A stretch of DNA of 64,000 nucleotides from assembly GCA_016179745.1 (NCBI GenBank), contig JACPCP010000019.1, positions 3,190 to 67,189 of the forward strand, given 5' to 3'. Shown here one piece after another: positions 1 through 64,000 of this stretch. This DNA comes from Candidatus Omnitrophota bacterium. GTDB lineage: Bacteria; Omnitrophota; Omnitrophia; Omnitrophales; JACQLI01. The notes beneath the pieces are model-generated. The model worked only from the letters and a program-made list of their open reading frames with translations, was not told where the DNA came from and did not search any database. Each line of letters starts with the position of its first letter. The stretch's first letter is position 1. The position numbers and the translations under genes were made by a program.

Positions 1-320
1 TGCAAAGAAAGCAGAAAAACTACGGCCAGTGTGAGATGTCCTGTCCTTTTTAATCTTCCGCTCGTTCCGGTTTTTTCTTTCACCGTGATCAGGGTTCTCC
101 TAAGCTGCTATTAACAACTTTAACCATGCCCCAAAAATAGGCATAAAAAAAATCCGTGAAGACAGTCGATCTATTCGTATTCTCCTCTGCCTTTCTCCTA
201 TCTATTTTGACATCGAAAAGATAGCTTACGCTTAATACTTTGTCAACCGCTTTAGTAACAAAGCCCGCCAAGCATCCTCCCCTAAGCAGGATTCCCCCCA
301 AACGAAATGCCGGGCATGCG

Positions 321-1361
321 CTAGGCACGATTTATGACCTCGATAAGCTGGCGTAGCCTTGAAAAATCCCGCCGGTTAAAGTCAAAGACCAACCGGGCCA
401 AAGAGAAGGTTTCAGGCTCATTCCCTTCCTCGGGAAGGGGACTTTCAACCCTTTGAAACTGGCCCCGGCGCAGGATCCTCCGAAAATCCCGGTTGAGCAG
501 ACGGATCTCGGCCTCCCCCAGTGGCCGTGCCATTCGAATGACAAGCTTATCGCCAACAAACCTCAGAGAGTGGTAATTCTGGTAGAAACCGGTGATCGCT
601 TCGACGGCTTCCCGGATATCGTGAGTGAAGGTAATTAGATCGAGGTCCTCGGGGTCAATCATGCCCTCTCGAAGCAGGGACCGTTCCGCCCACTGCCGCC
701 ACGAGGACCAATAATTGGAACCGGGCGGGTCGATGCAGATGATCGGCCGGGGCCCGGTCTTTCCGGTTTGGACCAGGGTCAATGTCTCGAAACCCTCATC
801 GTGGGTCCCGAAACCGCCGGGGAAAAGGATCGTGGCATCGGACTCTTTGAGGAAGATCAGTTTGCGGGTAAAGAAATATTTGAAATTGATAAGCTTTCGG
901 TCTTTTGCAATGATCGGGTTGGCTTCCTGCTCAAACGGAAGACGGATATTGACGCCGAAACTTTTCTCCCGGCCGGCGCCTTCATTGCCGGCATGCATGA
1001 TCCCGGTGGCCCCGCCTGTGATGACCATCCAGCCCCGGGCCGCAATTCGCCGCCCGAATTCCCGGGCTTGCCGGTAGGCCGGATCGGTCTTGGGAGTGCG
1101 GGCGGAGCCGAAGAGCGCGACTTTCCGGATATTTCGATAAGGGGAAAAAATTTTGACGGCGTAACGGAGTTCTTTGACGGCGGTATTGATGATCTTGAGA
1201 TCGCCCCGCCCCACCTTTTCATCGCGCAGGCGGATCACGGTCGTGACCATCTCCCGCAAAAGCTCGGTGTCGGGAGACCCCCCCGCCTTGTCAATGAGCT
1301 CTAAGATGAATTGGTCGAGCTCCGCCCGACCCGTCGTGTATTGTCGCAATCGTTCTCTCAC
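321..1361 (-). CDS. LOG/TIGR00730-family Rossmann protein (PpnN-like nucleotide 5'-monophosphate nucleosidase)
   Basis: 346-aa ORF with GGATGIMHAGNEGA and PGGFGTHDE motifs typical of the LOG / lysine-decarboxylase-like family. Confidence 0.8.
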   Translation of the reverse strand: MRERLRQYTTGRAELDQFILELIDKAGGSPDTELLREMVTTVIRLRDEKVGRGDLKIINTAVKELRYAVKIFSPYRNIRKVALFGSARTPKTDPAYRQAREFGRRIAARGWMVITGGATGIMHAGNEGAGREKSFGVNIRLPFEQEANPIIAKDRKLINFKYFFTRKLIFLKESDATILFPGGFGTHDEGFETLTLVQTGKTGPRPIICIDPPGSNYWSSWRQWAERSLLREGMIDPEDLDLITFTHDIREAVEAITGFYQNYHSLRFVGDKLVIRMARPLGEAEIRLLNRDFRRILRRGQFQRVESPLPEEGNEPETFSLARLVFDFNRRDFSRLRQLIEVINRA

Positions 1362-1374
1362 TTTGAAGGATGCC

Positions 1375-1758
1375 TGGAGCTGGCGGGACTTGCACCCGCG
1401 TCCAGAGAACCTCCCTGAAGAAGCGCTACATGCTTACCCTATGATTTGATCTCGTTCCCAAAACTCCCATAGAGAGGATTTTTCGGAACCAGCTTTCATT
1501 CGGCTGAGTCCAGGCCCTGAAAGCGATTGCCTGAACCGAGCCCGTTGATTCGTCACCCCAAGAGGCCCACGGGCCGAAGCCCCCAGAGATGTCGCCGTAC
1601 TTTAGACGGCGAGAGGAAGAGCGACCGGTCCGAAAGACCGATTCGCCCAGCTGAGTTTATCAGCTTTTATTGTAGTGTGAGGTGTTTCACGAGGCCTCCT
1701 CACAACCTCGGCATGCTCCCCTTTCAAAGATCGATCCCTGTCGAAACTCATCAGCCCC
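1375..1758 (-). ncRNA. ssrA: tmRNA (SsrA)
   Basis: Minus-strand read starts GGGGCTGATGAGTTTCGACAGGG and ends GGACGCGGGTGCAAGTCCCGCCAGCTCCA (tRNA-Ala-like acceptor and T-arm; CCA not encoded). Lies directly downstream of smpB. Candidate tag ORF at 1602-1646 reads GCG AAT CGG ... GCC GTC TAA = ANRSFGPVALPLAV. Confidence 0.85.
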
Positions 1759-1809
1759 AAAAAACGTCATCGCAAAGACCGCGGTGACGGATGCTTCTAA
1801 AAAGCCTGA

Positions 1810-2286
1810 CTATCTTTTCTTGCCCCTAATCCTTGAACTGCTCTTAATCGCCCGGGCCGCCTCCCGGTCGGCGATTCTCCGGCGAAGCGTCTCCCTTTTA
1901 TCAAATTCCATTTTTCCGCGGGCCACGGCAATTTCGACCTTGGCCAGGCCCTTCTTGAAATAAATCGAGAGCGGAACGATGGTCCGGCCCTTCGCTGAAA
2001 CCTGCCCGCTCAGGCGGTCGATTTCATCACGCTTCAGGAGGAGCTTCCGCTGGCGGGTCGGGTCCGCCGTCCGGATATCCTGGATGTGGGAGTAGGGGCT
2101 CACGTGGCAATTAAACAGGAACGCTTCGCCCCGCACAATCCGGACAAAGCTGTCCTTTAGATTGATACGCCCTTCCCGCAAGGACTTGACCTCCGCCCCC
2201 TTCAGGGCAATACCGGCCTCATATTGGTCAAAGAGCTCGTATTTGTGGCGGGCTTCCCGGTTCGTGGCAACCACCGTCATGGACAT
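1810..2286 (-). CDS. smpB: SsrA-binding protein SmpB
   Basis: 158-aa ORF; NREARHKYEL..GIALKGAEVKSLR..HVSPY core and basic C-terminal tail; adjacent to tmRNA. Confidence 0.95.
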   Translation of the reverse strand: MSMTVVATNREARHKYELFDQYEAGIALKGAEVKSLREGRINLKDSFVRIVRGEAFLFNCHVSPYSHIQDIRTADPTRQRKLLLKRDEIDRLSGQVSAKGRTIVPLSIYFKKGLAKVEIAVARGKMEFDKRETLRRRIADREAARAIKSSSRIRGKKR

Positions 2287-2328
2287 ACCCGTAAAATTAT
2301 AACCCCAATCCCCTTTTGATAGAAATTT

Positions 2329-3201
2329 TTGTTGATTCGGCTGAAGCCCTTGCAGGACGGCCGGCTAATGTTTAAAATGCCGGTGACGATAATGAATCAA
2401 ATGTCGACTTTCCTTTTGAGTCCGATTTTGGCCCTTTTCAGCCTGAAGTTTTACCGCCAGGCCCTGACCGCTCCAGTCTACCGGGGTTTTCTTTACCTCG
2501 GATACCTGAGTTTTCTCCTGGCCCTTTATGGAATGATCCTTTTCCGTATCCAATGGATGCCGGCGGCCAATGAATTCGTGGGCTGGCTCAAACAGAATCT
2601 CCCGGAAATGACCTTGACCCGCCAGGGCCTCGAAATGAAAATTGCAGAGCCCCGTCTCCTCACCCATTCCCGATGGGGGGCTTTGATCTATTTGGACCCG
2701 GCCAAGGACTCCCCGGACCCGGCCGATTTGGAGAAGGCAGTCGTGGTGATCACCCGGACCAAAGTGGGCTACCGGGACCCGAGCACCGAAGAGCTTCGGA
2801 TCCAAAACATTGTTCAGCAAGGCAACGCGGCCAATTGGCGCAATGTTTCCTTCACGCAGGAGACAATCAGCCAGCTGTGGCGGAAACTCTCTCCCTGGCT
2901 GGCAGCCATTTTTTTCCTGACCTCTTTCGTGGGATTTTATCTTTGGAAAATGACCGCCGCGCTCCTCTACAGCTTAATCGGAATTCTCTTGAACCTTTTT
3001 CGAAAAACAAAACTTCGTTACGGTTCGATTCTGAACATCTGTTTTTATGCCCTCACACCCATGGCCCTGCTTCAAGCCCTCGTGTGGCTCTTTCCCAACT
3101 TTCCCGTCCCCGTGAATCTCCTGACCTCCCTCGCCCTCACCACGATTTATCTCGCCTTCGCGATCCTCGCCGCCCAGGAACGCGCTCCCCAGCCGCAATA
3201 A
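2329..3201 (+). CDS. multi-pass membrane protein (DUF1189-like, tentative)
   Basis: 290-aa ORF with several hydrophobic helices (FLLSPILALFSL, FLYLGYLSFLLALYGMILF, LAAIFFLTSFVGFYLW, ALLYSLIGILLNLF). Family name is from memory of similar N-termini. Start is uncertain (Met codons at 2329, 2392, 2401). Confidence 0.5.
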   Translation: MLIRLKPLQDGRLMFKMPVTIMNQMSTFLLSPILALFSLKFYRQALTAPVYRGFLYLGYLSFLLALYGMILFRIQWMPAANEFVGWLKQNLPEMTLTRQGLEMKIAEPRLLTHSRWGALIYLDPAKDSPDPADLEKAVVVITRTKVGYRDPSTEELRIQNIVQQGNAANWRNVSFTQETISQLWRKLSPWLAAIFFLTSFVGFYLWKMTAALLYSLIGILLNLFRKTKLRYGSILNICFYALTPMALLQALVWLFPNFPVPVNLLTSLALTTIYLAFAILAAQERAPQPQ

Positions 3202-3251
3202 AAACGCCGGGAGGCGGGTTTCTTTTTGGAATGGTATAATGCCCCGATTTT

Positions 3252-3335
3252 GCCGGGATGGCGGAATTGGCAGACGCGCTAGATTCAGGGTCTAGTGGCC
3301 GAAAGGCTGTGCAGGTTCAAATCCTGTTCCCGGCA
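3252..3335 (+). tRNA. tRNA-Leu (CAG)
   Basis: Hand-folded cloverleaf: acceptor GCCGGGA/TCCCGGC, anticodon stem CTAGA/TCTAG with loop TTCAGGG, long variable arm. Confidence 0.9.
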
Positions 3336-3346
3336 GCGCTAATTTT

Positions 3347-3420
3347 GGGCGGTTAGCTCAGCCGGTTAGAGCGCTGCGCTCACATCGCAGAGGTCAGAGG
3401 TTCGAATCCTCTACCGCCCA
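3347..3420 (+). tRNA. tRNA-Val (CAC)
   Basis: Acceptor GGGCGGT/ACCGCCC, anticodon stem CTGCG/CGCAG with loop CTCACAT, T-loop TTCGAAT. Confidence 0.9.
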
Positions 3421-3425
3421 AGTTT

Positions 3426-3983
3426 CTAAGCGCGGGAGACGTAGGTGCCGGTCTCAGTGTTGACCTTGATTTCGGTCCCTTCGTCGATAAAAATCGGCAC
3501 CTGGACCTTCAGGCCGGTCTCACACACGGCGGGCTTCATGTTGTTCGAGACCGAATCTCCTTTCACCCACGGCGGCGATTCCGTCACTTTCAACACGACC
3601 ACCTTGGGTAATTGAAGCGCCAATGGTTTTCCGTCGTGGCAAAGGATCTCCACCTCCATATTTTCCTTCAGGTAATTCCGGTCGTCACCCACGAGGGCCT
3701 CGGGGAGGGGAAAATTTTGATAGTCCTGAAGGTCCATAAAATGGAACCCTGCGGAATCGTGATAGAGGTATTGGACGGGACGGGGGTCCAGGACAGCAAG
3801 TTCCACACGGTCTTCCGAGGCAAACCGGGTCTGCGTGATCTTGCCCGACTTGAGATTTCTGAGCGAGACCTGGACAAAGCCCCGTTTGTTGCCCGGCGTG
3901 TAATGCCGCTGGTCGAGAACGAGCTGGATTTCCTTTTCGTGCAGGATCGTCATCCCCTTTCGAATTTGTGTGGCTTGAATCAT
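3426..3983 (-). CDS. efp: translation elongation factor P
   Basis: 185-aa ORF with full-length EF-P-like sequence (..RKGM.I....I..V.D..H..PGNKRGFVQV.LRNL.SGK..). Confidence 0.95.
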   Translation of the reverse strand: MIQATQIRKGMTILHEKEIQLVLDQRHYTPGNKRGFVQVSLRNLKSGKITQTRFASEDRVELAVLDPRPVQYLYHDSAGFHFMDLQDYQNFPLPEALVGDDRNYLKENMEVEILCHDGKPLALQLPKVVVLKVTESPPWVKGDSVSNNMKPAVCETGLKVQVPIFIDEGTEIKVNTETGTYVSRA

Positions 3984-3989
3984 GGCGGC

Positions 3990-4745
3990 CTATTTTAGCA
4001 TAAGGAGCGAGAGAAGCCGCCCGGTTTCCCGGCCTTCCCGCCGGGCCGAGAAAAACCGGTCGGTCGAACACGCCGTGCAAAAACCCGATTCCCTGACAGA
4101 AATCTCGGGGACACCGCACCCGTAGAGCTGGCTTTTAACTTCTCCCACCAAATCGAAATAATACCTGGAATCTCTTTCGACAACAAAATTCGGGAAGTCG
4201 TTTTTGAATTCCTTCCCGACTTCATAGCAGGAGACGCAGATGGCGGGCCCCACGGCCGCCTCCAGCCGGGCAGGACTTGTCCCAAATTCGCCCTTCATCT
4301 TTTCAACGGTCCGCTCAATAATTCCTGCTTTCGCCCCCCGCCAACCCGCGTGGCAAATTCCGATCGCAGGCGTGACCGGGTCAAACAAAAAAACCGGAGC
4401 GCAATCCGCCGTGCGGATAATCAAAGGCAGCCGGGGCTCCCGAGTCACCATTCCATCCGCCTCCAAATCGCCCGCCGGATTGAGAGACGGTGAGGCCGTA
4501 ACCGCCTTCGCCCCATGAACCTGTCTCACCGTTGAGAAGTGATCGGAAGGAAGCTTGAGGGATTCAAGGAAACGCTTCCAATCCTTGGCGGCGTCAAAGT
4601 GCCGGGTTGAAAAGACGGCCAACACCTGATTGGAGGAGGCGAAGAGATGGTAAATTTCGTTACAAGGCTGCCGGCCTCCCGGGAGAGTCCCGCCCTGCAA
4701 AGGAAGTATTTGCCTCTCCTTATTCAATCCCAAAATCTTCGGCAC
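3990..4745 (-). CDS. pgeF: PgeF/YfiH-family laccase-domain protein (peptidoglycan editing factor / purine nucleoside phosphorylase-like)
   Basis: 251-aa ORF with TADCAPVFL and ICHAGWRG motifs of the YfiH/DUF152 family; 5' end overlaps the upstream gene by 26 nt. Confidence 0.85.
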   Translation of the reverse strand: MPKILGLNKERQILPLQGGTLPGGRQPCNEIYHLFASSNQVLAVFSTRHFDAAKDWKRFLESLKLPSDHFSTVRQVHGAKAVTASPSLNPAGDLEADGMVTREPRLPLIIRTADCAPVFLFDPVTPAIGICHAGWRGAKAGIIERTVEKMKGEFGTSPARLEAAVGPAICVSCYEVGKEFKNDFPNFVVERDSRYYFDLVGEVKSQLYGCGVPEISVRESGFCTACSTDRFFSARREGRETGRLLSLLMLK

Positions 4746-6834
4746 TTAAAATCTCCTCCGCCTGCTTCATCGCCGAGTCCGCATGAAAGCGCCTGCGAAT
4801 GGCGCCGTCATTCAAATAATTATTGATCGCAATCAAGATCATGCCCTGATCGAGCGCCAAGTATTTCCGGGCGACGAGCCCGGTCTTCACGTTCACGGCA
4901 TCGTAAAACCCGTATTCGCCGTAAATATCGTAAAGCTTGATCAACCGCCGAAGGTTCTGAACGACCGCCTCCGGCGCAAACTCAAGCGCCAACGCACTCG
5001 CATGCGGCGTCACAATGCCCGCCGGATATCCTTTCGTTCCGAAAGGGGTTGCTCCAAATTCCGAGTAACCGCCCTCCGGGACCGAACTCGGAGACATCCC
5101 CCAAACCGGCAACCCGAGCTCCTCGACGGCATAACGGATTTGTCCCTGAACGTGACGGACGTCATTCAAGCCGAGCCCCTTCGGCGCAAGGCCCTTCTCC
5201 TCCAGGACCAGGACCGGCATCAGGGCCTCAAAGGCAGCACCGCCCCAGCTCGGCACATATTTCAAATCATTCCATTCGTAATGCCCGCCGGGATAAGTGA
5301 AACCCAGTGTCGTCCGCTCCACCCGGTTCCTCGGCGGCTGGACCTGCCACGCATAATTCTCGGGAAAGGTCCTGACCAGCCCCAGAAACCAATGTTCCTT
5401 CGGCACATCACCCCGTCCAATCGCCATAAAGCTGATGGCCCGGGATTCCGAATAGAGCGGCCCGTAATTGTAGTCCGAGTAAACCCCGAGGTGATCGTAA
5501 TAGCCGTGCCTCATCTGCCTTTCCACGGAGTCGTAGAAAAATGAGAAGTTCGCTTTGGAAAGCATTGTCCCGACTCGCTCCCCGAAGACTTCCGGAAACG
5601 CATTTTTCACCACGTAAAGCCCGGCGGCGAGCCAGCCCGAGTCCACGAGCGACACAAAGTAAGTGGTCCGCTCCAGAGTCGTCGTGTCGTAATAATTGTA
5701 AAGAAATCCGCTTTCGTGGGTCTCCAACCGGTCGAGGGTATCGAGTGTCTTTTTAATCCGGGCGATCGAAACTTCCCGGGAAATGAAACCAAGGTCGTGG
5801 GCAGAGACGAGCGCCATCAAATAGAGGCCGATGTTGGTCACGTTGGTGTAATCCCCCACCCAGGTCGCTTCATCCACGGGCTTCGTTTTTCCCAATTGAA
5901 CGGTGTCCAGCGGAAGGGCGTGTTCCTGGTCCACGATCTGGTCAAAGAACCGCCACGTGTCACGGGCGACTTCCAAAAGAAAGGCCCGATCGTCCGAGGA
6001 AAATTCCTTTTTGACCGCAAGCCTCTCGGGAAACCCTCCGAGACGTTGGATCAAGAACTTGGCATACGCCACGCCTTCCAGCCGGACGGGCGTCTTTATC
6101 CCCTTCCGGGGCGGCGAGGCCACCGGAGTCGGCCCCGGTTTTCCCGTCCGCACAAAGCGAAGATTGTCCAAATAAATGACGCCGCTTTTCTTCTTCAGCT
6201 GGCGGTCCTGAAAAACCACGACAAACTCATCGAGGTCTTTTCGACTGAGGCCCGGATTTTCCCAGACTTCGGGGTTGGAAAAATCAAAGAGGCCGGTCAT
6301 CCGGTTGAGGGGGATCGACACGGTCTGCCATTCCGAAGTCACGGGCACCGCCGCCGTGCCCTTGATCTTGTCGTCTTTCAACTTGTCCTTGTATCTTTTG
6401 AGCGCCACTTTGAATTCTTGATCAAACCCCGCTTGCGAATCCCCTTTGACTTCGAATTCAAGGTGGTCGTAGGAGGCGGCGTCAAAATTCATGAGCTTGG
6501 TCCAAAAACCGTTTTGGGCAGGCAGGATTGATTTGACATCGTAGACCAGTTTGAGGCAGCGAGATGAATTCCGGGGACCGGCCATCTCCACGATCTCGGG
6601 CACGGTTCCCTGCTCCAGATCCTCCATATTGAGGTTCCAGGCCCCGCTCTCCCCGCCGAAAAGATTGGTGAAGGTGCCGTCTTCGAAATCCGAAATCAGG
6701 GCCTCCTTTTGGGAGGGACGTTCGTTCGTGCCGCCTGAGGCTGCCAGAAACACAAGACACAAACCCAAGAAAAGCCGCTTTGCCGGGCCGGACCGGAACA
6801 TAGGCCGGTTATTATAGGAAGAAAGCCTGTTCAT
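4720..6834 (-). CDS. secreted glycoside-hydrolase-like protein (N-terminal carbohydrate-binding-like module + DUF3131/GH144-type (alpha/alpha)6 domain, tentative)
   Basis: 704-aa ORF with hydrophobic N-terminal signal (LFLGLCLVFLAASGG). C-terminal half resembles 'glucoamylase family' / beta-1,2-glucanase-like proteins (..YGEYGFYDAVN..ALDQGMILIAINNYL..). Family assignment is from memory, not searched. Confidence 0.5.
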   Translation of the reverse strand: MNRLSSYNNRPMFRSGPAKRLFLGLCLVFLAASGGTNERPSQKEALISDFEDGTFTNLFGGESGAWNLNMEDLEQGTVPEIVEMAGPRNSSRCLKLVYDVKSILPAQNGFWTKLMNFDAASYDHLEFEVKGDSQAGFDQEFKVALKRYKDKLKDDKIKGTAAVPVTSEWQTVSIPLNRMTGLFDFSNPEVWENPGLSRKDLDEFVVVFQDRQLKKKSGVIYLDNLRFVRTGKPGPTPVASPPRKGIKTPVRLEGVAYAKFLIQRLGGFPERLAVKKEFSSDDRAFLLEVARDTWRFFDQIVDQEHALPLDTVQLGKTKPVDEATWVGDYTNVTNIGLYLMALVSAHDLGFISREVSIARIKKTLDTLDRLETHESGFLYNYYDTTTLERTTYFVSLVDSGWLAAGLYVVKNAFPEVFGERVGTMLSKANFSFFYDSVERQMRHGYYDHLGVYSDYNYGPLYSESRAISFMAIGRGDVPKEHWFLGLVRTFPENYAWQVQPPRNRVERTTLGFTYPGGHYEWNDLKYVPSWGGAAFEALMPVLVLEEKGLAPKGLGLNDVRHVQGQIRYAVEELGLPVWGMSPSSVPEGGYSEFGATPFGTKGYPAGIVTPHASALALEFAPEAVVQNLRRLIKLYDIYGEYGFYDAVNVKTGLVARKYLALDQGMILIAINNYLNDGAIRRRFHADSAMKQAEEILSAEDFGIE

Positions 6835-6856
6835 ATCGAGAGCCGTCTGAATGGGG

Positions 6857-7933
6857 TCAGCGGCAAGTGGCGGCAGGAAGCCCGTAGTGAGTCAATCGCT
6901 TGCAGGTCAGGGGCCCCAGGATTCCGTCCGAACGAAGGCCCGCGTGTTTTTGGAAAAGCTCGACGGCCCGGACGGTCCGGGGACCGAATTTTCCGTCCCG
7001 GGGGCCCGCAGGAATACCCGCCCGGCCGAGAGCGGCCTGAATGGCAGCCGTTTCAGAGGGCGTATATCGCCTCTGGTTGATGTGGATTTTGTAAAGGGCC
7101 ACTCCAAATTGGTAATCGAGAAGGATTTTTAAATCCTTCCACAGGCGGTGGCTCCCCAGGAGGGAGACAAAAACTTCCCGCCCCCCCATTTGAATCCGGC
7201 CGACAAAACAATGCCGGCCCTTTCGGGTGTATCCGGTCTTCCCGATGACAGTCCGGGGTGAGCGCCACAAAAGCTTGTTGTGATTCTTGAGGTGGATTCG
7301 GCGGCCTTCCAGGCTTTTGATGGTGTGAAATTTCCGGCCCAGGGAATCCACGATAAAAGGATACCTTCGCGCCTCTTTCATGATCAGCGCCAAATCATAA
7401 ACCGTTGAATACTGAAGCGCAGGCGGGAGGCCGCTCGCATTTCCAAAATGAGTGTCCCGGCAGCCCATTCGCCGGGCACGGTCGTTCATCCACCGGGCAA
7501 AATTGGCCCTCGAACCGGCCGCATAAACCCCCAGGACCTCGGCCGCATCGTTTGCCGAGCTGATCAGCGAAGCATGCAGAAGGTCCCGGACCCGGTAACG
7601 CTCTCCGGGACGAAGGTTGGCCTTGGAGGGCTCGATGGTGACCACCCAGTTTGGGATTCGAATCACGGTGTCGAGCGAAAGGTGGTTCAAAATAACGAGC
7701 GCCGTCATCACCTTCGTCGTGCTGGCCGGAGGACGGCGGACGTGGGGCGATTTGGCGTAGATAATTTTTTGAGTGGCAGCGTCGAGCAGGATGGCGGAGG
7801 GCGCTGAAATGGAAAGGGTGGGTCCCCCGCCGGAAACCGCCTGTGCATTTCCGGTTGTTGGAAGGGTCCCCACAAGGACCGCAAACATCAAAAAAACGCT
7901 GAGGGGTCGCTTATTCATAAAGGCTGTCGGCAA
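6857..7933 (-). CDS. serine-type D-Ala-D-Ala carboxypeptidase (PBP5/S11-like) with C-terminal peptidoglycan-binding domain
   Basis: Signal peptide; SxxK (ASTTKVMTA), SxN (SSAND) and KTG (KTGYT) motifs; C-terminal PG_binding_1-like repeat (GPRDGKFGPRTVRAVELFQKHAGLRSDGILG). Confidence 0.85.
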   Translation of the reverse strand: MPTAFMNKRPLSVFLMFAVLVGTLPTTGNAQAVSGGGPTLSISAPSAILLDAATQKIIYAKSPHVRRPPASTTKVMTALVILNHLSLDTVIRIPNWVVTIEPSKANLRPGERYRVRDLLHASLISSANDAAEVLGVYAAGSRANFARWMNDRARRMGCRDTHFGNASGLPPALQYSTVYDLALIMKEARRYPFIVDSLGRKFHTIKSLEGRRIHLKNHNKLLWRSPRTVIGKTGYTRKGRHCFVGRIQMGGREVFVSLLGSHRLWKDLKILLDYQFGVALYKIHINQRRYTPSETAAIQAALGRAGIPAGPRDGKFGPRTVRAVELFQKHAGLRSDGILGPLTCKRLTHYGLPAATCR

Positions 7934-7992
7934 AGGATGTTATCGGCCATTTGACGGGATGTCTTTACAAAGGAGGGCAACCCCAGAGGGTT

Positions 7993-9573
7993 CTAGGCGT
8001 AGTGACGGTAATTGATGTTTGGAAAAATGCAGTGCCTCGCCTCAAGTCCGGCAAGCCAGCCCTCCTCCACGGCGCCGTGCCGGATGGCCTCATCCAGCCG
8101 GAGAAAATTCAAAAGGTGCTCCTTCGTTCTCTTCTCGGCATAGCTCACCGCCGTCCCGGTCTTCATCATGAAGGCCCAGTCGCTCGATTCGGCCAGCATC
8201 AATTCCCGGGCCGCCTGATTGAGCGCCCGGCGGAGAAGCTCGCCCGGCTGCGTTTGGCTTTTCGCAAGCTCAGACATTTTCTCCGAGGCCTTGTGAAGAT
8301 GGCGGTAAATCCAGTCGTTGGAGCCTTCGAGCCAAACCTCGCTGTAGCCCTTGTATCCCCAGCTCGAATAGGAGGGCACGAGGGGCTGATTCCCCGGCTC
8401 CCGTTCCAAATAGTGCGGGGCCGTGATGAGCTCCAGCGTTTCCGATTCCCGCGCTATTTTTCGAATTAAATTTTCCAAAAACTCGGGGCCTTCAAACCAC
8501 CAGTGCCCGAAGAGCTCGGCGTCATAAAGGGAAACGATCACGGGTTTACGGCCGAGGCGCTCGTAAAGGAATTCTGTCTGACGTTCCCGGTTAAAAAGGA
8601 AATTGGCCGCATGCTCCTGGGCCCTGGCTTGGGCCCGGGCCGGCTCATAGGGTTCTTTATGAGAGGTCTTCCCCGTGATCCGGTAATACTTGAGACCGGT
8701 ATTGATCCGGATTCCGTCGGGATGGAGGTAGGGACGGAGGTAAGCATCATCCAGGTCAAACCCGATGTCCCGGTAAAATTCCCGGTACCAAAAGTCTCCC
8801 GGATAGCCTTCCTCAGCGCTCCAAACCTGCTTGGCGCTTTCGAGGTCCCGCCCGAAGGCCGCCACCCCCGAAGGGCAAAGGACCGGCGCATAAACGCCGT
8901 ATTGGGGCCGGGGCGAGCCGTGAAGGATTCCGTGGGCGTCGACAAAAAAATATTCAAGTCCGTTTTCTTTTAAAAGCTGATCATCGCCCGGGAAAAATCC
9001 GCACTCCGGAAGCCAGATCCCCTTCGGTTTCCTTCCAAATACCGCTTCGCAAAATTCGACGGCGGTGCGGATCTGGGCCCGGACGGAGGCCTGCGCCGGG
9101 CGCATTAAAGGAAGGTAACCGTGGGTCGCCGCACAGGTGATCAGCTCCAGGTTTCCGGCCTCCCGGAATTTTCGAAAGGCCCGGATGAGATTCCCTCCGT
9201 AACGGTTTTGAAAAATAGTGCGCACCCGGAGAAAGCGCTCGTGGTAGAGCTCGGCCAGCGGATGAAATTGGGGGCTGTTTCGGGTGCGGTCCCTTTCCTT
9301 TTCAGCCAGCTCAATCAACTTGGAAAGATGGCAAAGATACCGCTCCTGAAGAAACGAATCTTTCAACATCGTGGCAAGGGTCGGCGTCACCGACATCGTC
9401 ACCTGGAAGGGAACCGCCTCGGCCTGCAACCGGTCAAAAAGATCGATCAAGGGGACGTAGGTATCGGTGATCGCCTCAAAGAGCCAGCGCTCCTCCAGAA
9501 AATCCCGGTGCTCCGGGTGGCGCACAAAGGGCAGGTGTGCGTGAAGGACGAGTAAAAGATAACCTTTTTTCAT
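7993..9573 (-). CDS. glycoside hydrolase family 57 protein (1,4-alpha-glucan branching enzyme-like)
   Basis: 526-aa ORF; N-terminus LLVLHAHLPFVRHPE... and overall layout typical of the GH57/DUF1957 branching-enzyme group. Confidence 0.85.
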   Translation of the reverse strand: MKKGYLLLVLHAHLPFVRHPEHRDFLEERWLFEAITDTYVPLIDLFDRLQAEAVPFQVTMSVTPTLATMLKDSFLQERYLCHLSKLIELAEKERDRTRNSPQFHPLAELYHERFLRVRTIFQNRYGGNLIRAFRKFREAGNLELITCAATHGYLPLMRPAQASVRAQIRTAVEFCEAVFGRKPKGIWLPECGFFPGDDQLLKENGLEYFFVDAHGILHGSPRPQYGVYAPVLCPSGVAAFGRDLESAKQVWSAEEGYPGDFWYREFYRDIGFDLDDAYLRPYLHPDGIRINTGLKYYRITGKTSHKEPYEPARAQARAQEHAANFLFNRERQTEFLYERLGRKPVIVSLYDAELFGHWWFEGPEFLENLIRKIARESETLELITAPHYLEREPGNQPLVPSYSSWGYKGYSEVWLEGSNDWIYRHLHKASEKMSELAKSQTQPGELLRRALNQAARELMLAESSDWAFMMKTGTAVSYAEKRTKEHLLNFLRLDEAIRHGAVEEGWLAGLEARHCIFPNINYRHYA

Positions 9574-9600
9574 CGGTTTAGAATTTGAGTTTACGGATTC

Positions 9601-10203
9601 TCAGGCAGCCAGATCCTGACGGGAGGCGAACGAAGACCCGGGGGAACTCACGCCCGGCTTTCCTCCCCCGGAGAGCCGGTAGATTTCGTCGAGGTCCCGG
9701 TCGCTCCATTCCGGATCGACCACCTCAGACGGAGAGTCCCGGGGGGTCCGGACTTCATTCGATCGGGCAATCAGATAAAAACGGTCTCTTCCGTTCCCGA
9801 TCCCCAGCTCCGCCCTATAACGGTGATCCGGCACCCCCAAATGGAGATACCAGTTTTTGGTCTCCAGAGAAATCAAGAGGTCATAGGACCGCCTCGCCTC
9901 AAGGTCGTGGACCCGAATCATTGATTTGAGGGAGGGGTCCTCGGAAAATTTCTGCTGAATCCAATTCCAGGTCTCCCCCGAAAAATCCCAGTAGCTGTAA
10001 GCCCAATAGGGGTCCCGGACCATCAGGACGAGTTTTGTTTCGCCGTAAGAAAATGGAAGATCGGTCACGGGGCTTTGGCCTGCGGCCTTGACCGCCGGCC
10101 GAAGCCGAGACCGCAGTTTGGCCCGGGGGCGCCTTCGGGCGGGCGCCTTCTTTCGTGAGGACTTCCTCCGGGAAGATGATTTTCTCCGGCCTTTTCTCCT
10201 CAT
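9601..10203 (-). CDS. DUF4912 domain protein with Arg/Lys-rich N-terminus
   Basis: 200-aa ORF; LVLMVRDPYWAYSYWDFS..W core resembles DUF4912, a family I recall as a frequent GH57 neighbour. Confidence 0.65.
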   Translation of the reverse strand: MRRKGRRKSSSRRKSSRKKAPARRRPRAKLRSRLRPAVKAAGQSPVTDLPFSYGETKLVLMVRDPYWAYSYWDFSGETWNWIQQKFSEDPSLKSMIRVHDLEARRSYDLLISLETKNWYLHLGVPDHRYRAELGIGNGRDRFYLIARSNEVRTPRDSPSEVVDPEWSDRDLDEIYRLSGGGKPGVSSPGSSFASRQDLAA

Positions 10204-10296
10204 GAATTTAAATTCTACGCCCCCTTTCCGTGACTTGCCAATAGAAAAAATCCGCCCGTTGGCCTATAATTGGGCCTTCTTCCCGCCTTCTTATAT

Positions 10297-10372
10297 GGTG
10301 AGCGTAGCTCAACCTGGTTAGAGCACTAGATTGTGGATCTAGGGGTTGCGGGTTCAATTCCCGTCGCTCACC
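10297..10372 (+). tRNA. tRNA-His (GTG)
   Basis: Extra 5' G(-1), acceptor GTGAGCG/CGCTCAC, anticodon stem CTAGA/TCTAG with loop TTGTGGA, T-loop TTCAATT. Confidence 0.9.
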
Positions 10373-10375
10373 CAG

Positions 10376-10616
10376 CTTTTTTCAGCCGAGTGTTTTTTAC
10401 GAGGCTAGAAAAAAGCTGCCCCAGGAGGAGCGCAGCGACGACGCGGGGCGTCCTTCAAATAATCTCCGTTTCTTTTCAGCCGAACGTTTTCCAGTGAGGC
10501 TAGAAAAGAAACGTCCCGAGGAGTCCTAAAGGACGACGAGGGACTTCCTTAATCCCAGCTCGAATTGGGGCTGTCCCAGGAGGCGTCCCGAAGGGACGAC
10601 GACGAGGGACTTCCTT
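10376..10616. repeat. degenerate tandem palindromic repeats (about 95-nt period, 2.5 units) directly 3' of tRNA-His
   Basis: Unit 1 (10376-10456) and unit 2 (10471-10550) share TTTTCAGCCGARYGTTTT..GAGGCTAGAAAA followed by a G(T/C)CCC(A)GGAG..hairpin..GACGACG.GGG.C.TCCTT module. A third copy of the second module lies at 10569-10616. Confidence 0.6.
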
Positions 10617-10665
10617 CGAGGCCGCGGAGGGCCGCAGAAGATTCTGCCTGGGCCTAAAATGGTCC

Positions 10666-11778
10666 TTACCACTGCAGGTCATAATTGACACTGCGTCCTT
10701 TGGCGGGGTTTTGGCGAAGAATCCTTTTTTCAACCAAATCCGAAATTTCACGGAATGCAGTGGCGCGGCTTACCTTGGCCATAGAAACATACTTCCGGGT
10801 TGTCAGTCCTCCCTGAAAGCCGCCTCTCCCGGTGTCCAAGAGACGGTTTACAATCTTTTTTTGCCGCTCATTCATGACTGCCTGAGCATGTTTTTGCCAA
10901 AAATCAGCCTTGGCCAAAACATGTCCGATGATCTTATCTGATCTTTCGATAGCGCGTTGGTAACAACCCAGGAACCAGGTCAGCCAATCGGTCCTGTCAG
11001 CGCTGTTGGTCTTTGAAGATTTTTCGAGAACGCGATAATACTCTTCTCTCTCCTCCATGATTTGAGAGGAAAGGCTGTAATATCGCGTTCCGAGTTTTTC
11101 ATCTTGCGCGAGAGCCGTATCCGTCAAAGCGCGGGCAATGCGCCCATTTCCATCTTCAAGCGGATGGATGGTCACAAAATAAAAGTGGGCCAGCCCAGCC
11201 CGTAAAAGGCCGTCCATTTTCTGTGATTCTGAATTCCACCAGGAAAGGAATAGGCGCATTTCCTTCTCAACCGCTTCCCCCGGCGGGGCTTCAAAATGAA
11301 TTTTCTCGCGGCCTACCGGACCCGAGACGACCCGCATCGGCTCCTTGCCGCGCCACTGCCCAACTCTGATTTTATGGAAACCCGAATGGCCTGTCGGGAA
11401 GAGTGCGGCATGCCAGCCCTTCAGCTTTTCCGCAGTCAAGGGTTCCTGATAATTCTGCGTGGCATTCAAAAGAACTTCGATGAGCCCATCGATAGATCGC
11501 GTTGCGGGTCCCAACCCAGCCACAGGCAGTCCCAAATGCCTTGCAACCGACGAGCGCACCGCTTGCCGATTTAGTCTCTCTCCTTCAATCGCTGAGGTCG
11601 TTACGGCTTCTTCGGTAAGGATATCGGCTTGAGCCTCTTCTCCAAGCTCAAAGCCAAGGCGTTTGACTCGGCCAAGAAGATTCCCCTGCGCAAGCCTCGC
11701 CTGCCCCAGAAGCGGCAATAGGGAGTCGCTTTCCCAGGTCATTTTAGGCCAATTTTTAAGCTGCCAAATATAAGTCAT
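10666..11778 (-). CDS. Fic/DOC-family protein (class II, N-terminal inhibitory helix; DUF4172-type N-terminus)
   Basis: HPLEDGNGRIAR matches the Fic motif HxFx(D/E)GNGRxxR. TSAIEG matches the (S/T)xxxE(G/N) auto-inhibition motif. C-terminal wHTH-like tail. Confidence 0.9.
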   Translation of the reverse strand: MTYIWQLKNWPKMTWESDSLLPLLGQARLAQGNLLGRVKRLGFELGEEAQADILTEEAVTTSAIEGERLNRQAVRSSVARHLGLPVAGLGPATRSIDGLIEVLLNATQNYQEPLTAEKLKGWHAALFPTGHSGFHKIRVGQWRGKEPMRVVSGPVGREKIHFEAPPGEAVEKEMRLFLSWWNSESQKMDGLLRAGLAHFYFVTIHPLEDGNGRIARALTDTALAQDEKLGTRYYSLSSQIMEEREEYYRVLEKSSKTNSADRTDWLTWFLGCYQRAIERSDKIIGHVLAKADFWQKHAQAVMNERQKKIVNRLLDTGRGGFQGGLTTRKYVSMAKVSRATAFREISDLVEKRILRQNPAKGRSVNYDLQW

Positions 11779-11936
11779 AAACGCCTCATAATCGCTTCAT
11801 ATTTAGAAACAATTATGCCCTCTAATTGCTTCCTCTGCAAGGGGAAATAATTCAGGAATTTCGGCGTCTGCCCCATCTTGGGTTGCATTTGATTGTTGGG
11901 CTGAGAAGAAGGAAAAAAATATGGGATTTTTGTTTG

Positions 11937-12107
11937 CTAGGGCTCAGCAGGGACAATCTTCTCTAACTCTGCCACGAGAGGCTGGAGTTCCTTGATGACT
12001 GTGTCCCACACGACGTCTTCATCAACATTCATATAGTCGTGGACGACTTTATGACGCATTCCCACAATGGCCTTCCAGGGGATTTGAGCCCGCATAAACC
12101 AAGTCAT
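11937..12107 (-). pseudogene. truncated HEPN (DUF86-type) toxin remnant, 56 codons
   Basis: My own translation: MTWFMRAQIPWKAIVGMRHKVVHDYMNVDEDVVWDTVIKELQPLVAELEKIVPAEP. It keeps the Rx4H motif (RHKVVH) and the C-terminal helices but lacks roughly the N-terminal half of a normal ~110-aa DUF86 protein. Its ATG overlaps the MNT stop. Confidence 0.55.
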
Positions 12108-12409
12108 CCTTCTGCATACTGGACCTCAGCCTCGGTCAGGACCCGATTACGGATGCGGCGATTCAGGAAGCCCGGAGTCACCAAATCCGGGCGGTGCCCC
12201 TTCACCAGGGGGGAAAGTTCTTCCTCAATCTGATACAAACGGATAAATCCAGGTGTATGCCCTGGTTCAAACTCCACGAGGACATCCACATCGCTCGTGG
12301 GACGGAAATCCTCGCGAAGCACGGATCCAAAGAAAGCCAACCTTCGGATATGATTTCGGCGGCAGAATTCTGCCATTTTTATTCTGTCAATAGAGATTCT
12401 GGTTTTCAT
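12104..12409 (-). CDS. nucleotidyltransferase-domain protein (MNT-type antitoxin of HEPN/MNT pairs)
   Basis: 101-aa ORF; FFGSVLREDFRPTSDVDVLVEF = GS..(D/E)xD minimal nucleotidyltransferase signature. Confidence 0.85.
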   Translation of the reverse strand: MKTRISIDRIKMAEFCRRNHIRRLAFFGSVLREDFRPTSDVDVLVEFEPGHTPGFIRLYQIEEELSPLVKGHRPDLVTPGFLNRRIRNRVLTEAEVQYAEG

Positions 12410-12522
12410 TTTTTACGGCTCCGATTTGACCGAATTCTACCATAGGAATCGGACAAAACAGGCCTTTCTTTAATCTTCCTGCCAGTAACGCCCAAGCGCT
12501 GCCAGCAGGTCTCTCTTCCCGC

Positions 12523-12770
12523 TCACTTCCCCTTCACGAGCCAGTCCATCCACGCCTCCATCTCAAAATAACTCTGGAGGACCCCGAGCTGGATCAGGGT
12601 GTTGCGGTCATAGGAAAATCAAAGGTGCCTGTCCCCATTTCCTTCCATTTCCCTTCATCACGCACCGGAATAAACTTCTGCTTCGGCGTCAGCATCACCT
12701 TCTGCCCAGCTACGTACCGGAGCAATACTTCAAAATCGTGTGTGAGAGCTGTTTGATCAGAATTGTTCAT
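12523..12770 (-). pseudogene. small ORF translationally coupled to the nuclease gene, apparently frameshifted in a T-run
   Basis: ATG at 12770 overlaps the nuclease stop (ATGA). Frame 0 gives 58 aa (MNNSDQTALTHDFEVLLRYVAGQKVML...GTFDFPMTATP*). A protein-like continuation (FSYDRNTLIQLGVLQSYFEMEAWMDWLVKGK*) follows in another frame. Adding one T to the GATTTTCC run would join them into about 82 aa. Confidence 0.3.
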
Positions 12771-13438
12771 TTTGATCCCTGATGCTTTCCAAGCCAGGCG
12801 CAGTATTCGCAGGAACCGTTAGTGGCGGGAAGGGGTCCTCTTAAAAGAGCAGCCGCTTTCCGAAGGGTCGTCCGGGCCCGTTCCGGATCTGTGGAGATTT
12901 TAACGGCTTGAAGTTCAAAGAGAACGTTCCCTTGCTCCCCCACGCTCTTTGGTGAGTAGTAAAGAAGGAAGGCATAACCGGCAATCGGCATCTTGTTTTC
13001 GTGAAGGAGCAGGGTATAGCAATCAAGTTGATTCTGGTAATACTTGACGGCATCCGCTTCTGTCGTGACCGAGCCTTTGGTCTTGTAATCAAAGGGAATA
13101 TATTTGCCGTCTTTGACCAACAGGTCATCAATGGCCCCGCTTAAAATCGAACCATCGCCGTCCCGGTATTCAAGTCCCGTGCGCCAATTGCGCCATTTCT
13201 CAAGCTGCCCCTGATCTGCAAACAAGTTAATGCCGTCAAATTCCGTCTTGTTTAATTCGGCAGGCAGCAAACTTTTTGCCCGAAAGCCGTCAAAATGCGT
13301 CTTGATTACCCGGTCCATACCGCCGGGCAGAGAAGGGAAAATCCCTCGCGGCCGCTTGACGCTCTTGACTTTATCAAACCAGAAACACCTCGGGCATTCG
13401 AGGAAGAGATTAAGTGCAGACGGAGACAATCGAATCAT
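12767..13438 (-). CDS. Cas4-like PD-(D/E)XK nuclease family protein
   Basis: The ORF is open to 13525, but the likely start is MIRLSPSALNLF.. (13438). Has the D..(D/E)xK core (GAIDDLLV...IPFDYKTKG), the QxxxY-like YYQNQLDCY, and N-terminal CPRC plus C-terminal CEYC cysteine pairs. Confidence 0.8.
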   Translation of the reverse strand: MIRLSPSALNLFLECPRCFWFDKVKSVKRPRGIFPSLPGGMDRVIKTHFDGFRAKSLLPAELNKTEFDGINLFADQGQLEKWRNWRTGLEYRDGDGSILSGAIDDLLVKDGKYIPFDYKTKGSVTTEADAVKYYQNQLDCYTLLLHENKMPIAGYAFLLYYSPKSVGEQGNVLFELQAVKISTDPERARTTLRKAAALLRGPLPATNGSCEYCAWLGKHQGSK

Positions 13439-13578
13439 GGCTTTATTTGTGCCGCAACTACCCCTCTTTTTTGCCCCCGCTGCTTTGCCGTCCGAAGCCG
13501 AAAGGCAAACGTGGGCACGGCGCACCTTTTTCGGCGGACAGCGGCCTCAATCTGGGTAGTAGATGGTTTTTTGTCATT

Positions 13579-15441
13579 TTAACTGAAATTTACATCCTGT
13601 AAAAACTCAGAAAGGCCAACTTGGCTGTATCTTACTCCCCCAATGGTTACTGTTCGAACGCTCCGGGTGTAATGTCCACGAGACTGTCGGAAGGGTATAT
13701 TTCTGCTCCAGCTCACAGTCAACCCTTTCTTAGCTCTCGTAACGCCAACAAACAAAAGTCTGCGTTGTTCTTGTTTGTATTCGTGATCCGTCAGATATAC
13801 GGAGCGGTTATCGCCGGGGATGTTGCCGTCGTTGCATCCCATTATAAAAACGTGTTCTGCTTCCAATCCTTTCGAGGCGATAAGCGTCATTACTCTGACA
13901 ACTCTTCCTCGCGTTTCAAGTGTCCGAGAATAATCAAGAAATTTAGAATAAAGAATTTGGATGGTATCTCCTTCTTCTCTGAGTTCCGTAAATATACTTC
14001 TGAGGTCTGCCAATTCCTCGTTCGTGGATGGAATAATTTCATCCATCAATTCGCCCAAGTTTGTACTATCCTTGTGCTGCTCGACAAATTGCCTTATTTC
14101 CTGTAAGTGTGTGCAAAGTGCTCTAAGCTTCCTTTTCCGTCTATCAAAATCATCCCGATCAGCTCTTTGAATGGCTTCCCGTACATTTCCGTATTTCTGT
14201 TTCAGTTGTGCAAACTCAACGGAATAATTGTTCCGATTCTTCAAACCTGCATAGGTTCTTATTCTCAAAATGGAATTTGGCTTCGCAACGACACCAAGTA
14301 GAAGAATCTTTTCCTGCTCAATTTCGGAGTATTCGTTCTTTACGACAAACTTGAATGACAAAGCATCGGGAAGCTGTTGAGTTTTTGTATACTTTACAAA
14401 TTCAGCCCCTAATTTTTTTCGCGGGACAAGCACGATAATATCTTTTGGGTCTGTTTCATTCTGTATTCTTTGGAGAATAGCATTGAAAACAAAGCCGAAT
14501 TCGTCATCCTGTTTCTCCTTTTGCTCCAGCGAAATTTTTCCTTCAATGGCGTCCGGCAATGGCATCAAAAAGTTTGTTCTGCTTGGATTGCCTTGTCGTA
14601 GTAATTGATTCGCAACATTGAGAATTTTCTTTGCGCAACGGCCAGAATACGTTAGAGAGTGTTTTTCAACGCTACCTGATTCAGCAAGTGAAATTATCCC
14701 CTCGGGATAGGCATATTTAAAGCTGTATATGGACTGATCCGGGTCGCCCACAGCCAAAACCAGCTTGGAATTTGCGCCGAGCAAAGCAACGAACTCTTGC
14801 TCAAGCTTGTTTAAGTCTTGGTACTCGTCAACAAAAATATATTGGAGCTTTTCGATAAAGTCTGATCTGAGTTTCTTCGCCAAGTCAACAGCGTGATAAA
14901 CAATTTCTTCCATCATTGCCGCTTCGTGTTCATCAAGCCAATTTATAACAGCCGCCTTAAAACTTTTCCGGGCATCATCCTCATTAAATACTTCGTCGTG
15001 CGGTCTCACCGCCCATCCAGCACTAAATTCATCCAACATCCGTTTGAGTTCGCGTTTGTCGGTGCGGGGAAATAAGATCTTCAGATCAGAGAGGATTATT
15101 TGCTTTTCAAAATCTATCACGATTGACTCAACTCTTTTTCTAATATCGTGGTTGTCTTCTGAAAGTAAAAAGGAAAGACAAATCGAATGCAGAGTTGAAG
15201 CGCGAGGAACCCTGTCAAAGTCTTTTATCCTTTCTCGCAGGTCTTGGGCCGATAAACGTGAAAAGGAAATTATGAAAACTTCTTCCGTGTCAATTCCATG
15301 ATCCGCAATGATCTGCTTGGCTTTGGGCACCAGAATACCCTTTGTTTTTCCGCTTCCAGGTCCTGCGATAACGCAGATTTTTTGAGCGGACGAGGCCAGA
15401 ATTTCTTCAAACTGCGGGGTATTACCATTCATATTGCTCAT
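13579..15441 (-). CDS. UvrD/PcrA-like superfamily 1 DNA helicase
   Basis: 620-aa ORF with Walker A AGPGSGKT, motif II FVDEYQD, motif III VGDPDQSIY, later motifs LIASKGLEAEHVF and LLFVGVTRAKKGL. Markedly AT-rich compared with neighbouring genes. Confidence 0.9.
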   Translation of the reverse strand: MSNMNGNTPQFEEILASSAQKICVIAGPGSGKTKGILVPKAKQIIADHGIDTEEVFIISFSRLSAQDLRERIKDFDRVPRASTLHSICLSFLLSEDNHDIRKRVESIVIDFEKQIILSDLKILFPRTDKRELKRMLDEFSAGWAVRPHDEVFNEDDARKSFKAAVINWLDEHEAAMMEEIVYHAVDLAKKLRSDFIEKLQYIFVDEYQDLNKLEQEFVALLGANSKLVLAVGDPDQSIYSFKYAYPEGIISLAESGSVEKHSLTYSGRCAKKILNVANQLLRQGNPSRTNFLMPLPDAIEGKISLEQKEKQDDEFGFVFNAILQRIQNETDPKDIIVLVPRKKLGAEFVKYTKTQQLPDALSFKFVVKNEYSEIEQEKILLLGVVAKPNSILRIRTYAGLKNRNNYSVEFAQLKQKYGNVREAIQRADRDDFDRRKRKLRALCTHLQEIRQFVEQHKDSTNLGELMDEIIPSTNEELADLRSIFTELREEGDTIQILYSKFLDYSRTLETRGRVVRVMTLIASKGLEAEHVFIMGCNDGNIPGDNRSVYLTDHEYKQEQRRLLFVGVTRAKKGLTVSWSRNIPFRQSRGHYTRSVRTVTIGGVRYSQVGLSEFLQDVNFS

Positions 15442-15577
15442 AATGAGATGCTTGGCTTAATAATCTTAATCCTCTTCCCCGGCGTTAAGCTGAAGGATCG
15501 GAAATATGCCATGCTTTTCCCGCTTATTAGAACGGTCAACGTCGGGCATTCCGAGGCAGTTTTTCGGAGCGTGGATA

Positions 15578-18319
15578 TCAGGTCAGGGAATTTGCTAATT
15601 GAGGCTTGCTCACAACATCAAAAAGGTTCTTCGGATCATCCAGAACCTTAAACTCCCATTTCCCGAAGTTGCCGCTCGTGTTGACGGCGGCAATCCATTC
15701 TTTGGCGGCCTGCCATTTGGCCTTGTCTTGTTCCTTGGTCTGGCCTTTGATTTCGAGAATCAAATGACAATTGTCTTCAAATTTGATGATGTAATCCGGG
15801 TAATAGGTTTTGCTCTGCCCCTGCCAAAGATAAAAGATTTCAAAACCCAAATGGTCGTTCTTGGCCCATGAGACAAGACCGGGAATCCGATCCCGTTCAA
15901 ATTCAAGCCCGGCTTTCTCCCAGCCGCTGTCGATCACGATATGACTGATCTGGCTCTTTCTCACCGGCTGGGTCGGTTTGCTCGTATACCAGGTCATTGC
16001 GCTGGCCGTGCCGCGCTTCGGACGGACGGAATCGAGAACCGGAGTCGGTGCCTCTTTGCTCGAACTCCTGATAAAATATCCAATGTGGTTGATGATCTTT
16101 TGAACGTTAAGCGCGACGACGATTTTCCTTAATTTTTCCGTGCCGGAAAATTTCGGCACTTTGATATCCAGCTTATCCGAAACCAAAAATTCATCGACTA
16201 ACTGCATCAGCTGTCCTATCTGACTGCCGGCATCGCCTTCCCAGTTTTCACTAAATTGTTCCCGGAGACGGGCGGCCGCTTGAAGCTTCAAAGTCTGTAA
16301 TCGCTCGCTATCGGCCAGCCGGTCAAGATTCACTTCGCTGATTTGGTCGAATTTTGGCTTCCCGTCGATCACAGGAGCAACCTCAACAATCGTGGGGGCG
16401 TCCTCGGGTGAAAGTGTCAGTTTCTCAAGCTTACCCCAATCGAGATCAAGAAAATAATTGAGTTTATACTCAATCCGTAAAACATGCGGCCATCCAATCT
16501 CAAAATTTTTTCTTTCCGGAATAGGTGCTATTTTTGTCTTCGGCTTTTCAACGCGCGGGGGCCCCTCTTTTTGTTCCGCCGGCAAAAATGTGAACGGCAC
16601 ACCGAAAACCGTCACGTATTCGGGTTCATACAAACCCGTCTCTTCGTTGACATCATAGGAAATACGACGGAGGCCGCGTCCGATGACCTGTTCGCAAAGG
16701 AGCTGACTTGTAAACGCGCGCAGACCAAGGATGTGCGTAACGGTTCGCGCGTCCCAACCTTCAGATAGCATATTCACACCGATAACACACCGGATATCCT
16801 GCCCCGATCTGCCGACCTTGCCGACCGTGTTAAACTTCTCCCTTTCCTGTTCAACAAGTTCACGGCCCGTTTTCTCAAAGACCATTTTCTCCTCCTCGGC
16901 GGATTCAAGCTTATCAAGCGCGTCCTGATCGATCCTTATCAAACGATCGATATCGCCCAATTCCTCAATCGAAAGGTAACCCTGTGTCAATGAATGTTCG
17001 ACCCGTGCGGCCGTTTCAATGCGGTTGCAGATAATGATCATGACAGGCGGCGTTTCCCTCGGAGGATTTTGCTTTTCCCAGCTTTCTTTTTCTTTCAGCC
17101 AGTCTCCCCCCAAAATGTTCAGGGCATTTCTTACAAGATCAGGCAGGCCTTCGTGGGGCTGAGCCCTCCGGTTTAAATCCTCTTTCACGGAAGGATAAAT
17201 ATGAAAAAGCTTGGACTTAAGATCGGACCCGACTGCCGAATCGTCTCTCACTGCCACTTTGGGGGTTTTAACCAGTCCGCTTTCAATGGCATCGTTAAGC
17301 CCAAAATCGCTCACAACCCAAGTAAATAATTGTTCTTGCTGGTTCATCTTTCCCGTGGGTTTAAAAGGCGTAGCTGTAAGATCATAAGCCCGAAGAACAC
17401 CGCGTGCCTTATGAATCCGGTCGATACCGCTTATCCAGATAGTCGCTTTTTGCTTCTCGGTTTTCTCTTCGTCCTGATCGGGCCGGTGACAGTGATGGGC
17501 TTCATCATTGATCACCAAAATATTGGACGCATTGCCAAACTCGGACAAAACCCTTCGGGAGAAAGCTTCATCGCTTTCGGGGCCCTTCTTTACGACTTTC
17601 GGGCCGTAATTTTCATTGATAGGCGCAAGGGCGTGCCAGTTCTTAACCAGGATTTTCGCCTGTAAAAGCTCCTGCCACATTGCGGAATCGACTAAAACAA
17701 AACTCTGATAAAAATTTTCCCCATTTTCCGGCAGAAGAACCTGGAGCCGGTCGCGGACTGTCAAGCCCGGAGCGATGATAAGGATATTTTTTGAAAAGCG
17801 GGGATCCTTCGGGTTGGCAATTTTGTTGAGCGCCTGCCAAGCAATCAGCATGGCCATCACGACGGTTTTCCCAGTTCCTGTCGCAAGCTTAAGGCACTGC
17901 CGCTCCCATGCGCTTCCGTCGTTTCCGATCTCTATCCCTTGGCGCTCAGCAGCGCTTGCCTCGGTAAGCCAAATGGCCGTTTCGACCGCCTCCATCTGAC
18001 ACCAAAAGAGTCTTAGCACCCGCTGGCTCGGGTCTTGCCAGAATTGTAGAAGCTTTTTTGTCACGCCCGTGACATTCGGATAACCATTTTCTCGCCATTG
18101 TTTGACACGCGGGCGGATTTGATTGACCAATTCAATTTCAATGAATTCACCGGGATCGTCGAAATTATTCGCTGTCCGTGCCGTTGCACGCCAGTAACCC
18201 GACCTCCGGCGGCCCGGTTTTCTCTGAAATTCCTGAGTTTCGCGGATATAAAACCAGTGTTCCTTTGGCTCCCCATATGGGCTGTTGATGATTAATTGGT
18301 CAATGCCTTTTTGTCCCAT
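15578..18319 (-). CDS. res: type III restriction endonuclease, Res subunit (SF2 helicase + C-terminal PD-(D/E)XK)
   Basis: 913-aa ORF; ATGTGKT Walker A, VINDEAHHCH DEAH box, C-terminal PDYIIKF..LILEIKG nuclease motif; begins 4 nt after mod. Confidence 0.9.
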   Translation of the reverse strand: MGQKGIDQLIINSPYGEPKEHWFYIRETQEFQRKPGRRRSGYWRATARTANNFDDPGEFIEIELVNQIRPRVKQWRENGYPNVTGVTKKLLQFWQDPSQRVLRLFWCQMEAVETAIWLTEASAAERQGIEIGNDGSAWERQCLKLATGTGKTVVMAMLIAWQALNKIANPKDPRFSKNILIIAPGLTVRDRLQVLLPENGENFYQSFVLVDSAMWQELLQAKILVKNWHALAPINENYGPKVVKKGPESDEAFSRRVLSEFGNASNILVINDEAHHCHRPDQDEEKTEKQKATIWISGIDRIHKARGVLRAYDLTATPFKPTGKMNQQEQLFTWVVSDFGLNDAIESGLVKTPKVAVRDDSAVGSDLKSKLFHIYPSVKEDLNRRAQPHEGLPDLVRNALNILGGDWLKEKESWEKQNPPRETPPVMIIICNRIETAARVEHSLTQGYLSIEELGDIDRLIRIDQDALDKLESAEEEKMVFEKTGRELVEQEREKFNTVGKVGRSGQDIRCVIGVNMLSEGWDARTVTHILGLRAFTSQLLCEQVIGRGLRRISYDVNEETGLYEPEYVTVFGVPFTFLPAEQKEGPPRVEKPKTKIAPIPERKNFEIGWPHVLRIEYKLNYFLDLDWGKLEKLTLSPEDAPTIVEVAPVIDGKPKFDQISEVNLDRLADSERLQTLKLQAAARLREQFSENWEGDAGSQIGQLMQLVDEFLVSDKLDIKVPKFSGTEKLRKIVVALNVQKIINHIGYFIRSSSKEAPTPVLDSVRPKRGTASAMTWYTSKPTQPVRKSQISHIVIDSGWEKAGLEFERDRIPGLVSWAKNDHLGFEIFYLWQGQSKTYYPDYIIKFEDNCHLILEIKGQTKEQDKAKWQAAKEWIAAVNTSGNFGKWEFKVLDDPKNLFDVVSKPQLANSLT

Positions 18320-18322
18320 GTC

Positions 18323-20842
18323 TTACTCCAGTTTCTTAATCACAAACGATTCGATGCCGCGGTTGTCAATGATTTTGACCGCGATCTTTTTGTTTTCGCC
18401 GGCATTGAAGGGCAGGGACTCAACGCCTGTAAATTTCTCAAGGAGATCTTCGTTCACTTCGCCGTTCAGCGCTTTGGCAAGGCGGGTCCAATCACGTTTG
18501 TGATCGCTTTCAGGAAAGAATACCTGACCCGGATAAAGACTTCGCTCGTCATAATCCGTATCAAGAAACCACATGGCAATGTGCTTGGTACCTTTTGATT
18601 CAATTTCACCGCTCACCGGATTGTAATAGTCAAATCCGTGAACCTCGACTTTATATTTGCCGTCCTTCTGTTTGATCACTGCCACGTCCGGCTGGCCGAT
18701 CAGCCAATAGCTCTGACTTGAGGATCGCTTTTTGCGAAGGTCTTTGGTAAGAAGATCCACGCTCATTTGCGCCTTCAGTATTTTCACGCCGGGCCAGTTG
18801 ATCTCGTCGATATCCTTTGCCGCTTCCGGGTCAAAATGAAAAGCCGCAAAGATGACAAAATCCGGCTTTTCTTTTAAGCTCCGCGCTTCTTTGAGTCCCT
18901 CTTCCACCTGTCTCTGCTCTATGGGCCCGTAATCAGGGCCGAAGCTGATATAAGCGCGCTTCGTCGTATGGTCTGATTCGAGAATTTCTCCCTCGGCGTG
19001 GAGAAAACGGGTTGCGGCCATCGGTTCGATTCTTGAAAAGTTCACGATCTTCCCGCCGACGGCTCGAATCCCTGTTGCTTTGAGTTCATCACACCACTCC
19101 GCCTGTTTGCCGGTTTCATCCGTGCGGGCCAAATCTTCACTTTTTGCTTTAACCTTCGGCTCCTTGCCGTCAAACGGCCTGACACGCAGGGAAGGCACAG
19201 CTTCGACGGTAAAAGGCCCGGTTACTCTGATTTTATTTTTTTCTACGAAAGGTTGATCGTAGAGGATTTCTTCTTTCGGCGGTTCGTTGTTGGCAATAGC
19301 GCCAAGAGTGATGTGCGGAACGGTTTTATATTTGAAGCCGCTTTTTACACCTTCGTTCGGATATGCGAGTTCAAAGTAATCGAACTTGGCGGTCATCAGT
19401 CTTTGTTTCGCAAGCGTGATTGCAACACGCGACGTGTCACAGGTAATCCAGCGCCGTCCCCATTGCTCGGCGACAAAAGCCGTGGTGCCTGAGCCACAAG
19501 TCGGGTCAAGAACAAGATCACCGGGGTCAGTGGTCATTAAAATGCATCGTTGAATAACTTTTGGATTTGTCTGCACAACGTAAATCATTTCTGGAGTAAC
19601 AGCCGCATCATCCCATACATTAGTTAATTCAAATACAGGAAATTCGTCGAGATACTTTACCAACATCAATCTTGCTCCGGTTGAAACAAGTCTATTTTTT
19701 GAAACTAAACCACGCAATTTGTCAGGATTCCAACTTCTATTCGCGGGAGGCAAATATCGCTTGCCTTCAAACTCGAAAAGTTCGCGGTTACCTCCGGTTC
19801 CTTGCGACGTTACGTCAACTAATTGATAAAGACGTGCCCCTTCCGGAATCAAAGAAGAATTTTGTTTCTCTTCTTTGCTTAAAGGTCTTCTTGTTCCATT
19901 TGGTAGTTCTAGTTGATCATACCTTCTTGCTGGACTGAACTCGTTACCAACGATTTTGTCTACAAATAATTTCCTAAATTTTAGTTTACCTAAACACTTT
20001 CCATACCAGATTAAATAATCACTGACATTTTGAAGTAAGTTTCCGGGCCGAGCCCCAGTTTTTTGAAAAGTAACAACGCCGACAAAATTATCTTGGCCAA
20101 ATGTTTCATCCATCAACGATCTAACAAGATTCAAATTTTCATCTGAAATCTGCACAAAACAGCTCCCACTTTCATGCAAAAGCTCTTTGGTCAGAAGAAG
20201 CCTATCTCGTAAAGATGTGAGATAACTATGTATCCCTAACTCCCATGTATCACGAAACGCTTGAATCATTTCGGGCTCGGCGGGAATGTCGGCATCGTTG
20301 CCGTCCTTGACGTCTCGTTTGTTCACAAATGGCTGAAAGTTTGAGTTGTATTTGATCCCGTAGGGCGGGTCGATATAGATCATCTGCACTTTACCGGCCA
20401 TGCCTTCTTTGTGAAGAAGGGAATTCATGACCAAGAGCGAATCACCGGCAATGAGGCGGTTCGTCCAGTCCTGCTCATGCCGGTAAAAATCAATGGCCTT
20501 GTTTAACGGCGGATCGTTCGCGGGATCTTCAAAAAGAAGAAGCTGCTCCGATTTCTTTTCTTTCGGTTTGAGGAATGCCTTGACCATTCTCTGCGGCTCA
20601 ATTCTTTCGTGGATATGAAGACTGACATTCTGAACCTCAAAGCTCATCCCTTCGGCTTTGCCCGCCCAGCTTAGATAAGGATCAATGTACGGGTCGTGTT
20701 GATACTTCGTTCGGCCGTCCAGTTTATCCGTCGCGCTCGAGACAAGTCCGACATGCGGATTGTTCTTCCGCTTTTTCCCTTTATGGGAATACGTTTCGAC
20801 GGCAACATCTTTCTTCTTGCGGGCGGTTCTTAATTTTGGCAT
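18323..20842 (-). CDS. mod: type III DNA methyltransferase, Mod subunit (beta-class N6A/N4C)
   Basis: 839-aa ORF; motif IV IYIDPPYG (about aa 155-162) precedes motif I DPTCGSGTT (about aa 446-454), with a variable AT-rich segment between them, as in type III Mod proteins. Confidence 0.9.
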   Translation of the reverse strand: MPKLRTARKKKDVAVETYSHKGKKRKNNPHVGLVSSATDKLDGRTKYQHDPYIDPYLSWAGKAEGMSFEVQNVSLHIHERIEPQRMVKAFLKPKEKKSEQLLLFEDPANDPPLNKAIDFYRHEQDWTNRLIAGDSLLVMNSLLHKEGMAGKVQMIYIDPPYGIKYNSNFQPFVNKRDVKDGNDADIPAEPEMIQAFRDTWELGIHSYLTSLRDRLLLTKELLHESGSCFVQISDENLNLVRSLMDETFGQDNFVGVVTFQKTGARPGNLLQNVSDYLIWYGKCLGKLKFRKLFVDKIVGNEFSPARRYDQLELPNGTRRPLSKEEKQNSSLIPEGARLYQLVDVTSQGTGGNRELFEFEGKRYLPPANRSWNPDKLRGLVSKNRLVSTGARLMLVKYLDEFPVFELTNVWDDAAVTPEMIYVVQTNPKVIQRCILMTTDPGDLVLDPTCGSGTTAFVAEQWGRRWITCDTSRVAITLAKQRLMTAKFDYFELAYPNEGVKSGFKYKTVPHITLGAIANNEPPKEEILYDQPFVEKNKIRVTGPFTVEAVPSLRVRPFDGKEPKVKAKSEDLARTDETGKQAEWCDELKATGIRAVGGKIVNFSRIEPMAATRFLHAEGEILESDHTTKRAYISFGPDYGPIEQRQVEEGLKEARSLKEKPDFVIFAAFHFDPEAAKDIDEINWPGVKILKAQMSVDLLTKDLRKKRSSSQSYWLIGQPDVAVIKQKDGKYKVEVHGFDYYNPVSGEIESKGTKHIAMWFLDTDYDERSLYPGQVFFPESDHKRDWTRLAKALNGEVNEDLLEKFTGVESLPFNAGENKKIAVKIIDNRGIESFVIKKLE

Positions 20843-20867
20843 AGAAATCCAATCGTTCTTAACGTGA

Positions 20868-21119
20868 TTAGAGAAAGTAACCTGTTAATGTACCGGTAGA
20901 GGTTGTGCTTGTGCCCACCATGATGGCCCTTTCACCGCTACCCGGATTAGAAGGGCGATGATCTTCCTGGTGGGTATGTTTTGACAAGTGCCCAATGTGA
21001 TCATGGCAATTACCACAGAAGGCGTAATAGACACTCGGCCCTATCTCAGCGCTAAAAAACAATATCGCCACCCCACAGCAGACGCATTTTAGAAATGATG
21101 AAGACTTATAAGAATCCAT
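20868..21119 (-). CDS. hypothetical small Cys/His-rich protein upstream of mod
   Basis: 83-aa ORF ending 25 nt before the mod start, on the same strand. Contains CVCCG..CGNCHDHIGHLSKHTHQEDH. No family recognised, so coding status is uncertain. Confidence 0.3.
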   Translation of the reverse strand: MDSYKSSSFLKCVCCGVAILFFSAEIGPSVYYAFCGNCHDHIGHLSKHTHQEDHRPSNPGSGERAIMVGTSTTSTGTLTGYFL

Positions 21120-21189
21120 GTGCTTTACTCCTTTAAAATTTTCCGCGCGTCATTTCACAAATTACCAGCAGCCTCAATGCTCTGGATAA

Positions 21190-21219
21190 AAAATTGCTTT
21201 GATTTTACCGCAGAATCAG
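21190..21219. repeat. 30-bp exact direct repeat, copy 1 (AAAATTGCTTTGATTTTACCGCAGAATCAG)
   Basis: Identical 30-mer found again at 24529-24558. This copy lies in the intergenic region upstream (minus sense) of the small-ORF/mod/res operon. The minus-strand read contains GGTAAAATC (a -10-like TAAAAT). Confidence 0.7.
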
Positions 21220-21305
21220 CCGCTTTTCAGCTTGAATCTGCCAAATTTTCCAGCGGTACATAAGAACAACGGAACGGCGCCCCGGAGGAGGGGCTGGGCT
21301 CCTAT

Positions 21306-22343
21306 TCAAATCCGCACGGCGAGGGCGGCCTTGAGAAGTTCGTTTGTGAGGAATTTTTCGCCGGAGCCGGAGGAGTAGAAGATATCGGCGAGGTAGCGGT
21401 CGTATTTGTCGGAGCGGGTGCTCGAGATCGTAACGTAGGGGACGCCGGCGAGTTCGGATTCGACAAATTTCTTCGCGCGCTTCCCCGCGGGGGTATCGAG
21501 CTCCGGCGCATCGATCCCGCGCAGCCGGAGGTATTGGCGGGTCGAGCAGCCGAAACCGAGGTCGACCTCGGCAATGACGGTGTCGCCGTCAACCGCCCTT
21601 TCAATGAAGGCATAATAGGTGAAAAGGTCGGCCTCGATTTTTCCCGACGCCCGTTTCAGGCGGTAAGTGTCGCCTTCCACCCATTCGGAAACCACAATCT
21701 CGCCCGCCCGGAGGCCTTCCGCCCCCTTCATCGCGGCGTCCTTCCGGCTGGAAAATCCCAAATCGATCTTGAGGCCGGCCTTTCCGGGATGAATTTTTTC
21801 GGGGCGGGCCAGGCGGTAAGTGTAGGGGACGCCTTTCCGGGGCTGGAGGAGGGCGCGGTCTCCGGGAGGGAAGGTCCGGCCTTTTGATTTCCCGTCTTCT
21901 TCCCGGGCCTCTGTTTTGATTTTTTCAATCAGGCGGCCGGTGGTCCAATCCCCCTCTTCGGCACGGCGGGCCAGCTCAAAACGCTGTTTGTCGTCGGAAA
22001 CCGCAATCAGTTCGCGGTAGTGGGTCCACCTCAAATTTCTCCGCGCGGAGAAATTTGGGAAAGACTCGGCGAACCGCATGGTCCGGTAAAGGACCTTCTC
22101 CCCGATTTCAAGGTCGCGCGAAAGCCGGAGCACCACTTGTCTGCCGTATTCCGCATCTTTTTTGCCGGGGTAAGCGCGCCGGAGGTGGCGGTTGATGAGG
22201 TCCCCGGTGCGCCAGTAGCTGAGCACCTTCTCCCGTTCAATCCGCTGCTGGGCAAGGAGGAGGGTCTTTTTGACGGCTTCCCGGAGGCGGGTGTAGCCGC
22301 CCATCAGGGCGCTTCGAGTTGGGGTCAATGCGGTAGTTGTCAT
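21306..22343 (-). CDS. DUF1016 N-terminal domain fused to a staphylococcal-nuclease (SNase/thermonuclease)-like domain
   Basis: The N-terminal ~150 aa resemble the YhcG/DUF1016 N-domain (..VLSYWRTGDLI...AEYGRQVVLRLSRDL....LRWTHYRELI..DD..R..LARRAEEGDWT...L). The C-terminus has SNase hallmarks (VDGDTVIAEVD...LRLRGIDAPE...GKRAKKFV...DKYDRYLADIF). Confidence 0.75.
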   Translation of the reverse strand: MTTTALTPTRSALMGGYTRLREAVKKTLLLAQQRIEREKVLSYWRTGDLINRHLRRAYPGKKDAEYGRQVVLRLSRDLEIGEKVLYRTMRFAESFPNFSARRNLRWTHYRELIAVSDDKQRFELARRAEEGDWTTGRLIEKIKTEAREEDGKSKGRTFPPGDRALLQPRKGVPYTYRLARPEKIHPGKAGLKIDLGFSSRKDAAMKGAEGLRAGEIVVSEWVEGDTYRLKRASGKIEADLFTYYAFIERAVDGDTVIAEVDLGFGCSTRQYLRLRGIDAPELDTPAGKRAKKFVESELAGVPYVTISSTRSDKYDRYLADIFYSSGSGEKFLTNELLKAALAVRI

Positions 22344-22424
22344 AACGGCCGGAATCAGGCCGTTATTCTACTTCAATCGCAGGCCAAAAACATCCCAAGA
22401 AATAGGAACCCCTATCAGGAGGTT

Positions 22425-22748
22425 TCACCCTTTGAAGGAAACTTCGATCTCCTGGGCAACCTTTCGAGGCAGGAGGGTGGCTTTGATCTTCATGGTGTAA
22501 CCGATGTGGAGCAGAATCTTCTCGAGGGTGGTCACACTGGAAAATTCGCCGCTCTCGACTTTTGAAATATGCTGCTGAGTGACTCCGGCTCTCTTCGCGA
22601 GCTGGTTTTGGCTGAACTTGTGCTTGATCCGGTATTCGATGATCTTCTTTACGATCGCAAGCTTCTGCTCTTCCAGCTCGTAAAGCTCCCTGAAATACGG
22701 GTCCTTCAGCTCTTTTTTGAGATGGTCTTCAACCCGTTCTGTTCCCAT
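22425..22748 (-). CDS. higA: XRE-family HTH antitoxin (HigA-like)
   Basis: 107-aa ORF; HTH FSQNQLAKRAGVTQQHISKVESGE; follows the toxin gene by 13 nt. Confidence 0.75.
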   Translation of the reverse strand: MGTERVEDHLKKELKDPYFRELYELEEQKLAIVKKIIEYRIKHKFSQNQLAKRAGVTQQHISKVESGEFSSVTTLEKILLHIGYTMKIKATLLPRKVAQEIEVSFKG

Positions 22749-22761
22749 TTTATTCTTTTCC

Positions 22762-23109
22762 TTATTTCATTCCTTCGTCGTACAGTTTCCGTCTCTGAAC
22801 CGCCGTTTCAATTTCGGTCTTCGGGGTCTTATTCTTTTTCTTGATAAATCCGTTCGTCAAAACCGCCTTACCCCGATCAAAAAAGTATAAAACCCGAATC
22901 GCCCCTTCTCTTCCTGAAAACCTCAATTCAAAGACCCCTTCCCCGAGACGCTTTGCATGGGGCATTGGAAGCCGGTGTCCGAATTCCTCCAGCAGCCTCC
23001 GGACATAGAAGAATTTCAACCGGGTCCTCATGTCTAAAGAATCGATAAACTCTTCCACTGGGAGCCGGCCGGAGCCGGTCGAAAAATAATGGCAGACGAC
23101 GCCCGTCAT
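22762..23109 (-). CDS. higB: RelE/ParE-superfamily toxin (HigB / phage Gp49-like, DUF891)
   Basis: 115-aa ORF; ..VEEFIDSLD...R.K......LEEFG...P.PHAKRL.EGVFELRF....AIRVLYFF..GKAVLTNGFIKK..KTP.. pattern of Gp49-like toxins; toxin-first order typical of higBA. Confidence 0.75.
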   Translation of the reverse strand: MTGVVCHYFSTGSGRLPVEEFIDSLDMRTRLKFFYVRRLLEEFGHRLPMPHAKRLGEGVFELRFSGREGAIRVLYFFDRGKAVLTNGFIKKKNKTPKTEIETAVQRRKLYDEGMK

Positions 23110-23261
23110 GGAAATCTCTCCTTCTTGGGATGAAATAAAATGAAGCTTGAATTAGGTTCATTTCGATGGACCTCCTGCCAAAGGATACAACCAATCAGTT
23201 GTAATTTCAAGGGGTCTCTTCCAGTCCTAGCTGCGGCAATGATTGCCACAAAACCCTCCTT

Positions 23262-23391
23262 TTTGGTTCGGAGGGCAAGGCGGGATCTTCCGGCTTTTAT
23301 GCACCCGGCACCGATGTGCCGAGTACCGTCACGCAAGGACCAAGGAAGTCCTTGCGTTCCGGCAGGACGATGAAATCGCCCGCAACCCTGA
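23262..23391. repeat. structured intergenic repeat, copy A
   Basis: Shares a 77-bp identical core (23287-23363) with copy B (24335-24411): CTTCCGGCTTTTATGCACCCGGCACCGATGTGCCGAGTACCGTCACGCAAGGACCAAGGAAGTCCTTGCGTTCCGGC. The core contains hairpins GGCAC-cgat-GTGCC and ACGCAAGGAC-caaggaa-GTCCTTGCGT. The flanks are similar but have indels. Confidence 0.8.
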
Positions 23392-23396
23392 AGCGG

Positions 23397-23657
23397 TTAA
23401 AATTTTACCAAAGACCGGCGTTTTCTTCGAGATGAAAGGCTAACGGGAATAAAATTTATCGTCCCCCAAAGGCCGCAACGGGGACAGACGGTGGGAACAG
23501 GGTTCCTTTGCAACTGCTCATATCGATTCTTCATCCATTGAGGTGCGTAGGAAATCATGTCTGCCTGTTCCGACATCGTTCCCACACTGTAAGTGTATCG
23601 AGGCCAGAATTGAAATTCGAGCCCCCGGTATCGGCACTTCCGGCAGCGGTAGAACAT
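23397..23657 (-). CDS. hypothetical zinc-ribbon protein (third gene of the brnTA-like operon)
   Basis: The ORF is open to 23678, but the likely start is MFYRCRKCRY.. at 23657, 4 nt after the brnA stop. Two CxxC pairs (CRKC ... CPRC). No family recognised. Confidence 0.45.
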   Translation of the reverse strand: MFYRCRKCRYRGLEFQFWPRYTYSVGTMSEQADMISYAPQWMKNRYEQLQRNPVPTVCPRCGLWGTINFIPVSLSSRRKRRSLVKF

Positions 23658-23661
23658 CGAT

Positions 23662-23916
23662 TCAGGCCTGGGCGGCACGGTGAAGAAGCTCGGAGATAAA
23701 GGTCTGATATTTCACCCCGAGCTTTCCTGCCTTCTCTTTCAGGTTTTCGAGGTCCCCGCTGTTGACCCGGATATTGAGCACGGCATCTTTTCGGCGGGCT
23801 TGAATCGCCTCGGCGATCTCTTTGAACCGCTCCGGGCCTGAGTCAACATATTCTCCCCTCATGGCCGCTTCTTCGATTTCTCTTTCCATTCTTGTAAGCT
23901 TGATTCGTCTTTTCAT
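23662..23916 (-). CDS. brnA: BrnA-like (COG3514, RHH/CopG-type) antitoxin
   Basis: 84-aa ORF; C-terminal ..LNIRVNSGDLENLKEKAGKLGVKYQTFISELLHRAA resembles the BrnA RHH module; overlaps the brnT stop by 4 nt. Confidence 0.7.
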   Translation of the reverse strand: MKRRIKLTRMEREIEEAAMRGEYVDSGPERFKEIAEAIQARRKDAVLNIRVNSGDLENLKEKAGKLGVKYQTFISELLHRAAQA

Positions 23917-24170
23917 AGTTCACCTCGCTCGTATTTCTTTGTGTAATGCCTGCTGGGGTAAGCCGTCTTTAAGAATATCTCGCCCTCTCTCTCCACGAAC
24001 GGGACAACCCAGATATAACCCCTGCGTTCGAACAACATCAATTCTTGTCCGCTCCTTTTTGGGTGTTCCGTCGTCTTGACCAGCCGTTCTCCGAGGATCT
24101 CTTCAAAGGAAACCCCCCTCACCTTCTTGAGCCTCTGATTCTTGAGGGGGTCCCACCGGAGGGCCCTCAT
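23913..24170 (-). CDS. brnT: BrnT-like (DUF497) toxin
   Basis: 85-aa ORF; N-terminal LRWDPLKNQRLKKVRGVSFEE and C-terminal ..IFLKTAYPSRHYTKKY resemble BrnT/DUF497. Confidence 0.7.
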   Translation of the reverse strand: MRALRWDPLKNQRLKKVRGVSFEEILGERLVKTTEHPKRSGQELMLFERRGYIWVVPFVEREGEIFLKTAYPSRHYTKKYERGEL

Positions 24171-24198
24171 AAGACACCCCGATCATAACACAGCACGA

Positions 24199-24210
24199 TT
24201 GTATATACAA
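24199..24210. promoter_or_regulatory. perfect 12-bp palindrome TTGTATATACAA in a putative brnTA promoter
   Basis: Minus-strand read: TTGTATATACAA-tcgtgctgtgt-TATGAT-11 nt-ATG(brnT). The palindrome overlaps a weak -35, and TATGAT is -10-like. The implied leader is very short. Confidence 0.3.
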
Positions 24211-24307
24211 GTGTGAGCACTTGGAAAGACTTCCGGACGGACATAACAATACCCTCCCGACGTTTTTTGTCGTCCCAGGAGGCCCAAAGGGCCGACGTGG
24301 GATTTCA

Positions 24308-24453
24308 TTTGGTTTTTGGAGGGAGAGGCGGGGTCTTCCGGCTTTTATGCACCCGGCACCGATGTGCCGAGTACCGTCACGCAAGGACCAAGGAAGTCCT
24401 TGCGTTCCGGCGGGACGAAGCGGTTTGGGAAGCCGCAACGCCCGCAACCCTAA
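24308..24453. repeat. structured intergenic repeat, copy B
   Basis: See copy A. The 77-bp identical core lies at 24335-24411. This copy carries extra insertions on both flanks relative to A. Confidence 0.8.
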
Positions 24454-24528
24454 AAAATTATGGTAACCCTTCGCCCTGACTCGTCAGGGCTCAGGGCGTT
24501 GCCTGCCATGAAAATCTTGCAGGCAACG

Positions 24529-24558
24529 AAAATTGCTTTGATTTTACCGCAGAATCAG
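24529..24558. repeat. 30-bp exact direct repeat, copy 2
   Basis: Identical to 21190-21219. Lies between the abiEii stop and repeat copy B, and is preceded by two stem-loops (GCCCTGAC-tc-GTCAGGGC and GTTGCCTGC-catgaaaatctt-GCAGGCAAC). Confidence 0.7.
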
Positions 24559-24641
24559 GCCTTTGACCAATCAGATCTCACCCGTAAATCCTCACGGCTT
24601 CTACCGCTTGGGGGCATCCTTTGGATGTCCCCTTGGCTTTC

Positions 24642-25505
24642 TCATTGAAACCTCTTGTCGGATAGAATCGTGTTAAACCGCTCAATGACCTTCTCCAGAT
24701 CAAATTTTTCTCCGGCGCGAATGACCGGCATGAGATGCAAATCAACCTGGTTTCGCAAAAGCGAAAGCTGATCCGCATTCAACCCGAAATCTTTCCGGTA
24801 ATCTCCGGAATAGCCATCGCCGGAGAGTTTGCTCTTGAAAAGCTTAATGAAGCTGCTTTGATAAAAATCAAACCCGGACTCTGCGATATACCAGAGATCG
24901 TAATAATCCCTGGCCGCCGCGTCCCTGCGCGTAATAGCGGCTTTGAGTTTTTCGGCAATCGCCTCGTTTAACGAAAGAGAAAGAACTTTTCCGGGCGGGA
25001 ACAAATCCTCCCCCGTGAAGGGGTCCTGATAGAAGTGTTTGATGACATGATGGACCGGTTTATCAAGCGGCGGCTGGCGAAGAGATATCTCGAGCTTGAC
25101 GCTTTCCTCTCTTCCCATAATGACGGAGAGGTATTTCACTTTAAAAAGATATTGCGTTGAATTATTGAATCCATCTCCGTGAGGTTTATCGCTCGCCACC
25201 CCAAGAGCTTGCAGGAATTCCGGCATTTTCTCCCGGATGGGCGTAATGGCTTTTGACCGCTCGGAACGTGTGGCCAACTCACCGTGAAAGGTAAAATCCA
25301 AATCCTCGCTCAACCGGTGATAGTTGAGGTGAATTTTATTGAGCAGGGTCCCGCCCTTAAAGACGATTCTTTCGCTGAGTCGTGTTTCGATTTGATTGAG
25401 GATCACGGTAAGGTAATAATCTTTTTCGACGATGGCGGGCCGGAATCTCAGTTTGCCGGCAATTGCGGGAATAATATCTTTGAGCTTTTCTCTATCGATT
25501 GACAA
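24642..25505 (-). CDS. abiEii: AbiEii/AbiGii-family nucleotidyltransferase toxin (DUF1814)
   Basis: 287-aa ORF; FKGGTLLNKIHLNYHRLSEDLDFT motif and later Lys/Asp-rich motifs typical of DUF1814 NTases; overlaps abiEi by 14 nt. Confidence 0.85.
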   Translation of the reverse strand: MSIDREKLKDIIPAIAGKLRFRPAIVEKDYYLTVILNQIETRLSERIVFKGGTLLNKIHLNYHRLSEDLDFTFHGELATRSERSKAITPIREKMPEFLQALGVASDKPHGDGFNNSTQYLFKVKYLSVIMGREESVKLEISLRQPPLDKPVHHVIKHFYQDPFTGEDLFPPGKVLSLSLNEAIAEKLKAAITRRDAAARDYYDLWYIAESGFDFYQSSFIKLFKSKLSGDGYSGDYRKDFGLNADQLSLLRNQVDLHLMPVIRAGEKFDLEKVIERFNTILSDKRFQ

Positions 25506-26274
25506 TGACTTGCCACTCCTTATTTGTCTTCCCCTGCCGTGATGGGTTAAAGGGATTGAGAAGTACGATGGTTTTTGCCGTTCCGATACTTTTTTTCAAA
25601 CCTTCAAGCGACTTATTCTTGCACCCGAGTTCATCGAGTAAAAAACCGGCTCTTTTACGAACTGAAACAACGGGAAACTGTTTGAGATAGCGGATAAATT
25701 TTTCGACATCAATTTCTTTAAGAGCCGTTTGCAAAGCGGATTCGAAGTTGCTGATCGATCCTAAAGGGTTATACGCAAAGTCCACCAAGGTCCGTTCTTT
25801 ATCGCTGATACAAACTTCCTGATCTTCAATCTTGATTTTTTGAACACCGTAATATTTGCTTTGATCAATCTTGACCGCTTCATAACGAATACCCTGGATC
25901 ACGGTTTTGCGGGACTTCGCGGTATTTAAAACGAAAATGGTTCGCGGAATTTGCTCGGTGAATCCCCAGTAGTTGTACATCGTGAAATAACCGATATAGT
26001 AAGGTGCCTCTCCCATCCAAAGACTGGCAAGTATGAACTCATTCGGCATCCACTGCTGATTCGGCGCCTTGATCGGAACAAGCACATACTTGCCCTTCTC
26101 GATTTTAAGAAGACGTCCTTTTTTCGTAAGGAAGAACAAAACCCTGGATGCCTTATTTTTGTCAGGAAAGAGTTTTTGAACAAATCGGGTGGTAATGAGT
26201 TTTTGCTTTTCAAACTCCGCGCGAGAAATTAAATAAAGCTCGTCTTTTGAGAGATTTTTATAGCTGTTTTTCAT
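25492..26274 (-). CDS. abiEi: AbiEi-like type IV TA antitoxin / wHTH regulator
   Basis: 260-aa ORF; N-terminal wHTH-like segment (..ASRVLFFLTKKGRLLKIEKGKYVLVP); sits directly upstream of and overlaps the AbiEii gene. Confidence 0.75.
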   Translation of the reverse strand: MKNSYKNLSKDELYLISRAEFEKQKLITTRFVQKLFPDKNKASRVLFFLTKKGRLLKIEKGKYVLVPIKAPNQQWMPNEFILASLWMGEAPYYIGYFTMYNYWGFTEQIPRTIFVLNTAKSRKTVIQGIRYEAVKIDQSKYYGVQKIKIEDQEVCISDKERTLVDFAYNPLGSISNFESALQTALKEIDVEKFIRYLKQFPVVSVRKRAGFLLDELGCKNKSLEGLKKSIGTAKTIVLLNPFNPSRQGKTNKEWQVIVNR

Positions 26275-26291
26275 AGTTTATCCTGTTTAAT

Positions 26292-26314
26292 GAAGTTGCG
26301 ATATTCGTAACTTC
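26292..26314. promoter_or_regulatory. 23-bp imperfect palindrome upstream of abiEi (candidate operator)
   Basis: GAAGTTGCGA-tat-TCGTAACTTC has 10-nt arms with one mismatch. It lies 18-40 nt upstream of the abiEi start. Confidence 0.4.
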
Positions 26315-26354
26315 GTTAAACGTGATGCAATTATCACCAAATCGCCCTGATTTG

Positions 26355-28178
26355 TCAAGATGCGGAGAGGCGGCCGGCCTGCTCATTCATTCGTTTCACC
26401 GATTCCGTGAAGGGCCATCGCTGGAGCGCTTCGAGAGAGAGCGGCAGGACGAGGCGCCAGTTCTTGTCATTGTCCACGCCGGGAAAATTGATGCGAAAAT
26501 TCCAGGGATCGGCCCCGATCGATTCCTCCAGCCAGAGCCAATCCTGTAAGAGTTGAATGCTAAAGATAGAGGCAGTTTCGCTGATCCGCTCAAGCGCCCT
26601 TTTGGCAATTCGATAGAAGTCCCGCTCCTTTGAATCCACCTGCAAAAATTTCAGAAATTTTTCCGTCTCGCCATAGGAACTCTGGTAAGCTGCCGTCAAA
26701 AGGCCCGCTTCTCCGGAAGACACCTCGAGAACCCGAAGGAAGGCCTGAACGGAATCGATTTCCTTTTTCCAGCGCAGGCGCCCGTAATGGGAATTTTTGG
26801 AGTCGAAGAGCCGGTCCCGCACTTTCTCGAATGAAACTCCCCGACGTTCGACCTCCCTTTGAAAAAGCCCCTCATCGATTGTCCCCATTTCATATTCCCA
26901 CCAGCCCCGGAGATTCGACATGTCATGCGTTGACAGGGTCGCAATGGAATTCGGCCGGTAATCCGAAGGCGGCCGGAAATCGTAGCTCCTCCCCCAGTCT
27001 CTGATCCACCGCTGGACCTCCATTCCCGGGAGCGCCCAATCCCTGAGCAGCCGGTAGGAACAATCGGGGACGATCCCCAAATCCTCGGCACAGGGAAGCA
27101 TCCCGGTTGATTCGAGAATCCTTAAAACCCGTTCCCTCCCCTGCCGCTCCCACACCGCTTCGTCGGGAGGATCAAAGGCGCCGTGAAGTCCAAAGTTCTC
27201 GAGGGGCTCTGAGAGCGGAACCGTCCAAATCCGAAACATTCCGACGAAATGGTCCATCCGAAACAGGTCATAAAAATTCTCCGCCGTCTTGAGTCTTTCA
27301 CGCCAATAGACGTAGTCCGAGGCTTGAATCTGGCTCCACTCATAGGGCGGCATGCCCCACCGCTGGCCTTTGGAAAAATAAGGGTCCGGCGGGGCGCCTG
27401 AGGCCCCATCCAATTTGAAGAGTTCAGGGTGCGCCCAGACATCAGCGCTGTCTCTTGAGACCAGAAAGGGAAGATCGCCCATCAGGAGAACGCCCTTCCG
27501 GGCCGCATATTTTTTGACGTCTTCAAACTGGCTAAAAAGCTGGTATTGAAGCCAGGTGTAAAAAAGGATCTTTTGTGAGTTTCTTTCTTTGACGGGTTCC
27601 AGGGCTTCTCTTCTTCGTCCCTTGAATTCCGCCGGCCAGTCAAACCAGCCCCGCTCCTGATGCTCCTCCTTCAGGACCCGAAACAGGGCGTAATCCTCCA
27701 GCCAATAGGCATTCGCCCTCACAAATGCGTCAAAGAGTGTGCCGGTTTTTCGTACGCCCTGGAAGATCTTACCAAGAAGCTCCAGTTTCACTTGCTTGAT
27801 GCCATAATCGACCCGGCTTCCCCCCGCCGGGAATTTCTTTTGGATCTCGTCCAACTCTTTCCGGTAGGGGCCTGGGTCAACGCCCGCCAGATTTTCAAGC
27901 GATAAATACACCGGCTCCAGGGCAAAACTGGACTGGGCATCGTAGGGGCGAAAATCAAAACCGGTGTCATTCATGGGGAGGAGCTGAAGGATCGTGAGGC
28001 CGGCCGCCTCACACCAATCGATGAGGAGTTTTAAGTCGGGCAGTTCGCCGATCCCTGCGCTTTGACGGGAATAGATTGAAAAAAGCGGCACGGCGGCCCC
28101 GGCCCGGCGGCGGAGGCCGATCTTCTCCCAGTATTTCCCGGAGGGACTCTTTAAAAAGTTTTCGTAGCTTGGTTTCAT
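26355..28178 (-). CDS. malQ: 4-alpha-glucanotransferase (amylomaltase, GH77) with C-terminal extension
   Basis: 607-aa ORF; GIGELPDL.., ..MGDLPFLV..DSADVW, DHF.G, CAEDLGIVP and STHDMSNLRGWW motifs of GH77. Confidence 0.9.
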   Translation of the reverse strand: MKPSYENFLKSPSGKYWEKIGLRRRAGAAVPLFSIYSRQSAGIGELPDLKLLIDWCEAAGLTILQLLPMNDTGFDFRPYDAQSSFALEPVYLSLENLAGVDPGPYRKELDEIQKKFPAGGSRVDYGIKQVKLELLGKIFQGVRKTGTLFDAFVRANAYWLEDYALFRVLKEEHQERGWFDWPAEFKGRRREALEPVKERNSQKILFYTWLQYQLFSQFEDVKKYAARKGVLLMGDLPFLVSRDSADVWAHPELFKLDGASGAPPDPYFSKGQRWGMPPYEWSQIQASDYVYWRERLKTAENFYDLFRMDHFVGMFRIWTVPLSEPLENFGLHGAFDPPDEAVWERQGRERVLRILESTGMLPCAEDLGIVPDCSYRLLRDWALPGMEVQRWIRDWGRSYDFRPPSDYRPNSIATLSTHDMSNLRGWWEYEMGTIDEGLFQREVERRGVSFEKVRDRLFDSKNSHYGRLRWKKEIDSVQAFLRVLEVSSGEAGLLTAAYQSSYGETEKFLKFLQVDSKERDFYRIAKRALERISETASIFSIQLLQDWLWLEESIGADPWNFRINFPGVDNDKNWRLVLPLSLEALQRWPFTESVKRMNEQAGRLSAS

Positions 28179-28205
28179 GGCGGGGTGTTGCGTCCTGAAA
28201 AAATC

Positions 28206-28279
28206 TGCGCCCGGCGCGAGTCGAACGCGCGACCTACAGCTTAGAAGGCTGTTGCTCTATCCATCTGAGCTACGGGCGC
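28206..28279 (-). tRNA. tRNA-Arg (TCT)
   Basis: Reverse complement GCGCCCGTAGCTCAGATGGATAGAGC..ACAGC-CTTCTAA-GCTGT..TTCGACT..CGGGCGCA folds as a cloverleaf. Confidence 0.9.
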
Positions 28280-28353
28280 AATAACCTCGATATTTCTAAC
28301 CTATCGCAATACAGTCACGGCCGATGATTTCGGCTGATCAACTTTACATCGCC

Positions 28354-28437
28354 GTCCCACCGAAGGTGGGGCGGGCGCAGAAACTCATCTCGGCACTCCC
28401 CTTTACCTAGCAGTCCCACCGAAGGTGGGGCGGGCGC
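28354..28437. repeat. two copies of a 25-bp GC-rich hairpin element (GTCCCACCGAAGGTGGGGCGGGCGC)
   Basis: Exact copies at 28354-28378 and 28413-28437. Each contains CCCACC-gaag-GGTGGG. They sit between tatA and tRNA-Arg. Confidence 0.7.
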
Positions 28438-28440
28438 GGT

Positions 28441-28596
28441 TTACTTCTTTTCGTCGTCTGAGCCCTTGATGCTTTTTTTGAATTCCCGAATCCCCTCTCC
28501 CAGGGCCCGGCCGATTTCGGGAAGGCGCTTTGCGCCGAAAAGGAGCAGAACGACAATCAAAATGACCAGGATTTCAAGCGGTCCCGGCATATTCAT
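28441..28596 (-). CDS. tatA: twin-arginine translocase subunit TatA/E
   Basis: 51-aa product MNMPGPLEILVILIVVLLLFGAKRLPEIGRALGEGIREFKKSIKG.. with a GGAGGG RBS upstream. The longer 115-aa ORF form runs through tRNA-Pro and is rejected. Confidence 0.85.
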   Translation of the reverse strand: MNMPGPLEILVILIVVLLLFGAKRLPEIGRALGEGIREFKKSIKGSDDEKK

Positions 28597-28708
28597 GTTT
28601 TGACCCTCCCTTCCTTTTTGGAACCTTCTGCACAGCGAAATTTTCGCTCCTCTTAAAGGGGCAGCCGCCCGAAGGGCGCAGTCCCGAAATTTGAGCACCG
28701 CGAAAATT

Positions 28709-28782
28709 TCGGGGCGGGAGGATTTGAACCTCCGATCCCCTGCTCCCAAAGCAGGTGCTCTACCGGGCTGAGCCACGCCCCG
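28709..28782 (-). tRNA. tRNA-Pro (TGG)
   Basis: Reverse complement CGGGGCGTGGCTCAGCCCGGTAGAGC-A-CCTGC-TTTGGGA-GCAGG..GGAGG-TTCAAAT-CCTCC-CGCCCCGA. Confidence 0.9.
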
Positions 28783-28868
28783 ATCCAATCGATCGGGGCG
28801 TGATGACCAAGCCGACTACCGCGGCCTGACCAACACGCCCCAGTGAAATCAATCTTAACCGCCTGGAT

Positions 28869-29951
28869 TCAAAAAATCGAGCGCTCTTTGTGGACGCTGA
28901 CCAAAAGACCGAGGGCGATCGAGGTGGCCACGAGGGAAGAGCCGCCGTAGCTCACGAGGGGCAGGGTGATTCCCGTGATCGGAAAGAGCCCGAAGCTCAT
29001 CCCGACATTGATCAAGGTTTGAAAGAAGACGAGGGCCAGGACGCCCGCCGCCAGGAGACGGCCCTTGATGTCGGTCGTCCGCTCAATCACCTGAAAGATC
29101 TGAAAAAAAAGCGTCCCATAAAGCACGATCAAAAAGAGGCTCCCCAAAAAGCCGAGCTCCTCGGCCACCACGGAGAAGATAAAATCCGTGTGGTGTTCGG
29201 GAATAAAATCAAGCTGGCTTTGCGTCCCGTGAAGCCATCCCTTCCCGAAAAGCCCGCCGGAGCCGACCGCAATTCGGGACTGAATGGCCGTGTAGCCGGC
29301 GCCCAGGGGGTCCAGATCGGGATTTAAAAAGACAAGGATCCGTTTCTTTTGATAGCCTTTCAGAAGACTCCAGATCAGGGGGGAAGAGACCAGTGCCGCC
29401 AGAAAGGTCCAGACGAGATAACGGTAACGGATTCCCCACAGAAAAAGGAGGACCCCCCCCATCGGAATCAGGAGAAGGGCGCTTCCCAGATCAGGCTGTT
29501 TTAAAATCAGGAACGTCGGAACCCCGATGAGAAGCGCCGTCATCCCCAACGCCTTTCCCTCCCCCTCCCAGGGATTCCGGGAGCCGAGAAAATTGGCGAG
29601 CGCCAGGAGGCTCGCCAGTTTGGCGAATTCCGACGGCTGAAAAGATACGGGGCCGAGCTGAATCCATCGCTGGGCCCCGAGCCGGATGACGCCGGCAAAA
29701 AAGACCCAGACCAGAAGCGCCATCGCCAGAACATAAAGGGCGTAGGAAATCCCGAGAAAAAACCGGTAACCCAGCCGAACGGTCAGAAAGAGCGCCAGAA
29801 ATCCGGCCCCGACCCAAAAAAGCTGTCTCGTGGCGAAATCGGGTGACATCCTGAAGGAGGCGCTGTAAATAAACATCGCCCCCACCATCATCAGGATCAG
29901 CATATTCCGAAGCAGGGGAAGGGGAAGCGACTTAAGCCACCGGTTGTCCAT
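28869..29951 (-). CDS. rodA: rod shape-determining protein RodA (SEDS family)
   Basis: 360-aa polytopic ORF of the FtsW/RodA/SpoVE family (..DLGSALLL.., ..LPEHHTDFIFSV..EE.G.., ..SYGGSS..); overlaps mrdA by 20 nt. Confidence 0.9.
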   Translation of the reverse strand: MDNRWLKSLPLPLLRNMLILMMVGAMFIYSASFRMSPDFATRQLFWVGAGFLALFLTVRLGYRFFLGISYALYVLAMALLVWVFFAGVIRLGAQRWIQLGPVSFQPSEFAKLASLLALANFLGSRNPWEGEGKALGMTALLIGVPTFLILKQPDLGSALLLIPMGGVLLFLWGIRYRYLVWTFLAALVSSPLIWSLLKGYQKKRILVFLNPDLDPLGAGYTAIQSRIAVGSGGLFGKGWLHGTQSQLDFIPEHHTDFIFSVVAEELGFLGSLFLIVLYGTLFFQIFQVIERTTDIKGRLLAAGVLALVFFQTLINVGMSFGLFPITGITLPLVSYGGSSLVATSIALGLLVSVHKERSIF

Positions 29952-31656
29952 AGGTTTCCTTCCAAATCTGGAGGGCCTGCTTCACAAGCCGGGCCGCCGT
30001 AATTCCGCCCGAGCCGCCGTGCTCCACAAAAAGCACAAAGGCAATCTGAGGATCGTTGTAAGGAAAAAATCCGGTCATCCAGGCGTGGGGCTCGTGGGGC
30101 GGCGCCTGCGCCGTGCCGGTTTTCCCCGCCATCATGTCGAAATCCACACGGGCCAATTGGCCGGTCCCGAACTCGGACTCGACGACCTTCAACATCCCCT
30201 GCCGGATCACCTTGAGATGTTCGGGGTGGATCGCAATCTTTTTCCGGGGAAACTCCGGGTCCGGTTCGACACCCCGGAGGAGTTTCGGCTCCACCCATTC
30301 CCCGTTTTTCGCAATCATGGCGCAAAGCCGCAGCACCTGAATCGGAGAGACCAAAAGGAACCCCTGGCCCACGGCAAAGTTCAGGGTCTCTCCTTCATAC
30401 CACGGCTGCTTGAAGCGGCCCTTCTTCCAGGCCGAATCCGGCACGAGGCCCGGCGCCATTCGGGTCAGGTCCAATTCCACACTTTGCCCGAATCCGAGCT
30501 CCCGGGAATAGCGGGCCAGGGTCTCCACCCCCACCAGCTTCCCGGCATTGTAAAAGTAAACATTGCAGCTTCGCTCCAGGGCGTGATAGAGGTCCAGCCT
30601 CCCGTGCCCCTTCTCATTCCAGCAGTGAAAAGCCCTCGATTTCCGGCTCAGTTTGAAATAGCCGGGGCAGTTGAAGGTCGTATGAGGAGTGATTTTGCCC
30701 GATTCGAGGGCGGCAAGCGCTGTCACCAATTTGAAAACCGAGCCCGGAGGATAAGCGGCGCCGATCCCCCGGTGAAGGAGCGGGGCATTTCGGCTGGTCA
30801 AATATTCCAGGCGGGTCGAGCTTCCCCGGGGTGAGACAAAGACATTGGGATCAAAACCGGGATTTGAAGCGAGGGCCAGGAGCTCGTCGGTCTTGATGTC
30901 CATAAAGGCCACGGTCGCCTTCTTCCCGGCGATCAACTCCGTGAGCCGTTTTTGAAACTCGAGATCGATGGTCAGGGTGACCTCTTCTCCGGGAACCGGC
31001 GGTTTCTCGGCCACGACTCGGATGCGTTCCCCCCGGGCGTTCACCTCCACTTGTTTTCCGCCCCGCCATCCCCGAAGTTTGAGGTCAAACACCTTTTCGA
31101 TCCCGGTCCGCCCGACGAGCGCCGTGAACCCGTAACGCTCCCGGTTTGACCGCTGATACTCCTCCGGGCTGATCTTGCCGAGGTAGCCGATCACATGGGA
31201 GGCGACAACGCCGTAAGGGTAAGAGCGGGTCCAATCCGTCTGGATGGAAACGCCCGGAAGCTCGGGACGCATTTCTTCGATCTCAAAAAGCTGACGCTTC
31301 GTGATGTCGGAGGAAAGGATCACGGGGGCAAAGGGATATTCCCGCTCCGCCGCCATCCGTTCCCGGATTTGACCCTCCGGAATTTTAAGAAGCCGGGCCA
31401 GTTCCGGAAAAACTTCCGGGGTCACGTCCTCGGGCGTGGCCGTCAAATTAAAAGAGGGACGGTTCGTGGCGAGGAGCCGCCCCGCCCGGTCAAACACCCG
31501 GCCTCTCGGCGCTTCAAGAGGGACCAGGCGGATCCGGTTTTGCTCGCTCAGGCCCCGGTAATAACGGGCATTCAGGACCTGCGTATTAAAAAGGCCGGCC
31601 GCCACCCAGACCAGGCCCGAAAGCACCACTCCCTTCAAGAGATTCAGCCGTATCAC
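29932..31656 (-). CDS. mrdA: penicillin-binding protein 2 (elongasome transpeptidase)
   Basis: 574-aa ORF; N-terminal TM helix, PBP dimerisation region, SxxK (PGSVFKLVT), and KTGTA near the C-terminus; located in the mre cluster. Confidence 0.9.
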   Translation of the reverse strand: MIRLNLLKGVVLSGLVWVAAGLFNTQVLNARYYRGLSEQNRIRLVPLEAPRGRVFDRAGRLLATNRPSFNLTATPEDVTPEVFPELARLLKIPEGQIRERMAAEREYPFAPVILSSDITKRQLFEIEEMRPELPGVSIQTDWTRSYPYGVVASHVIGYLGKISPEEYQRSNRERYGFTALVGRTGIEKVFDLKLRGWRGGKQVEVNARGERIRVVAEKPPVPGEEVTLTIDLEFQKRLTELIAGKKATVAFMDIKTDELLALASNPGFDPNVFVSPRGSSTRLEYLTSRNAPLLHRGIGAAYPPGSVFKLVTALAALESGKITPHTTFNCPGYFKLSRKSRAFHCWNEKGHGRLDLYHALERSCNVYFYNAGKLVGVETLARYSRELGFGQSVELDLTRMAPGLVPDSAWKKGRFKQPWYEGETLNFAVGQGFLLVSPIQVLRLCAMIAKNGEWVEPKLLRGVEPDPEFPRKKIAIHPEHLKVIRQGMLKVVESEFGTGQLARVDFDMMAGKTGTAQAPPHEPHAWMTGFFPYNDPQIAFVLFVEHGGSGGITAARLVKQALQIWKETYGQPVA

Positions 31657-31665
31657 GTTTTCGCC

Positions 31666-32181
31666 TTAGAAGAGTTCATATTGTTTCAAGACGGGAGTTC
31701 GTCGAAACCAGAGGTCCGTCAACCAGAAGAATCCGGGGGCGAGCGCCGTCGTATAAATTGTCGACAAAAAAACGTGGGCGATAAGGTCCCCCTGAAAACC
31801 TTTTCCGGTTTCGAGCCATACCCCCAGGGCCGCACTCAGGAACCCGGTCAGGATGACAAAGAGGAAGGAAATCCCGAGCCGGACGGAGGCGCTCTCCCGG
31901 TCCAGCTTCTGGATCCCGAGACTGAGAAGGGAACCCGTGAAAGCCAGGGTCAGGGTCTCAATCCCAAAAAGGTGCCCGCCGGCAAAATCCCGGAGAAGCC
32001 CGATCCCCAGCGCATACACGGGGACCCGCTGCCAGCTCCAGAAAAAGGCGTAATCGAGAATAGCGAGACTGAGAAGGTCCGGCCAGCCCTTGAGCGGCCA
32101 GAAAAGAAAGGCCAGGCCGTATTGGAGGGCAAGGAGAACCGCTACCAGCGTCAGGTGCCGGAGGGTGACAAGGCGATGCAC
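31666..32181 (-). CDS. mreD: rod shape-determining protein MreD
   Basis: 171-aa hydrophobic ORF between mreC and mrdA; call is by position and membrane character. Confidence 0.7.
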   Translation of the reverse strand: MHRLVTLRHLTLVAVLLALQYGLAFLFWPLKGWPDLLSLAILDYAFFWSWQRVPVYALGIGLLRDFAGGHLFGIETLTLAFTGSLLSLGIQKLDRESASVRLGISFLFVILTGFLSAALGVWLETGKGFQGDLIAHVFLSTIYTTALAPGFFWLTDLWFRRTPVLKQYELF

Positions 32182-32954
32182 AGGACTTCCTCCAGTTTTG
32201 AGAAATCCACAAAGGGACGCACCGAGGCAAAAAGTTCCAATCCTTCTTTCTCATTGCCCACCAATTCCACCCGTCCCACCGGGATCCCCTTGGGATAAAT
32301 CCCGCCGAGGCCCGAACTGATCACAAGGTCCCCCACTTTGATCGAAGCCTCCCGCTCGATCCGGGTCACATGAAGCCAGGAAGAACCGTTTCCTTCACAA
32401 ACGCCCAAATCCCGGCTCTCCTGAAAAAGAATACTCACCCTGGACTCGGCATCCAGAAGGAGAATCACCCGGGCGCTCGTGGGGGCGGCTTCGATCACCC
32501 GGCCCACCAGGCCCTGGGCACTCACGACCGCCATCCGCTTCCGGATGCCGTGGTCCGTGCCTTTATCAAGGAGGATGGTCCGGCGCCAGGGCGCCAGGTC
32601 CCGGGCGATCACCCGGGCCGGAATTGCTTTGCCCGGAATCTCCTTCTTGAAATCGAGGAGCTTGCGGAGCCTTTCATTTTCCTTTTCAAGCTCCGCCTGG
32701 TCCACGAGGCGGCCCTCCAGTTCCACGACCCGGCTTTCAAGTTTTTTCTGTTCCCGGTAAAGACTGAGAAGGCGCTGGAGGCCCCCGCCGGTTTCCCGGA
32801 CGCCGGCCGAAAGCGTGTGGCCGGCCACGAGGAAAGGTTTGAGACAGAAGAGGCTGATTTGGTGTAAGGTCTCGGCCCGCTCAGGGGCCTGAAGCATTAA
32901 AAGAAGCGGGGCGAGGGCAACAACGAGGAAGGTGACAGAGGTTTTTCTCGTCAA
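32151..32954 (-). CDS. mreC: rod shape-determining protein MreC
   Basis: 267-aa ORF; N-terminal TM helix, coiled-coil (LESRVVELEGRLVDQAELEKENERLRKLL), C-terminal beta-barrel region (..VVS.QGLVGRV......SARV.LL.D..S.V..). Confidence 0.85.
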   Translation of the reverse strand: MTRKTSVTFLVVALAPLLLMLQAPERAETLHQISLFCLKPFLVAGHTLSAGVRETGGGLQRLLSLYREQKKLESRVVELEGRLVDQAELEKENERLRKLLDFKKEIPGKAIPARVIARDLAPWRRTILLDKGTDHGIRKRMAVVSAQGLVGRVIEAAPTSARVILLLDAESRVSILFQESRDLGVCEGNGSSWLHVTRIEREASIKVGDLVISSGLGGIYPKGIPVGRVELVGNEKEGLELFASVRPFVDFSKLEEVLCIALSPSGT

Positions 32955-32962
32955 TCGTTACG

Positions 32963-33943
32963 TCAATATTCTTTCGAATTTTGACTATTGACGGCAAGAC
33001 GCTTCAGCAGCCGGAAATCACTCAGGTAACGGCCGGTCCCAAGCGCAATCGCCGTCAAGGGATCATCGGCTATGTGAACCGGGAGGCCGGTTTCTTCACT
33101 GATGAGTTTGTCCAGGCCCCGCAAAAGGGCGCCGCCCCCGGCCAGGATCAGACCCCTTTCAATCAAGTCCGAGCAAAGCTCCGGCGGGGTCCGTTCCAGG
33201 GCGATCCGGATGGCCTCCAGAATGGCCGCCAGGGGCTCCGAAAGCGCCTCCCGGATTTCTTCACTCGTCACGGTGATGGTCTTCGGAAGGCCGGCCAGGA
33301 TGTCCCGCCCCCGGACTTCCATATTGGTCTCTTCCTCCATGGGGTAAGCAGAACCGATTTTGATCTTGATCTCCTCGGCCGTCCGCTCGCCGATCATCAA
33401 ATTGTAGGTTTTCTTCAGGTGGCCGATGACGGCTTCATCCAGTTCGTCGCCGGCAATGCGGATGGATTTTGAAAAGACGATTCCGGAAAGCGAAATGACG
33501 GCAATTTCGGTCGTGCCGCCGCCGATATCGATGATCATGTTGCCGGAGGGCTCGTGGATGGGAAGGCCGACACCGACCGCCGCCGCAATCGGTTCCTCAA
33601 CGAGATAGACGGGGCTCCGGGCGCCCGCCCGTTCGGCAGAATCTTTGACGGCCCGCTTTTCCACTTCCGTAATCCCGCTCGGGACGGCAATGACCACCCG
33701 GGGACTGACGAGACGGCTCTTGCGGTGGACTTTGCGGATGAAGTAACGGAGCATCGCCTCGGTGATGTCGTTGGCCTCTTCCCCGACCGCCAGGACCTGG
33801 TGGGTGGCACGGTCAATGGCGACCACGGAAGGTTCACACAAGACCACACCCTGGCCCTTGACATAAACAAGGGTATTGGCCGTTCCGAGATCAATTCCGA
33901 CGTCGCCGGAGAAAAATCCAAGAATACGATCCACTAAAATCAT
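32963..33943 (-). CDS. mreB: actin-like rod shape protein MreB (with an internal in-frame gap relative to canonical MreB)
   Basis: 326-aa ORF; [37 protein letters not shown] and [19 protein letters not shown] motifs. The segment corresponding to E. coli [27 protein letters not shown] is replaced by NDI. Confidence 0.9.
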
Positions 33944-34055
33944 TGCAGTTCTTTCAGGAATCCTTATCTATCCCGTGGAAGGTGCGCTTTCTAGAAATTT
34001 CGAAGTCACTATATCGGAAAGGAAATTCGGTGTCAATTAAATTCTGGCTGTGAAA

Positions 34056-35357
34056 TCAGTTAGAAGTGTTTTTGAGCCGGTCAAAATCAGTGAAAAAGCC
34101 GGGGTAGGACGTTTTGACGCATTCCACGCCTTCGATCACGACCTCGCCCTGGCTCCGAAGCCCGGCCACGGCCAGAGACATCGCCGTCCGGTGGTCCCCA
34201 TCGCTTTTAACGGTCCCCCCTTTGAAGCCCTCGACCCCTTCAAGGATGCATCCATCGGGCAGCTCCTTGACTCTTGCGCCCAGCCGGTTGAGCCCCTCGG
34301 TCATCGAGGCAATGCGGTCGGTTTCCTTGACCCGCAGTTCCTTGGCGCCCGCAATCAGGCTCTCCCCTTCGGCCAGGGCGCAGGCCACCATCAGGATTGG
34401 GAGCTCGTCGATCAGGGAAGGGATCTCTTCCGGCGCCACCCGCACCCCCTTCAACCTCCCCCCCCTGACTCGAATCTCACCCACCGGCTCCAAAGTCTCC
34501 TCAATAACTTTTTCTTCAATGGAAGCGCCCATCCGCCTGAGGACCTTGAGGAGTCCTGTCCGGGTCGGATTCAAGCCGACATTTTTAACTCGAAGCTCGC
34601 TTCCTTCTATTAACGCCGCTCCGGTGATAAAAAAGGCGGCCGCAGAAAAATCACCGGGAAGGTCTGCGTTGAGCGGCTTCAATTCCGCCGCTTTCTCGAC
34701 ACAAAGCCAGCCGGATTCTTCCCGAAACGGGGCGCCGGCGGCCTTGAGAAAGCGCTCCGTATGGTCCCGGGAAAGAATTTTTTCATGCACCCGGGTCTTC
34801 CCCTCCGCATAAAGTCCGGCCAGGAGAAGGGCGGATTTGACCTGGGCGCTGGCCAGTGAATTTTCAAAATCAATCCCCTGGAGCCGGCCGCCCCGGATCG
34901 TCAGAGGGGCAAAATTTCCGTTGTCCTTGCCTTTGATCTGGGCGCCCATTTGCTTGAGCGGCCGGGTCACCCGCCCCATGGGACGGGAGCAAAGTGATTC
35001 GTCTCCCGTGAGCACTGCTTCAAACCGCTGGCCGGCCAGAATCCCCAAGAGAAGCCGGATTGAGGTGCCGGAGTTTCCTAGATCGATAACATCGCTGGGC
35101 GGCTTTAAGCCCATCAAACCTTTCCCTTCAATTTGAAGGACGCCGGATTTCGGCTTCAACGTGACGGGGATTCCGAGAGATTGAAAGGCTTGAAGGGTCC
35201 TCAAGCAGTCGTCCGCCTCAAGGAAATTTTGGAAGCGGCTCGTTCCGGTGGCAAGGGCGCCGAACATCACGGCCCGGTGGGAGATGGATTTGTCGCCCGG
35301 CGGCTCGTAGGGGCCCGTGACAGTGCCGCCCGGACGGACCCGCACCTCATCCATCAA
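34056..35357 (-). CDS. aroA: 3-phosphoshikimate 1-carboxyvinyltransferase (EPSP synthase)
   Basis: 433-aa ORF; PGDKSISHRA, LGNSGTSIRLL and ELRVKETDRI.. motifs. Confidence 0.95.
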   Translation of the reverse strand: MMDEVRVRPGGTVTGPYEPPGDKSISHRAVMFGALATGTSRFQNFLEADDCLRTLQAFQSLGIPVTLKPKSGVLQIEGKGLMGLKPPSDVIDLGNSGTSIRLLLGILAGQRFEAVLTGDESLCSRPMGRVTRPLKQMGAQIKGKDNGNFAPLTIRGGRLQGIDFENSLASAQVKSALLLAGLYAEGKTRVHEKILSRDHTERFLKAAGAPFREESGWLCVEKAAELKPLNADLPGDFSAAAFFITGAALIEGSELRVKNVGLNPTRTGLLKVLRRMGASIEEKVIEETLEPVGEIRVRGGRLKGVRVAPEEIPSLIDELPILMVACALAEGESLIAGAKELRVKETDRIASMTEGLNRLGARVKELPDGCILEGVEGFKGGTVKSDGDHRTAMSLAVAGLRSQGEVVIEGVECVKTSYPGFFTDFDRLKNTSN

Positions 35358-35579
35358 CTAACGCCGGCGGGTCCAGATCCGGATGCGGTCGAGCTCGGCC
35401 ATGATCTTGTCCTGATTGGCCAAGATCTTCTGGCTGTTGGCCTCGACCTGGGAAAGGCGGGATTGGATCGCCTGAAGCTCGGCCTCGAGAGAAGTTTCGT
35501 CAGCGGACTGGGCCCAAACAGAAACGGGATTGAGAAGGAGTAAAAAGGCGAGAAAAAAGAAAGGGCCGACCTTAGGCAA
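35358..35579 (-). CDS. small secreted coiled-coil protein (putative TTG start)
   Basis: The C-terminal part of the 133-aa ORF reads (M)PKVGPFFFLAFLLLLNPVSVWA/QSADE..LEAELQAIQSRLSQVEANSQKILANQDKIMAELDRI, a signal peptide plus coiled coil. The TTG at 35579 overlaps the upstream gene stop by 8 nt. The start is my inference. Confidence 0.35.
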   Translation of the reverse strand: MPKVGPFFFLAFLLLLNPVSVWAQSADETSLEAELQAIQSRLSQVEANSQKILANQDKIMAELDRIRIWTRRR

Positions 35580-36336
35580 GCCGCACAAGGTCTCCCTCTT
35601 TAATCGAGGAAGGCTTGGTTTCCTCAAGGATCGTGCAGGCTGAGAAATTTTCATAGAGCTTTTCCACCTGGAGCCGGCCGACCGGTTTCCCGTTCTGCTC
35701 GACCTGGAGCAGGCTCCCGACTTGCAATTTGTCCCGGGAACCAAAATTGACCACGGCAAAATTGAATTTCCGGTTCACGGAGAGGACTTGTTTCGGACGT
35801 TCGTCAACGGCCGGGGCCGCCGGTGCCGGTGTGGCGACTGGGACAGCCGGAGAAACATCTTTAGGTTTGGCGGCCGCTGGAAGGGCGACGGGCTTAGCGA
35901 CGGGCATGGGAGCTGGAGACAGGACGGGCGGAGGAGGCAGCTTGGGGAGCTCTTCGTTTTCTTCAACGGCCTCGGTTTCGGCCGGCGGAGTCAAAACGGC
36001 CGGACGGGCCAAATTTTTATTTTCTTCCTCGAGCTCGGACACCCGCTCACGAAGACCGCCCGCCTCCTCCTCGGCCTGAGTCAGCTTCTCCTGGAGCGAA
36101 CGGGACTTTTTCGTTTCGTCTTCAATTTGAGCATTGAGTCGCTCGAGCTCTTCCCGGTTGAGTTTTAGCTGGGATTCCTGTGAGGCGTTGCGCTCTTCAA
36201 GCTGGACAATTTGGGACTCGAGGTCTTCTCGGGCGGCCCGTTCCATCTGGTATTGCTGGAAAAGATACCAGCTTCCCGTCAGGGAACCGGCGGAGAGAAG
36301 AAAGGCGAAGACGACGGCGAACTTAATCCCTTTCAT
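35572..36336 (-). CDS. membrane-anchored coiled-coil protein with Pro/Ala-rich linker, hypothetical
   Basis: 254-aa ORF; N-terminal TM helix (FAVVFAFLLSAGSLTGSWYLF), a long coiled coil, a PA-rich spacer, and a C-terminal beta-rich ~70-aa domain; no family recognised. Confidence 0.5.
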   Translation of the reverse strand: MKGIKFAVVFAFLLSAGSLTGSWYLFQQYQMERAAREDLESQIVQLEERNASQESQLKLNREELERLNAQIEDETKKSRSLQEKLTQAEEEAGGLRERVSELEEENKNLARPAVLTPPAETEAVEENEELPKLPPPPVLSPAPMPVAKPVALPAAAKPKDVSPAVPVATPAPAAPAVDERPKQVLSVNRKFNFAVVNFGSRDKLQVGSLLQVEQNGKPVGRLQVEKLYENFSACTILEETKPSSIKEGDLVRLA

Positions 36337-36394
36337 AAGGCGGGTATGGTATCACGCACCTAACCCCTTTGCAAGCCTCGGTTTCCACGGGTGG

Positions 36395-36844
36395 CTAACC
36401 GCCCTGGACCGTGTCCGGGAGCTCATTGGCGTCGTCGCCCTGGCGGGGAAAATAGCGTTCAAGCTCCTTGCCGATCCTTCGGATGCCGGCCTCCAGACCG
36501 CCCGCAAAATCCTGCCGGGAAAACAGCTCCTGCATCACGGCCACGATCCCTTCCCAGAAGCGGTCCCCCACGTAATCGTGAATTCCCCTGTCCCCGACCA
36601 CGGCGAAGGACTGATCGGCCAGGGCGAAATAAATTAAAATGCCGTTACGCTTTTCGGTCCGGGTCATCCCGAGTTTTTCGAACGTCCTTTCTGCCCGCCC
36701 GAGCGCATCCCCTTTCGCCTTTCCCTCGAGATAAACACGAATTTCTCCGGAGGTCCGGTTTTCGGCCTCCCGAATCGCTTTCACAATCCGTGCCTTATCG
36801 TCCCGTGAGAAAAATTGCCTCGGACTCCGTTTTTGATTTACCAT
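36395..36844 (-). CDS. TPM-domain protein (DUF477-like)
   Basis: 149-aa product starting at MVNQKRSPRQFFS..; ..TSGEIRVYL......ERTFEKLGM..T..RNGILIY.A..D..FAVVGD.GIH pattern of the TPM/TLP18.3 family. The longer 260-aa ORF form is a read-through of the Gly-rich codons of the upstream gene. Confidence 0.7.
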   Translation of the reverse strand: MVNQKRSPRQFFSRDDKARIVKAIREAENRTSGEIRVYLEGKAKGDALGRAERTFEKLGMTRTEKRNGILIYFALADQSFAVVGDRGIHDYVGDRFWEGIVAVMQELFSRQDFAGGLEAGIRRIGKELERYFPRQGDDANELPDTVQGG

Positions 36845-37701
36845 CGCCCGCTCGCCCCGCCGCCGCCAAAACCTCCGCCCCCGCCGCCAAAGCCTCCTCC
36901 CCCGAATCCTCCGCCTCCCCAGCCTCCGCCGAATCCGCCGCCCGTCCAAGTGGATCCCTGACGGCTCAGCACCGAATTCCCCCTTCCGTGACGGCCCGAA
37001 AGAAAATAAAAAACGAGCGGCCAAACTCCGAATAAAAGACCGTAAAGACCCAAAGCAGCCGGTCCGGCAAACAGGGCCCACAAAATTCCGGCGATTCCGC
37101 CGGCAAAAAGAAACCAGAGCAAAAATAAGGGAAGGAGGGCGCCCAGAAAAAGTCCCGCAAGGAAAGCCATTCCCCAATCACTTCCGAGGCCGGCCGAACG
37201 AGGGGCGGCACGATACTCCCCTTTTGTTGCGGAGAGAATGGCGTCAACGGCCCGTTCAATCCCCTCGTCGAATTTTCCCTGTCGAAAAGAGGGAACGATT
37301 TCATTTTCGATGATGAGTTTGGCGATGGCGTCGGTGAGCGCCCCCTCCAGCCCGTAGCCGACTTCGATCCGCACGGCCCGGTCCTCCTTGAAGATCAAAA
37401 GAATCACACCGTTGTCTTTATCTTTTTGTCCGATCTTCCAGGCCTCCGCCAGACGGATCGAAAAATCCTCGAGGGACTCCCGTTCCAGACCTTGAAAGGT
37501 CACGACCGCCACCTGATTGGTCGTTTCCTGTTCAAACCTACGGAGTTTTTCCTCGAGGCGGGCCCGGGCCGCCGGTGAAATCATTCCGGCATAATCAGAA
37601 ACGGTGCCTTCGGGCCGGGCGGGAATCTCCAGGGCCGGGGCAGATGACGAGAAGGCGAGAAAAAACGTGAGAAGAGAAAAAAGGAGGCGGGGCCGGATCA
37701 A
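36838..37701 (-). CDS. TPM-domain protein (YgcG-like) with C-terminal TM helices and Gly-rich tail
   Basis: 287-aa ORF; signal peptide, TPM core (..VSDYAGMIS......LE..L..FE..T..QVAVVT...L......DF...LAE.W.IGQK.KDNGV.L..), TM helices, and tail GGGFGGGWGGGGFGGGGFGGGGGGFGGGG. Confidence 0.75.
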   Translation of the reverse strand: MIRPRLLFSLLTFFLAFSSSAPALEIPARPEGTVSDYAGMISPAARARLEEKLRRFEQETTNQVAVVTFQGLERESLEDFSIRLAEAWKIGQKDKDNGVILLIFKEDRAVRIEVGYGLEGALTDAIAKLIIENEIVPSFRQGKFDEGIERAVDAILSATKGEYRAAPRSAGLGSDWGMAFLAGLFLGALLPLFLLWFLFAGGIAGILWALFAGPAALGLYGLLFGVWPLVFYFLSGRHGRGNSVLSRQGSTWTGGGFGGGWGGGGFGGGGFGGGGGGFGGGGASGRW

Positions 37702-38294
37702 AACTTGACTTCGGGGACCGTGCGGGCCCCCTCGTCAGCGGCAAAATAGGACTTCCGCTGAAACCCCATCAGACGGCCCACCCAATTGTTGGGAAAAATA
37801 CGAAGCCGGGTGTTGAATTCCCGGGCCACCTCATTGAAGCGCCGCCGCTCCACCGCAATCCGGTTTTCCGTCCCTTCGAGCTGGCTTTGGAGCGCCAGAA
37901 AATTCTGATTGGCCTTCAGGTCGGGGTATTGTTCCGCAATGGCTAAAAGCCGGCTTAACGTGGAGGTCAGTCCCTGCTGGAGCTGTTCGAATTGGGTGAG
38001 CGCCTGGGGATCGTTGAAGGCCTTCACGGTGATCTGGGTCTGTGTAATCTTGGAACGGGCTCCAATCACGGCTTCAAGCGTCTCCCGCTCGTGGGCGGCG
38101 TAACCCTTCACGGTCTCCACCAGATTGGGGATCAGATCAAGCCGCCTCTGATAAACATTTTCCACCTGCGCCCACGCCCCCGTAACTCCCTCCTCGGCAG
38201 CCACGAGAGAATTGTAAATTCCTCCAAAGCTGAGCGCTCCGAGGACCACGAGACCGGCGACGACAGCCAATGTCATTAAAAGTGCTCGATTCAT
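37698..38294 (-). CDS. lemA: LemA family protein
   Basis: Start chosen at MNRALLMTLAVV.. (AAGGAGA RBS 7 nt upstream). YNSLV...E.V...WAQVEN.YQRR.DLIPNLV.TVKGYA.HE..TL..V is a LemA signature. The ORF is open to 38351. Confidence 0.85.
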   Translation of the reverse strand: MNRALLMTLAVVAGLVVLGALSFGGIYNSLVAAEEGVTGAWAQVENVYQRRLDLIPNLVETVKGYAAHERETLEAVIGARSKITQTQITVKAFNDPQALTQFEQLQQGLTSTLSRLLAIAEQYPDLKANQNFLALQSQLEGTENRIAVERRRFNEVAREFNTRLRIFPNNWVGRLMGFQRKSYFAADEGARTVPEVKF

Positions 38295-38399
38295 TTGGTT
38301 TCTCCTTGTAGGTTTGAGGAAGGGCAAAGTATACACCCGAAAGAAATTCAAGCCAAAGAGATTTTGAGATAAACGGGGGGGTCATATTATAATGATGCC

Positions 38400-39881
38400 T
38401 TGCCAATGAAAAAGAGCCGCTTCCTTTTATCCGCCTCCTCCGCCCTCCTTTTACTTTCGGGATTTCTCCCCCCGCTCCGGCAAACGGGGGCCGCCTGGCT
38501 GGCTTTCGTCCCGCTTTTTGTGCTGGCATTCGATCCGGCCTGCCGAAGCCGCTGGCTTTTCTGGCACACCTTGGCCGTCGGACTCCTTTACTATGGAATG
38601 CTCCTTTCGTGGCTTCTTGATTATGATGCTGCGCTTTATGCCCTGATCCTTTTCATTATGGGCCCGGCTTTTCCGATTTACTTTCTGGCGCTCCGCAGGC
38701 TGACCCGGCGACTAGAAAATTCCCTTCTCAAGGCATCGGCCGCCGGCTTCCTCTGGATCGCCCTCCATCAAATTTACCGTCTGACTCCGATCGGCTCGGT
38801 GGGATTCGAGACGCCTTTTTACGGTTCGCTCAGTCTTTACCAGGCGGCCTCCGTTTCGGGTTTCATCGGGGTCGCCGGTCTCGGAATGAGTTTGAATGCG
38901 GCCCTCGCCCTCTCGATCCGGAGGAGAACATGGAAGGCTTTCGCCGTGGCGCTTATTTTTTCAATGCTGGCCGCCGGTGTTTATTTCTGGGGGAAAAATG
39001 CCGGGACGCCGCTGCCGAGCCGTGGAATCAAGGTGGCCCTCGTCCAGCATAATCTTCCGTGGGACATGGAGTGGAGGGAAGACAATCCGGATCTGATCCG
39101 TTCACAATACCAAAGGCTCGTCGAAGAGGTGGGCCGGAAAAATCCGGATCTGGTGCTGCTTCCCCTTTATACTTTTCCGGATTCCATGCTGGACGGGCTT
39201 GAAGAATTTCTATCGGACCTTGCCGTCCGATCCCATTCTTATCTGGTGGCGGCCTCCCACCTTCCTGTGGAACCGGCCGATGAACCCTCTCGAGTGCCCG
39301 ACCCTTTCAAGGGGATCCTCGAAGAAATGGGTGAAGCAGGCTTTGCCAATACGGCCCTTTTCTTTTCCCCTACCGGAGAAAAAATCGGCGAGTACCAGGC
39401 AGTCCGGGCCCGGCCGTTCCAGGACCTTTTGGAAGAGGCCGCCGAGCACACGCAAATGGAATATCAGACAATCTCGTCCCCTTTCGGTTCCCTGGGGATT
39501 CTCCTCTGCTATGAGGATGTGCTTCCCGAGGTGGCCGAAAAGGCGGTCAGGAAGGGGGCTGAAATTTTGCTCGCCTTGTCGAACACCGGTGAATTCACGG
39601 CAACTCACCTCCCCGATGACCATTTGGTCCAAGACCAGCTCCGGGCCATCGAAACCCACCGCTGGGTCCTTCGGGTGACCCCCAACGGCCCTTCCGCCGT
39701 CATCAACCCCCGGGGGCAGGTGATTCAAAAAAGCGGGCTTGGAACGGAAGAAATTTTGTTCGCTGAAGTAGGAGTCGAACGGGACGGAACTCTCTTTCAA
39801 CGTTACCCCTTTTGGCTTCAAGCCCTGGCGTGGATTTTTGTGGCGGGGCTCGCCGGAGGAAATCTGATTCTTCGGCGTTGA
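38400..39881 (+). CDS. lnt: apolipoprotein N-acyltransferase
   Basis: 493-aa ORF; N-terminal polytopic region plus C-terminal carbon-nitrogen hydrolase domain (KVALVQHN.., ..LLCYEDVLPEV.. catalytic Cys). Confidence 0.85.
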   Translation: MPMKKSRFLLSASSALLLLSGFLPPLRQTGAAWLAFVPLFVLAFDPACRSRWLFWHTLAVGLLYYGMLLSWLLDYDAALYALILFIMGPAFPIYFLALRRLTRRLENSLLKASAAGFLWIALHQIYRLTPIGSVGFETPFYGSLSLYQAASVSGFIGVAGLGMSLNAALALSIRRRTWKAFAVALIFSMLAAGVYFWGKNAGTPLPSRGIKVALVQHNLPWDMEWREDNPDLIRSQYQRLVEEVGRKNPDLVLLPLYTFPDSMLDGLEEFLSDLAVRSHSYLVAASHLPVEPADEPSRVPDPFKGILEEMGEAGFANTALFFSPTGEKIGEYQAVRARPFQDLLEEAAEHTQMEYQTISSPFGSLGILLCYEDVLPEVAEKAVRKGAEILLALSNTGEFTATHLPDDHLVQDQLRAIETHRWVLRVTPNGPSAVINPRGQVIQKSGLGTEEILFAEVGVERDGTLFQRYPFWLQALAWIFVAGLAGGNLILRR

Positions 39882-39906
39882 GGAAAGTCTGAACGGAATT
39901 TCCGGA

Positions 39907-40203
39907 CTACTTTTTGTCAGGGAAACAGACGTCGGGCTGCTTGCATGGGGAGGTACCGCAGGGAGCGGCCGCCTCTGATTTCTTTTCCGGTTTTTCCTTC
40001 TGGGCCGCCTCCCGATAGCTTTTGGAACGGTGGTCCGTTTGATAGAAGCCCGAACCCTTAAAAATCAAGCCCGCTCCCCCGTGGATCAGACGTTTGACCC
40101 GCCTCCGGCATTTCGGACAGCTTCGGACGGGACGGGCCGTAATCGGCTGGAACCTCTCAAACCGGTGCCCGCAGGCGTCACAAAGGTATTCGTAAGTCGG
40201 CAT
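39907..40203 (-). CDS. FmdB-family zinc-ribbon protein
   Basis: MPTYEYLCDACGHRFE......RPVRSCPKCRR..KRLI is the classic CxxC..CxxC FmdB/Zn-ribbon N-terminus. Confidence 0.8.
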   Translation of the reverse strand: MPTYEYLCDACGHRFERFQPITARPVRSCPKCRRRVKRLIHGGAGLIFKGSGFYQTDHRSKSYREAAQKEKPEKKSEAAAPCGTSPCKQPDVCFPDKK

Positions 40204-40216
40204 GGCGTCATTATAG

Positions 40217-40747
40217 ATGAATGCTAAAATAGGGCAAGCTATGCGTCAAAAATGGATCCCCTATGGAGTGTTCGTCCTTTTTATCATGACCCCCGCCCAT
40301 TCGACCAACGGGCTGGCCCAGGAGGAGACCGCAATGGAAAAGATTCAAAAATCGGACGAGGAATGGAAAAAGATCTTAACGCCCGAGCAATACCGGATCA
40401 CCCGGAAAAGGGGCACCGAGGCGCCTTTCACGGGGAAATATAACCGGCACAAGGAAAAGGGGGTTTACCGCTGTGCGTCCTGCGGCCTGGAACTCTTCGG
40501 TTCGGAAACCAAGTTCGATTCGGGAAGCGGGTGGCCGAGCTTCTGGGCCCCGGTCAAACCCGAAAACATCCAGACTGAAATCGACAACAGTTTGTCGATG
40601 GAACGAATTGAAGCCCGGTGCCCCCGCTGCGGCGCCCACCTCGGTCACGTCTTTGACGACGGCCCCCCGCCCAGCGGGAAGCGTTACTGCATCAATTCCG
40701 CTGCCCTCGATTTCAAAAAGAAAGAGTCACCTCGTCACTCGCCGTAG
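40217..40747 (+). CDS. msrB: peptide-methionine (R)-S-oxide reductase MsrB with N-terminal signal-like segment
   Basis: YRCASCG..LF.S..KFDSGSGWPSF and RC.RCGAHLGHVFDDGP motifs. The hydrophobic N-terminus (WIPYGVFVLFIMTPAHS) suggests export. The start may instead be at 40241. Confidence 0.9.
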   Translation: MNAKIGQAMRQKWIPYGVFVLFIMTPAHSTNGLAQEETAMEKIQKSDEEWKKILTPEQYRITRKRGTEAPFTGKYNRHKEKGVYRCASCGLELFGSETKFDSGSGWPSFWAPVKPENIQTEIDNSLSMERIEARCPRCGAHLGHVFDDGPPPSGKRYCINSAALDFKKKESPRHSP

Positions 40748-40849
40748 CTCCCCCCTTTGAGTCGATCTATGTATTTGTCGAGGGGGCAGCCCGAAACGCT
40801 CACGGCCAAAACCAGCAGAAACACAATCCCCGCCAACTTTCTCATCCTG

Positions 40850-41386
40850 CTACCGTCCCGCCCCCTTTTCCTTTCCCCATTTTTGTTTTAGAAATCCCTC
40901 ACGGCCGGAGCCGGTTTTGTAGAGGGCGTAGTGGCCGGCGTTTTTGAGGTAATACTTTTGGTGATGTTCCTCGGCCGGATAAAATTTTGTGGCTGGCACG
41001 ATTTCCGTCACGATCGGCCGGTCGAATTTTTCGGTCCGGGTCAGCTTTCCCCTGGATTCATGGGCTTGACGTTTTTCATCCTCGTTCTGATAAAAAATGG
41101 CGGTGCGGTATTGAGATCCCTTGTCTCTGAATTGCCCAGTCTCATCGGTGGGGTCGATCGAGCGCCAAAAGGCGTCGAGGATTTCAGGATAAGAAATTTG
41201 GGCGGGGTCGTAGACGATCTCGATCGCCTCGGCGTGCCCGGTTTCTCCCGTGGAGACTTCTTCGTAAGAGGGGCTTTCCTTCGTGCCGCCCGTGTAGCCG
41301 ACCGTGGTGGCCTTCACCCCCTTTAACCGGTCAAACACGGGTTGCATGCACCAGAAGCAACCTCCCGCCAGAACGGCCCTTTCCAC
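40850..41386 (-). CDS. msrA: peptide-methionine (S)-S-oxide reductase MsrA
   Basis: AVLAGGCFWCMQPVF..L.GV..T.VGYTGG...PSYEEV..G.TGHAE motif. Confidence 0.9.
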   Translation of the reverse strand: MERAVLAGGCFWCMQPVFDRLKGVKATTVGYTGGTKESPSYEEVSTGETGHAEAIEIVYDPAQISYPEILDAFWRSIDPTDETGQFRDKGSQYRTAIFYQNEDEKRQAHESRGKLTRTEKFDRPIVTEIVPATKFYPAEEHHQKYYLKNAGHYALYKTGSGREGFLKQKWGKEKGAGR

Positions 41387-41388
41387 TT

Positions 41389-41817
41389 TCAGCGCTTGCG
41401 GCGTGCTTTGGAAGCTGACCCCTTTTGTTTCCCGGGCTTCTTGCTCCCTTTGACGGGGGCGGCTTTTGGGCTTTTAACCTTGGGGGGTTCAGCTTTTTTA
41501 TCCGTTTTCGCTTCCCCGGGGCCGGGGACTTTTACCTCCGGGACGGAAGATTCCGGCTTGTTGAGACAGCACTTTTTGAATTTTTTCCCGCTCCCGCAGG
41601 GGCAGGGGTCGTTCCGGCCCACCTTCGGCGGGGCGTGGTAAGGCTCAATCTTGGGCGCCGGGGCGTTCCCTTCCTCGGGTTTTTGAGGCACGTTCACGGA
41701 AGGGTGAGGCGGTTCGAGTTTTTCCTTTTCCTTCGGAAGAAAGGGGTTCTTCCCCAACCAAATCTTCTGGGCCCGGCTTAAAATCTGCTGCTTCTGACGA
41801 TTGTCGATTTGTTTCAT
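41389..41817 (-). CDS. SEC-C motif protein, Lys/Pro-rich
   Basis: 142-aa ORF with [18 protein letters not shown] (SEC-C metal-binding motif) and a basic low-complexity C-terminus. Confidence 0.65.
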
Positions 41818-41827
41818 GAGGGTCGTT

Positions 41828-42280
41828 TTATTTGGAGAGAAGCCCTTTCAGCTCCTTGAGGAAATGATTGATGTCTTTAAACTGGCGGTAGACCGAGGCA
41901 AAGCGGACGTAGGCGACCTGGTCCAGCTTCGCCAGTTTCTCCATAATGAATTCACCGATCGCCGACGAAGACACTTCCTTCTCGTATTTCTCATCGAGCA
42001 TCTTTTCAAGCTCGTCCACAATTTCATCCTGAGCCTCCCGGGAAACGGGCCGCTTCTCGCAGGCCTTTTGGACCCCGGACAAGACCTTCCCCCGGTCATA
42101 GGTCTCACGGCGCTGGTCTTTTTTGATCACCAAGAGCGGGACCTCTTCGACCCGTTCGTAGGTCGTGAAGCGCCGGTTGCAGCCGAGGCACTCCCGGCGC
42201 CGGCGGATCGTAATGCCGTCGGCCGTGGAGCGGGAATCAATGACCTTGTCGTCGGTTTTCTTGCAGTAAGGGCAGCGCAT
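41828..42280 (-). CDS. nrdR: transcriptional repressor NrdR
   Basis: MRCPYCK...DKVIDSR....[16 protein letters not shown] Zn-ribbon plus ATP-cone. Confidence 0.95.
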
Positions 42281-42288
42281 GAGCCGGG

Positions 42289-43599
42289 TTAATCGAGCAA
42301 TTCCGGATACAAGGGAAACTGCTTCGTCAGGGCCTCCACCTTCGTGCGGACCTGGGACAAGCGGGATTCGTCCGAGGGCGCCGAAAGGGCACGGTCGATC
42401 AGTTCCGCCGTCAATTTCATCTCAGGCTCTTTCATCCCCCGGGTCGTCACGGCCGGCGTCCCGAGCCGGATCCCGGAAGGCTTGAAGGCCGAGCCCTTGT
42501 CAAAGGGAATCATGTTTTTATTGACCGTGATCTTCACCCGGTCCAGGGTCTCCTGACACTCCCGGCCGTTCAGGCCCTTGCCCGAAATATCCACGAGCAT
42601 CAAATGGGTGTCGGTGCCGCCGGAGACAATCCGGTAACCGTGGCCGGCCATCGCCCGGGCGAGGGCCTGGGCGTTCGCCACGACCTGCTTCGCATACCCT
42701 TTAAATTCAGGGGACATGGCCTCCTTCAAGGCTACGGCCTTCGCCGCAATGATGTGCATCAGGGGGCCGCCCTGAATCCCGGGAAAGACGACTTGGTCGA
42801 CCGCCTTCGCATATTTCTCCTGACACAAAATCAAGCCGGCACGGGGCCCCCGCAGTGTTTTGTGGGTGGTGGTTGTGACGACGTCGGAATGAGGGACCGG
42901 ATTCGGATGAACGCCGCCGGCCACGAGGCCGGCAAAGTGCGCCATATCCACCATCAAGAAGGCGCCGACCTTGTCTGCAATTTTCCGGCCCCGGGCGAAA
43001 TCAAGGGTTCGGGGGTAGGCGGAGCCGCCGAGGAGAATCAATTTCGGTTTGTTTTCGACCGCCAGCCGTTCGAGATCGTCATAATCAATCTGCTCGGTCT
43101 TCTCGCTCACGCCGTAGGGAATGATCTGATAATACTTGCCGGAGAAATTCATCGGGTGGCCGTGTGAAAGGTGGCCGCCGTGGGCCAGATTCATGGCCAG
43201 GACCTTGTCCCCCCTTTCGAGGAGGGCCATGAAGACGGCGATATTGGCCGAGGTGCCGGAGTGGGGCTGGACATTGGCGTGTTCGGCGCTGAATAATTTC
43301 TTCGCCCGCTCAATCGCAAGGCTCTCCGCAATGTCTACATTCTCACAGCCCCCATACCAGCGCTTGGCCGGATAGCCTTCGGCGTATTTATTGGTGAGGA
43401 CCGAACCGGCGGCCTCCAGCACGGCCAGAGAAGTGAAGTTCTCGCTCGCAATCAACTCCAGGTTCTCATTCTGGCGGCGGATTTCTTTCTGGATGGCTTC
43501 GTAAATTTCAGGGTCGGTTTGCTTGAGGGCGCTCACGGATTTATCCTTTTTCATAACGGGTGATTTTAGCAAGGCGTCGGGCATGTCTTCCCCCTTCAA
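42289..43599 (-). CDS. glyA: serine hydroxymethyltransferase
   Basis: [33 protein letters not shown] and [12 protein letters not shown] motifs. The true start is probably an internal Met (43584 or 43554), because the long form overlaps rpiB. Confidence 0.95.
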
Positions 43600-43993
43600 A
43601 TGGAGTTTTCAGCCAGGTTTCGATGATTTTCTTTGCCAGGGCCGGCTTGACGAAGCCGGCGCCCAAGACCAGCACGTTGGAATCGTTGTGGGCCCGGGAG
43701 AGCCCGGCCTGCTCGACATTCTGGACCAGGGCCGCACGCACCCCCCTGACTTTATTCGCCATAATGGCGCTTCCGATGCCGGTATGACAAACCACAATCG
43801 CACGGCCGGCCTTCTTCCGGGACACGGCCTGGGCCGCCTTCAGGATAAAATCCGGATAATCGCAGGACTCCTCCGAATGCGTGCCGTAATCCGTCACGGA
43901 AAACCGCTTCCGTTTAAGAAACCGGACGATTTCCTCCTTTAAGGGAAACCCACGGTGGTCCGCCCCCAGCGCTATTCGACGATTTCGTTCCAT
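43541..43993 (-). CDS. rpiB: ribose-5-phosphate isomerase B
   Basis: 150-aa ORF; [17 protein letters not shown] and ..[20 protein letters not shown].. motifs. Confidence 0.9.
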
Positions 43994-45027
43994 AGTTTCT
44001 TCAATTGATCTTCCAGACTTTTGACGACCTCCTCATAGACAGGGATACCCTGGCCGATCGGGTCTTTGATATCGAGGACCTTTATTTTTGCCTTGATGCC
44101 GGGCACGAGGCCCGCCAGAAAATCGCAATGCTCCTGGGCCATGGCAATGATGAGGTCGGCATTCATCACGTCCTCACGCCGGCAGACCCGGGAGCGGTGG
44201 CTGGAAATATCGATTTCCCGGTTTTTCATCACCAAAATGGCCTCACTCGTGGCCGTGGCACCGTCCCGGGCGAGAATTCCGCAAGTCACAATCTCGACTT
44301 CCCGGTCGAGACGCCGGCGCTTGAGCTCATCGGTTAAAAGCCCGGCCGCCATCGGCGAGCGGCAGGAATTGCCGGTGCAGACCACGAGGACCCGTTTGCG
44401 TGGAATCTTCCCCGATTGAATATCCTCCATCGCCTGCTTGACGGCCCCAAGCTCTGCGCCTTCCCGTAAAATTTCGGGCGGATTGACCGTGACATCGACC
44501 ACGGTGGAATCCGTCCCCACGTCGCAGGGCCCGGCATCAATGACGAAATCGATATCTCCTCCTAGCGCCTGAATGGCTTCTTCCGCCGTCTTGGGCGAGG
44601 GTTCGCCCGAACGATTGGCGCTTGTGGCGATAAAGGGTTCCCCGCTGGAGGCAATCAACGTGCAGGCCGGAAGACTCCGGGGGTAACGGATCCCGATCTT
44701 CTCCCCCTTTTCCGTCTCGACCACCAGGGTGAGCGGGCCCGGCCAAAAACGTTTCGAAAGATACCGGAAGGCGGGGTTCCTTTTGATATTGAGAAAGGGC
44801 AACTGGTCCCAATCGCCGATGTGGTAGGCCATGGGCTTCGACCGGTCTCGGCCTTTGATTTGGTAAAGCCGTTCGAGCGCCTGCTCCTTGGAGGCCGGCA
44901 CTCCGATGCCGTAAACCGTCTCGGTGGGAAAGGCGACAATTTTTCCCCCACGGGCCGATTGGGCGACCTCCCGGATCGCTTTCAGGTCAGGGTCCTTGGG
45001 GTTAAACCGAATGACGGTGGGTTTCAA
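43972..45027 (-). CDS. tsaC: fusion of L-threonylcarbamoyladenylate synthase (TsaC/YrdC domain) and low-molecular-weight protein phosphatase
   Basis: N-terminal YrdC signature (GGKIVAFPTETVYGIGV ... ATSANRSGEPSP). The C-terminal ~150 aa carry the LMW-PTP P-loop VLVVCTGNSCRSPMA and DPIG. Confidence 0.85.
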   Translation of the reverse strand: MKPTVIRFNPKDPDLKAIREVAQSARGGKIVAFPTETVYGIGVPASKEQALERLYQIKGRDRSKPMAYHIGDWDQLPFLNIKRNPAFRYLSKRFWPGPLTLVVETEKGEKIGIRYPRSLPACTLIASSGEPFIATSANRSGEPSPKTAEEAIQALGGDIDFVIDAGPCDVGTDSTVVDVTVNPPEILREGAELGAVKQAMEDIQSGKIPRKRVLVVCTGNSCRSPMAAGLLTDELKRRRLDREVEIVTCGILARDGATATSEAILVMKNREIDISSHRSRVCRREDVMNADLIIAMAQEHCDFLAGLVPGIKAKIKVLDIKDPIGQGIPVYEEVVKSLEDQLKKLWNEIVE

Positions 45028-45031
45028 TGCG

Positions 45032-45538
45032 CTAGGACTGATTTTGTTTCTCGATTTCCCGGTTCTTCTTCCGAATGCCTTCTGCCAACTTCTCTTTGTA
45101 ACGGTCGAGCTTCTCCGGGAGGGCCTTGTCGCTTAAGGCCAGAATCTGACAGGCCAGAAGCGCAGCGTTCTTGGCGCCGGATTTTCCCACGGCCACGGTC
45201 GCCACCGGAGTTCCCGAGGGCATCTGAACCGTGGCAAGAAGGGCGTCGAGTCCGTTCAAGGGGGAAGAATTGATCGGGACACCGATCACGGGCAGGGTGG
45301 TCTGTGCCGCCACGGCCCCGGCCAGGTGGGCGGCGCCGCCGGCTCCGCAAATAAAAACCTGCACCCCTCTCGGTCCCGCCGCCTTTACAAACTCCCGGAC
45401 ATCTTCCGGGCTCCGGTGCGCCGAGAGCACTTTGACTTCATACGCCACGCCGAAATCCTTCAAGACCTGGGCCGCCTCGTTCATCACGTCCAAGTCCGAA
45501 TCGCTGCCCATCAAAATGGCGACTTTGGCGTTATTCAC
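45032..45538 (-). CDS. purE: 5-(carboxyamino)imidazole ribonucleotide mutase
   Basis: VAILMGSDSD..VM, SAHR.P and AGGAAHL.G..A..T..PVIGVP motifs. GTG start at 45538 is preferred (GGGAGAG RBS); the ATG form to 45595 overlaps purD. Confidence 0.9.
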   Translation of the reverse strand: MNNAKVAILMGSDSDLDVMNEAAQVLKDFGVAYEVKVLSAHRSPEDVREFVKAAGPRGVQVFICGAGGAAHLAGAVAAQTTLPVIGVPINSSPLNGLDALLATVQMPSGTPVATVAVGKSGAKNAALLACQILALSDKALPEKLDRYKEKLAEGIRKKNREIEKQNQS

Positions 45539-45560
45539 TGTGAATCTCTCCCGGGCCTCG

Positions 45561-46844
45561 TCAAGACCGCACACTCTCAAGCGCTTTTCTTGCAATGTCC
45601 CGGCGGAAGTGGGCCCCCTCGAAACGGATCTGATAGACCGCCTGATAGACCCTCTCCTGCGCCGCCTTCAGGGTTTCTCCGAGCGCCGTCACGGAAAGCA
45701 CCCGTCCGCCCGAGGTGACCACCTCTCCTTTTTCATTCCTCGCCGTTCCGGCGTGAAAAACAAACGTGTCGTCCCGGCCCCCGGTTTCAACAAGCCCTGA
45801 AATCGGAATCCCTTTGGAATAGGCGCCGGGATAACCCCCGGAGGCCAGCACCACATTGACGGAAGAGCGCTCGTCCCAATCCAGGCTCGTGGAAGGAATT
45901 CGTCCGGCTGAAATTTCCAAAAAAATCGGCAGGAGGTCCGATTTGAGACGGGGCAGGACCGCCTGGGTCTCCGGATCCCCGAACCGGCAGTTGTATTCCA
46001 AAACCGACGGACCGTTTTTCGTCAGCATCAGACCGGCATAGAGAACGCCCCGGTAGGGCTTGCCTTCCCTGGCCAGCGTGGCCAGGACCGGCCGCACCGT
46101 CCGGTCGAGCACCTTGTTGAAATCTTCGTTGGAGAGAAAGGGGCACGGCGAATAGGCGCCCATGCCGCCCGTGTTCGGGCCCCGGTCCTTGTCGAAAACC
46201 CGTTTGTGGTCCTGGGCCCCGGCAAGCGGGATGATATTTTCTCCGTCCGTCAGGACCAGGACCGAAACTTCCTCGCCTTCAAGCCGCTCTTCCACCAAAA
46301 CCCGTTTGCCGGCAGCGCCGAGGCTCTCCCGCTCCATAAAACGAGTGATGACCTCCACGGCTTCTTCGCACGTGTCGACCACTTCGACGCCCTTGCCGGC
46401 GGCCAGGCCGTCAGCCTTGATCACAAAAGGGGGCTCGGATTCGACCAGGTAGTGTTTGGCATCGGCGGCCTTGTCGAAAATTTTGAATTCGGCCGTGGGA
46501 ACCCCGGCCCGGACCATCAGTTCCTTGGCAAATATCTTGCTGCCTTCAATCTGGGCGGCGGTCCGGGAAGGCCCGAAGATTTTGAGCCCTTCCTGCTGGA
46601 ACCCGTCCACGATCCCGGCCACGAGCGGCGCCTCGGGGCCGACAAGGGTCAAATCGATTTCTTTCTCCCGGGCAAATTGAATCAGGCGGTCGATCTCCTC
46701 GGCGCCGATCGGCACACATTCGGCAAGATCGCCGATGCCGGCATTCCCGGGAGCAGCGTAAAGTTTGGACAAAAAAGGGCTTTGGCGAAGTTTCCAGGCG
46801 AGGGCATGTTCCCGGCCGCCGGAACCGATCAAAAGGACCTTCAT
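45561..46844 (-). CDS. purD: phosphoribosylamine-glycine ligase
   Basis: MKVLLIGSGGREHALAWKL..S and ..PGNAG.. motifs; ATP-grasp layout; 427 aa. Confidence 0.95.
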   Translation of the reverse strand: MKVLLIGSGGREHALAWKLRQSPFLSKLYAAPGNAGIGDLAECVPIGAEEIDRLIQFAREKEIDLTLVGPEAPLVAGIVDGFQQEGLKIFGPSRTAAQIEGSKIFAKELMVRAGVPTAEFKIFDKAADAKHYLVESEPPFVIKADGLAAGKGVEVVDTCEEAVEVITRFMERESLGAAGKRVLVEERLEGEEVSVLVLTDGENIIPLAGAQDHKRVFDKDRGPNTGGMGAYSPCPFLSNEDFNKVLDRTVRPVLATLAREGKPYRGVLYAGLMLTKNGPSVLEYNCRFGDPETQAVLPRLKSDLLPIFLEISAGRIPSTSLDWDERSSVNVVLASGGYPGAYSKGIPISGLVETGGRDDTFVFHAGTARNEKGEVVTSGGRVLSVTALGETLKAAQERVYQAVYQIRFEGAHFRRDIARKALESVRS

Positions 46845-47842
46845 CGAACCTCCACCCCCTTTCCTTTGACGACTTCCCCGATTTCCCAGCTTGCGAGCCT
46901 GAAGCGGGAAAGAACTTTTTGCGCCGGTTTGACTGCGCCCCGCTCCACCACCAGAATCAGTCCAATCCCCAGGTTGAACGTCCGGAACATTTCGAAGTTC
47001 GATATGCTACCACGAACCTGAACCGTCCGAAAGAGCCTCGGCGAGTGCCAGCTTGTCCGGTCGATTCGAACGCCGAGACCCTCCGGCAAAATCCTCGGCA
47101 GATTGTCATAAAAGGCGCCGCCCGTGATGTTGGCAATCCCCCGCACCGGGATTCGTTTCAGAAGCGCCAGCACCGGCCTCACGTAAATCCGGGTCGGCGT
47201 CAAAAGCTCCTTCCCGAGGGGTCCCTTGAGCTCCCTTTCCGAAAAAATCTTTCGAAGGAGCGAGTAACCGTTCGAATGAAAACCGGACGAGGCGAGGCCG
47301 AGCAGCCGGTCCCCGGCCCGGATTTTCCGACCGTCAATGACCTGGCTCCGTCCGACCACCCCGACGGCAAATCCGGCCAGATCGTATTTCGAATCGCCGT
47401 AAAAGCCCGGCATAATCGCCGTCTCTCCGCCCACCAGGGCCGAGCCCGCCTGGCGGCAGCCCGTCACGATCCCCTTGAGGACTTCGGCTGTCACCGGAGG
47501 ATTGAATTTGCCGGTCGCAAAGTAATCTAAAAAGAAAAGCGGACGGGCGCCCGTCGTAATCAGGTCATTCACACACATCGCCACCAGATCAATTCCGATC
47601 GTGTCGTGCCGTTTGAGGAGCCTGGCCAGCTCCAGTTTGGTCCCGACCCCGTCGGTCGTCGAGACCAGGATCGGATCCCGCACCCCGGTTTTTTTCAGGT
47701 CAAAGAGCGAGGAAAACCCTCCCGGCTTCCCCAAAACACCCGGCACCCGGGACCGGTTCACCAGCGCCCGAATTTTTCGGTTGTAACCCGGATCGCCTTT
47801 CAGGTGCGGCACCCCCGCCTTTTCGTAAGTCCACGCACCCAT
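46841..47842 (-). CDS. purM: phosphoribosylformylglycinamidine cyclo-ligase (AIR synthetase)
   Basis: ..TDGVGTKL..A......DTIGIDLVAMCVNDL and HSNGYSL.RK motifs. Confidence 0.95.
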   Translation of the reverse strand: MGAWTYEKAGVPHLKGDPGYNRKIRALVNRSRVPGVLGKPGGFSSLFDLKKTGVRDPILVSTTDGVGTKLELARLLKRHDTIGIDLVAMCVNDLITTGARPLFFLDYFATGKFNPPVTAEVLKGIVTGCRQAGSALVGGETAIMPGFYGDSKYDLAGFAVGVVGRSQVIDGRKIRAGDRLLGLASSGFHSNGYSLLRKIFSERELKGPLGKELLTPTRIYVRPVLALLKRIPVRGIANITGGAFYDNLPRILPEGLGVRIDRTSWHSPRLFRTVQVRGSISNFEMFRTFNLGIGLILVVERGAVKPAQKVLSRFRLASWEIGEVVKGKGVEVR

Positions 47843-49258
47843 TTAGCATTTCCTCTCCAGTTTGAATTTGTCGGATTCGTCGGAAAGGGGGGTCGGGTAT
47901 TCGCCCGTCCAGCAGGCCGTGCAAAAATTTTCCCGGGCTTCCGGGACGCCGCCGGAGACGGCCTCCAGCAGGCCCTTCGTGCTCAAATAGCCGATCGACT
48001 CGACGTCCAGAAATTTTTTGATCTCCTCCATCGAATGCGTGGAAGCGAGAAGTTCCTCTTTCGAGGGGAAATCAATCCCGTAATAGCAGGGCGAGATGTG
48101 GGGCGGGCAGCTGATTCGCATGTGGACTTCTTTGGCGCCCGCCTTGCGGAGGAGTTTGACCCGGGAGCGGGACGTATTGCCCCGGACAATCGAATCGTCC
48201 ACCACCACCACCCGCTTGCCCTCCACCGTGTCCCGAATGGGATTCAGTTTAATTTTGACTTTGAGCATCCTGACGGACTGCGTCGGGTTGATAAAGGTGC
48301 GCCCAATGTAGTGATTGCGGGTAAAACCGTGGGCTAGGGGAATTCCGGATTCATTGGAATAGCCGAGCGCCGCCGAATTTCCCGAGTCCGGCACCGGGAT
48401 CACGATATCGGCCAGGGCCGGATGCTCCTTGGCCAGAATCCGCCCGAGCCGCTGCCGCACCGTGGCGACGTTCTGGCCGAAGATCCTCGAATCGGGCCTT
48501 GCGAAATAAACGTGCTCGAAGGCACAGTGGGCCTTCCGGGCGCCCTCCCGTTTGAAGGGAAAGAAACTTCGGGGGCCTTGTTCATTGATGAAAACCACCT
48601 CGCCTGCCTCAATCTCACGAATAAATTCGGCCTCGACCAGTTCCAGGGCGCAGTTCTCACTCGCCAGGACCCAGGCGCCGTCCAGTTTCCCGAGACAGAG
48701 CGGCCGAAAGCCGTAGGGGTCCCGGACCCCGACCAGCATGTCTTCCATTAAAAGCGTCAGCGTGAAGGCCCCTTCCATTCGCTTGACCGTTTCAAGGACG
48801 CTTTCTTCCCGGGTGGAATACTTCGGTTTCGCCATCAGGTGCACAATGATTTCAGAATCCGTCGAGCCCGTAAAAATCGAGCCGTAGGCCTCAAGCTGGT
48901 CACGAAGGTATTTGGCGTTGACCAGGTTTCCGTTGTGGGCGACGGCCACCTGCCCCCGGGAATAATCCACCTTGATCGGCTGGGCATTATTGAGCGTGCT
49001 GGACCCGGTGGTGGAATAGCGGACGTGTCCGATGGCGGAACGGCCCGGGAGTTTTTTCAGAACGTCTTCATTAAAGATGTCCCCCACCAGGCCGAGCTGT
49101 TTGTAGACCCGGAGCTCTTTTCCGTCCGAGGTGCAAATTCCGGCCGACTCCTCGCCCCGGTGCTGCAGCGCAAAGAGGCCGAGATAGGTGATCTCCGCCG
49201 CCTTCGGATGCCCGTAAATTCCAAATACCCCGCAATGGTCTTTGACTTCGTCAGACAC
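47843..49258 (-). CDS. purF: amidophosphoribosyltransferase
   Basis: N-terminal ..HCGVFGI.. (Ntn Cys), HRGEESAG, the PRTase loop [14 protein letters not shown], and C-terminal Cys residues. Confidence 0.95.
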
Positions 49259-51485
49259 CTTGCCCCCCCAGTCTCCTCGGAATAGCGTTTTTCCAGATCG
49301 TCAATGCCTCGTCGACCTCCAGCTCAATCAAATCTTCGATCACAAGCCGCCTGCCCCCCACCCTGCCGATTTGGTAAATGGAAATCCCGTAATCTTGAGC
49401 GAGGCGGATCACGGCCTCCTTGTGCTTCGGATCCCCGCTGATCAAAACCCGGGACTGCGTTTCGCCAAAAAGCAGGGCGTCGAGCCGGATCCTTCCGTTC
49501 ATCAGTTCCACGTTGGAAATCCGGGCCCCGATTTTCTTCCCGCCGAACGAACATTCGGCCAGGGCCACGGCCAGGCCGCCTTCCGAAAGGTCATGCGCCG
49601 ATCGGAGGATTCGGGCCGGGGCCGCTTCCTGAAAAAAGGAGTGGAGGCCCGCCTCCTTCTCCAGATCGCAGCGGGGCGGAAGCCCCTGCTTCAGGCCGTG
49701 GATCAAAGCCAGGTAAGCGCTCCCCCCGATTTCATTTCGGGTGTCGCCCAAAAGAAAAATCAAATCGCCTTCTTTTTGGAAAAAAGAGGGGATCCGGTTT
49801 TCGAGGTCGTCTAAAATCCCGACCATCCCGATCGTAGGCGTGGGATAGATTGCGCCCCGGGGGCTCTCGTTGTAAAAACTGACATTGCCGCCGGTGACCG
49901 GGGTCTTAAACCTTCGGGCGGCCTCTGACATCCCTTGAACACATTGGTGAAACTGCCAGAAGATGTCGGGTTTCATCGGATTCCCGAAATTAAGACAGTT
50001 GGTGAGCCCGAGCGGACGGGCCCCGGTGACGGCCACATTGCGTGCGGCCTCGGCCACGGCGATTTTCCCTCCCTCGTAGGGATCGAGGTAACAATAAAGC
50101 CCGTTCGAATCCGTGGAAACGGCAATCGCCTTCCGGGTCCCCTTGATTCGAATCAAAGCGGCGTCGTGACCCGGAAGAAAAACGGTATCGGTCCGGACCA
50201 TGTGATCATACTGCCGCCAGACCCACTCTTTGGAGGCGATCGAGGGTTCGTCGAGGAGCCGCTTGAGGGTGTCCGTAAAATTTTCCGGGACCGGGATTTT
50301 TCCAAGGTCGAGTTTCCCGGTTTCGTCCAGGTAGGCCGGCCGCTCCTCCTCCCGGGTGTAAAGCGGGGCCTCATCGGCCAAGGCCTTGGCCGAAATCTCG
50401 GCAACCAGTTTTCCCTCGTCATAGACCTTCATCAAATGTCCGGAATCCACCTCTCCGATCGGGACGGCGTGGAGGTCCCATTTGGCAAAGATATCTTCAA
50501 CAATTTTCTCTTTCCCCTTTTTTGCGATGACAAGCATCCGCTCCTGCGACTCGGAAAGCATCACCTCGTAAGGGATCATCCCCGTTTCCCGTCTCGGAAC
50601 TTTGGCAACGTCGATGGCGATTCCGGTATTGCCCCGGGCCGCTGTCTCGCACGTGGAACACGTGAGGCCGGCCGCCCCCATATCCTGCATGGCCACGAGG
50701 GCGTCGGTCTTCGCAAGCTCCAGACACGCTTCAAGCAGGAGCTTTTCCATAAAGGGATCGCCGACCTGGACCGCCGGCCGGTCTTCCTCGCTCTCCTCGG
50801 TCAATTCCCTCGAGGCAAAGCTGGCGCCGCCCAACCCGTCACGGCCCGTGGCCGAACCCACGTAATAAACTTTATTGCCGACCCCCGAGGCCTTGGCCAG
50901 GGCCATCTCCCCTTTCCGGACAATCCCAAGGCAAAGGGCATTCACCAGAGGGTTCCCTTCATAAGCCTCGTCGAAATAGACTTCCCCGCCCACGGTCGGG
51001 ACGCCCATGCAATTGCCGTAATGGGCGATTCCGGCCACAACCCCTTTAAAATGGCGCCGGCTTTCGGCGGACTCAAGCGGGCCGAACCGGAGCGAATCCA
51101 TTAAAAGCACGGGCCGGGCGCCCATCGTAAAAATGTCTCGCAGGATTCCCCCGACGCCGGTCGCTGCGCCCTGAAAAGGCTCCACGGCCGAGGGGTGATT
51201 GTGGCTTTCGATCTTGAAAACCAAGGCGAGGCCGTCACCGATATCCAGGGCGCCGGCATTCTCTTCGCCGGCCTTCACCAGAATGCCCTCGCCTTCGGTC
51301 GGGAGGCGTTTCAAAATTTTCCGGGAATTTTTGTAGGAGCAATGCTCGGACCACATGACGCTGAAGATCCCGAGCTCGGTGAAATTGGGCTCCCGCCCGA
51401 GGAGGCTCAAAATTCTTTGATATTCTTCTTCGGTGAGCCCGTGCCCGGCCACGGCCTCGGGCGTCACGCCATCAAACTTTCCCAT
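49251..51485 (-). CDS. purL: phosphoribosylformylglycinamidine synthase subunit PurL
   Basis: 744-aa ORF; ..SEHCSYK.S...L, ESHNHPS..EP..GA.TGVGGI.RD motifs. Confidence 0.95.
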
Positions 51486-52144
51486 ATTTTCTTTCCGTCC
51501 TCGCTGCCCAAGACCGATTCGCCCGCCCGCTCCGGGTGAGGCATCAAGCCCAGGACGTTCCGGCCTTCGTTTAAGATCCCCGCAATATGGTCCACGGACC
51601 CGTTCGGATTAAATTCATCACCGAGCCGGCCGTCCGTTGACGAATATCGAAAAGCAATCCGGTCTTCATCCTGAAGCCGCCTCAAGGTGTCGGGCGAGCA
51701 AAAATAATTTCCCTCGCCGTGGGCGATCGGAAGGCCGAGGACCCGGCCTTTTTCGAGCCGATTGGTGAAAGGAGACTTTGCCGTCTCGGTCCGGAGAAAA
51801 ACGTGATCGCAAATGAAGGAAAGCGATTGGTTTCGAAGCATCGCCCCCGGCAGAAGCCCTGCCTCCAAAAGAATTTGGAAGCCGTTGCAGATGCCGATCA
51901 CGGGACGGCCCTCCCGGGCGTGCCGGGCCACGGCCTCCATCGCCGGGGCAAACCGGGCAATGGCCCCGGTGCGGAGGTAATCGCCGTAACTAAATCCTCC
52001 GGGGAGAACGAGGAGGTCGCATTTCGGGAGATTTTTCTCCTTGTGCCAAAAATACCGGACCTCGGCCCCGGCCACGTCCCGGAGGGCGTGGAAACAGTCT
52101 TCGTCACAATTGGAGCCCGGGAACACGACCACGGCGGCTTTCAT
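51464..52144 (-). CDS. purQ: phosphoribosylformylglycinamidine synthase subunit PurQ (glutaminase)
   Basis: Start chosen at [22 protein letters not shown] catalytic Cys and MPHPER motif. The ORF is open to 52213. Confidence 0.9.
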
Positions 52145-52398
52145 CGTCCCTCCCCTTCCAGGGAAATGAGTTCGTATTTTTCGATGACGGGATTCACGAG
52201 AAGTTTGTCGCAAATTTTCCGGACGTGCTCTTCGGCCTGGGCCCGGTTGGAGGTGTCAAGGTTCAAGACAAAATATTTCCCGACCCGGACATCCTTGACG
52301 CCATTGATCCCAAGCGTCCCAAGGGCATTCAGAATCGTCTTCCCCTGCGGGTCCAGGACCGACTCTTTTAACGTGACGTTTATTTTGGCTTTAAACAT
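52141..52398 (-). CDS. purS: phosphoribosylformylglycinamidine synthase subunit PurS
   Basis: 85-aa ORF; ..V.LK..VLDPQG......L..LG......VR.GK......... pattern; lies between purC and purQ. Confidence 0.85.
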
Positions 52399-52405
52399 TT
52401 CGACC

Positions 52406-53329
52406 TCAGACGACTTCCTTTCCCGTCAAACGCCGGTAAATTTCCCGGTAGGCACGGCTGGTTTTCTCGATCACCTCCGCCGGCAATTTCGGGCCAGGCG
52501 GCTTCTGGTTCCACGTGAGCGTTAAAAGGTAATTCCTGACAATCTGTTTGTCGAAACTCGGCTGGTCACGGCCCGGCCCGTAACCTTCCTTCGGCCAAAA
52601 GCGGGAGCTGTCCGGCGTCAGCGCCTCGTCGATCAGAACGATTTCATTTTTGATGAGGCCAAATTCAAACTTCGTATCGGCGATCAGAATCCCCTTCGTC
52701 TCGGCGTAGTCCCGGCCCCTCTCGTAAAGCCCCAGACTCAGCGCCTCAACCTTCCTGGCCGTTCCCTCGCCAATCCGGCTCACGGTCTCCTCGAAACTGA
52801 TATTCTCATCGTGCCCCGTCACAGCTTTCGTGGCCGGCGTGAAAATCGGTTTCGAGAGCTTCTGGCACTGTTGGAGACCGGCCGGAAGTTTGTGGCCCGA
52901 GGTGGCGCCGGTTTTCAAATAATCTTTCCAGCCCGAACCGGTAAGATACCCCCGGATCACACATTCCACCGAAAGAGGTTGGGCCCGTCTCACGAGCATT
53001 GAACGGCCCTCGAGAAGAGAGCCAAATTTTTCCTTCACTTCGGCCGGCAAATTCATCTCGTCGACCTCGGCCGTGATCAAATGATTGGGAACGATCGATT
53101 TCAAATGATCAAACCAAAAGACGGAAATTTGCGTGAGGACCTTTCCCTTAAAAGGAATGGGGTCCGGCAGGACGACATCGAAGGCGCTCAGACGGTCGGT
53201 CGTGACAATCAAAAGCCGGTCCCCGCCCACGGCATAAATGTCACGCACCTTTCCCCGGCCCACGAGGGGCAGCGGCAGCTTCGTCTCCCAGACTGTTTCG
53301 ATTCTGGCGGCGCTCGTCGTCATCTTCAA
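52406..53329 (-). CDS. purC: phosphoribosylaminoimidazole-succinocarboxamide synthase
   Basis: GKVRDIY......LL.V.TDR.SAFD and ..LIADTKFEFG.. motifs. Confidence 0.9.
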   Translation of the reverse strand: MKMTTSAARIETVWETKLPLPLVGRGKVRDIYAVGGDRLLIVTTDRLSAFDVVLPDPIPFKGKVLTQISVFWFDHLKSIVPNHLITAEVDEMNLPAEVKEKFGSLLEGRSMLVRRAQPLSVECVIRGYLTGSGWKDYLKTGATSGHKLPAGLQQCQKLSKPIFTPATKAVTGHDENISFEETVSRIGEGTARKVEALSLGLYERGRDYAETKGILIADTKFEFGLIKNEIVLIDEALTPDSSRFWPKEGYGPGRDQPSFDKQIVRNYLLTLTWNQKPPGPKLPAEVIEKTSRAYREIYRRLTGKEVV

Positions 53330-54621
53330 ATCCCCAATCGCTTAAGGATTCGCTTCACGTTCTTCGTGTGATAGCGGTAGTCGAAGACGCCTGCAATTTC
53401 CTTCCCGGTCAGGACCTTCCGGATCCCCGCATCCTCCAGAACGGCCGTCTTCAAATCCAGGTCCGTCGTCTCCCAAACCCGCTTCGAGGCGTCCTGCACG
53501 AGCCTGTAGGCCCGCTCCCGGGTCAATCCCTTTTGAATCAATTTGAGAAGGAGCCCCTGCGAAAAAACCATTCCCCGGCTCTTCTCGAGGTTGGCCCGCA
53601 TTGTCTCCGGATAGACCCGAAGTTTTTGGACAACTCGGACCATGGTCGAAAGCATGTAGTCGAGAAGAATTGTGCTGTCCGGAAAAATCACCCGCTCGAC
53701 AGAGGAGTGGGTGATGTCCCGCTCGTGCCAGAGGGAAATATTTTCGAGGGCCGCCAGGGCATTGCCTCGAAGGATCCGGGCGAGGCCGGCGATCCGTTCG
53801 CAGGTGATGGGGTTCCGCTTGTGGGGCATGGCCGAAGAGCCCTTTTGGCCTTCGCCGAAATATTCCTCCACTTCCCGGGTCTCGGTCTTCTGGAGGTTGC
53901 GGATTTCGGTGGCGAGTTTTTCCAGGGAGCCGCCGAGAATGGCCAAAGTCGTGAGGTATTCGGCGTGGCGGTCCCGCTGGAGGATTTGGGTCGAAATCGG
54001 CGCCGGCTTGAGGCCGAGCCTTCGGCAGACATCTTTTTCCACTTTGGGATCGACATTGGCAAAGGTGCCGACAGCGCCGGAAATTTTTCCGTATTCGATA
54101 TTCTCCGCCGCCCGCTCGAGCCGCTCAAGGTTTCGTTTGAACTCGGCATAGAAGAGGGCCATCTTGAGGCCAAAGGTCGTGGGCTCGGCATAAACCCCGT
54201 GGGTCCTCCCGGCCATGAGCGTCTGCTCATGCTCTTTCGCTCTCTTCCGAAGCGAGGCCATGAGTTCCCGGAGGTCCTGAATTAAAATCTTCGAGGCCTC
54301 CTGGATTTGGAGGGCCAGGGCCGTGTCAAGAATGTCAGAGGAAGTCAGGCCAAAGTGAACGTAGCGGCCGGCCGGGCCGACAGTCTCGGCAAGATTGGTG
54401 AGGAAGGCAATGACGTCGTGCTGGACGATCCGTTCAATCGCCTGAATCCGTTTGAGATTGAAGCGGGCCTTGGGACGGACTTTTCGGGGAATGTCTTTTG
54501 GGATATAGCGGTAGCGTGCCAGTGCCTCGAGAGCGGCCAGCTCCACCTCGAGCCACTTTTGGACTTTGTTCTCTTCAGTCCAGACTCGACCCATTTCGGG
54601 CCGTGTGTAGCGGTCGATCAT
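53326..54621 (-). CDS. purB: adenylosuccinate lyase
   Basis: MIDRY..PEM...W.. N-terminus, ..GLTS.D..DTA.., and the GSSAMPHKRNP signature loop. Confidence 0.95.
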   Translation of the reverse strand: MIDRYTRPEMGRVWTEENKVQKWLEVELAALEALARYRYIPKDIPRKVRPKARFNLKRIQAIERIVQHDVIAFLTNLAETVGPAGRYVHFGLTSSDILDTALALQIQEASKILIQDLRELMASLRKRAKEHEQTLMAGRTHGVYAEPTTFGLKMALFYAEFKRNLERLERAAENIEYGKISGAVGTFANVDPKVEKDVCRRLGLKPAPISTQILQRDRHAEYLTTLAILGGSLEKLATEIRNLQKTETREVEEYFGEGQKGSSAMPHKRNPITCERIAGLARILRGNALAALENISLWHERDITHSSVERVIFPDSTILLDYMLSTMVRVVQKLRVYPETMRANLEKSRGMVFSQGLLLKLIQKGLTRERAYRLVQDASKRVWETTDLDLKTAVLEDAGIRKVLTGKEIAGVFDYRYHTKNVKRILKRLGI

Positions 54622-54634
54622 AGTCCCGTTTCTC

Positions 54635-54709
54635 TAGCGCTAACGGGATTTGAACCCGTGCTGCCAGATTGAGAATCTGGTGTCCTAGACCAGGCTAGAC
54701 GATAGCGCC
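54635..54709 (-). tRNA. tRNA-Glu (CTC)
   Basis: Reverse complement GGCGCTATCGTCTAGCCTGGTCTAGGAC-A-CCAGA-TTCTCAA-TCTGG..CACGGGTTCAAATCCCGT-TAGCGCT-A. Position 1-72 would be a G-U pair. Confidence 0.8.
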
Positions 54710-54869
54710 CCGTAAAACTGCCCCCGGAAAAAGACCCCACCTTCCGACTTCCTTACAACAGCTTTCAGATCAATCAGTTACAACAGGGTAGGACAATGGG
54801 AAGGTGCAGAAACAGGCGTAGTATATCGGCCTTCATGGAACGTGTCAATGGAGTAGGCTGAAGGCGAGC

Positions 54870-55133
54870 CTAAACGTGCCGGCTACGGAGGTCGTCCACT
54901 CGTCGGTCTAAATTTTGGGTCCGGTCTTTCAGAAATTCGAGCTGCTGCTCAAGGTAAAACATCCGCCGTTCAAGATCCTGGACACGGTTCCGGAGAAGTT
55001 TTTCATTGCCTGGCTCCGGAAATTTGATTTCCTTTTGCTCCTTTCGAGGTTGTGCTTGCAGGATCGGCAGCGAAACCAAAGTGAGGCAAAGCCCGAAAGC
55101 CAAAGCGAAAATAAAAAATGGAGTTTGCTTCAC
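54870..55133 (-). CDS. small secreted coiled-coil protein, hypothetical
   Basis: 87-aa ORF; signal peptide (FFIFALAFGLCLTLVSLPILQA) followed by a heptad-like segment (VQDLERRMFYLEQQLEFLKDRTQNLDRRVDDL); begins 4 nt inside the xerD stop region. Confidence 0.4.
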   Translation of the reverse strand: MKQTPFFIFALAFGLCLTLVSLPILQAQPRKEQKEIKFPEPGNEKLLRNRVQDLERRMFYLEQQLEFLKDRTQNLDRRVDDLRSRHV

Positions 55134-56020
55134 GGCCGGGGGTGGAACCTGGCGTGGACGGATTTTAAGTGGTCCCGGGAGACATGGGTATAAATTTGAG
55201 TGGTGGAGATGTCGGCGTGACCGAGGAGCTCCTGCACGATCCTCAGATCGGCGCCCCGCTCCAGAAGGTGGGTCGCAAACGAATGCCGGAAGGTGTGCGG
55301 GGTAATTTTCTTCCGGATGCCGGCGGCACGGGCGTATTGGCGGATGAGCTGCCAGACCCTTTGACGGGTCAGGGACTTCCCGGGGCGGCCCGCAAACAAA
55401 AATCCGCTGACCGGGAGTTTACTCCGGACTTTCGCCAGGTAAGTGCGCACCGCCTGAGCGGCCGGCCGCCCGAGCGGGACAATTCTTTCCTTGCCGCCCT
55501 TGCCCCGGCATTTCAAAAATCCGCTCTCCAGATTCACGTCCTCGGTCTGAAGGCCCGTCACCTCCGAGACCCGGGTGCCTGTCGCATACAAAAGTTCCAG
55601 GAGCGCCCGGTCCCGAATGCCGATGGCGCTTGTTGGCTTCGGGGCCTTTAAAATTTTTTCCATTTCAATCATCGTTAAAAATTCCGGCAGTTTTTTCCAG
55701 AGCCGGGGGGATTCGAGGACGCTCGTGATGTCTTCCCGGAGCCTCCCCTCCTTGACCAGGAACCGGTGAAAGAGTTTGACCGCCACGAGCCGCCGGGCGA
55801 GGGACGGCGTTTGAAGGCCCCGGTCTTTCTCCCGAAGAAGAAATTGAACGATGTCGTCCCGTTTCACCCGGGCAAGGTCGGCGATTTTTTTGCGGGCAAG
55901 AAACTCACGATACTGTCGAAGGTCCTGTTGGTAGGCCTCAAGGGTATTTCCGGCCAGGCCCTTCTCGACGGTGAGGTAACCGATGAACTCTTCTAAAGGA
56001 AAGCCGTTTGCATCCACCAT
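55130..56020 (-). CDS. xerD: tyrosine site-specific recombinase XerC/XerD family (XerD-like)
   Basis: 296-aa ORF; N-terminal SAM-like core-binding domain (..FI.YL.VEKGLA.NTLEAY..DL); catalytic ATGTRVSE, HTFRHSFATHLLE.GADLR.VQELLGH and TQIYTHV motifs. Confidence 0.85.
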   Translation of the reverse strand: MVDANGFPLEEFIGYLTVEKGLAGNTLEAYQQDLRQYREFLARKKIADLARVKRDDIVQFLLREKDRGLQTPSLARRLVAVKLFHRFLVKEGRLREDITSVLESPRLWKKLPEFLTMIEMEKILKAPKPTSAIGIRDRALLELLYATGTRVSEVTGLQTEDVNLESGFLKCRGKGGKERIVPLGRPAAQAVRTYLAKVRSKLPVSGFLFAGRPGKSLTRQRVWQLIRQYARAAGIRKKITPHTFRHSFATHLLERGADLRIVQELLGHADISTTQIYTHVSRDHLKSVHARFHPRP

Positions 56021-56081
56021 GGCGGTATTTAGATTGTCGGCGGGAAAGGGAAGGGGCTGTAGGGGCGGGGTTACCCCGCCC

Positions 56082-58151
<2,070 letters not shown>

Positions 58152-58159
58152 CTATGCCA

Positions 58160-58879
58160 CTATGCCATCAGGCGGGCGGCCAAGTGAATGGGCAGCCCGG
58201 CGTCCCGGATTTTCCCGGCCGCTTTTTGATTGTCATATTGTAGCCGCACCACCTCAAACGTCCAGTCGTCTTCGTCAAAAATCCCGAAGGCGAGGCGGGG
58301 GTCCCGGTCCCTCGGCTGTCCCATCGCCCCCGGATTCAAAATGTAACGTTCTCCCCGCTCCAGCCGGTATTTTCCGGGCGGCAGGTATTCGGCGGAGCGG
58401 GACGATTCCACGAAGCGGGTCGGGATGTGGGTGTGGCCGACGAAACAAAGCGGTGTTTGGAAAGCCCGGAAGGCGGGCCGGGCCTCTTCCGGGGAGAAAA
58501 GATAGTGGAATTCCTCCGGTTGGTGAGGGCTTGCGTGGACAAGCGTGGTATTCGTCGTCACGTGAACATAATTGAGTTTCGAAATTTTCTCCCGATACTC
58601 GGGCTTGAGGACACCCGCCGTCCAGAGGATGGCGGTCCGGGCGCTTCCCTCAAACCAATCCAAAATTTTCCGGTCGACCAGGGCCTTTTCGTGATTGCCG
58701 GCCAAAATCACCCGGGCATGGGCGAAGACCCATTCGAGGCACTCGTTCGGATTGGCGCCGTAGCCCACGTTGTCGCCCAGGGTCCAATACTCGTCAATCT
58801 TCTGATTTGAAAGATAATCCAGCGCGCACTCGAGCGCCTCGAGATTGGAATGAATGTCCGTCAAGACGGCGTATCGCAT
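58160..58879 (-). CDS. metallophosphoesterase family protein (YfcE/MJ0936-like)
   Basis: Start chosen at MRYAVLTDIHSNLEAL. Has the GDNVGYGANP, GNHE and GHTH motifs. The ATG overlaps the acyP stop (TGATG). The ORF is open to 58951. Confidence 0.8.
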   Translation of the reverse strand: MRYAVLTDIHSNLEALECALDYLSNQKIDEYWTLGDNVGYGANPNECLEWVFAHARVILAGNHEKALVDRKILDWFEGSARTAILWTAGVLKPEYREKISKLNYVHVTTNTTLVHASPHQPEEFHYLFSPEEARPAFRAFQTPLCFVGHTHIPTRFVESSRSAEYLPPGKYRLERGERYILNPGAMGQPRDRDPRLAFGIFDEDDWTFEVVRLQYDNQKAAGKIRDAGLPIHLAARLMA

Positions 58880-59151
58880 CAGAATTTGATCCCGAAGCCT
58901 TCGAACCCGGCCGTGGCGCTCCCCCACTCGGTCTCGACGTCCCGGACACAATCCCGGAAGGCCTCCCGGACCGCCTTCAGAAATTCCTGAAGCGTTTTCT
59001 CCTCGCCCTCGGCCACGAGCTCCACCTTCCCGCTGGCAAGGTTCCGGACAAAACCCGTCACGGGAAACCGCCGGGCGAGGCGCACCGTCGTGAAGCGGAA
59101 CCCCACCCCCTGAACACTGCCGGAAAAATAGACATGAAACCTTTTTCTCAT
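58879..59151 (-). CDS. acyP: acylphosphatase
   Basis: 90-aa ORF; V.G.VQGVGFR.......A....V.GFVRN...G.VE..AEG motif. Confidence 0.85.
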   Translation of the reverse strand: MRKRFHVYFSGSVQGVGFRFTTVRLARRFPVTGFVRNLASGKVELVAEGEEKTLQEFLKAVREAFRDCVRDVETEWGSATAGFEGFGIKF

Positions 59152-59182
59152 CCGTAAACTCTGGGAAGGTTCGGAAGAGGCG

Positions 59183-59278
59183 CTACTTCTTTGTCAGAAT
59201 CTTCCAGAAGGAAAAGACGGTAAGCGCTGTGATCACAAGGACACTTAACCCCATAAAGATCCAGCCTGAAATATTCAT
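59183..59278 (-). CDS. 31-aa single-TM mini-protein coupled to the NSS transporter (MetS-like small subunit, tentative)
   Basis: MNISGWIFMGLSVLVITALTVFSFWKILTKK. The ATG overlaps the transporter stop (ATGA). The longer 88-aa ORF form is rejected. Confidence 0.4.
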   Translation of the reverse strand: MNISGWIFMGLSVLVITALTVFSFWKILTKK

Positions 59279-60879
59279 GCGGGGATACGGTGCTGAATGC
59301 GGTGTTTTCGCTGCCAGGCCATGTGGACCAAAAGAAGCAGCGCCACCAAAAGCGCGGTCATGAGAAACCGGGCAAACCACACGTAAGGATAATGCTGGGC
59401 GGCCACCCCCTTCATCAGGAGCACCTGGATCCCGTCCTGGGAAAACCAAAATCCCAGCAGGACGATCAAATAGACCGGCGTGACATACCGCATCGTAAAG
59501 AAAAAGAACCTCGGAACCTTCATGTCAGCCCCCTTTCGGATTTCCTTCCAGGCATTTCGGGCTCCGAAGACCCACATGAAAAGAATGATTTCGATCACGG
59601 CGAACAAGACCACCCCCAGGGTGCCGAGCCAAAAGTCCATTTCATCGAGGAAGCCGTGCTTCAAAAACACCACCACCGGAACCGAAAGAAAGAGGCAGAG
59701 TCCGCCGACCGCAAAGGCCGCATGTTTGCGGTTTAATTTGAACTCATCCTGAAGGAAGGCCATCACCGGCTGGGCCAGGGCGATCGAAGACAGAAGCCCG
59801 GCGATGAAGAGAAGGAAAAACCAAAGTGTTCCAAGGATCTGACCCCCGGCCAGTCTCTGAAAAATGAGGGGCATCGCACAAAAACCCAGATCAAAGGCGC
59901 CGTTTTGGGCAATCTGCTGGGTCTCGACGAGTCCGAAATAGGCCACGGTGACGGGGATCGCAATGAATCCCCCGATGAGAACTTCCGAGAATTCGTTGGT
60001 GGAAACCGTCGCAAGACCCGAGACCACCACATCATCTTTCTCCGAAAGGTAACTGGCGTAGGTTTGGATGCATCCAAATCCCACGCTCAGGGTGAAAAAA
60101 ATCTGCCCCGTGGCCGCCAGCCAAACTTTGCTGTTTTTTAAAGCGGCGAAGTTGGGGTTCCACATAAACCCGAGCCCATTCAAAATATTTCTCTCGGGGT
60201 AAGCCGGGTCCGGCGTCCCCAGGGTCAGGACCCGCCACACGAGGAGCGCCCCAATCGCAAAGGTGACCGGGACCCCCCACGTCGAGAGGGCTTCAATCCC
60301 CTTGACCACGCCGCGTGAAAGGACCCACGTCAGGAGAACGATCGTGATGAAAAGGAAGATGCAGGCGGTCGTGGTATCCTGGAAGTAAATATTTTGAGTT
60401 TTTCCCTGATAGGCGGCAAGAAAATTCACCATTTCGCCGTGGCTCGGGACCGTAAAATATTTTCCCGTGAGGGAAAAGGCGCTGTAGGCCAGTGTCCAGG
60501 AGACGATGTAATTGTAATAAATCAAAATCCCGAAAGGGAGAAAGATACCAATGGCGCCAACGTATTTGGCAAGGGGGTGATTCCAAAGATAGTGAAACAT
60601 CCCCGGGGTGGTCCCGTGCCCGTATTTCCCGCCAAAACGGCCGATCCCCCATTCAATCCACATCAAGGGAATCCCAATCAAAAGGAAGGCGATAAAATAG
60701 GGGATCATAAAGGCCCCGCCGCCGTTTTGAGCGCATTGGACAGGGAATCGGAGAAAGTTCCCAATGCCGATCGCGTTGGCGGCCATCGCCAGGACCACGC
60801 CCATTCGGGTGGCCCATCTTTCCCGCCCTTTGGGCTTTAAGAGGTTGGGGGCTTCAGGGCCGCTCGTCTTCTTTGTCAT
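59275..60879 (-). CDS. sodium-dependent transporter, neurotransmitter:sodium symporter (NSS/SNF) family
   Basis: 534-aa polytopic ORF; RE.W.TR.G..LA.A..AIG.GN.LRFP......GGGAF.IPY motif. Confidence 0.9.
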   Translation of the reverse strand: MTKKTSGPEAPNLLKPKGRERWATRMGVVLAMAANAIGIGNFLRFPVQCAQNGGGAFMIPYFIAFLLIGIPLMWIEWGIGRFGGKYGHGTTPGMFHYLWNHPLAKYVGAIGIFLPFGILIYYNYIVSWTLAYSAFSLTGKYFTVPSHGEMVNFLAAYQGKTQNIYFQDTTTACIFLFITIVLLTWVLSRGVVKGIEALSTWGVPVTFAIGALLVWRVLTLGTPDPAYPERNILNGLGFMWNPNFAALKNSKVWLAATGQIFFTLSVGFGCIQTYASYLSEKDDVVVSGLATVSTNEFSEVLIGGFIAIPVTVAYFGLVETQQIAQNGAFDLGFCAMPLIFQRLAGGQILGTLWFFLLFIAGLLSSIALAQPVMAFLQDEFKLNRKHAAFAVGGLCLFLSVPVVVFLKHGFLDEMDFWLGTLGVVLFAVIEIILFMWVFGARNAWKEIRKGADMKVPRFFFFTMRYVTPVYLIVLLGFWFSQDGIQVLLMKGVAAQHYPYVWFARFLMTALLVALLLLVHMAWQRKHRIQHRIPA

Positions 60880-60978
60880 GGAGGTTGGATTAGATTAGCA
60901 GTTATTATTTTGCTGGAAAAGTTAAATTTAATACGAGAGAATCCCTTTTCGATCATTCCTTAAGCGGGGGGAAAAACC

Positions 60979-61608
60979 ATGGAGATTCTCCAACAGTTTT
61001 TTTCTTATCTCTACCGTTTCGACGAGCTGATTCGCTGGGGCGGGTATTTGGTTCTCGTCATTATCGTTTTTTCCGAAACGGGGCTTTTGGCCGGGTTTTT
61101 CCTCCCCGGCGATTCACTCCTGGTCACCGCAGGCCTCCTAGCGGCCGTCGAAGGAACGCTCAATATTTGGTTTCTCAATTTGCTGCTCTCGGGGGCGGCC
61201 ATTCTGGGAGACACCACGGGTTACTGGCTCGGGCGCCACTTCGGCCCCCGTATTTTTAACCGTGAGGACTCTTTCTTTTTTCACAAGAATCATCTTCTCC
61301 GCACCCAGAAATTTTATGAAAAGTACGGCGCCAAGACAATTATTCTCGCGCGTTTTATTCCCATTGTCCGCACCTTTGCCCCGACCGTCGCCGGCGTAGG
61401 CCGAATGGAATACAAACGTTTCCTCATGTATAACGTCCTTGGAGGAATTGGCTGGGTGGCTAGCATGACGCTGACGGGTTATTTTCTCGGCCGCTCCGTC
61501 CCCGATATCGAGAAGCAGATTCACTGGGTGATTTTGATCGTGATCGTGCTTTCCTTCCTTCCGATTCTCAAGGAATGGCGTCGGTCGTTGAGCCGCTCCC
61601 CCCGGTAG
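60979..61608 (+). CDS. dedA: DedA-family membrane protein (VTT domain)
   Basis: 209-aa ORF; ..F.E.G......LPGDSLL...G.L, ..R..GP.IF and ..YG.K.I.LARFIP.VRTF.P..AG motifs. Confidence 0.85.
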   Translation: MEILQQFFSYLYRFDELIRWGGYLVLVIIVFSETGLLAGFFLPGDSLLVTAGLLAAVEGTLNIWFLNLLLSGAAILGDTTGYWLGRHFGPRIFNREDSFFFHKNHLLRTQKFYEKYGAKTIILARFIPIVRTFAPTVAGVGRMEYKRFLMYNVLGGIGWVASMTLTGYFLGRSVPDIEKQIHWVILIVIVLSFLPILKEWRRSLSRSPR

Positions 61609-61647
61609 TCCTGCACCGCCCCGCCGGGGCTCCTCTAAGGGTTCGGA

Positions 61648-62868
61648 CTAGAAACGGACGATGTCTCCCTCGTGGGAAAGGGCAAGGAAAAGGAGAAGGT
61701 AATCCCGGAGGTGGCGGGTCAGGAGGAAATTCTGCCGGACCTGCTCCCGGCCGTTTTCTCCCAGCCGTTTCCCATACTCGGGATTTTGCAGGACCTGTTT
61801 GATGGCATACGCCGCCCCTTCAACGCTCCGGCAGAGAAGCCCTGAATATTTATGCGAGATTTGCAGAGTAATTCCGCCCACGGCCGAGGCCACGACGGGT
61901 TTGGCCTTCCAAAGCGCCTCTGTCACCGTAAGCCCGAAACCTTCTCGAATAGATTTTTGAACAATCACCGTCGAACCCCTCTGAAGGGCATTGATCTCCA
62001 AATCACTTCCTGAGGGGATCGCCAGAACGTGGACATCCGGATTACCGGCAGCCCGCTCCCGCACCCGGGCCAGGACTTCTACGGACTCCGGATCGTCCGA
62101 GGCCTCCCCCCCGACCAGCACCAGCTGACAATCGACATTTTTCTGCACCCTTTCAAAGGCCTCAATGACCCCGAGCGGGTCTTTTAAATAATCAAACCGG
62201 GACACCTGTGTCACAAGCGGCTTCTCGGGATCGATCTGAAATTTCTCGAGAATTCCCCGGACGGTCTCCTCTGACAATTCCTTGTTCTTGTCGCTTAGAG
62301 GATCAATGGAAGGAGAGATTAAAAACTGGCGGATCGGAAGTTCCTGGGAAAAACTGGGGGCGGAAAAGACCGAACCGTCGTAACGGTCCATAAAAGGCCT
62401 CAGGAAATTCCAGACCCGCTCGTCCGGCTGGGAAACGTCGATGTGGCAGCGCCAAATCCACTTGGCGTTTAGCTTGTTCTTTTGCTGAATCAAGGCGATC
62501 GGCTGCGGGTCGTGGATCACGAGAATGTCGCCTGCCAGCTCGAGGGAACGGTTGTTCATCTCGGAGGTCTCAAGAAAGACGGAAAAATCGTTGGGGCCGA
62601 TTTCTTCCGCCTTTCCGTGAAGGGCATTGTGGAACTTTTTTGTCACCTTGAAGAATTTTTCTCCGCCCTTGATCACATCCCATCGGGCATCAACCTCAAG
62701 TTCCCGTAAAAGCGGGACCATCCGGTTGAGGATTTCAGCCACGCCCCCTCCCACGGCCGTGGAGTTGACATTCTGGACCTTCAGTCCCTTCGTCTTTTCA
62801 GAAAGAAGGCGGAGCTCTTCAACAATTTCAGCCCCGACCACGGATTCATAATCTTTTAAAGCGTGCAT
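61648..62868 (-). CDS. treT: GT4 glycosyltransferase, TreT-like trehalose synthase
   Basis: Start chosen at MHALKDYESVVG (4 nt after the upstream stop). It aligns along its full length, from memory, to archaeal TreT (..VNST..GGGVAEIL....PLLR......RW.VI.G...FF.VTK.FHNALHG.., WRCHID.S.P, SIDPLS.KN, QVSRFD, SIREGFGLTVTEA.WK.KPV). Confidence 0.75.
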   Translation of the reverse strand: MHALKDYESVVGAEIVEELRLLSEKTKGLKVQNVNSTAVGGGVAEILNRMVPLLRELEVDARWDVIKGGEKFFKVTKKFHNALHGKAEEIGPNDFSVFLETSEMNNRSLELAGDILVIHDPQPIALIQQKNKLNAKWIWRCHIDVSQPDERVWNFLRPFMDRYDGSVFSAPSFSQELPIRQFLISPSIDPLSDKNKELSEETVRGILEKFQIDPEKPLVTQVSRFDYLKDPLGVIEAFERVQKNVDCQLVLVGGEASDDPESVEVLARVRERAAGNPDVHVLAIPSGSDLEINALQRGSTVIVQKSIREGFGLTVTEALWKAKPVVASAVGGITLQISHKYSGLLCRSVEGAAYAIKQVLQNPEYGKRLGENGREQVRQNFLLTRHLRDYLLLFLALSHEGDIVRF

Positions 62869-62872
62869 CGGC

Positions 62873-63535
62873 TCAACCTCTCCCCGCCTTCCGAATCCGG
62901 TTCTCGACCAGCTGAATGACCTTTGTCCGCAATCCTTCCATGGTGTGGGTGTAGGGATCCAGCCGGGCGATTTTCTGGGCCAGCTCCTTTTCGCCGAGGC
63001 CTTCGAGCCATAAGGAAAAATCATTGGTCCCCTTCTCCAGCCGGATCCGGGCCTCGAACATGTGAAAGTAAATGGAGTGGATCGTGATCTTCTTCAGCAC
63101 CGCAGCAAACTCCTCGAGGTTCGAGACGGAATAAGGGGTCGGAAAAACAAAGCTGATCGACTTGACGAGGTGAAACTCCTCGCCTTCCGGGGCCTCCCGG
63201 AGGTCCTTTGCTTTCTCAAGATATCCCCGGATCGTCGAGAGGATCTTCTCCCGAAGCTCCCGGATGGTTTTGAAGTCGCAGGTGTTGATGCTGGCCAGGC
63301 GCTCCCCCAATCTTTTATCCTGAAGAATCTCGGTCACCCAGTAGGCGAAATCATTCGGAGGCTCGGGCGACAAATACTGGTGCTGCTGGAGAAAGTGGTG
63401 GGTGTGGTGATAGACCACAGAGCCCGGAACCGTTTCCAGATGAGCCGCCAGCTCAGTCAGGTTCTTCGCCTTCAAGCCGGTCAATTCCCTGAGGTGGAGC
63501 CGGGTATAGAAATGGAAGGGGTCGGCCTGGCTCAT
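62873..63535 (-). CDS. conserved hypothetical protein (DUF5752-like, tentative)
   Basis: 220-aa ORF between otsA and the treT-like gene. Starts FHFYTRLHL..LTG..A.NL.EL..HL..V...VVYHHTH.FL. The family name is recalled, not verified. Confidence 0.45.
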   Translation of the reverse strand: MSQADPFHFYTRLHLRELTGLKAKNLTELAAHLETVPGSVVYHHTHHFLQQHQYLSPEPPNDFAYWVTEILQDKRLGERLASINTCDFKTIRELREKILSTIRGYLEKAKDLREAPEGEEFHLVKSISFVFPTPYSVSNLEEFAAVLKKITIHSIYFHMFEARIRLEKGTNDFSLWLEGLGEKELAQKIARLDPYTHTMEGLRTKVIQLVENRIRKAGRG

Positions 63536-64000
63536 GCCGTCTCTTGGAATTCGAATTTGAGAAGCTGGGAAAGCACCTTCCCGACCCAGCGGTAGATGTT
63601 GTTCTGTTCGATGGTCTCCCTCATTTTCTTCATCCGCTTCTGCCGCTCCTCGCCAGCAAGCGTCAACGCCTGATAAACGGCCTCGGCCGCCGCCTCCGTG
63701 TCGTAAGGATTGACGAGGAGGGCGTCTTCAAACTCCCGGGACGAACCGGTAAATTGTGAAAGGATGAGCACGCCGTTCAAATCCGAACGGCTGGCCACGT
63801 ATTCCTTGGCCACGAGATTCATCCCGTCGTGGAGCGAGGAAACCATGCAGGCGTCCGAGAGCCGGTAAAGCGCCAAAATGTCCTGATAGGAAAGGTAACG
63901 GCGGGTGAAGACGATCGGCGCCCAGGAGCCCTGGGAATGTTTCCAGTTGATCTCCTCCACCAGCGCATTGATCTCATCGTTCAGGTCCTTGTAGCGGGTG
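63532..64000 (-). CDS. otsA: alpha,alpha-trehalose-phosphate synthase (GT20), C-terminal part; the gene continues beyond the window
   Basis: ..SLHDGMNLVAKEYVA.......GVLILS.F.G...E...ALLVNPYD......A...AL.......R......... is a typical OtsA C-terminus. The reading frame is still open at 64000. Confidence 0.85.
   Translation of the reverse strand, partial: TRYKDLNDEINALVEEINWKHSQGSWAPIVFTRRYLSYQDILALYRLSDACMVSSLHDGMNLVAKEYVASRSDLNGVLILSQFTGSSREFEDALLVNPYDTEAAAEAVYQALTLAGEERQKRMKKMRETIEQNNIYRWVGKVLSQLLKFEFQETA

Follow-up and report, generated by a model that had tools for sequence, protein, structure and literature searches.

A probable composite chromosomal defence and toxin-antitoxin hotspot between tRNA-His and malQ in an Omnitrophota lineage

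Introduction

In a 64,000-nucleotide stretch of DNA from a Candidatus Omnitrophota bacterium (GCA_016179745.1, JACPCP010000019.1:3190-67189; the window), anti-phage and toxin-antitoxin (TA) genes form a genuine cluster of low GC, without an integrase, at positions 10374-26354. How was such a cluster built? Left of its tRNA-His border lie GH57 and DUF4912 genes, and malQ (GH77) lies on its right side. A reading made from the sequence alone (the sequence-only reading) had seen here one island that splits an alpha-glucan gene set. The two borders are as follows.

10298-10373, plus strand: tRNA-His(GTG), marking the left border and a break in synteny (ARAGORN; Rfam, 66.9 bits)
26355-28280, minus strand: malQ (GH77) with tRNA-Arg(TCT), conserved right flank (Pfam, 1.3e-120)

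Results

The GC content is 48.8% in the region and 56.9% in its flanks, and it is heterogeneous, ranging from 41% to 60% by gene. Several observations of the sequence-only reading held up. The modules it had listed were recovered at their places by Pfam, PADLOC and NCBIfam, and every defence/TA module is on the minus strand. The patchy low GC was confirmed (UvrD 42%, AbiEi 41.5%, centre of mod at 19523-20243 35-40%, ends of mod 45-57%), as was the presence of internal repeats of about 130 nt and of 30 nt. The absence of an integrase or transposase from the region was borne out by a Pfam search of assigned and alternative ORFs; those ORFs of 94 aa or more that are not assigned genes have no Pfam match, and the largest intergenic gap is at most 471 nt. 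Likewise, 31-nt and 17-nt probes for the tRNA-His 3' end, searched with at most 3 mismatches, matched only the tRNA itself in the 64 kb.

Inside the region we found a gene of a different kind, together with the remains of its neighbour.

12767-13438, minus strand: Cas4-like PD-(D/E)XK nuclease gene (PDDEXK; Pfam PDDEXK_1), phylum-conserved anchor
12660-12766, minus strand: gene stump at a breakpoint, the first ~100 nt of the usual downstream neighbour of PDDEXK

PDDEXK has 1390 homologues with 63-90% identity, which are from Omnitrophica/Omnitrophota wherever named. The amino acid identity is 87-90% in loci L095, L098 and L102 of related lineages, and the nucleotide identity to relatives is 84-87%. 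In two distant Omnitrophota loci (L103 and L104) its neighbours are glycosyltransferase, GpsA and GHL10 genes, and defence genes are absent from the vicinity. The nuclease had been taken as part of a nuclease/helicase defence cassette, an assignment that does not fit a phylum-conserved gene with housekeeping neighbours in these loci. The stump is 86-89% identical in nucleotide sequence to L095, L098, L099, L101 and L102 right after the PDDEXK stop codon, and similarity then ceases. The region is not one island, for its segment 12660-13438 consists of a core gene and what is left of that gene's neighbour. Since PDDEXK has a lower GC (50.6%) and a tetranucleotide profile slightly atypical for the genome, the anchor may have been transferred together with its surroundings.

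The stretch between PDDEXK and malQ carries most of the modules.

13579-15441, minus strand: UvrD-family helicase, GajB-like (Pfam; PADLOC GajB, 3.1e-55)
15578-18319, minus strand: type III-like restriction subunit (Res), BPTD_3080 family (NCBIfam NF046055, Pfam ResIII)
18323-20842, minus strand: type III Mod methyltransferase (PADLOC MTase_III, 7.5e-158)
21306-22343, minus strand: DUF1016_N and SNase fusion (Pfam; PADLOC PDC-S02)
22425-22748, minus strand: HigA-like (Pfam HTH_3, 1.6e-11)
22762-23109, minus strand: HigB-like (Pfam Gp49, 1.4e-24)
23397-23678, minus strand: Zn-ribbon ORF of 93 aa with two CxxC motifs, overlapping the BrnA-like gene, of no matched family
23662-23916, minus strand: BrnA/CopG-like (Pfam CopG_antitoxin, 2.4e-5, below cut-off)
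23913-24170, minus strand: BrnT-like (Pfam BrnT_toxin, 7e-4, below cut-off)
24642-25505, minus strand: AbiEii (PADLOC, 4e-38; Pfam above cut-off)
25492-26274, minus strand: AbiEi (PADLOC, 2.6e-52; Pfam above cut-off)

Mod and Res form a type III restriction-modification (R-M) pair, as judged by the MTase_III match of Mod, the score of Res against NF046055 (999.8 bits, cut-off 800, 1e-300) and a distance of 3 nt between the genes. Pfam N6_N4_Mtase covers residues 152-479 of Mod with a profile of 221 positions, and the low-GC centre of mod coincides with an insert within this methylase domain, presumably the target-recognition domain. Neither Pfam nor PADLOC found a GajA-like protein (OLD-family ATPase/TOPRIM) in the region, so the helicase lacks its Gabija partner here. 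The AbiEi and AbiEii genes overlap by 14 nt, as befits an AbiE system. The DUF1016N-SNase gene has a host-like composition (60.5% GC) and at least 437 homologous cluster representatives at E ≤ 1e-30, the best 150 listed being nearly all full length. The BrnTA-like genes are present as read, but their Pfam scores stay under the gathering cut-offs (BrnT_toxin 20.3 bits vs 34.5; CopG_antitoxin 25.4 vs 28). A PDB search with the BrnT-like protein gave no match, and neither did Pfam, PADLOC and NCBIfam searches with the Zn-ribbon ORF.

The comparison with relatives rests on four related lineages, all represented by metagenome contigs. Upstream of one and the same PDDEXK anchor (87-90% amino acid identity), the four lineages have four defence sets. 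The present lineage has Mod-Res-UvrD; L098-L100 have the same three kinds of genes at only 26-29% identity, the UvrD of L098 being in the equivalent position at 27%; L102 has a type I R-M system and ThsB_TIR; and L095 has PDC-S01, PDC-S11 and a 285-aa ORF. L095 is also the closest malQ relative (80% for MalQ; 84% nucleotide identity for malQ including tRNA-Arg), and on one contig it has tRNA-Arg, malQ, AbiEi and AbiEii, followed after other genes by DUF1016N-SNase and, further on, by PDDEXK. The sequence-only reading held that relatives with the same genes in the same place, at uniform composition, would speak against an island. L095 goes halfway: it has AbiEi/Eii in the equivalent position, DUF1016N-SNase and PDDEXK, but the identities are 34-38% for AbiEi/Eii and 34% for DUF1016N-SNase, and the GC of its malQ-PDDEXK stretch dips to 43-50%. 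Since the same gene kinds are in place at such low identity, the locus is better described as an old hotspot than as a recent insertion.

No relative bears out a split glucan gene set. Of the 47 GTDB loci in which the DUF4912 side extends for 5 kb or more, only one has a MalQ homologue, and malQ is not beside GH57/DUF4912 in the nearest relative that carries tRNA-His. As malQ does not normally adjoin these genes (46 of the 47 loci and this relative), probably no set has been split. In other Omnitrophota, malQ is paired with a different GH57. An empty site with contiguous flanks was not found: in L092, a 71% relative, synteny is kept up to tRNA-His and then runs into Fic, DoxX, RF-1, VTT, Dus and PilMNO, not malQ. 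None of the fetched contigs from relatives spans tRNA-His to malQ.

The tRNA-His side has its own character.

10374-10665, strand not assigned: hairpin-rich spacer of ~2.5 tandem units of ~95 nt (repeat family D2)
10666-11778, minus strand: DUF4172-Fic protein, SoFic-like (Pfam; PADLOC SoFic, 9.6e-47)
11937-12107, minus strand: C-terminal fragment, 56 aa, of the HEPN toxin HepT (Pfam HepT-like, 2.5e-13)
12104-12409, minus strand: MNT nucleotidyltransferase, antitoxin partner of HepT (Pfam NTP_transf_2, 5.8e-12; PADLOC PDC-S09, 5e-23)

In each spacer unit, a long A/T hairpin precedes a GC hairpin; fold z-scores for the spacer are -6.1 on the plus and -4.2 on the minus strand, and no homologue of the spacer was found in any fetched relative. 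The Fic gene is 88.6% identical in amino acids, and 82% in nucleotides, to one in L094 that lies inside a 2.2-kb insert splitting tRNA-Val. The HepT fragment, also called in L081, keeps only profile positions 77-120 of 120 and is therefore not the full-length HEPN toxin of an MNT-HepT system.

These observations bear on the model implicit in the sequence-only reading, in which one island entered the 3' end of tRNA-His, parting DUF4912 from malQ, and its integrase and attR have since decayed. The region adjoins tRNA-His and is low in GC over its whole span. The tRNA is also the exact end of synteny or of the contig in L092, L094 and L105: a Fic gene directly adjoins it in L092, and in L105 the contig breaks within the tRNA gene. 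This model is already strained, and we consider it very unlikely: besides the core gene and stump within the span, the malQ-side block is present in L095 with different alleles, malQ follows tRNA-His in no relative, no repeat of the tRNA exists, and the gene-to-gene spread of GC is wide. The earlier reading stands in so far as a defence/TA region of foreign composition adjoins tRNA-His and has neither integrase nor att repeat; the single island and the split gene set do not stand.

The non-coding DNA carries further traces of rearrangement.

24439-24640, minus strand: element E (~200 nt), conserved, non-coding, heading the variable block
21190-21219, minus strand: P30, identical to 30 nt of E and located 348 nt upstream of mod
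23267-23395, minus strand: copy 1 of the ~130-nt repeat (E tail, AGGGTTGCGGGCG, plus R104), 104 nt at 95%
24315-24454, minus strand: copy 2 of the ~130-nt repeat (repeat search)

Element E matches positions 1020-1267 of L098/L100 over 48 nt at 100%, 105 nt at 89% and 35 nt at 97%, and its first 42 nt match L095 at 6729-6770. It is non-coding, because 1-nt indels between the sequences exclude coding. It contains a hairpin and promoter-like sites, and an Rfam search gave no match. P30, whose other copy is at 24529-24558 within E, has a TAAAAT -10-like hexamer, and a promoter-like site is at 21230-21202. The extended match of the ~130-nt repeat by nhmmer pairs 23395-23267 with 24454-24316, and the repeat brackets the BrnT-BrnA-Zn-ribbon cassette (23397-24170). 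At the other end of E, AbiEii shares its final 35 nt with L095 at 91% identity, the remainder of the gene being 38% identical in amino acids. In the present sequence, L095 positions 3833 and 6729 meet at the microhomology AAAAAG. L098 retains a scar of the AbiEi promoter and start codon. The junction scars thus comprise the stump of the PDDEXK neighbour, the HepT fragment, the AbiEii microhomology join and duplicated non-coding pieces (E tail and R104 around BrnT-BrnA-Zn-ribbon, P30 upstream of mod).

Could E, P30 and the ~130-nt repeat instead be sites for a recombinase encoded elsewhere, capturing cassettes site-specifically as in integrons? Such capture would suit the common orientation of all genes, the direct repeats around BrnT-BrnA-Zn-ribbon, the exact P30 copies at two cassette borders, and the place of E, which exceeds its neighbours in conservation, at the head of the array in three lineages. 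We nevertheless regard it as quite unlikely. A regular expression for attC-like R''...R' pairs (RYYYAAC-N40-130-GTTRRRY), a crude test, had zero matches in the intergenic parts of the region and in the whole window; repeats occur at two cassette borders only, cargo units are as large as the 5.4-kb R-M system, E resembles an ordinary terminator and promoter region, and a partial survey of the 64 kb found no recombinase.

The repeats also raise the question of assembly. The source is a metagenome-assembled genome (MAG), 104-nt and 30-nt repeats lie inside the region, and the independent Logan assemblies reach 13831 from the left and 24382 from the right, where their contigs break. That a chimeric contig joins the tRNA-His and malQ regions through repeats is extremely unlikely all the same. 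Both borders were reproduced independently: L081 covers GH57, DUF4912, tRNA-His, Fic, MNT, PDDEXK and the 3' end of UvrD, and L082 covers mreC through malQ, AbiE and E. Moreover, L098 shows Mod-Res-UvrD-PDDEXK to be a natural order, and L095 has malQ and PDDEXK on a single contig.

Discussion

We conclude that 10374-26354 is probably not one integrated element but a composite hotspot for defence and TA genes on the chromosome of an Omnitrophota lineage. In the best reading, this patchwork has long existed around a conserved housekeeping nuclease gene and is turned over by recombination. Three layers may be distinguished. Fic, the truncated HepT and MNT (10374-12660) would have come as cargo of small elements with tRNA genes as targets and have since decayed; PDDEXK with the stump of its downstream neighbour would be a vertically inherited core; and 13579-26274, between PDDEXK and malQ, would be a variable block with a different defence set in each related lineage. 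DNA arriving from related cells would be swapped in through homologous recombination within the conserved anchors (malQ, the 3' end of AbiEii, E and PDDEXK), with microhomology-mediated deletions and local duplications acting alongside, and a later rearrangement would have placed the tRNA-His patch beside the PDDEXK anchor. Whether an event was a deletion or an insertion is suggested by parsimony over two or three sequences. Because exchange would proceed in this way, an integrase and att sites of its own would not be needed.

The closest known counterparts are cDHS1 and cDHS2 of P. aeruginosa, where no detectable mobile gene is present at 29% and 47% of the sites, respectively, a tRNA or tmRNA gene stands in the flanks, the GC of cDHS1 is below that of the genome, and the common cargo includes type III R-M (Johnson et al. 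2023, PMC10250203). The present locus likewise has a variable defence block between core genes, a tRNA in the flank, type III R-M and no mobility gene. Its core flanks are shared (PDDEXK in L095, L098-L101 and L102; malQ and tRNA-Arg in L095), its four defence sets differ, with shared gene kinds only 26-38% identical, and its GC is below that of the genome. It differs in its phylum, in the Cas4-like nuclease gene as anchor, in the conserved non-coding element that heads the block and in the TA modules that make up much of the cargo; and four metagenomic lineages are compared here as against thousands of isolates there. In E. coli, 18 of 41 hotspots are at tRNA loci, hotspot #37 has no detectable mobile genetic element in 68% of cases, and AbiEii is limited to particular hotspots (Hochhauser et al. 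2023, PMC10121019). Our locus resembles hotspot #37 and the tRNA-linked hotspots in being devoted to defence systems, but many E. coli cases retain integrase or recombinase genes (PMC10121019), which are absent here. With classical tRNA-integrated islands it shares the adjoining tRNA gene, atypical composition and accessory cargo, but it lacks both their tyrosine integrase and their direct repeat of the tRNA 3' end, and it encloses a core gene. Like integron cassette arrays and CALINs, it has co-oriented genes, many TA cassettes and short repeats at some borders; unlike them, it has no attC-like sites by the crude test and no intI, and its cassettes are several kb long. The hotspot is thus of a known kind, in a new phylum, the Omnitrophota.

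Gene content and base composition of the island

Where GH57 and MalQ homologues are named, the name is Candidatus Omnitrophica/Omnitrophota, and NCBI lists the MalQ of the window itself under it too. The island occupies 10374-26354 of the window, between tRNA-His and malQ, with DUF4912, GH57 branching-enzyme-like, D-Ala-D-Ala carboxypeptidase and glucoamylase-like genes to the left of tRNA-His. The sequence-only reading had placed all its defence and addiction modules on the minus strand; every gene from tRNA-His to malQ does lie on that strand, and nearly all of the modules named were recovered by profile searches.

Genes of the island and its borders
10298-10373, plus strand: tRNA-His
Minus strand: DUF4172-Fic (SoFic, 1e-46)
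Minus strand: MNT with a 56-aa HepT fragment (HepT profile positions 77-120 of 120 only)
Minus strand: UvrD helicase, GajB-like (3e-55)
Minus strand: Res (NCBIfam NF046055, BPTD_3080 family; 1000 bits against a cut-off of 800)
Minus strand: Mod (MTase_III, 7.5e-158)
21306-22343, minus strand: DUF1016_N+SNase (profile search)
Minus strand: Gp49/HTH_3, HigBA-like (profile search)
Minus strand: AbiEi/AbiEii (profile search)
26355-28178: malQ (GH77), followed by tRNA-Arg

The exceptions were the BrnT-like and BrnA-like assignments, both sub-threshold in profile searches, and the Zn-ribbon ORF (23397-23678), which no Pfam, NCBIfam or PADLOC model matched and which is a possible third member of the BrnTA-like cassette. 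This ORF encodes 93 aa with two CxxC pairs and overlaps the stop of the BrnA-like gene by 17 nt. The DUF1016N-SNase fusion was considered as a novelty and rejected, as it belongs to a large existing family. The architecture is widespread, with 5791 cluster representatives at E <= 1e-3 and at least 437 at E <= 1e-30; of the best 150 listed, almost all are full length.

The GC content of the island is 48.8% as compared with 56.9% for the flanks, where GC3 is 64-72%. Per-gene values within the island run from 41.5% (AbiEi) and 42% (UvrD) up to 60.5% for DUF1016N-SNase, the last being indistinguishable from the host. Spot counts of single 60-nt lines had given a low-GC centre of mod, and they were borne out, with 35-40% GC in the centre (19523-20243) and 45-57% in the ends. 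The centre coincides with a long insert within the methylase domain, which in type III Mod proteins we take to be the exchangeable target-recognition domain. A separate GC dip at 60-61.5 kb of the window, in which no mobility genes were seen, holds a VTT-domain gene (60979-61608) and an SNF-family symporter gene (59275-60879).

Mobility genes and borders

No integrase or transposase domain was found in the assigned island genes or in the 18 alternative ORFs tested, in agreement with the earlier description of the island as integrase-free; the largest intergenic gap is 471 nt. The reported lack of a second tRNA-His 3' end also holds, as 3'-end probes with up to three mismatches matched only the tRNA itself. 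An integron was considered and rejected, since a pattern search with an admittedly crude pattern found no attC-like sites. No near match to the island came up by Megablast in plasmid or phage collections, and Rfam at E <= 1 over 9500-29000 returned three tRNAs only, plus three sub-threshold chance matches. Both borders were confirmed at 100% identity by two independent Logan contigs, L081 covering window 9120-13831 and L082 running from mreC to 24382.

Gene order in relatives

The proposal that the island splits an alpha-glucan gene set found no support in any relative, and the idea of an interrupted glucan operon falls. Nothing points to GH57/DUF4912 and malQ having once been neighbours. Of the GTDB loci whose sequence extends 5 kb or more on the side of DUF4912, 47 in all, one has a MalQ homologue and none has tRNA-His nearby. 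In contigs L096/L097 malQ adjoins another GH57 gene, of 840 aa. The search for an empty site gave 80 loci at no more than 64% identity in a GTDB scan with GH57 (tRNA-His in none, malQ in one), and matches of at most 58% with no synteny in a JGI metagenome scan with MalQ. L092 (GH57 71%) is in perfect synteny with the window from LOG to tRNA-His, the shared run being LOG, tmRNA, SmpB, EF-P, glucoamylase, PBP, GH57, DUF4912 and tRNA-His. Past tRNA-His the L092 genes are a different Fic, DoxX, RF-1, VTT, Dus and PilMNO, and no match to any of them was found in the window. None of the relative contigs retrieved reaches from tRNA-His to malQ, L094 and L105 ending at or inside tRNA-His. The tmRNA lies at 1375-1758 in the window, 16841-17220 in L092 and 10019-10397 in L094; the 20-residue tag of the window, ADKLSWANRSFGPVALPLAV, is identical in L094 and one residue off in L092 (M for V).

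A phylum-conserved nuclease gene within the island

The PD-(D/E)XK half of what had been taken for a nuclease/helicase cassette turned out to be a phylum-conserved Omnitrophota gene. The ORF (12767-13438, hereafter PDDEXK) has 1390 homologues at E <= 1e-20 with 63-90% identity, the named ones all Omnitrophota, and surpasses both GH57 and MalQ in conservation. Its Cas4-like protein of about 225 aa has CxxC motifs at both ends, and the sole match in the PDB, a marginal one, is Cas4 4r5q (E = 0.02). In the more distant contigs L103/L104 the neighbours of the gene include glycosyltransferases, GpsA, Ysc84 and a GHL10 gene, and defence genes are absent from its surroundings. A core gene inside the "island" is the decisive result against a single insertion, and it cautions that not every PD-(D/E)XK/UvrD pair is a defence cassette.

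The window PDDEXK gene shares 84-87% nucleotide identity with the copies in L095, L098-L101 and L102. Similarity continues past the gene for about 100 nt into the relatives' next gene and ends near 12660 in the window; the patch of Fic, truncated HepT and MNT therefore abuts a truncated core gene.

Variable cargo between malQ and PDDEXK

The single-insertion view is also at odds with the cargo upstream of PDDEXK, which differs between the window, L098-L100, L102 and L095. The groundwater contigs L098, L099 and L100 carry Mod, a 248-aa ORF, Res, 132-aa and 222-aa ORFs and UvrD; they share the order of Mod, Res and UvrD with the window at an identity of only 26-29%. L102 has a type I R-M system with a ThsB-TIR gene, and L095 has AAA_14/DUF4143 (PDC-S01), DUF4268 (PDC-S11) and a 285-aa ORF. 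L095 carries the MalQ nearest to that of the window (80% aa identity; 84% nt, tRNA-Arg included), and its order on a single contig is tRNA-Arg, malQ, AbiEi, AbiEii, a 166-aa ORF, DUF1016N-SNase, DUF4143, DUF4268, the 285-aa ORF and PDDEXK. The AbiE and SNase genes of L095 are 34-38% identical to those of the window, and L095 has GC dips of its own. The varied cargo together with the L095 layout points to the interval from malQ to PDDEXK as an old hotspot that has evidently been continuously re-stocked.

Sequence scars bear traces of turnover, the pieces of element E described below among them. Despite 38% protein identity, the AbiEii genes of the window and of L095 agree at 91% over their final 35 nt, and after the AbiEii end the window resumes at sequence 2.9 kb further on in L095, with AAAAAG at both L095 sites of the jump. 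Because L098 also has DUF4143 directly before the non-coding element E, a deletion in the window lineage is favoured. L098 871-931 aligns with L095 2110-2170 and keeps, of an L095-type AbiEi that is otherwise deleted, the promoter and 20 nt from the start of the gene, a scar that points to loss of a whole block from AbiE to DUF4143.

The tRNA-His patch

tRNA-His is a real integration point. In L092, 2 nt separate tRNA-His from the end of a Fic gene, the L105 contig breaks within the anticodon region of tRNA-His, and L094 ends 97 nt past the tRNA. The window Fic is 88.6% identical in amino acids to the L094 Fic, the GH57 identity being only 72%. A 2.2-kb insert in L094 (7132-9372), with DUF4172-Fic as its sole gene, splits tRNA-Val(CAC) after EF-P; the 5' half of tRNA-Val is duplicated and TTGGTTAGCAAATTGGTTAGCAG repeats flank the insert. 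The insert looks like an integrase-less cassette targeting tRNA genes, and the tRNA-proximal patch of the window looks like decayed cargo of small tRNA-targeting elements.

Directly 3' of tRNA-His, 10374-10665 consists of about 2.5 tandem units of about 95 nt, each with a nested GC hairpin besides a long A/T-rich one, and such units occur in none of the relatives retrieved. A related motif lies at 24274-24302; by regular-expression search the motif is restricted to 10420-10616 and 24274. The interval from tRNA-Arg to tatA contains two 37-nt direct repeats (28342-28378 and 28401-28437, 92% identical), each with a GC-rich hairpin (CCCACCGAAGGTGGG).

Element E and its duplicated pieces

Element E (24439-24640) and its duplicated pieces are the remaining oddity of the locus. 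The alignment of E with L098 1020-1267 falls into three segments, of 48 nt (100% identity), 105 nt (89%) and 35 nt (97%), and in L098 Mod comes directly after E. E is better conserved across lineages than the surrounding genes. An exact 30-nt piece of E bearing a TAAAAT hexamer, P30, recurs at 21190-21219 upstream of mod, and a repeat of about 130 nt, made up of the E tail and a 104-nt unit, has copies at 23267-23395 and 24316-24454 that bracket BrnT, BrnA and the Zn-ribbon ORF. These two are the only sizeable repeats in the 64-kb window.

Within E, a minus-strand promoter-like site (TGGTCA-N17-TAAAAT, 24569-24541) and a strong plus-strand terminator-like hairpin (24610-24632) are predicted. 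A 62-aa ORF on the plus strand was rejected as a coding reading, with 1-nt indels relative to L098 and no Pfam match. E had no Rfam match, and we make no RNA claim because two-sequence alifold detected 0 compensatory pairs, whichever strand was folded. The 47-nt core of E was absent from IMG/VR. E, P30 and the 130-nt repeat could be imagined as a landing pad for integrase-free capture and expression of defence cassettes, with E a recombination or regulatory module upstream of a phylum-wide Omnitrophota Cas4-like nuclease gene whose product may aid turnover; we consider this very improbable.

Relation to known defence hotspots

In P. aeruginosa, core defence hotspots lie between conserved flanks that include a tRNA or tmRNA gene, are lower in GC than the genome and are rich in type III R-M, and no mobile gene is detectable in 29% of cDHS1 and 47% of cDHS2 sites (PMC10250203). 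The architecture of the window locus matches these hotspots (PMC10250203) and also E. coli hotspot #37, of which 68% of cases are without a detectable MGE (PMC10121019). The tests applied speak against both a classical tRNA island and an integron. The locus is a real example of a known hotspot kind in an under-studied phylum.

The bacteria of this phylum, often ultra-small, have not been cultured, and to our knowledge their phage defence has been little studied. The core defence hotspot architecture of Pseudomonas and E. coli, in which conserved anchors surround variable immune cargo without mobility genes, is also present in Omnitrophota, and the PDDEXK gene and element E could serve to fish more defence systems from Omnitrophota metagenomes.

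Follow-up and report, generated by a model that had tools for sequence, protein, structure and literature searches.

A UvrD-type helicase at the tail of a type III-like restriction cassette and its probable juxtaposition with a resident Cas4-like nuclease in Omnitrophota

Results

The window, by which we mean the whole 64,000-nucleotide stretch of DNA analysed here, comes from a Candidatus Omnitrophota genome (GCA_016179745.1, contig JACPCP010000019.1) and contains a low-GC island rich in defence genes (Table 1). Within this island mod comes first and res starts 3 nt past the mod stop codon. Res matched its NCBIfam model at 999.8 bits (cut-off 800) over model positions 2-965 of 970 and carries a helicase-like ATPase (Pfam ResIII, 1.2e-10), so that the pair shows the arrangement of a type III restriction-modification system.

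Table 1. Features of the island and its far border in the window
Feature	Position	Strand	Evidence
GH77 4-alpha-glucanotransferase, core gene on the island's far side	26355..28178	-	Pfam 1.3e-120
DUF1016_N+SNase, HTH/Gp49 pair, CopG/BrnT-like pair, AbiEii/AbiEi (rest of the low-GC island)	21306..26274	-	
Mod, type III-like N6/N4 DNA methyltransferase, 839 aa	18323..20842	-	Pfam N6_N4_Mtase 2e-27; PADLOC MTase_III PDLC03632 7.5e-158
Res, ATP-dependent restriction subunit, BPTD_3080 family, 913 aa	15578..18319	-	NCBIfam NF046055
UvrD/PcrA-type SF1 helicase, 620 aa, ATG start, tail gene of the restriction cassette	13579..15441	-	Pfam, PADLOC
Promoter-like site, TTTACA-16-TAAAAT	13576..13603	-	sigma-70-like consensus match only
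Cas4/RecB-fold PD-(D/E)XK nuclease, 223 aa, CxxC...CxxC cysteines	12767..13438	-	PDDEXK_1 5.6e-14
58-aa mini-ORF, apparent 5' stump of a lost 251-aa gene	12594..12770	-	comparison with L011/L012
MntA-like antitoxin	12104..12409	-	Pfam, PADLOC, NCBIfam
HepT remnant, 56 aa	11937..12107	-	Pfam, PADLOC, NCBIfam
Fic/SoFic-like	10666..11778	-	Pfam, PADLOC, NCBIfam

The original prediction, made from the sequence alone, had read the helicase, the nuclease and the mini-ORF as one unnamed defence cassette placed behind the restriction genes. Its description of the layout was accurate: 136 nt separate res from the helicase gene, 140 nt (ATG start) or 53 nt (GTG start) separate the helicase gene from the nuclease gene, neither of these gaps has a terminator-like site on the minus strand, and the nuclease stop codon overlaps the start of the 58-aa ORF as ATGA. 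The best sigma-70-like match between 11.8 and 21.4 kb (10 of 12 positions) is a putative promoter that overlaps the helicase stop codon and lies directly upstream of the nuclease.

The island (10666-26274) has a GC content of 48.7%, against 55.8% and 57.3% in its flanks. The helicase gene had been called AT-rich from single 60-nt lines, and we obtained the same values (41.7% GC each at 14041 and 14281, 71.7% at 47401); as a whole, the gene has 42.4% GC, compared with 46.3% for mod and 54.9% for the window, and its GC3 is 0.42 against 0.68 in core genes. This foreign composition agrees with the proposal that the helicase was acquired separately. We searched for integration scars: the 3' end of the tRNA-His gene has no second copy in the window, the tRNA was the sole match of an Rfam scan of 9.5-27 kb, and no repeats were found flanking the helicase/restriction segment.

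The helicase translation contains every motif that had been listed for it (AGPGSGKT, FVDEYQD, VGDPDQSIY and VGVTRAKKGL). It matched Pfam UvrD-helicase (6.9e-34) and UvrD_C (2.6e-22), and its predicted structure (pLDDT 86.8) superimposes on E. coli UvrD-DNA complexes with a TM score of 0.77. Among 34 homologues there is no variation at Walker A K32, motif II D205/E206 or motif VI R569. We asked whether the protein is simply the housekeeping UvrD/PcrA of this lineage and rejected the idea, as the original prediction had implied, because of its NCBIfam scores (Rep 140.9, PcrA 140.9 and UvrD 118.8 bits, against cut-offs of 951, 911 and 1144), its composition and its spread across phyla; no further UvrD-like gene was found in the window. 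The scores for AddA (74.7 bits, cut-off 707) and RecB (54.9, cut-off 696) were lower still. The PADLOC GajB profile PDLC00117 matched residues 16-580 of 620 (3.1e-55). None of the 120 best homologues has a PF12705 domain. A phage origin was also rejected, since viral contigs gave just three distant matches (23-25% identity) and no close relative.

Proteins 50-94% identical to the helicase occur in bins of Nitrospiraceae, Berkelbacteria, Moranbacteria and Paceibacterota, and the orthologues are distributed patchily across unrelated phyla. In five of eight independent contexts the helicase gene follows a methyltransferase, specificity or restriction gene in the same orientation, at spacings from a 1-nt overlap to 136 nt. 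These five contexts represent four restriction architectures, namely type III-like, type I, type IIG with PLD-SNF2, and DISARM-like: the helicase follows the type III-like pair of the window (136 nt), PLD-SNF2 plus type IIG in L017 and L179 (-1 and 5 nt), DrmD/DrmMI-like genes in L018 (5 nt), an Eco57I-type methyltransferase in L099 (43 nt), and type I HsdRMS in L100, L187 and L188 (13 nt). Such close same-strand spacing in five contexts points to operon membership rather than loose clustering, and the recurrent tail position of such scattered orthologues therefore identifies the helicase as a mobile accessory gene carried by several types of restriction cassette. For the window itself operon membership is something we infer, because there the gene lies 136 nt from res and is AT-richer than mod and res.

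The same two features of the window copy would also suit a self-sufficient single-gene factor of defence or repair that gathers in defence islands and has no tie to the restriction enzyme, and in the remaining three contexts (L016, where it follows smpB, L102, and L181-183) the helicase indeed stands alone, without an adjacent restriction system. We consider this explanation improbable, given that the five tail contexts share one orientation and narrow spacing across four architectures.

Most orthologue contexts lack a nuclease downstream of the helicase, and the nuclease family of the window appears in none of them. The gene after the helicase in L100, L187 and L188 encodes a DUF2779 protein, from a family whose N-terminal region is Cas4-like. 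Profile comparison did not connect the window's nuclease family significantly with this DUF2779 protein (probability 1.4%, L100) or with the PDC-M41A protein of L018 (0.1%).

The nuclease, which ends at 12767, is 223 aa long from ATG 13438 or 252 aa from GTG 13525, in keeping with the size originally estimated. We prefer the ATG, which is where orthologues begin and which was also called as the start on sister contigs. The motifs that had been noticed are present and contain the residues that are invariant in the family alignment: CPRC (C15, C18), IDDLL (D104), DYK (D117, K119) and CEYC (C210, C213). The predicted structure (pLDDT 86.6) matched, in Foldseek, the AdnA nuclease domain (1.4e-6, the best structural match), Cas4 (chains 7mi5 and 8d3l, 2.6e-5 to 1.6e-4, TM about 0.45-0.49), MGME1 and lambda exonuclease. 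At the superfamily level, then, the protein has the D...(D/E)xK active site and the RecB-like fold of Cas4/RecB-type nucleases. It differs from Cas4 proper. Its score against the Cas4 equivalog TIGR00372 was 23.8 bits (cut-off 65), its best sequence match in the PDB was Cas4 4r5q at E = 0.01, and its four invariant cysteines form a CxxC (15, 18) plus CxxC (210, 213) arrangement, whereas in Cas4 and AddB, nucleases with an Fe-S cluster bound by four cysteines, the pattern is C...CxxCx5C.

The nuclease family has more than 1400 homologues and occurs in at least 197 species genomes; none of its 150 best cluster representatives is a fusion protein, and their lengths are mostly about 180-300 aa, with a maximum of 475 aa. 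A module would have its helicase and nuclease orthologues as conserved neighbours elsewhere. At 80 species-level nuclease loci no UvrD-like helicase was present within 10 kb, and more than 90% of nuclease loci lacked any helicase or restriction system within that distance, just as the helicase contexts lacked the nuclease family. The neighbours within 10 kb were instead EF-P (16 of 80 loci) and GH77 (11 of 80), and a block of pdxJ, carbohydrate kinase, radical SAM, nuclease, cupin, DUF6941 and DJ-1 is common to 16-20 genomes. L019 is collinear with the window downstream of the nuclease.

Across 61 genomes the GC3 of the nuclease gene follows that of its host (mean difference +0.004, host range 0.12-0.81). 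The nuclease is 79.5% identical to that of L019, and for the same pair EF-P and GH57 are 64% and 66% identical; in genomes further removed, nuclease identity is 62-65% and EF-P identity 33-38%. Because nuclease identity scales with that of EF-P and GH57, we rejected a recent horizontal transfer; the data fit a slow, vertically inherited gene. The window copy departs from its host in composition, since its GC3 of 0.554 lies 3.2 SD under the 40 core genes of the window and is lower than all 40, and the same downward shift was seen in L019, L012 and L098. Solo Cas4-like genes of small-genome bacteria are also vertically inherited (PMC5704561). The nuclease is thus an old resident, a slowly evolving stand-alone gene of Omnitrophota and candidate-phyla bacteria that keeps a conserved position.

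Upstream of the nuclease, relatives carry varied cargo. In L019 a type I HsdR gene overlaps it by 11 nt. In L028 the upstream genes include a BPTD_3080 restriction system together with Csa1-like, BrxC/D-like and reverse-transcriptase genes, with SRAP 6 nt from the nuclease. L098 has Mod-Res directly upstream of a 53% identical nuclease orthologue. L011-13 have another type III-like system, 26-29% identical to that of the window, and a non-orthologous helicase (26% identical) that adjoins an 87% identical nuclease; this is the sole other helicase-nuclease adjacency, and in L012 the gap between the UvrD-type helicase and the nuclease is 13 nt. The L011-13 helicase has a family of its own, made up of stand-alone proteins of about 572 aa. 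We considered whether the L012 helicase could be one half of a split UvrD-Cas4 fusion and rejected this, because its 120 best homologues are about 515-597 aa long (mostly about 570) with no PF12705 domain. Restriction cassettes thus adjoin the nuclease not just in the window but in L011-13, L019, L028 and L098 as well, more often than the less than 1% per gene that we roughly estimate for chance. The upstream flank of the nuclease appears to be a hotspot in which defence cargo lodges repeatedly, not a point of functional attachment.

It is possible, if rather unlikely, that the flank reflects function after all and that the resident Cas4-like nuclease has been co-opted as the end-processing nuclease of incoming restriction/UvrD cassettes, a split analogue of UvrD-Cas4 fusions; in that case cassettes lodged immediately before the nuclease gene would be kept there and would share a transcript with it. 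Such fusions lie most often beside type III Mod/Res (PMC5704561), but Cas4 fusions occur in neither helicase family. In both the window and L011-13 a helicase gene immediately precedes this nuclease, the two helicases being non-orthologous, and restriction cassettes, including the Mod-Res of L098, abut it above the estimated rate; yet the large majority of nuclease loci are free of both kinds of gene within 10 kb, and the nuclease is packed tightly against any upstream gene, as with HsdR in L019 and SRAP in L028. The Cas4-like region of the DUF2779 protein behind the helicase in L100, L187 and L188 would suit a helicase-nuclease partnership, whereas most helicase contexts offer no such nuclease. 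The helicase-nuclease gap in the window has no terminator but does have the promoter-like site. The island-like GC3 of the nuclease wherever a restriction island abuts argues for co-option.

The mini-ORF matched no family in Pfam, PADLOC or NCBIfam. Over residues 1-37 it shares 84% identity with the N-terminus of a 251-aa gene that follows the nuclease in L011/L012, and the rest of that gene has no other significant match in the window (remaining hits E 0.49 or worse). This alignment marks the mini-ORF as the cut-off 5' end of the 251-aa gene and not as the module member it had been taken for. The adjacent MntA/HepT/Fic block (10666-12409), a second insertion, is missing from the collinear L019, in which DUF4912 and GH57 come after the nuclease. 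HepT in this block covers profile positions 77-120 of 120 only and is no full-length toxin, and both MntA and HepT score under their NCBIfam cut-offs.

An autonomous three-gene immunity module has thus become very improbable. Co-orientation, the ATGA overlap, the terminator-free gaps and a domain pairing plausible for a helicase-nuclease system all suited it, but the trio recurs nowhere else, one of its members is a remnant, and the disjoint distributions of helicase and nuclease largely refute it. The three ORFs have three separate histories and are probably not one defence unit.

Discussion

We modestly favour juxtaposition over a module, that is, a restriction-linked mobile helicase brought beside a resident nuclease and a gene stump. 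The helicase, nuclease-less and carried at the end of ATP-dependent restriction-modification cassettes of several types, would have been acquired horizontally with Mod-Res. After unmethylated DNA has been nicked or cut by the restriction enzyme, the helicase may load at the ends and unwind them, and the invader DNA would be degraded or left beyond repair; alternatively, as proposed for GajB, DNA ends may trigger the NTPase of the helicase. Since the upstream flank of the nuclease repeatedly takes defence cargo, whatever cassette arrives there would become its neighbour. The 251-aa gene, formerly the downstream neighbour of the nuclease, would have been truncated on arrival of the MntA/HepT/Fic block. 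In addition to a self-contained module, the original prediction had offered a role for the genes as accessory to the type III enzyme, and for the helicase this second option fits the repeated occurrence of its orthologues at restriction-cassette tails, whereas the autonomous helicase-nuclease module did not survive.

We compared the locus with known systems. Scans of all island proteins with PADLOC, Pfam and NCBIfam found no named system matching the trio, and the PADLOC and NCBIfam scans agreed with the earlier view that Gabija, OLD/UvrD, Hachiman and AddAB do not describe this locus. The partners GajA, OLD and HamA, said to be missing, were not found by PADLOC among nine locus proteins. Neither the nuclease nor the mini-ORF nor their neighbours matched HamA/DUF1837, and HamB-type helicases differ from the SF1 UvrD type seen here. 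Like AddAB, AdnAB and RecBCD, the locus pairs a UvrD-like SF1 motor with a RecB-family nuclease whose best structural match is AdnA; unlike them, its genes are separate and small (620 and 223 aa), have unrelated histories and fall far below the AddA and RecB cut-offs.

The helicase qualifies as GajB-type in being a UvrD-type, modular partner of a nuclease-containing defence system. GajB has been proposed to sense DNA ends, and GajB-like helicases have been recruited by other systems, type II Gabija GajC and DarHTG (PMC13069673). Here, however, the partner is a restriction-modification enzyme; the nine neighbouring proteins gave no GajA or OLD-type match, and their Pfam domains are MTase, ResIII and PDDEXK_1. 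The helicase is also nearer to UvrD, PcrA and Rep than to GajB by sequence and fold, with no GajB chain among its PDB sequence hits or its top 50 Foldseek hits.

The territory is less novel than "unnamed" had suggested. UvrD-Cas4-like fusions beside type III Mod/Res were published in 2017, with a predicted ancillary role of unwinding and cleavage in defence (Hudaiberdiev et al. 2017, PMC5704561). The window resembles them in that a UvrD-family SF1 helicase adjoins a type III-like Mod-Res, with a pfam12705-type nuclease next. It differs in that the helicase and its 120 closest relatives have no nuclease domain and the nuclease is a separate gene 140 nt away, from a stand-alone, vertically inherited family. 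The nuclease is better likened to the solo Cas4/Cas4-like (pfam12705) nucleases of small-genome bacteria, which are likewise stand-alone PD-(D/E)XK proteins of Cas4/RecB fold with four cysteines; the window family is likewise widespread, in Omnitrophota and candidate-phyla bacteria, and vertically inherited. Restriction systems are known to carry accessory genes, such as PrrC in EcoprrI, which forms a second defence layer, and RecBCD degrades DNA after restriction cleavage (PMC12707154). The helicase is, like PrrC, an extra gene in a restriction-modification locus, but PrrC is an anticodon nuclease sensing inhibition of the restriction enzyme whereas the window gene encodes a DNA helicase.

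The original observation is mostly explained away by juxtaposition. Some evidence still allows a functional link, because cassettes abut the nuclease in several lineages, its GC3 is island-like there, and UvrD-Cas4 fusions have been published. One form of such a link, which we hold unlikely and offer tentatively, is that the nuclease serves as a shared resident effector of DNA-end processing into which incoming restriction cassettes plug, with or without their own nuclease-less UvrD helicase. If true, this would explain why same-strand restriction cassettes of several types lie directly upstream in at least five lineages and why the codon composition of the nuclease drifts island-ward at such loci, and it would make the nuclease the split, host-supplied counterpart of the fusions.

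Under the juxtaposition that we favour, complementary domains in neighbouring genes can be an accident of island insertion beside a conserved gene, and comparing the distribution of each gene separately tells such an accident from a module. What emerges is that, in uncultivated phyla, four different kinds of restriction cassette end in a member of one family of 620-aa UvrD helicases without a nuclease domain; as judged from these gene contexts, the recurrence of this family suggests that post-cleavage unwinding or DNA-end sensing may be a common add-on to restriction. The highly conserved stand-alone Cas4-like nuclease, in turn, marks a site of defence-cargo exchange in Omnitrophota and candidate-phyla bacteria.

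Separate histories of the helicase, the nuclease and the mini-ORF

The original prediction read the helicase, the PD-(D/E)XK nuclease and the 58-aa mini-ORF behind the mod/res pair as one candidate unnamed defence module. All of its motifs, gaps and GC values for the locus were reproduced, and its interpretation was partly supported: the helicase is positionally tied to restriction systems, and its architecture and invariant motifs are those of an active SF1A enzyme, but the three ORFs have separate histories and are not supported as one module. The helicase is a restriction-associated UvrD-type accessory helicase, a kind that is already known.

Positions in the window of the genes and repeats discussed
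Feature	Position	Strand	Assignment or remark
tmRNA gene	1375-1758		
EF-P	3429-3989		
tRNA-His	10298-10373		
Low-GC stretch	10666-26274		48.7% GC vs 56-57% in flanks
MntA-like gene, 56-aa HepT remnant (11937-12107), Fic gene	after 58-aa ORF	minus	
58-aa mini-ORF	12594-12770	minus	no match in profile searches
PD-(D/E)XK nuclease	12767-13438, or to 13525 from GTG start	minus	PDDEXK_1 match, weak Cas4 similarity
Helicase, 620 aa	13579-15441	minus	UvrD-helicase/UvrD_C profile matches
res	15578-18319	minus	BPTD_3080-family restriction endonuclease, 999.8 bits vs cut-off 800
mod	18323-20842	minus	type III methyltransferase (profile searches)
83-aa Cys/His-rich ORF	20868-21119	minus	no family match
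30-nt direct repeat, AAAATTGCTTTGATTTTACCGCAGAATCAG	21190-21219 and 24529-24558		perfect
DUF1016_N/SNase fusion	21306-22343		matches PADLOC candidate family PDC-S02
104-nt direct repeat	23267-23370 and 24315-24418		95% identical; no Rfam match
GH77	26355-28178		

A probable portable helicase gene

The helicase has roughly 3400 homologues. It matched a full-length GajB model in PADLOC, and its NCBIfam scores were far under the cut-offs for UvrD, PcrA and Rep. Its predicted structure (pLDDT 86.8) aligned with E. coli UvrD-DNA complexes at a TM of 0.77, and its catalytic residues were invariant. The relatives, 50-94% identical and found in bins named Nitrospiraceae, Berkelbacteria, Moranbacteria and Paceibacterota, were about 489-640 aa long (most 612-640 aa), and none of them carried a nuclease domain. 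Eight independent contexts of the helicase could be read, and none of those outside the window had the window's nuclease family. Close relatives were absent from the viral contigs searched. On this evidence, the best reading of the helicase is that of a mobile, portable tail gene of restriction cassettes.

Readable helicase contexts (L numbers are contigs or loci of relatives; identities are to the window helicase)
Locus	Identity	Genes before or around helicase	Gap	After helicase
Window	100%	type III-like Mod-Res, preceding	136 nt	
L017 and L179	72-74%	PLD-SNF2 protein and type IIG restriction-methyltransferase	-1 and 5 nt	
L018	54%	integrase, DrmD-like and DrmMI-like genes	5 nt	PDC-M41A
L099	58%	Eco57I-type methyltransferase	43 nt	
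L100, L187, L188	54%	GmrSD and type I HsdR-M-S	13 nt	DUF2779 protein
L016	78%	helicase alone		
L181-183	62%	helicase alone		
L102	51%	helicase alone		

The L018 set (241-13718) comes from a Nitrospiraceae bin. Its PADLOC candidate protein PDC-M41A (9.5e-70) overlaps the helicase orthologue by 4 nt; next come a gene for a spore-photoproduct-lyase-like radical SAM protein and one for a Ser/Thr kinase. Together these genes may form a composite system of larger size.

A resident nuclease

The nuclease is resident in this lineage, and its place on the chromosome is conserved. It has more than 1400 homologues, and the named ones among the best 120 (63-92% identical) come almost throughout from Omnitrophota bins; by these names the organism belongs to Omnitrophota. 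With each species represented by a single genome, 197 nuclease loci were found; in the best 80 of these, searched up to 10 kb per side with the window helicase as query, a UvrD-like helicase was absent. An exhaustive profile search returned 330 clusters at E <= 1e-30, of which the best 150 representatives were all unfused, to a helicase or otherwise, and mostly about 180-300 aa long, the longest being 475 aa. On the downstream side, the L019 locus (nuclease identity 80%) has the gene order of the window: nuclease, DUF4912, GH57, S11 peptidase, glycoamylase, Cu-oxidase_4 and EF-P. Among the 80 loci, 16 have EF-P and 11 have GH77 within 10 kb of the nuclease, and 16-20 genomes have in common the block pdxJ, carbohydrate kinase, radical SAM, nuclease, cupin, DUF6941 and DJ-1. 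In the family alignment D104, D117-Y-K119 and the two CxxC pairs were invariant, and the predicted structure (pLDDT 86.6) matched the AdnA nuclease domain, Cas4, MGME1, lambda exonuclease and RecE. Solo Cas4-like genes of small-genome bacteria have been described as vertically inherited and of unknown function (PMC5704561), and the window nuclease agrees with them.

The genes 5' of the nuclease vary by lineage. In L019 there is a type I HsdR. In the relatives L011-13, a type III-like Mod/Res other than that of the window (26-29% identical) occurs with an AbiU2-like gene and with a UvrD helicase that is likewise not the window's (26% identical). This helicase lies 13 nt from the nuclease and belongs to a stand-alone family of its own, about 572 aa long, with no Cas4 fusions. 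The L028 locus (14-9964) has a BPTD_3080-family Res (50% identical to the window Res), then a methyltransferase, a Csa1-like PD-(D/E)XK nuclease and a BrxC/D-like ATPase, together with a group II intron reverse transcriptase and SRAP; this accessory set differs from that of the window although the restriction family is the same. In the distant relative L098 (5450-12719; nuclease 53% identical), a type III-like Mod-Res pair is the immediate upstream neighbour of the nuclease, with a 568-aa tyrosine recombinase just downstream, and in that lineage the nuclease may lie inside a mobile element.

These neighbourhoods bear on a second reading, that the resident nuclease is used by incoming restriction/UvrD cassettes, which we rank second. 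About 5 of 75 distinct loci have a restriction cassette adjoining the nuclease, above a chance expectation whose background estimate is rough and among lineages that are partly related; against a link, restriction and helicase neighbours are absent from over 90% of nuclease loci, and the nuclease is tightly packed against any upstream gene, whatever its kind. Type III Mod/Res is the most frequent neighbour of UvrD-Cas4 fusions (PMC5704561), and one group of helicase orthologues has next downstream a DUF2779 protein, a family that combines a Cas4-like N-terminal region with an RNase H-like exonuclease domain (PMC13621843, PMC3985635), but a downstream nuclease is missing behind most helicase orthologues. 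Two further points speak against a link: the region's best promoter-like site, judged by consensus match (13603-13576), is just 5' of the nuclease, and nuclease identity to L019 is in proportion to that of neighbouring core genes, as vertical descent predicts.

Composition also favours such a functional link. The GC3 of the window nuclease (0.554) is 3.2 SD under 40 window core genes (0.684 +/- 0.040) and below every one of them, unlike in 61 other genomes, where orthologue GC3 fits the host and tracks that of adjacent genes (mean difference +0.004, with host GC3 from 0.12 to 0.81). In L019, L012 and L098, exactly the loci with an abutting restriction island, nuclease GC3 is likewise displaced toward island values. 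Islands may be swapped by recombination inside the conserved flanking gene, which would account for the recurrence as well as for the shift in composition.

The mini-ORF and the low-GC stretch

The mini-ORF is a stump. In L011-13, where the nuclease is 87% identical, the next gene is 251 aa long and its start overlaps the nuclease stop; the mini-ORF is 84% identical to the first 37 residues of that gene. The 251-aa gene had no other significant match in the window (remaining E >= 0.49). In the window, the position after the mini-ORF is occupied by the MntA/HepT/Fic block, which is absent from the collinear L019.

The low-GC stretch is packed with defence and toxin-antitoxin genes, and EF-P and GH77 flank it on opposite sides. 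At its left edge the tRNA-His has its 3' end toward the Fic/MntA/HepT block; this 3' end is not repeated elsewhere in the window. HepT, whose start overlaps the MntA stop as ATGA, covers only profile positions 77-120 of 120 and still has the R-x4-H-x-Y motif; this toxin is either minimal or decayed. The 83-aa ORF just 5' of mod, also called on the sister contig L002, may encode a controller or else a small membrane protein. The two 30-nt repeats stand either side of a 3.3-kb block with the DUF1016_N and staphylococcal-nuclease fusion gene, an HTH/Gp49 pair and a CopG/BrnT-like pair, and may be scars of a separate insertion. The fusion gene has a core-like GC3 (0.73) despite its island location. 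The 104-nt repeat is intergenic between toxin-antitoxin pairs.

Possible role at restriction-generated ends

For the nuclease, the structural model suggests a role in end resection. The helicase would act on nicks or ends made by restriction and could unwind them, leading to degradation and not repair of the DNA, a task done in E. coli by RecBCD (PMC12707154). Alternatively, by analogy with GajB, which has been proposed as a DNA-end sensor (PMC13069673), the helicase may itself sense DNA ends.

Follow-up and report, generated by a model that had tools for sequence, protein, structure and literature searches.

Two toxin-first TA operons, gp49/higBA and brnTA, lie on the minus strand of a 64,000-nucleotide stretch of DNA from a Candidatus Omnitrophota bacterium (hereafter the 64-kb window), and each carries one copy of a short structured element ahead of its first ORF. 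Copy A lies between a Zn-ribbon ORF (23397–23678) and gp49/higB (22762–23109), and copy B between abiEii (24642–25505) and brnT (23913–24170), as the first-pass annotation had placed them; all four genes are on the minus strand, and the element reads in the same direction. A repeat search of the window returned a single family, 23267–23370 against 24315–24418 (104 nt, 95% identical, ungapped), with a spacing of 1048 between the copies, and this confirms the two near-identical, same-orientation copies described earlier. The repeat is far beyond chance; only two other exact repeats of at least 20 nt are present in the window, both shorter than the A/B block (30 and 25 nt), and there is no third copy of the element within the 64 kb. 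The block shared base for base by the two copies is 78 bp (Table 1) rather than the 77 bp first given, its flanks are related and carry indels as described, and the two hairpins reported in it, GGCAC-CGAT-GTGCC and ACGCAAGGAC-CAAGGAA-GTCCTTGCGT, both read in the sequence as claimed. The location of the element was also correct, but on the 3' side of the sense strand it is longer than proposed, running to 23247 in copy A and to 24242 in copy B, and this additional segment brings in an anti-SD/SD hairpin plus a start codon. Copy B is the larger of the two, as its P2 tip is long and it carries a 49-nt insert.

Table 1. Coordinates of the two copies of the element and of the adjoining upstream ORFs and promoters.
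Feature	Position	Strand	Basis
Copy A, whole element: 5' AGGGUUG to SD and GTG start, upstream of gp49/higB	23247..23389	-	R1 match 45.8 bits, full model
Copy B, whole element: 5' AGGGUUG to SD and ATG start, upstream of brnT	24242..24451	-	R1 matches, alignment with relatives
78-bp identical block, copy A: P3 (23331-23357), P4 (23301-23326), 5' strand of P5	23286..23363	-	Exact identity
78-bp identical block, copy B: P3 (24379-24405), P4 (24349-24374)	24334..24411	-	Exact identity
P2 hairpin, copy A: GCGGGCG-AUUUCAU-CGUCCUGC	23362..23383	-	Basal stem kept in 6 relatives
P2 hairpin, copy B: tip swapped for longer stem-loop	24410..24445	-	Folding, alignment
P5 hairpin, copy A: AAAAGCCGG...CCGCCUUG	23276..23298	-	Pair changes, RNAfold
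P5 hairpin, copy B	24324..24346	-	Pair changes, RNAfold
Copy A anti-SD CCCUCC (23270-23275), loop, SD GGAGGG (23254-23259)	23254..23275	-	Helix in all members, MFE fold
Copy B anti-SD (24318-24323), loop with 49-nt insert (24258-24307), SD (24252-24257)	24252..24323	-	Alignment, R1
Upstream ORF, copy B: 25 codons, starts 7 nt past SD	24167..24244	-	Sequence reading
Upstream ORF, copy A: 47 codons, starts 4 nt past SD	23106..23249	-	Sequence reading
brnTA proximal promoter and palindromic operator: TTGTAT-17-TATGAT; CACACTTGTATATACAATCGTG	24194..24215	-	Direct sequence reading
higBA proximal promoter-like site: TTGAAA-17-TATCCT, downstream of element	23182..23210	-	Region kept in L033

The element had been taken to be non-coding. 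Several frames are open across the core, none is common to copies A and B because a 14-nt indel between them breaks any such frame, and a protein search with a spurious 66-aa ORF across the element, aimed at further copies called as genes, returned no homologue and no candidates.

Relatives of the element are found on other contigs, which derive from Omnitrophota-like metagenomes, and the family numbers 8–9 members on about 7 contigs. Elements lie upstream of brnT homologues that are 79, 73 and 67% identical (L014, L021 and L024, respectively) and upstream of a 74%-identical gp49 (L033/L034/L035), and in a strain variant (L001) the element precedes the same brnT as copy B and lacks the 49-nt insert. 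A further member (L022) is followed by a called ORF of 101 aa, with gp49-HTH after it, and another (L033:10542-10625) is upstream of a Dcm+EcoRII-C operon, with GGAGGG 8 nt before the methylase ATG, such that two types of small module and at least one methylase-first restriction-modification operon carry the element ahead of their first ORF. It is missing upstream of some brnT and gp49 homologues (L015, L022 brnT, L037). Model R1 recovers members that were left out of its building (L033a at 25 bits, L001 at 39 bits and L022 at 17 bits). The plain local duplication without copies elsewhere that had been set against the element at the outset therefore did not occur. Two copies only in the window, 1048 bp apart and in the same orientation, would suit a recent local duplication of intergenic DNA without further significance, but the neighbouring coding sequences (brnT and gp49) are unrelated, and this explanation, which we regard as scarcely credible, is refuted by relatives that occupy five or more unrelated contigs and precede a third type of gene.

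Searches of wider collections place the element outside catalogued families. There is no covariance-model match in Rfam 15 (4227 families, E up to 10) for either copy or for four relatives; the core patterns (a 36-mer and a 23-mer) and a degenerate 3' module have no match in 185,579 GTDB representative genomes, JGI metagenomes or IMG/VR; a distant blastn search against plasmids and phages gave a 32-nt chance match only; and we found no earlier description of the element in the literature. IMG/VR, searched for brnT relatives, yielded a single locus, 32% identical and uninformative. Two 5'-motif patterns drew thirteen IMG/VR loci, which apart from L030 and L031 are fortuitous matches within coding DNA of high GC content; L030 is not counted as a member because it scores 14 bits only and P5 is missing.

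Alignment of the members defines a conserved core that reads, 5' to 3', (A/C)GGGUUG, P2, P5, an anti-SD (CCCUYC), an A-rich loop, an SD (GGAGGG) and a start codon, with a consensus of GYGGGCG..CGUCCYGC for P2 and AAAAGYCGG.. for P5. The basal stem of P2 is kept in six relatives and shrunk to a mini-stem in two, and one of its pairs occurs as C-G, U-G and U-A; four of the eight P5 pairs change on both sides across the relatives; and the anti-SD:SD helix is kept in all members, again with one pair found as C-G, U-G and U-A. P1 and most of the SD helix carry almost no covariation because they never vary. A MAFFT alignment was out of register, and the eight sequences were trimmed and registered by hand with N padding. 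On this alignment 89.6% of cells pair compared with 41–59% when the partners are slid, six of 21 pairs are changed on both sides (reached in 1/500 shuffles) and the covariation score is 0.206 (reached in 0/500), although the pair counts are biased toward the proposed structure because registration and trimming were done with that structure in mind. Large insertions are confined to four places: the tip of P2, the J2/5 junction, the loop of P5 and the loop of the SD hairpin.

The two hairpins on which the first-pass annotation laid emphasis, here P3 and P4, belong to the least conserved part of the family. Judged from the alignment they are accessory inserts in the junction, outside the conserved core; both are absent in every relative whose sequence can be followed across this site, including L014, L033a, L033b and L022, and also in strain variant L001 as far as its truncated contig shows. 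Their identity between copies A and B reflects recent gene conversion or insertion, not conserved function.

The position of the element relative to the downstream gene is constant. All nine known members are in the sense orientation, and a start codon follows GGAGGG by 4–8 nt in every member, although in one the 'start' is CTG; in copy A the SD is followed by UUUU and then GTG (23247–23249), and in copy B the ATG is at 24242–24244. In the TA loci this codon opens a short upstream ORF. The TGA of the upstream ORF of copy B overlaps the brnT ATG (ATGA), the same stop/start overlap is seen in L014, L021 and L024, and the TGA of the copy A ORF overlaps the ATG of higB; the counterpart of the latter ORF in L034 is called as a 62-aa gene, and the upstream ORF of L033a ends 13 nt inside the toxin gene. 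These ORFs were also considered as conserved proteins and rejected, as the peptides agree only where they cross DNA conserved as promoter, operator or SD, and between copy A and L033a the frame is lost.

Both TA operons keep promoters of their own. The sigma-70-like promoters of brnTA and higBA, with palindromic operators, are downstream of the element and are also present in loci that are free of it (L015, L022); the brnTA promoter/operator in particular lies outside the element, and brnT loci conserve it whether or not they carry the element. The main TA transcript may thus not contain the element. Promoters upstream of the element are weakly predicted, with extended -10-like motifs (of the TGnTAnnnT type) read directly 7–13 nt upstream in copy A, L014, L022 and L024, and there are terminator-like hairpins ahead of the element in copy B and L014. 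The -10-like motifs ahead of the element and the TA promoters downstream of it would be in keeping with a small RNA gene in its own right or with an insulator or attenuator of transcription, with its own promoter and ending at the CCCUCC-loop-GGAGGG hairpin, that acts in trans (for example on TA mRNAs) or simply stops read-through into the toxin gene, and a U run resembling that of an intrinsic terminator follows the SD hairpin in copy A (UUUU), L014 (AUUUUUU) and L022 (UUUUUUU). However, the other five (copy B, L033a, L033b, L021 and L024) lack such a run, the GGAGGG of L033b is the sole ribosome-binding site of its methylase gene, and a fixed distance of 4–8 nt to the start codon is not expected of either a terminator or a trans-acting RNA; we consider this explanation unlikely.

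Folding favours the sense strand. With both strands folded, as had been suggested, the z-scores are -5.3 (sense) and -2.9 (antisense) for copy A, -5.7 and -2.9 for copy B, and -4.3 and -2.9 for L033b, while several minimal members are unremarkable (L014, -1.6; L033a, -1.5; L024, -0.1). When the SD is blocked or not yet made, RNAfold closes a P1(GGG:CCC)-P2-P5 junction in five of eight members, and P5 of copy A is predicted when the SD is unavailable; in the full-length MFE structures the SD hairpin forms instead and is 8–11 kcal/mol more stable than the junction. Two mutually exclusive states are therefore predicted, a junction with a free SD and a hairpin that sequesters it, and in these models the element has the form of an expression platform. 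A pseudoknot between the 5' GGUU(G) and an AACC of the SD-hairpin loop was not adopted; its per-loop shuffle fractions range from 0.01 to 0.97, with a combined p of about 0.03 by a rough Fisher estimate.

Taken with the gene-sense orientation, the fixed distance to the start, the compensatory changes and the confinement of insertions to loops and junctions, which together support the shared structured RNA that was one of the options first offered, copies A and B are probably an uncatalogued structured leader that hides a ribosome-binding site, and so a new RNA control element rather than a cassette boundary or a transposon. That they form a new family of cis-acting translational switches is our leading interpretation, to which we give about an even chance; we infer from the sequences that the element is transcribed, that it switches and that a trigger acts on it. 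During transcription the 5' GGG would pair with the CCC of the anti-SD and close the P1-P2-P5 junction, so that ribosomes could reach their binding site; after synthesis of the SD, the anti-SD:SD hairpin, being more stable, could displace P1, and in some members P5 too, and block initiation. Which fold prevails would depend on a ligand, a protein or the kinetics of folding. At the TA loci, the ORF under this control would be the short upstream one, the peptide of which is not conserved, and because its stop overlaps the toxin start (in the brnT loci and copy A) the toxin would be affected by way of translational coupling.

A role in DNA rather than RNA has also to be weighed. In a defence island, successive modules have near-identical copies at their 5' borders, L033 has two copies in one island before different modules, and another strain (L001) has a mosaic allele ahead of the same brnT, all of which could reflect an attC/attI-like or other site-specific 'landing pad' for the capture and exchange of TA and RM modules. 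Chromosomal integrons are also known to contain brnTA cassettes that bring their own promoters, and translation of the first cassette is coupled to a short ORF that lies in attI1 (PMC8876359). The attC 7-bp core is GTTRRRY, with RYYYAAC as its inverse (PMC8876359), and these core sites are absent here: one end only reads GTTGCGG, GTTGTGG or GTTAAGG, not RRRY, and there is no RYYYAAC partner opposite. Nor is the element one bulged hairpin, having two to five local hairpins and a short closing stem, and the minimal members L033b and L014 are not palindromic overall. No match to Phage_integrase was found among 40 window ORFs scanned (mostly within the first ~40 kb), relatives occur singly among housekeeping genes rather than in arrays (L014, L024), and the compensatory base changes and one-strand G-U pairs point to RNA. 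The attC/VCR option of the first-pass annotation is thus not upheld, and its term 'cassette boundary' applies loosely at best, since the element is part of the operon that follows it, at the 5' end, and accompanies brnTA or higBA in other genomes; we think a recombination site very unlikely.

We give the same low weight to a selfish small repeat (MITE- or REP-like) that has no regulatory role and lies upstream of TA operons by chance. The identity of the 78-bp core between differing flanks, the presence or absence of P3/P4 and of the 49-nt insert between strains, and the resemblance of this insert to repeats adjoining tRNA-His are all in its favour, the last of these showing that this genome has small hairpin repeats that move or recombine. 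Such an origin may hold for the accessory inserts, but it does not account for the conserved core, whose orientation and distance to the downstream start codon are constant and which is kept upstream of homologous genes whose proteins are only 67–79% identical. The MITE option raised earlier is likewise unsupported: no inverted repeat pairs the two ends, the flanks of A and B have no target duplication in common, and orientation is not random among the nine known members, two of them in the 64 kb, all of which are sense to the gene downstream. The absence of the 23-nt, 36-nt and degenerate patterns from the GTDB representative genomes, JGI metagenomes and IMG/VR is a further argument against a selfish repeat.

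Returning to the SD-masking leader, control of type II TA and RM modules is commonly attributed for the most part to the modules' own DNA-binding proteins, and a conserved structured leader common to brnTA, higBA and an RM methylase would bring in a layer of RNA control over toxin or methylase synthesis, in a poorly known and uncultured phylum. We speculate, as a bolder and rather doubtful extension, that the element is a new class of ligand- or protein-sensing RNA switch common to BrnTA, HigBA and Dcm/EcoRII RM modules in Omnitrophota, gating the first ORF and, via the stop/start overlap, the toxin. One cellular signal would then be read by selfish modules that are unrelated to one another, and the element would rank as a candidate orphan riboswitch, linked through its associated genes to phage defence or plasmid addiction rather than to metabolism; to our knowledge few if any riboswitch classes are tied to either. 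In a further variant of this signal-responsive switch, the element would also be an attI-like landing pad that gives a ribosome-binding site and a coupling ORF to a recombining module. Should it prove only a static SD-masking hairpin, it would still be a useful new RNA family for the annotation of Omnitrophota genomes, and the near-identical accessory hairpins and small inserts swapped between copies bear on how defence islands are assembled.

Several known systems resemble the element in part. First, MITE/REP repeats (Correia/NEMIS, ERIC, RUP) are likewise short, hairpin-rich and near-identical within a genome, and the accessory hairpins and 49-nt insert behave as they do, being present or absent between strains; the core differs in its conservation across diverged homologous loci with compensatory changes, and in its single orientation and position. 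Secondly, in the pdif modules of Acinetobacter plasmids TA modules (higBA, brnTA) are bounded by XerC/D sites, and as in the window small higBA/brnTA modules are delimited by a repeated site; a pdif site is 28 bp long and binds protein, with inverted pairs flanking the module on either side, whereas the element is one structured unit of 65–210 nt on the 5' side only. Thirdly, integron attC sites (VCR-type) and attI1 share with it a repeated, structured character and a place next to TA modules in an array-like island, and the short ORF, which has an SD of its own and stops where the next gene begins, is reminiscent of translational coupling by ORF-11 of attI1 (PMC8876359); unlike attC, it lies at a fixed distance 5' of the accompanying operon and also occurs as a singleton outside arrays. 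Finally, translational riboswitches and other SD-sequestering leaders (pseudoknot switches of the SAM-II/preQ1 type, ROSE/fourU thermometers) have a 3' hairpin that pairs an anti-SD with the SD before the start codon, an anti-SD predicted to pair alternatively with an upstream segment, and peripheral hairpins that vary around a conserved core, all as in the element, which departs from them in being tied to TA/RM modules rather than to metabolic or transport genes and, in the TA loci, in gating a short upstream ORF instead of the main gene.

The two copies of the repeat lie in a ~16-kb defence island (window 10400–26300) that adjoins tRNA-His (10298–10373) and interrupts a set of glycogen genes, with GH57 and DUF4912 genes on one side and malQ on the other. 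The island encodes Fic/DOC, a nucleotidyltransferase, PD-(D/E)XK and UvrD-like helicase proteins, Type III res/mod, DUF1016-SNase, Gp49-HTH, BrnTA and AbiE. The first-pass annotation placed one copy between a Zn-ribbon gene and higB and the other between abiEii and brnT, and the ORF map agrees. The Zn-ribbon ORF is itself an uncertain gene with two CxxC pairs; it has no Pfam or PADLOC match, is missing from the Logan gene calls, and finds only weak matches among 1.8 billion representatives (the best, at E = 2e-7, is a 1171-aa protein; small proteins reach E ~1e-4).

Order of genes and element copies on the minus strand, with window coordinates
Feature	Position	Strand	Remark
abiEi	25492–26274	-	
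abiEii	24642–25505	-	
copy B	24242–24451	-	upstream of brnT
brnT	23913–24170	-	3′ of copy B
brnA	23662–23916	-	
Zn-ribbon ORF	23397–23678	-	between brnA and copy A
copy A	23247–23389	-	upstream of gp49/higB
gp49/higB	22762–23109	-	after copy A
HTH antitoxin	22425–22748	-	
DUF1016-SNase	21306–22343	-	PADLOC PDC-S02
Type III mod + res, UvrD-like helicase, PD-(D/E)XK nuclease, nucleotidyltransferase, Fic	beyond DUF1016-SNase	-	

A repeat search of the 64-kb window recovers the near-identical pair as its sole long direct repeat, 104 nt at 95% identity (23267–23370 versus 24315–24418, spacing 1048). String comparison gives an exact block of 78 bp (23286–23363 = 24334–24411), so the identity described earlier holds and its size of 77 bp does not; pairwise alignment also upholds the related, indel-bearing flanks. 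Neither low-stringency blastn nor an unfiltered covariance-model scan finds a third copy in the 64 kb. Outside the island, the interval from tRNA-Arg to tatA has a 25-nt exact direct repeat (GTCCCACCGAAGGTGGGGCGGGCGC; 28354–28378 and 28413–28437), and a hairpin CCCACC-GAAG-GGTGGG occurs in both of its copies.

Exact core patterns gave no match in GTDB representative genomes, JGI metagenomes or IMG/VR, and relatives were reached through contigs encoding the same or related flanking proteins. First, Logan contigs of runs SRR12113385–SRR12113432 contain the same locus and end inside the repeat; at least one run of the series, SRR12113421, is source data for an endosymbiont genome (10.1101/2024.02.19.580942). 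Secondly, elements are present upstream of brnT homologues of 79% (contig L014), 73% (L021) and 67% (L024/L025) identity, and upstream of a 74%-identical gp49 (L033/L034/L035/L036; the L033 element is termed L033a). Thirdly, contig L033 has a second element (L033b) upstream of a Dcm methylase and EcoRII-C operon, and that of L022 lies upstream of a 101-aa ORF preceding gp49-HTH. The element was not found upstream of brnT in L015 and L022, nor of gp49 in L037. Copy counting, as proposed in the first-pass annotation, adds nothing within the window and is extended by these relatives on other contigs, which refute the plain local duplication raised there as a possible refutation.

All members share a common sense-strand order: (A/C)GGGUUG, hairpin P2, a junction, hairpin P5 (AAAAGYCGG..), the anti-SD CCCUYC, an A-rich loop that often contains AACC, the SD GGAGGG (AAGGGGGG in L021 and L024), and a start codon 4–8 nt past the SD (ATG in five, GTG in two, CTG in one). 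The base of P2 is GYGGGCG..CGUCCYGC, with a tip varying from 5 to 21 nt. In L033b the start codon is that of the called methylase, and GGAGGG is its sole Shine-Dalgarno; in L022 the called 101-aa ORF begins there. The two core hairpins of the first-pass annotation (here P3 and P4) are both present on direct reading, lie in the P2–P5 junction, and are missing from L014, L033a, L033b and L022. L021 and L024 contain unrelated hairpins within the P5 loop and copy B an extra 49-nt insert (24258–24307) in the SD-hairpin loop. All large insertions thus occupy loops or junctions.

A strain-level allele upstream of an identical brnT (L001:1–76, Logan SRR12113429, cut at its 5′ end) is a mosaic that follows copy A at the P2 tip and copy B in its 3′ part; it has no 49-nt insert and, to judge from the truncated sequence, apparently no P3/P4. 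Because the core of copies A and B is identical at 78/78 positions, its homologous flanks have diverged (about 6 differences in 30 nt), the P2 tip is replaced and this allele is without P3/P4, the comparison favors a recent event of gene conversion or insertion between A and B over strong selection on P3/P4. The 49-nt insert and a set of degenerate tandem units (~66–95 nt each, 10379–10616) beside tRNA-His, at the opposite island edge from copy B, have GTCCCAGGAGG..hairpin..GACG.GGGA in common, a likeness suggesting that a small hairpin repeat is mobile or recombines. A MITE, one of the proposed identities, is plausible for the accessory inserts only; the whole element has no terminal inverted repeats and occurs in one orientation and one position only. 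Against an attC or VCR-type integron site, the element has neither the GTTRRRY/RYYYAAC cores that define attC (PMC8876359) nor a single bulged hairpin, a scan of 40 window ORFs turned up no integrase, and singletons sit among housekeeping genes.

The suggested folding of both strands distinguishes them clearly: the minus (gene-sense) strand gives z = -5.3 for copy A and -5.7 for copy B, versus -2.9 for the plus strand of each, because several stems contain G-U pairs. Some minimal members have ordinary z-scores. Both copies and four relatives have no Rfam 15 match at gathering thresholds, nor at E up to 10. Covariation, also suggested, was assessed in a trimmed, hand-registered, N-padded alignment of eight sequences, in which standard pairs fill 89.6% of cells, versus 41–59% with the 3′ partners slid 1–3 columns. 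Both sides change at 6 of 21 pairs (reached in 1 of 500 shuffles) with a covariation score of 0.206 (reached in none of 500), to be read with the few sequences, our own register, and the invariance of P1 (the 5′ GGG with the anti-SD CCC) and most of the SD helix. Among the pairs that are informative, P2 has one (C-G, U-G, U-A), P5 has four (e.g. G-C/G-U/A-U, C-G/U-A, G-C/C-G) and the anti-SD:SD helix has one (C-G, U-G, U-A). R1, a covariance model trained on six of the aligned elements, recovers the untrained L033a, L001 and L022 at 25, 39 and 17 bits. A viral contig (L030:6699–6753, IMG/VR UViG_3300025889_000485) has AGGGUUGCGGGCG..GUCCCGC and, immediately after it, a CCCUC/GAGGG hairpin and ATG; it is without P5, scores only 14 bits with R1, and may be either distantly related or a coincidental match.

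Among the options proposed, the covariation and the relatives favor the shared structured RNA. RNAfold gives two folds on the gene-sense strand. The full-length minimum is the anti-SD:SD hairpin, 8–11 kcal/mol more stable than the junction fold; in L033b it has 12 bp and also captures the 3′ strand of P5. With the SD forced unpaired, or the RNA cut before it, the P1-P2-P5 junction closes in L033b, L014, L033a and both window copies. Two such predicted folds are arranged as in a translational switch that would be OFF at rest. A U run follows the SD hairpin in copy A, L014 and L022, where the same hairpin could also terminate transcription; a small RNA or insulator is possible for these three but misfits L033b.

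Hexamers resembling -10 boxes lie 7–13 nt upstream of the element, four with a TGn extension, and terminator-like hairpins of upstream genes precede copy B and the L014 element, an arrangement that would fit the element as transcript start. Between abiEii and copy B (24452–24527, minus strand) are two GC-rich hairpins, then AAUUUUUU, whose Rfam resemblance to sX12 is weak (17 bits, E = 4); they probably terminate abiE or form a separate short transcript. An exact 30-nt direct repeat (21190–21219 and 24529–24558; 32 nt in alignment; sense strand CTGATTCTGCGGTAAAATCAAAGCAATTTT, with a -10-like TAAAAT) precedes an 83-aa ORF (20868–21119) with one copy and this double hairpin just 5′ of copy B with the other, and looks like a reused promoter module.

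At four brnT loci (window 24167–24244, L014, L021, L024) an ORF of 19–25 codons opens after the SD, its TGA overlapping the brnT ATG (ATGA); its start codon stands 12, 12, 12 or 30 nt before the operator, a multiple of three throughout, with differing sequence. After copy A a 47-codon ORF (23106–23249) has a stop overlapping the higB ATG, and that of L033a ends 13 nt inside gp49. Peptide comparison across loci reveals no conservation of these ORFs as proteins, which, like the ordinary z-scores of some minimal members, counts against the leader reading. A further point against it is that brnTA and higBA each keep, downstream of the element, a sigma-70-like promoter and a palindromic operator, also in element-less loci. 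L014, L015, L021, L022 and L024, whose brnT homologues are 66–79% identical, conserve that of brnTA (24194–24215; TTGTAT-17-TAnnnT, which overlaps the palindrome ACACTTGTATATACA(AGTGT)) with the element present or absent. The leader would therefore be missing from the main autoregulated transcript, leaving a longer one, begun at a distal promoter, as the only transcript on which it could act.

The element is best read as a putative new family of cis-acting, SD-masking structured leaders on addiction and defence modules. The publications searched contain no similar element; there is no matching catalogued family, and the mechanism proposed for the leader is of a known kind.
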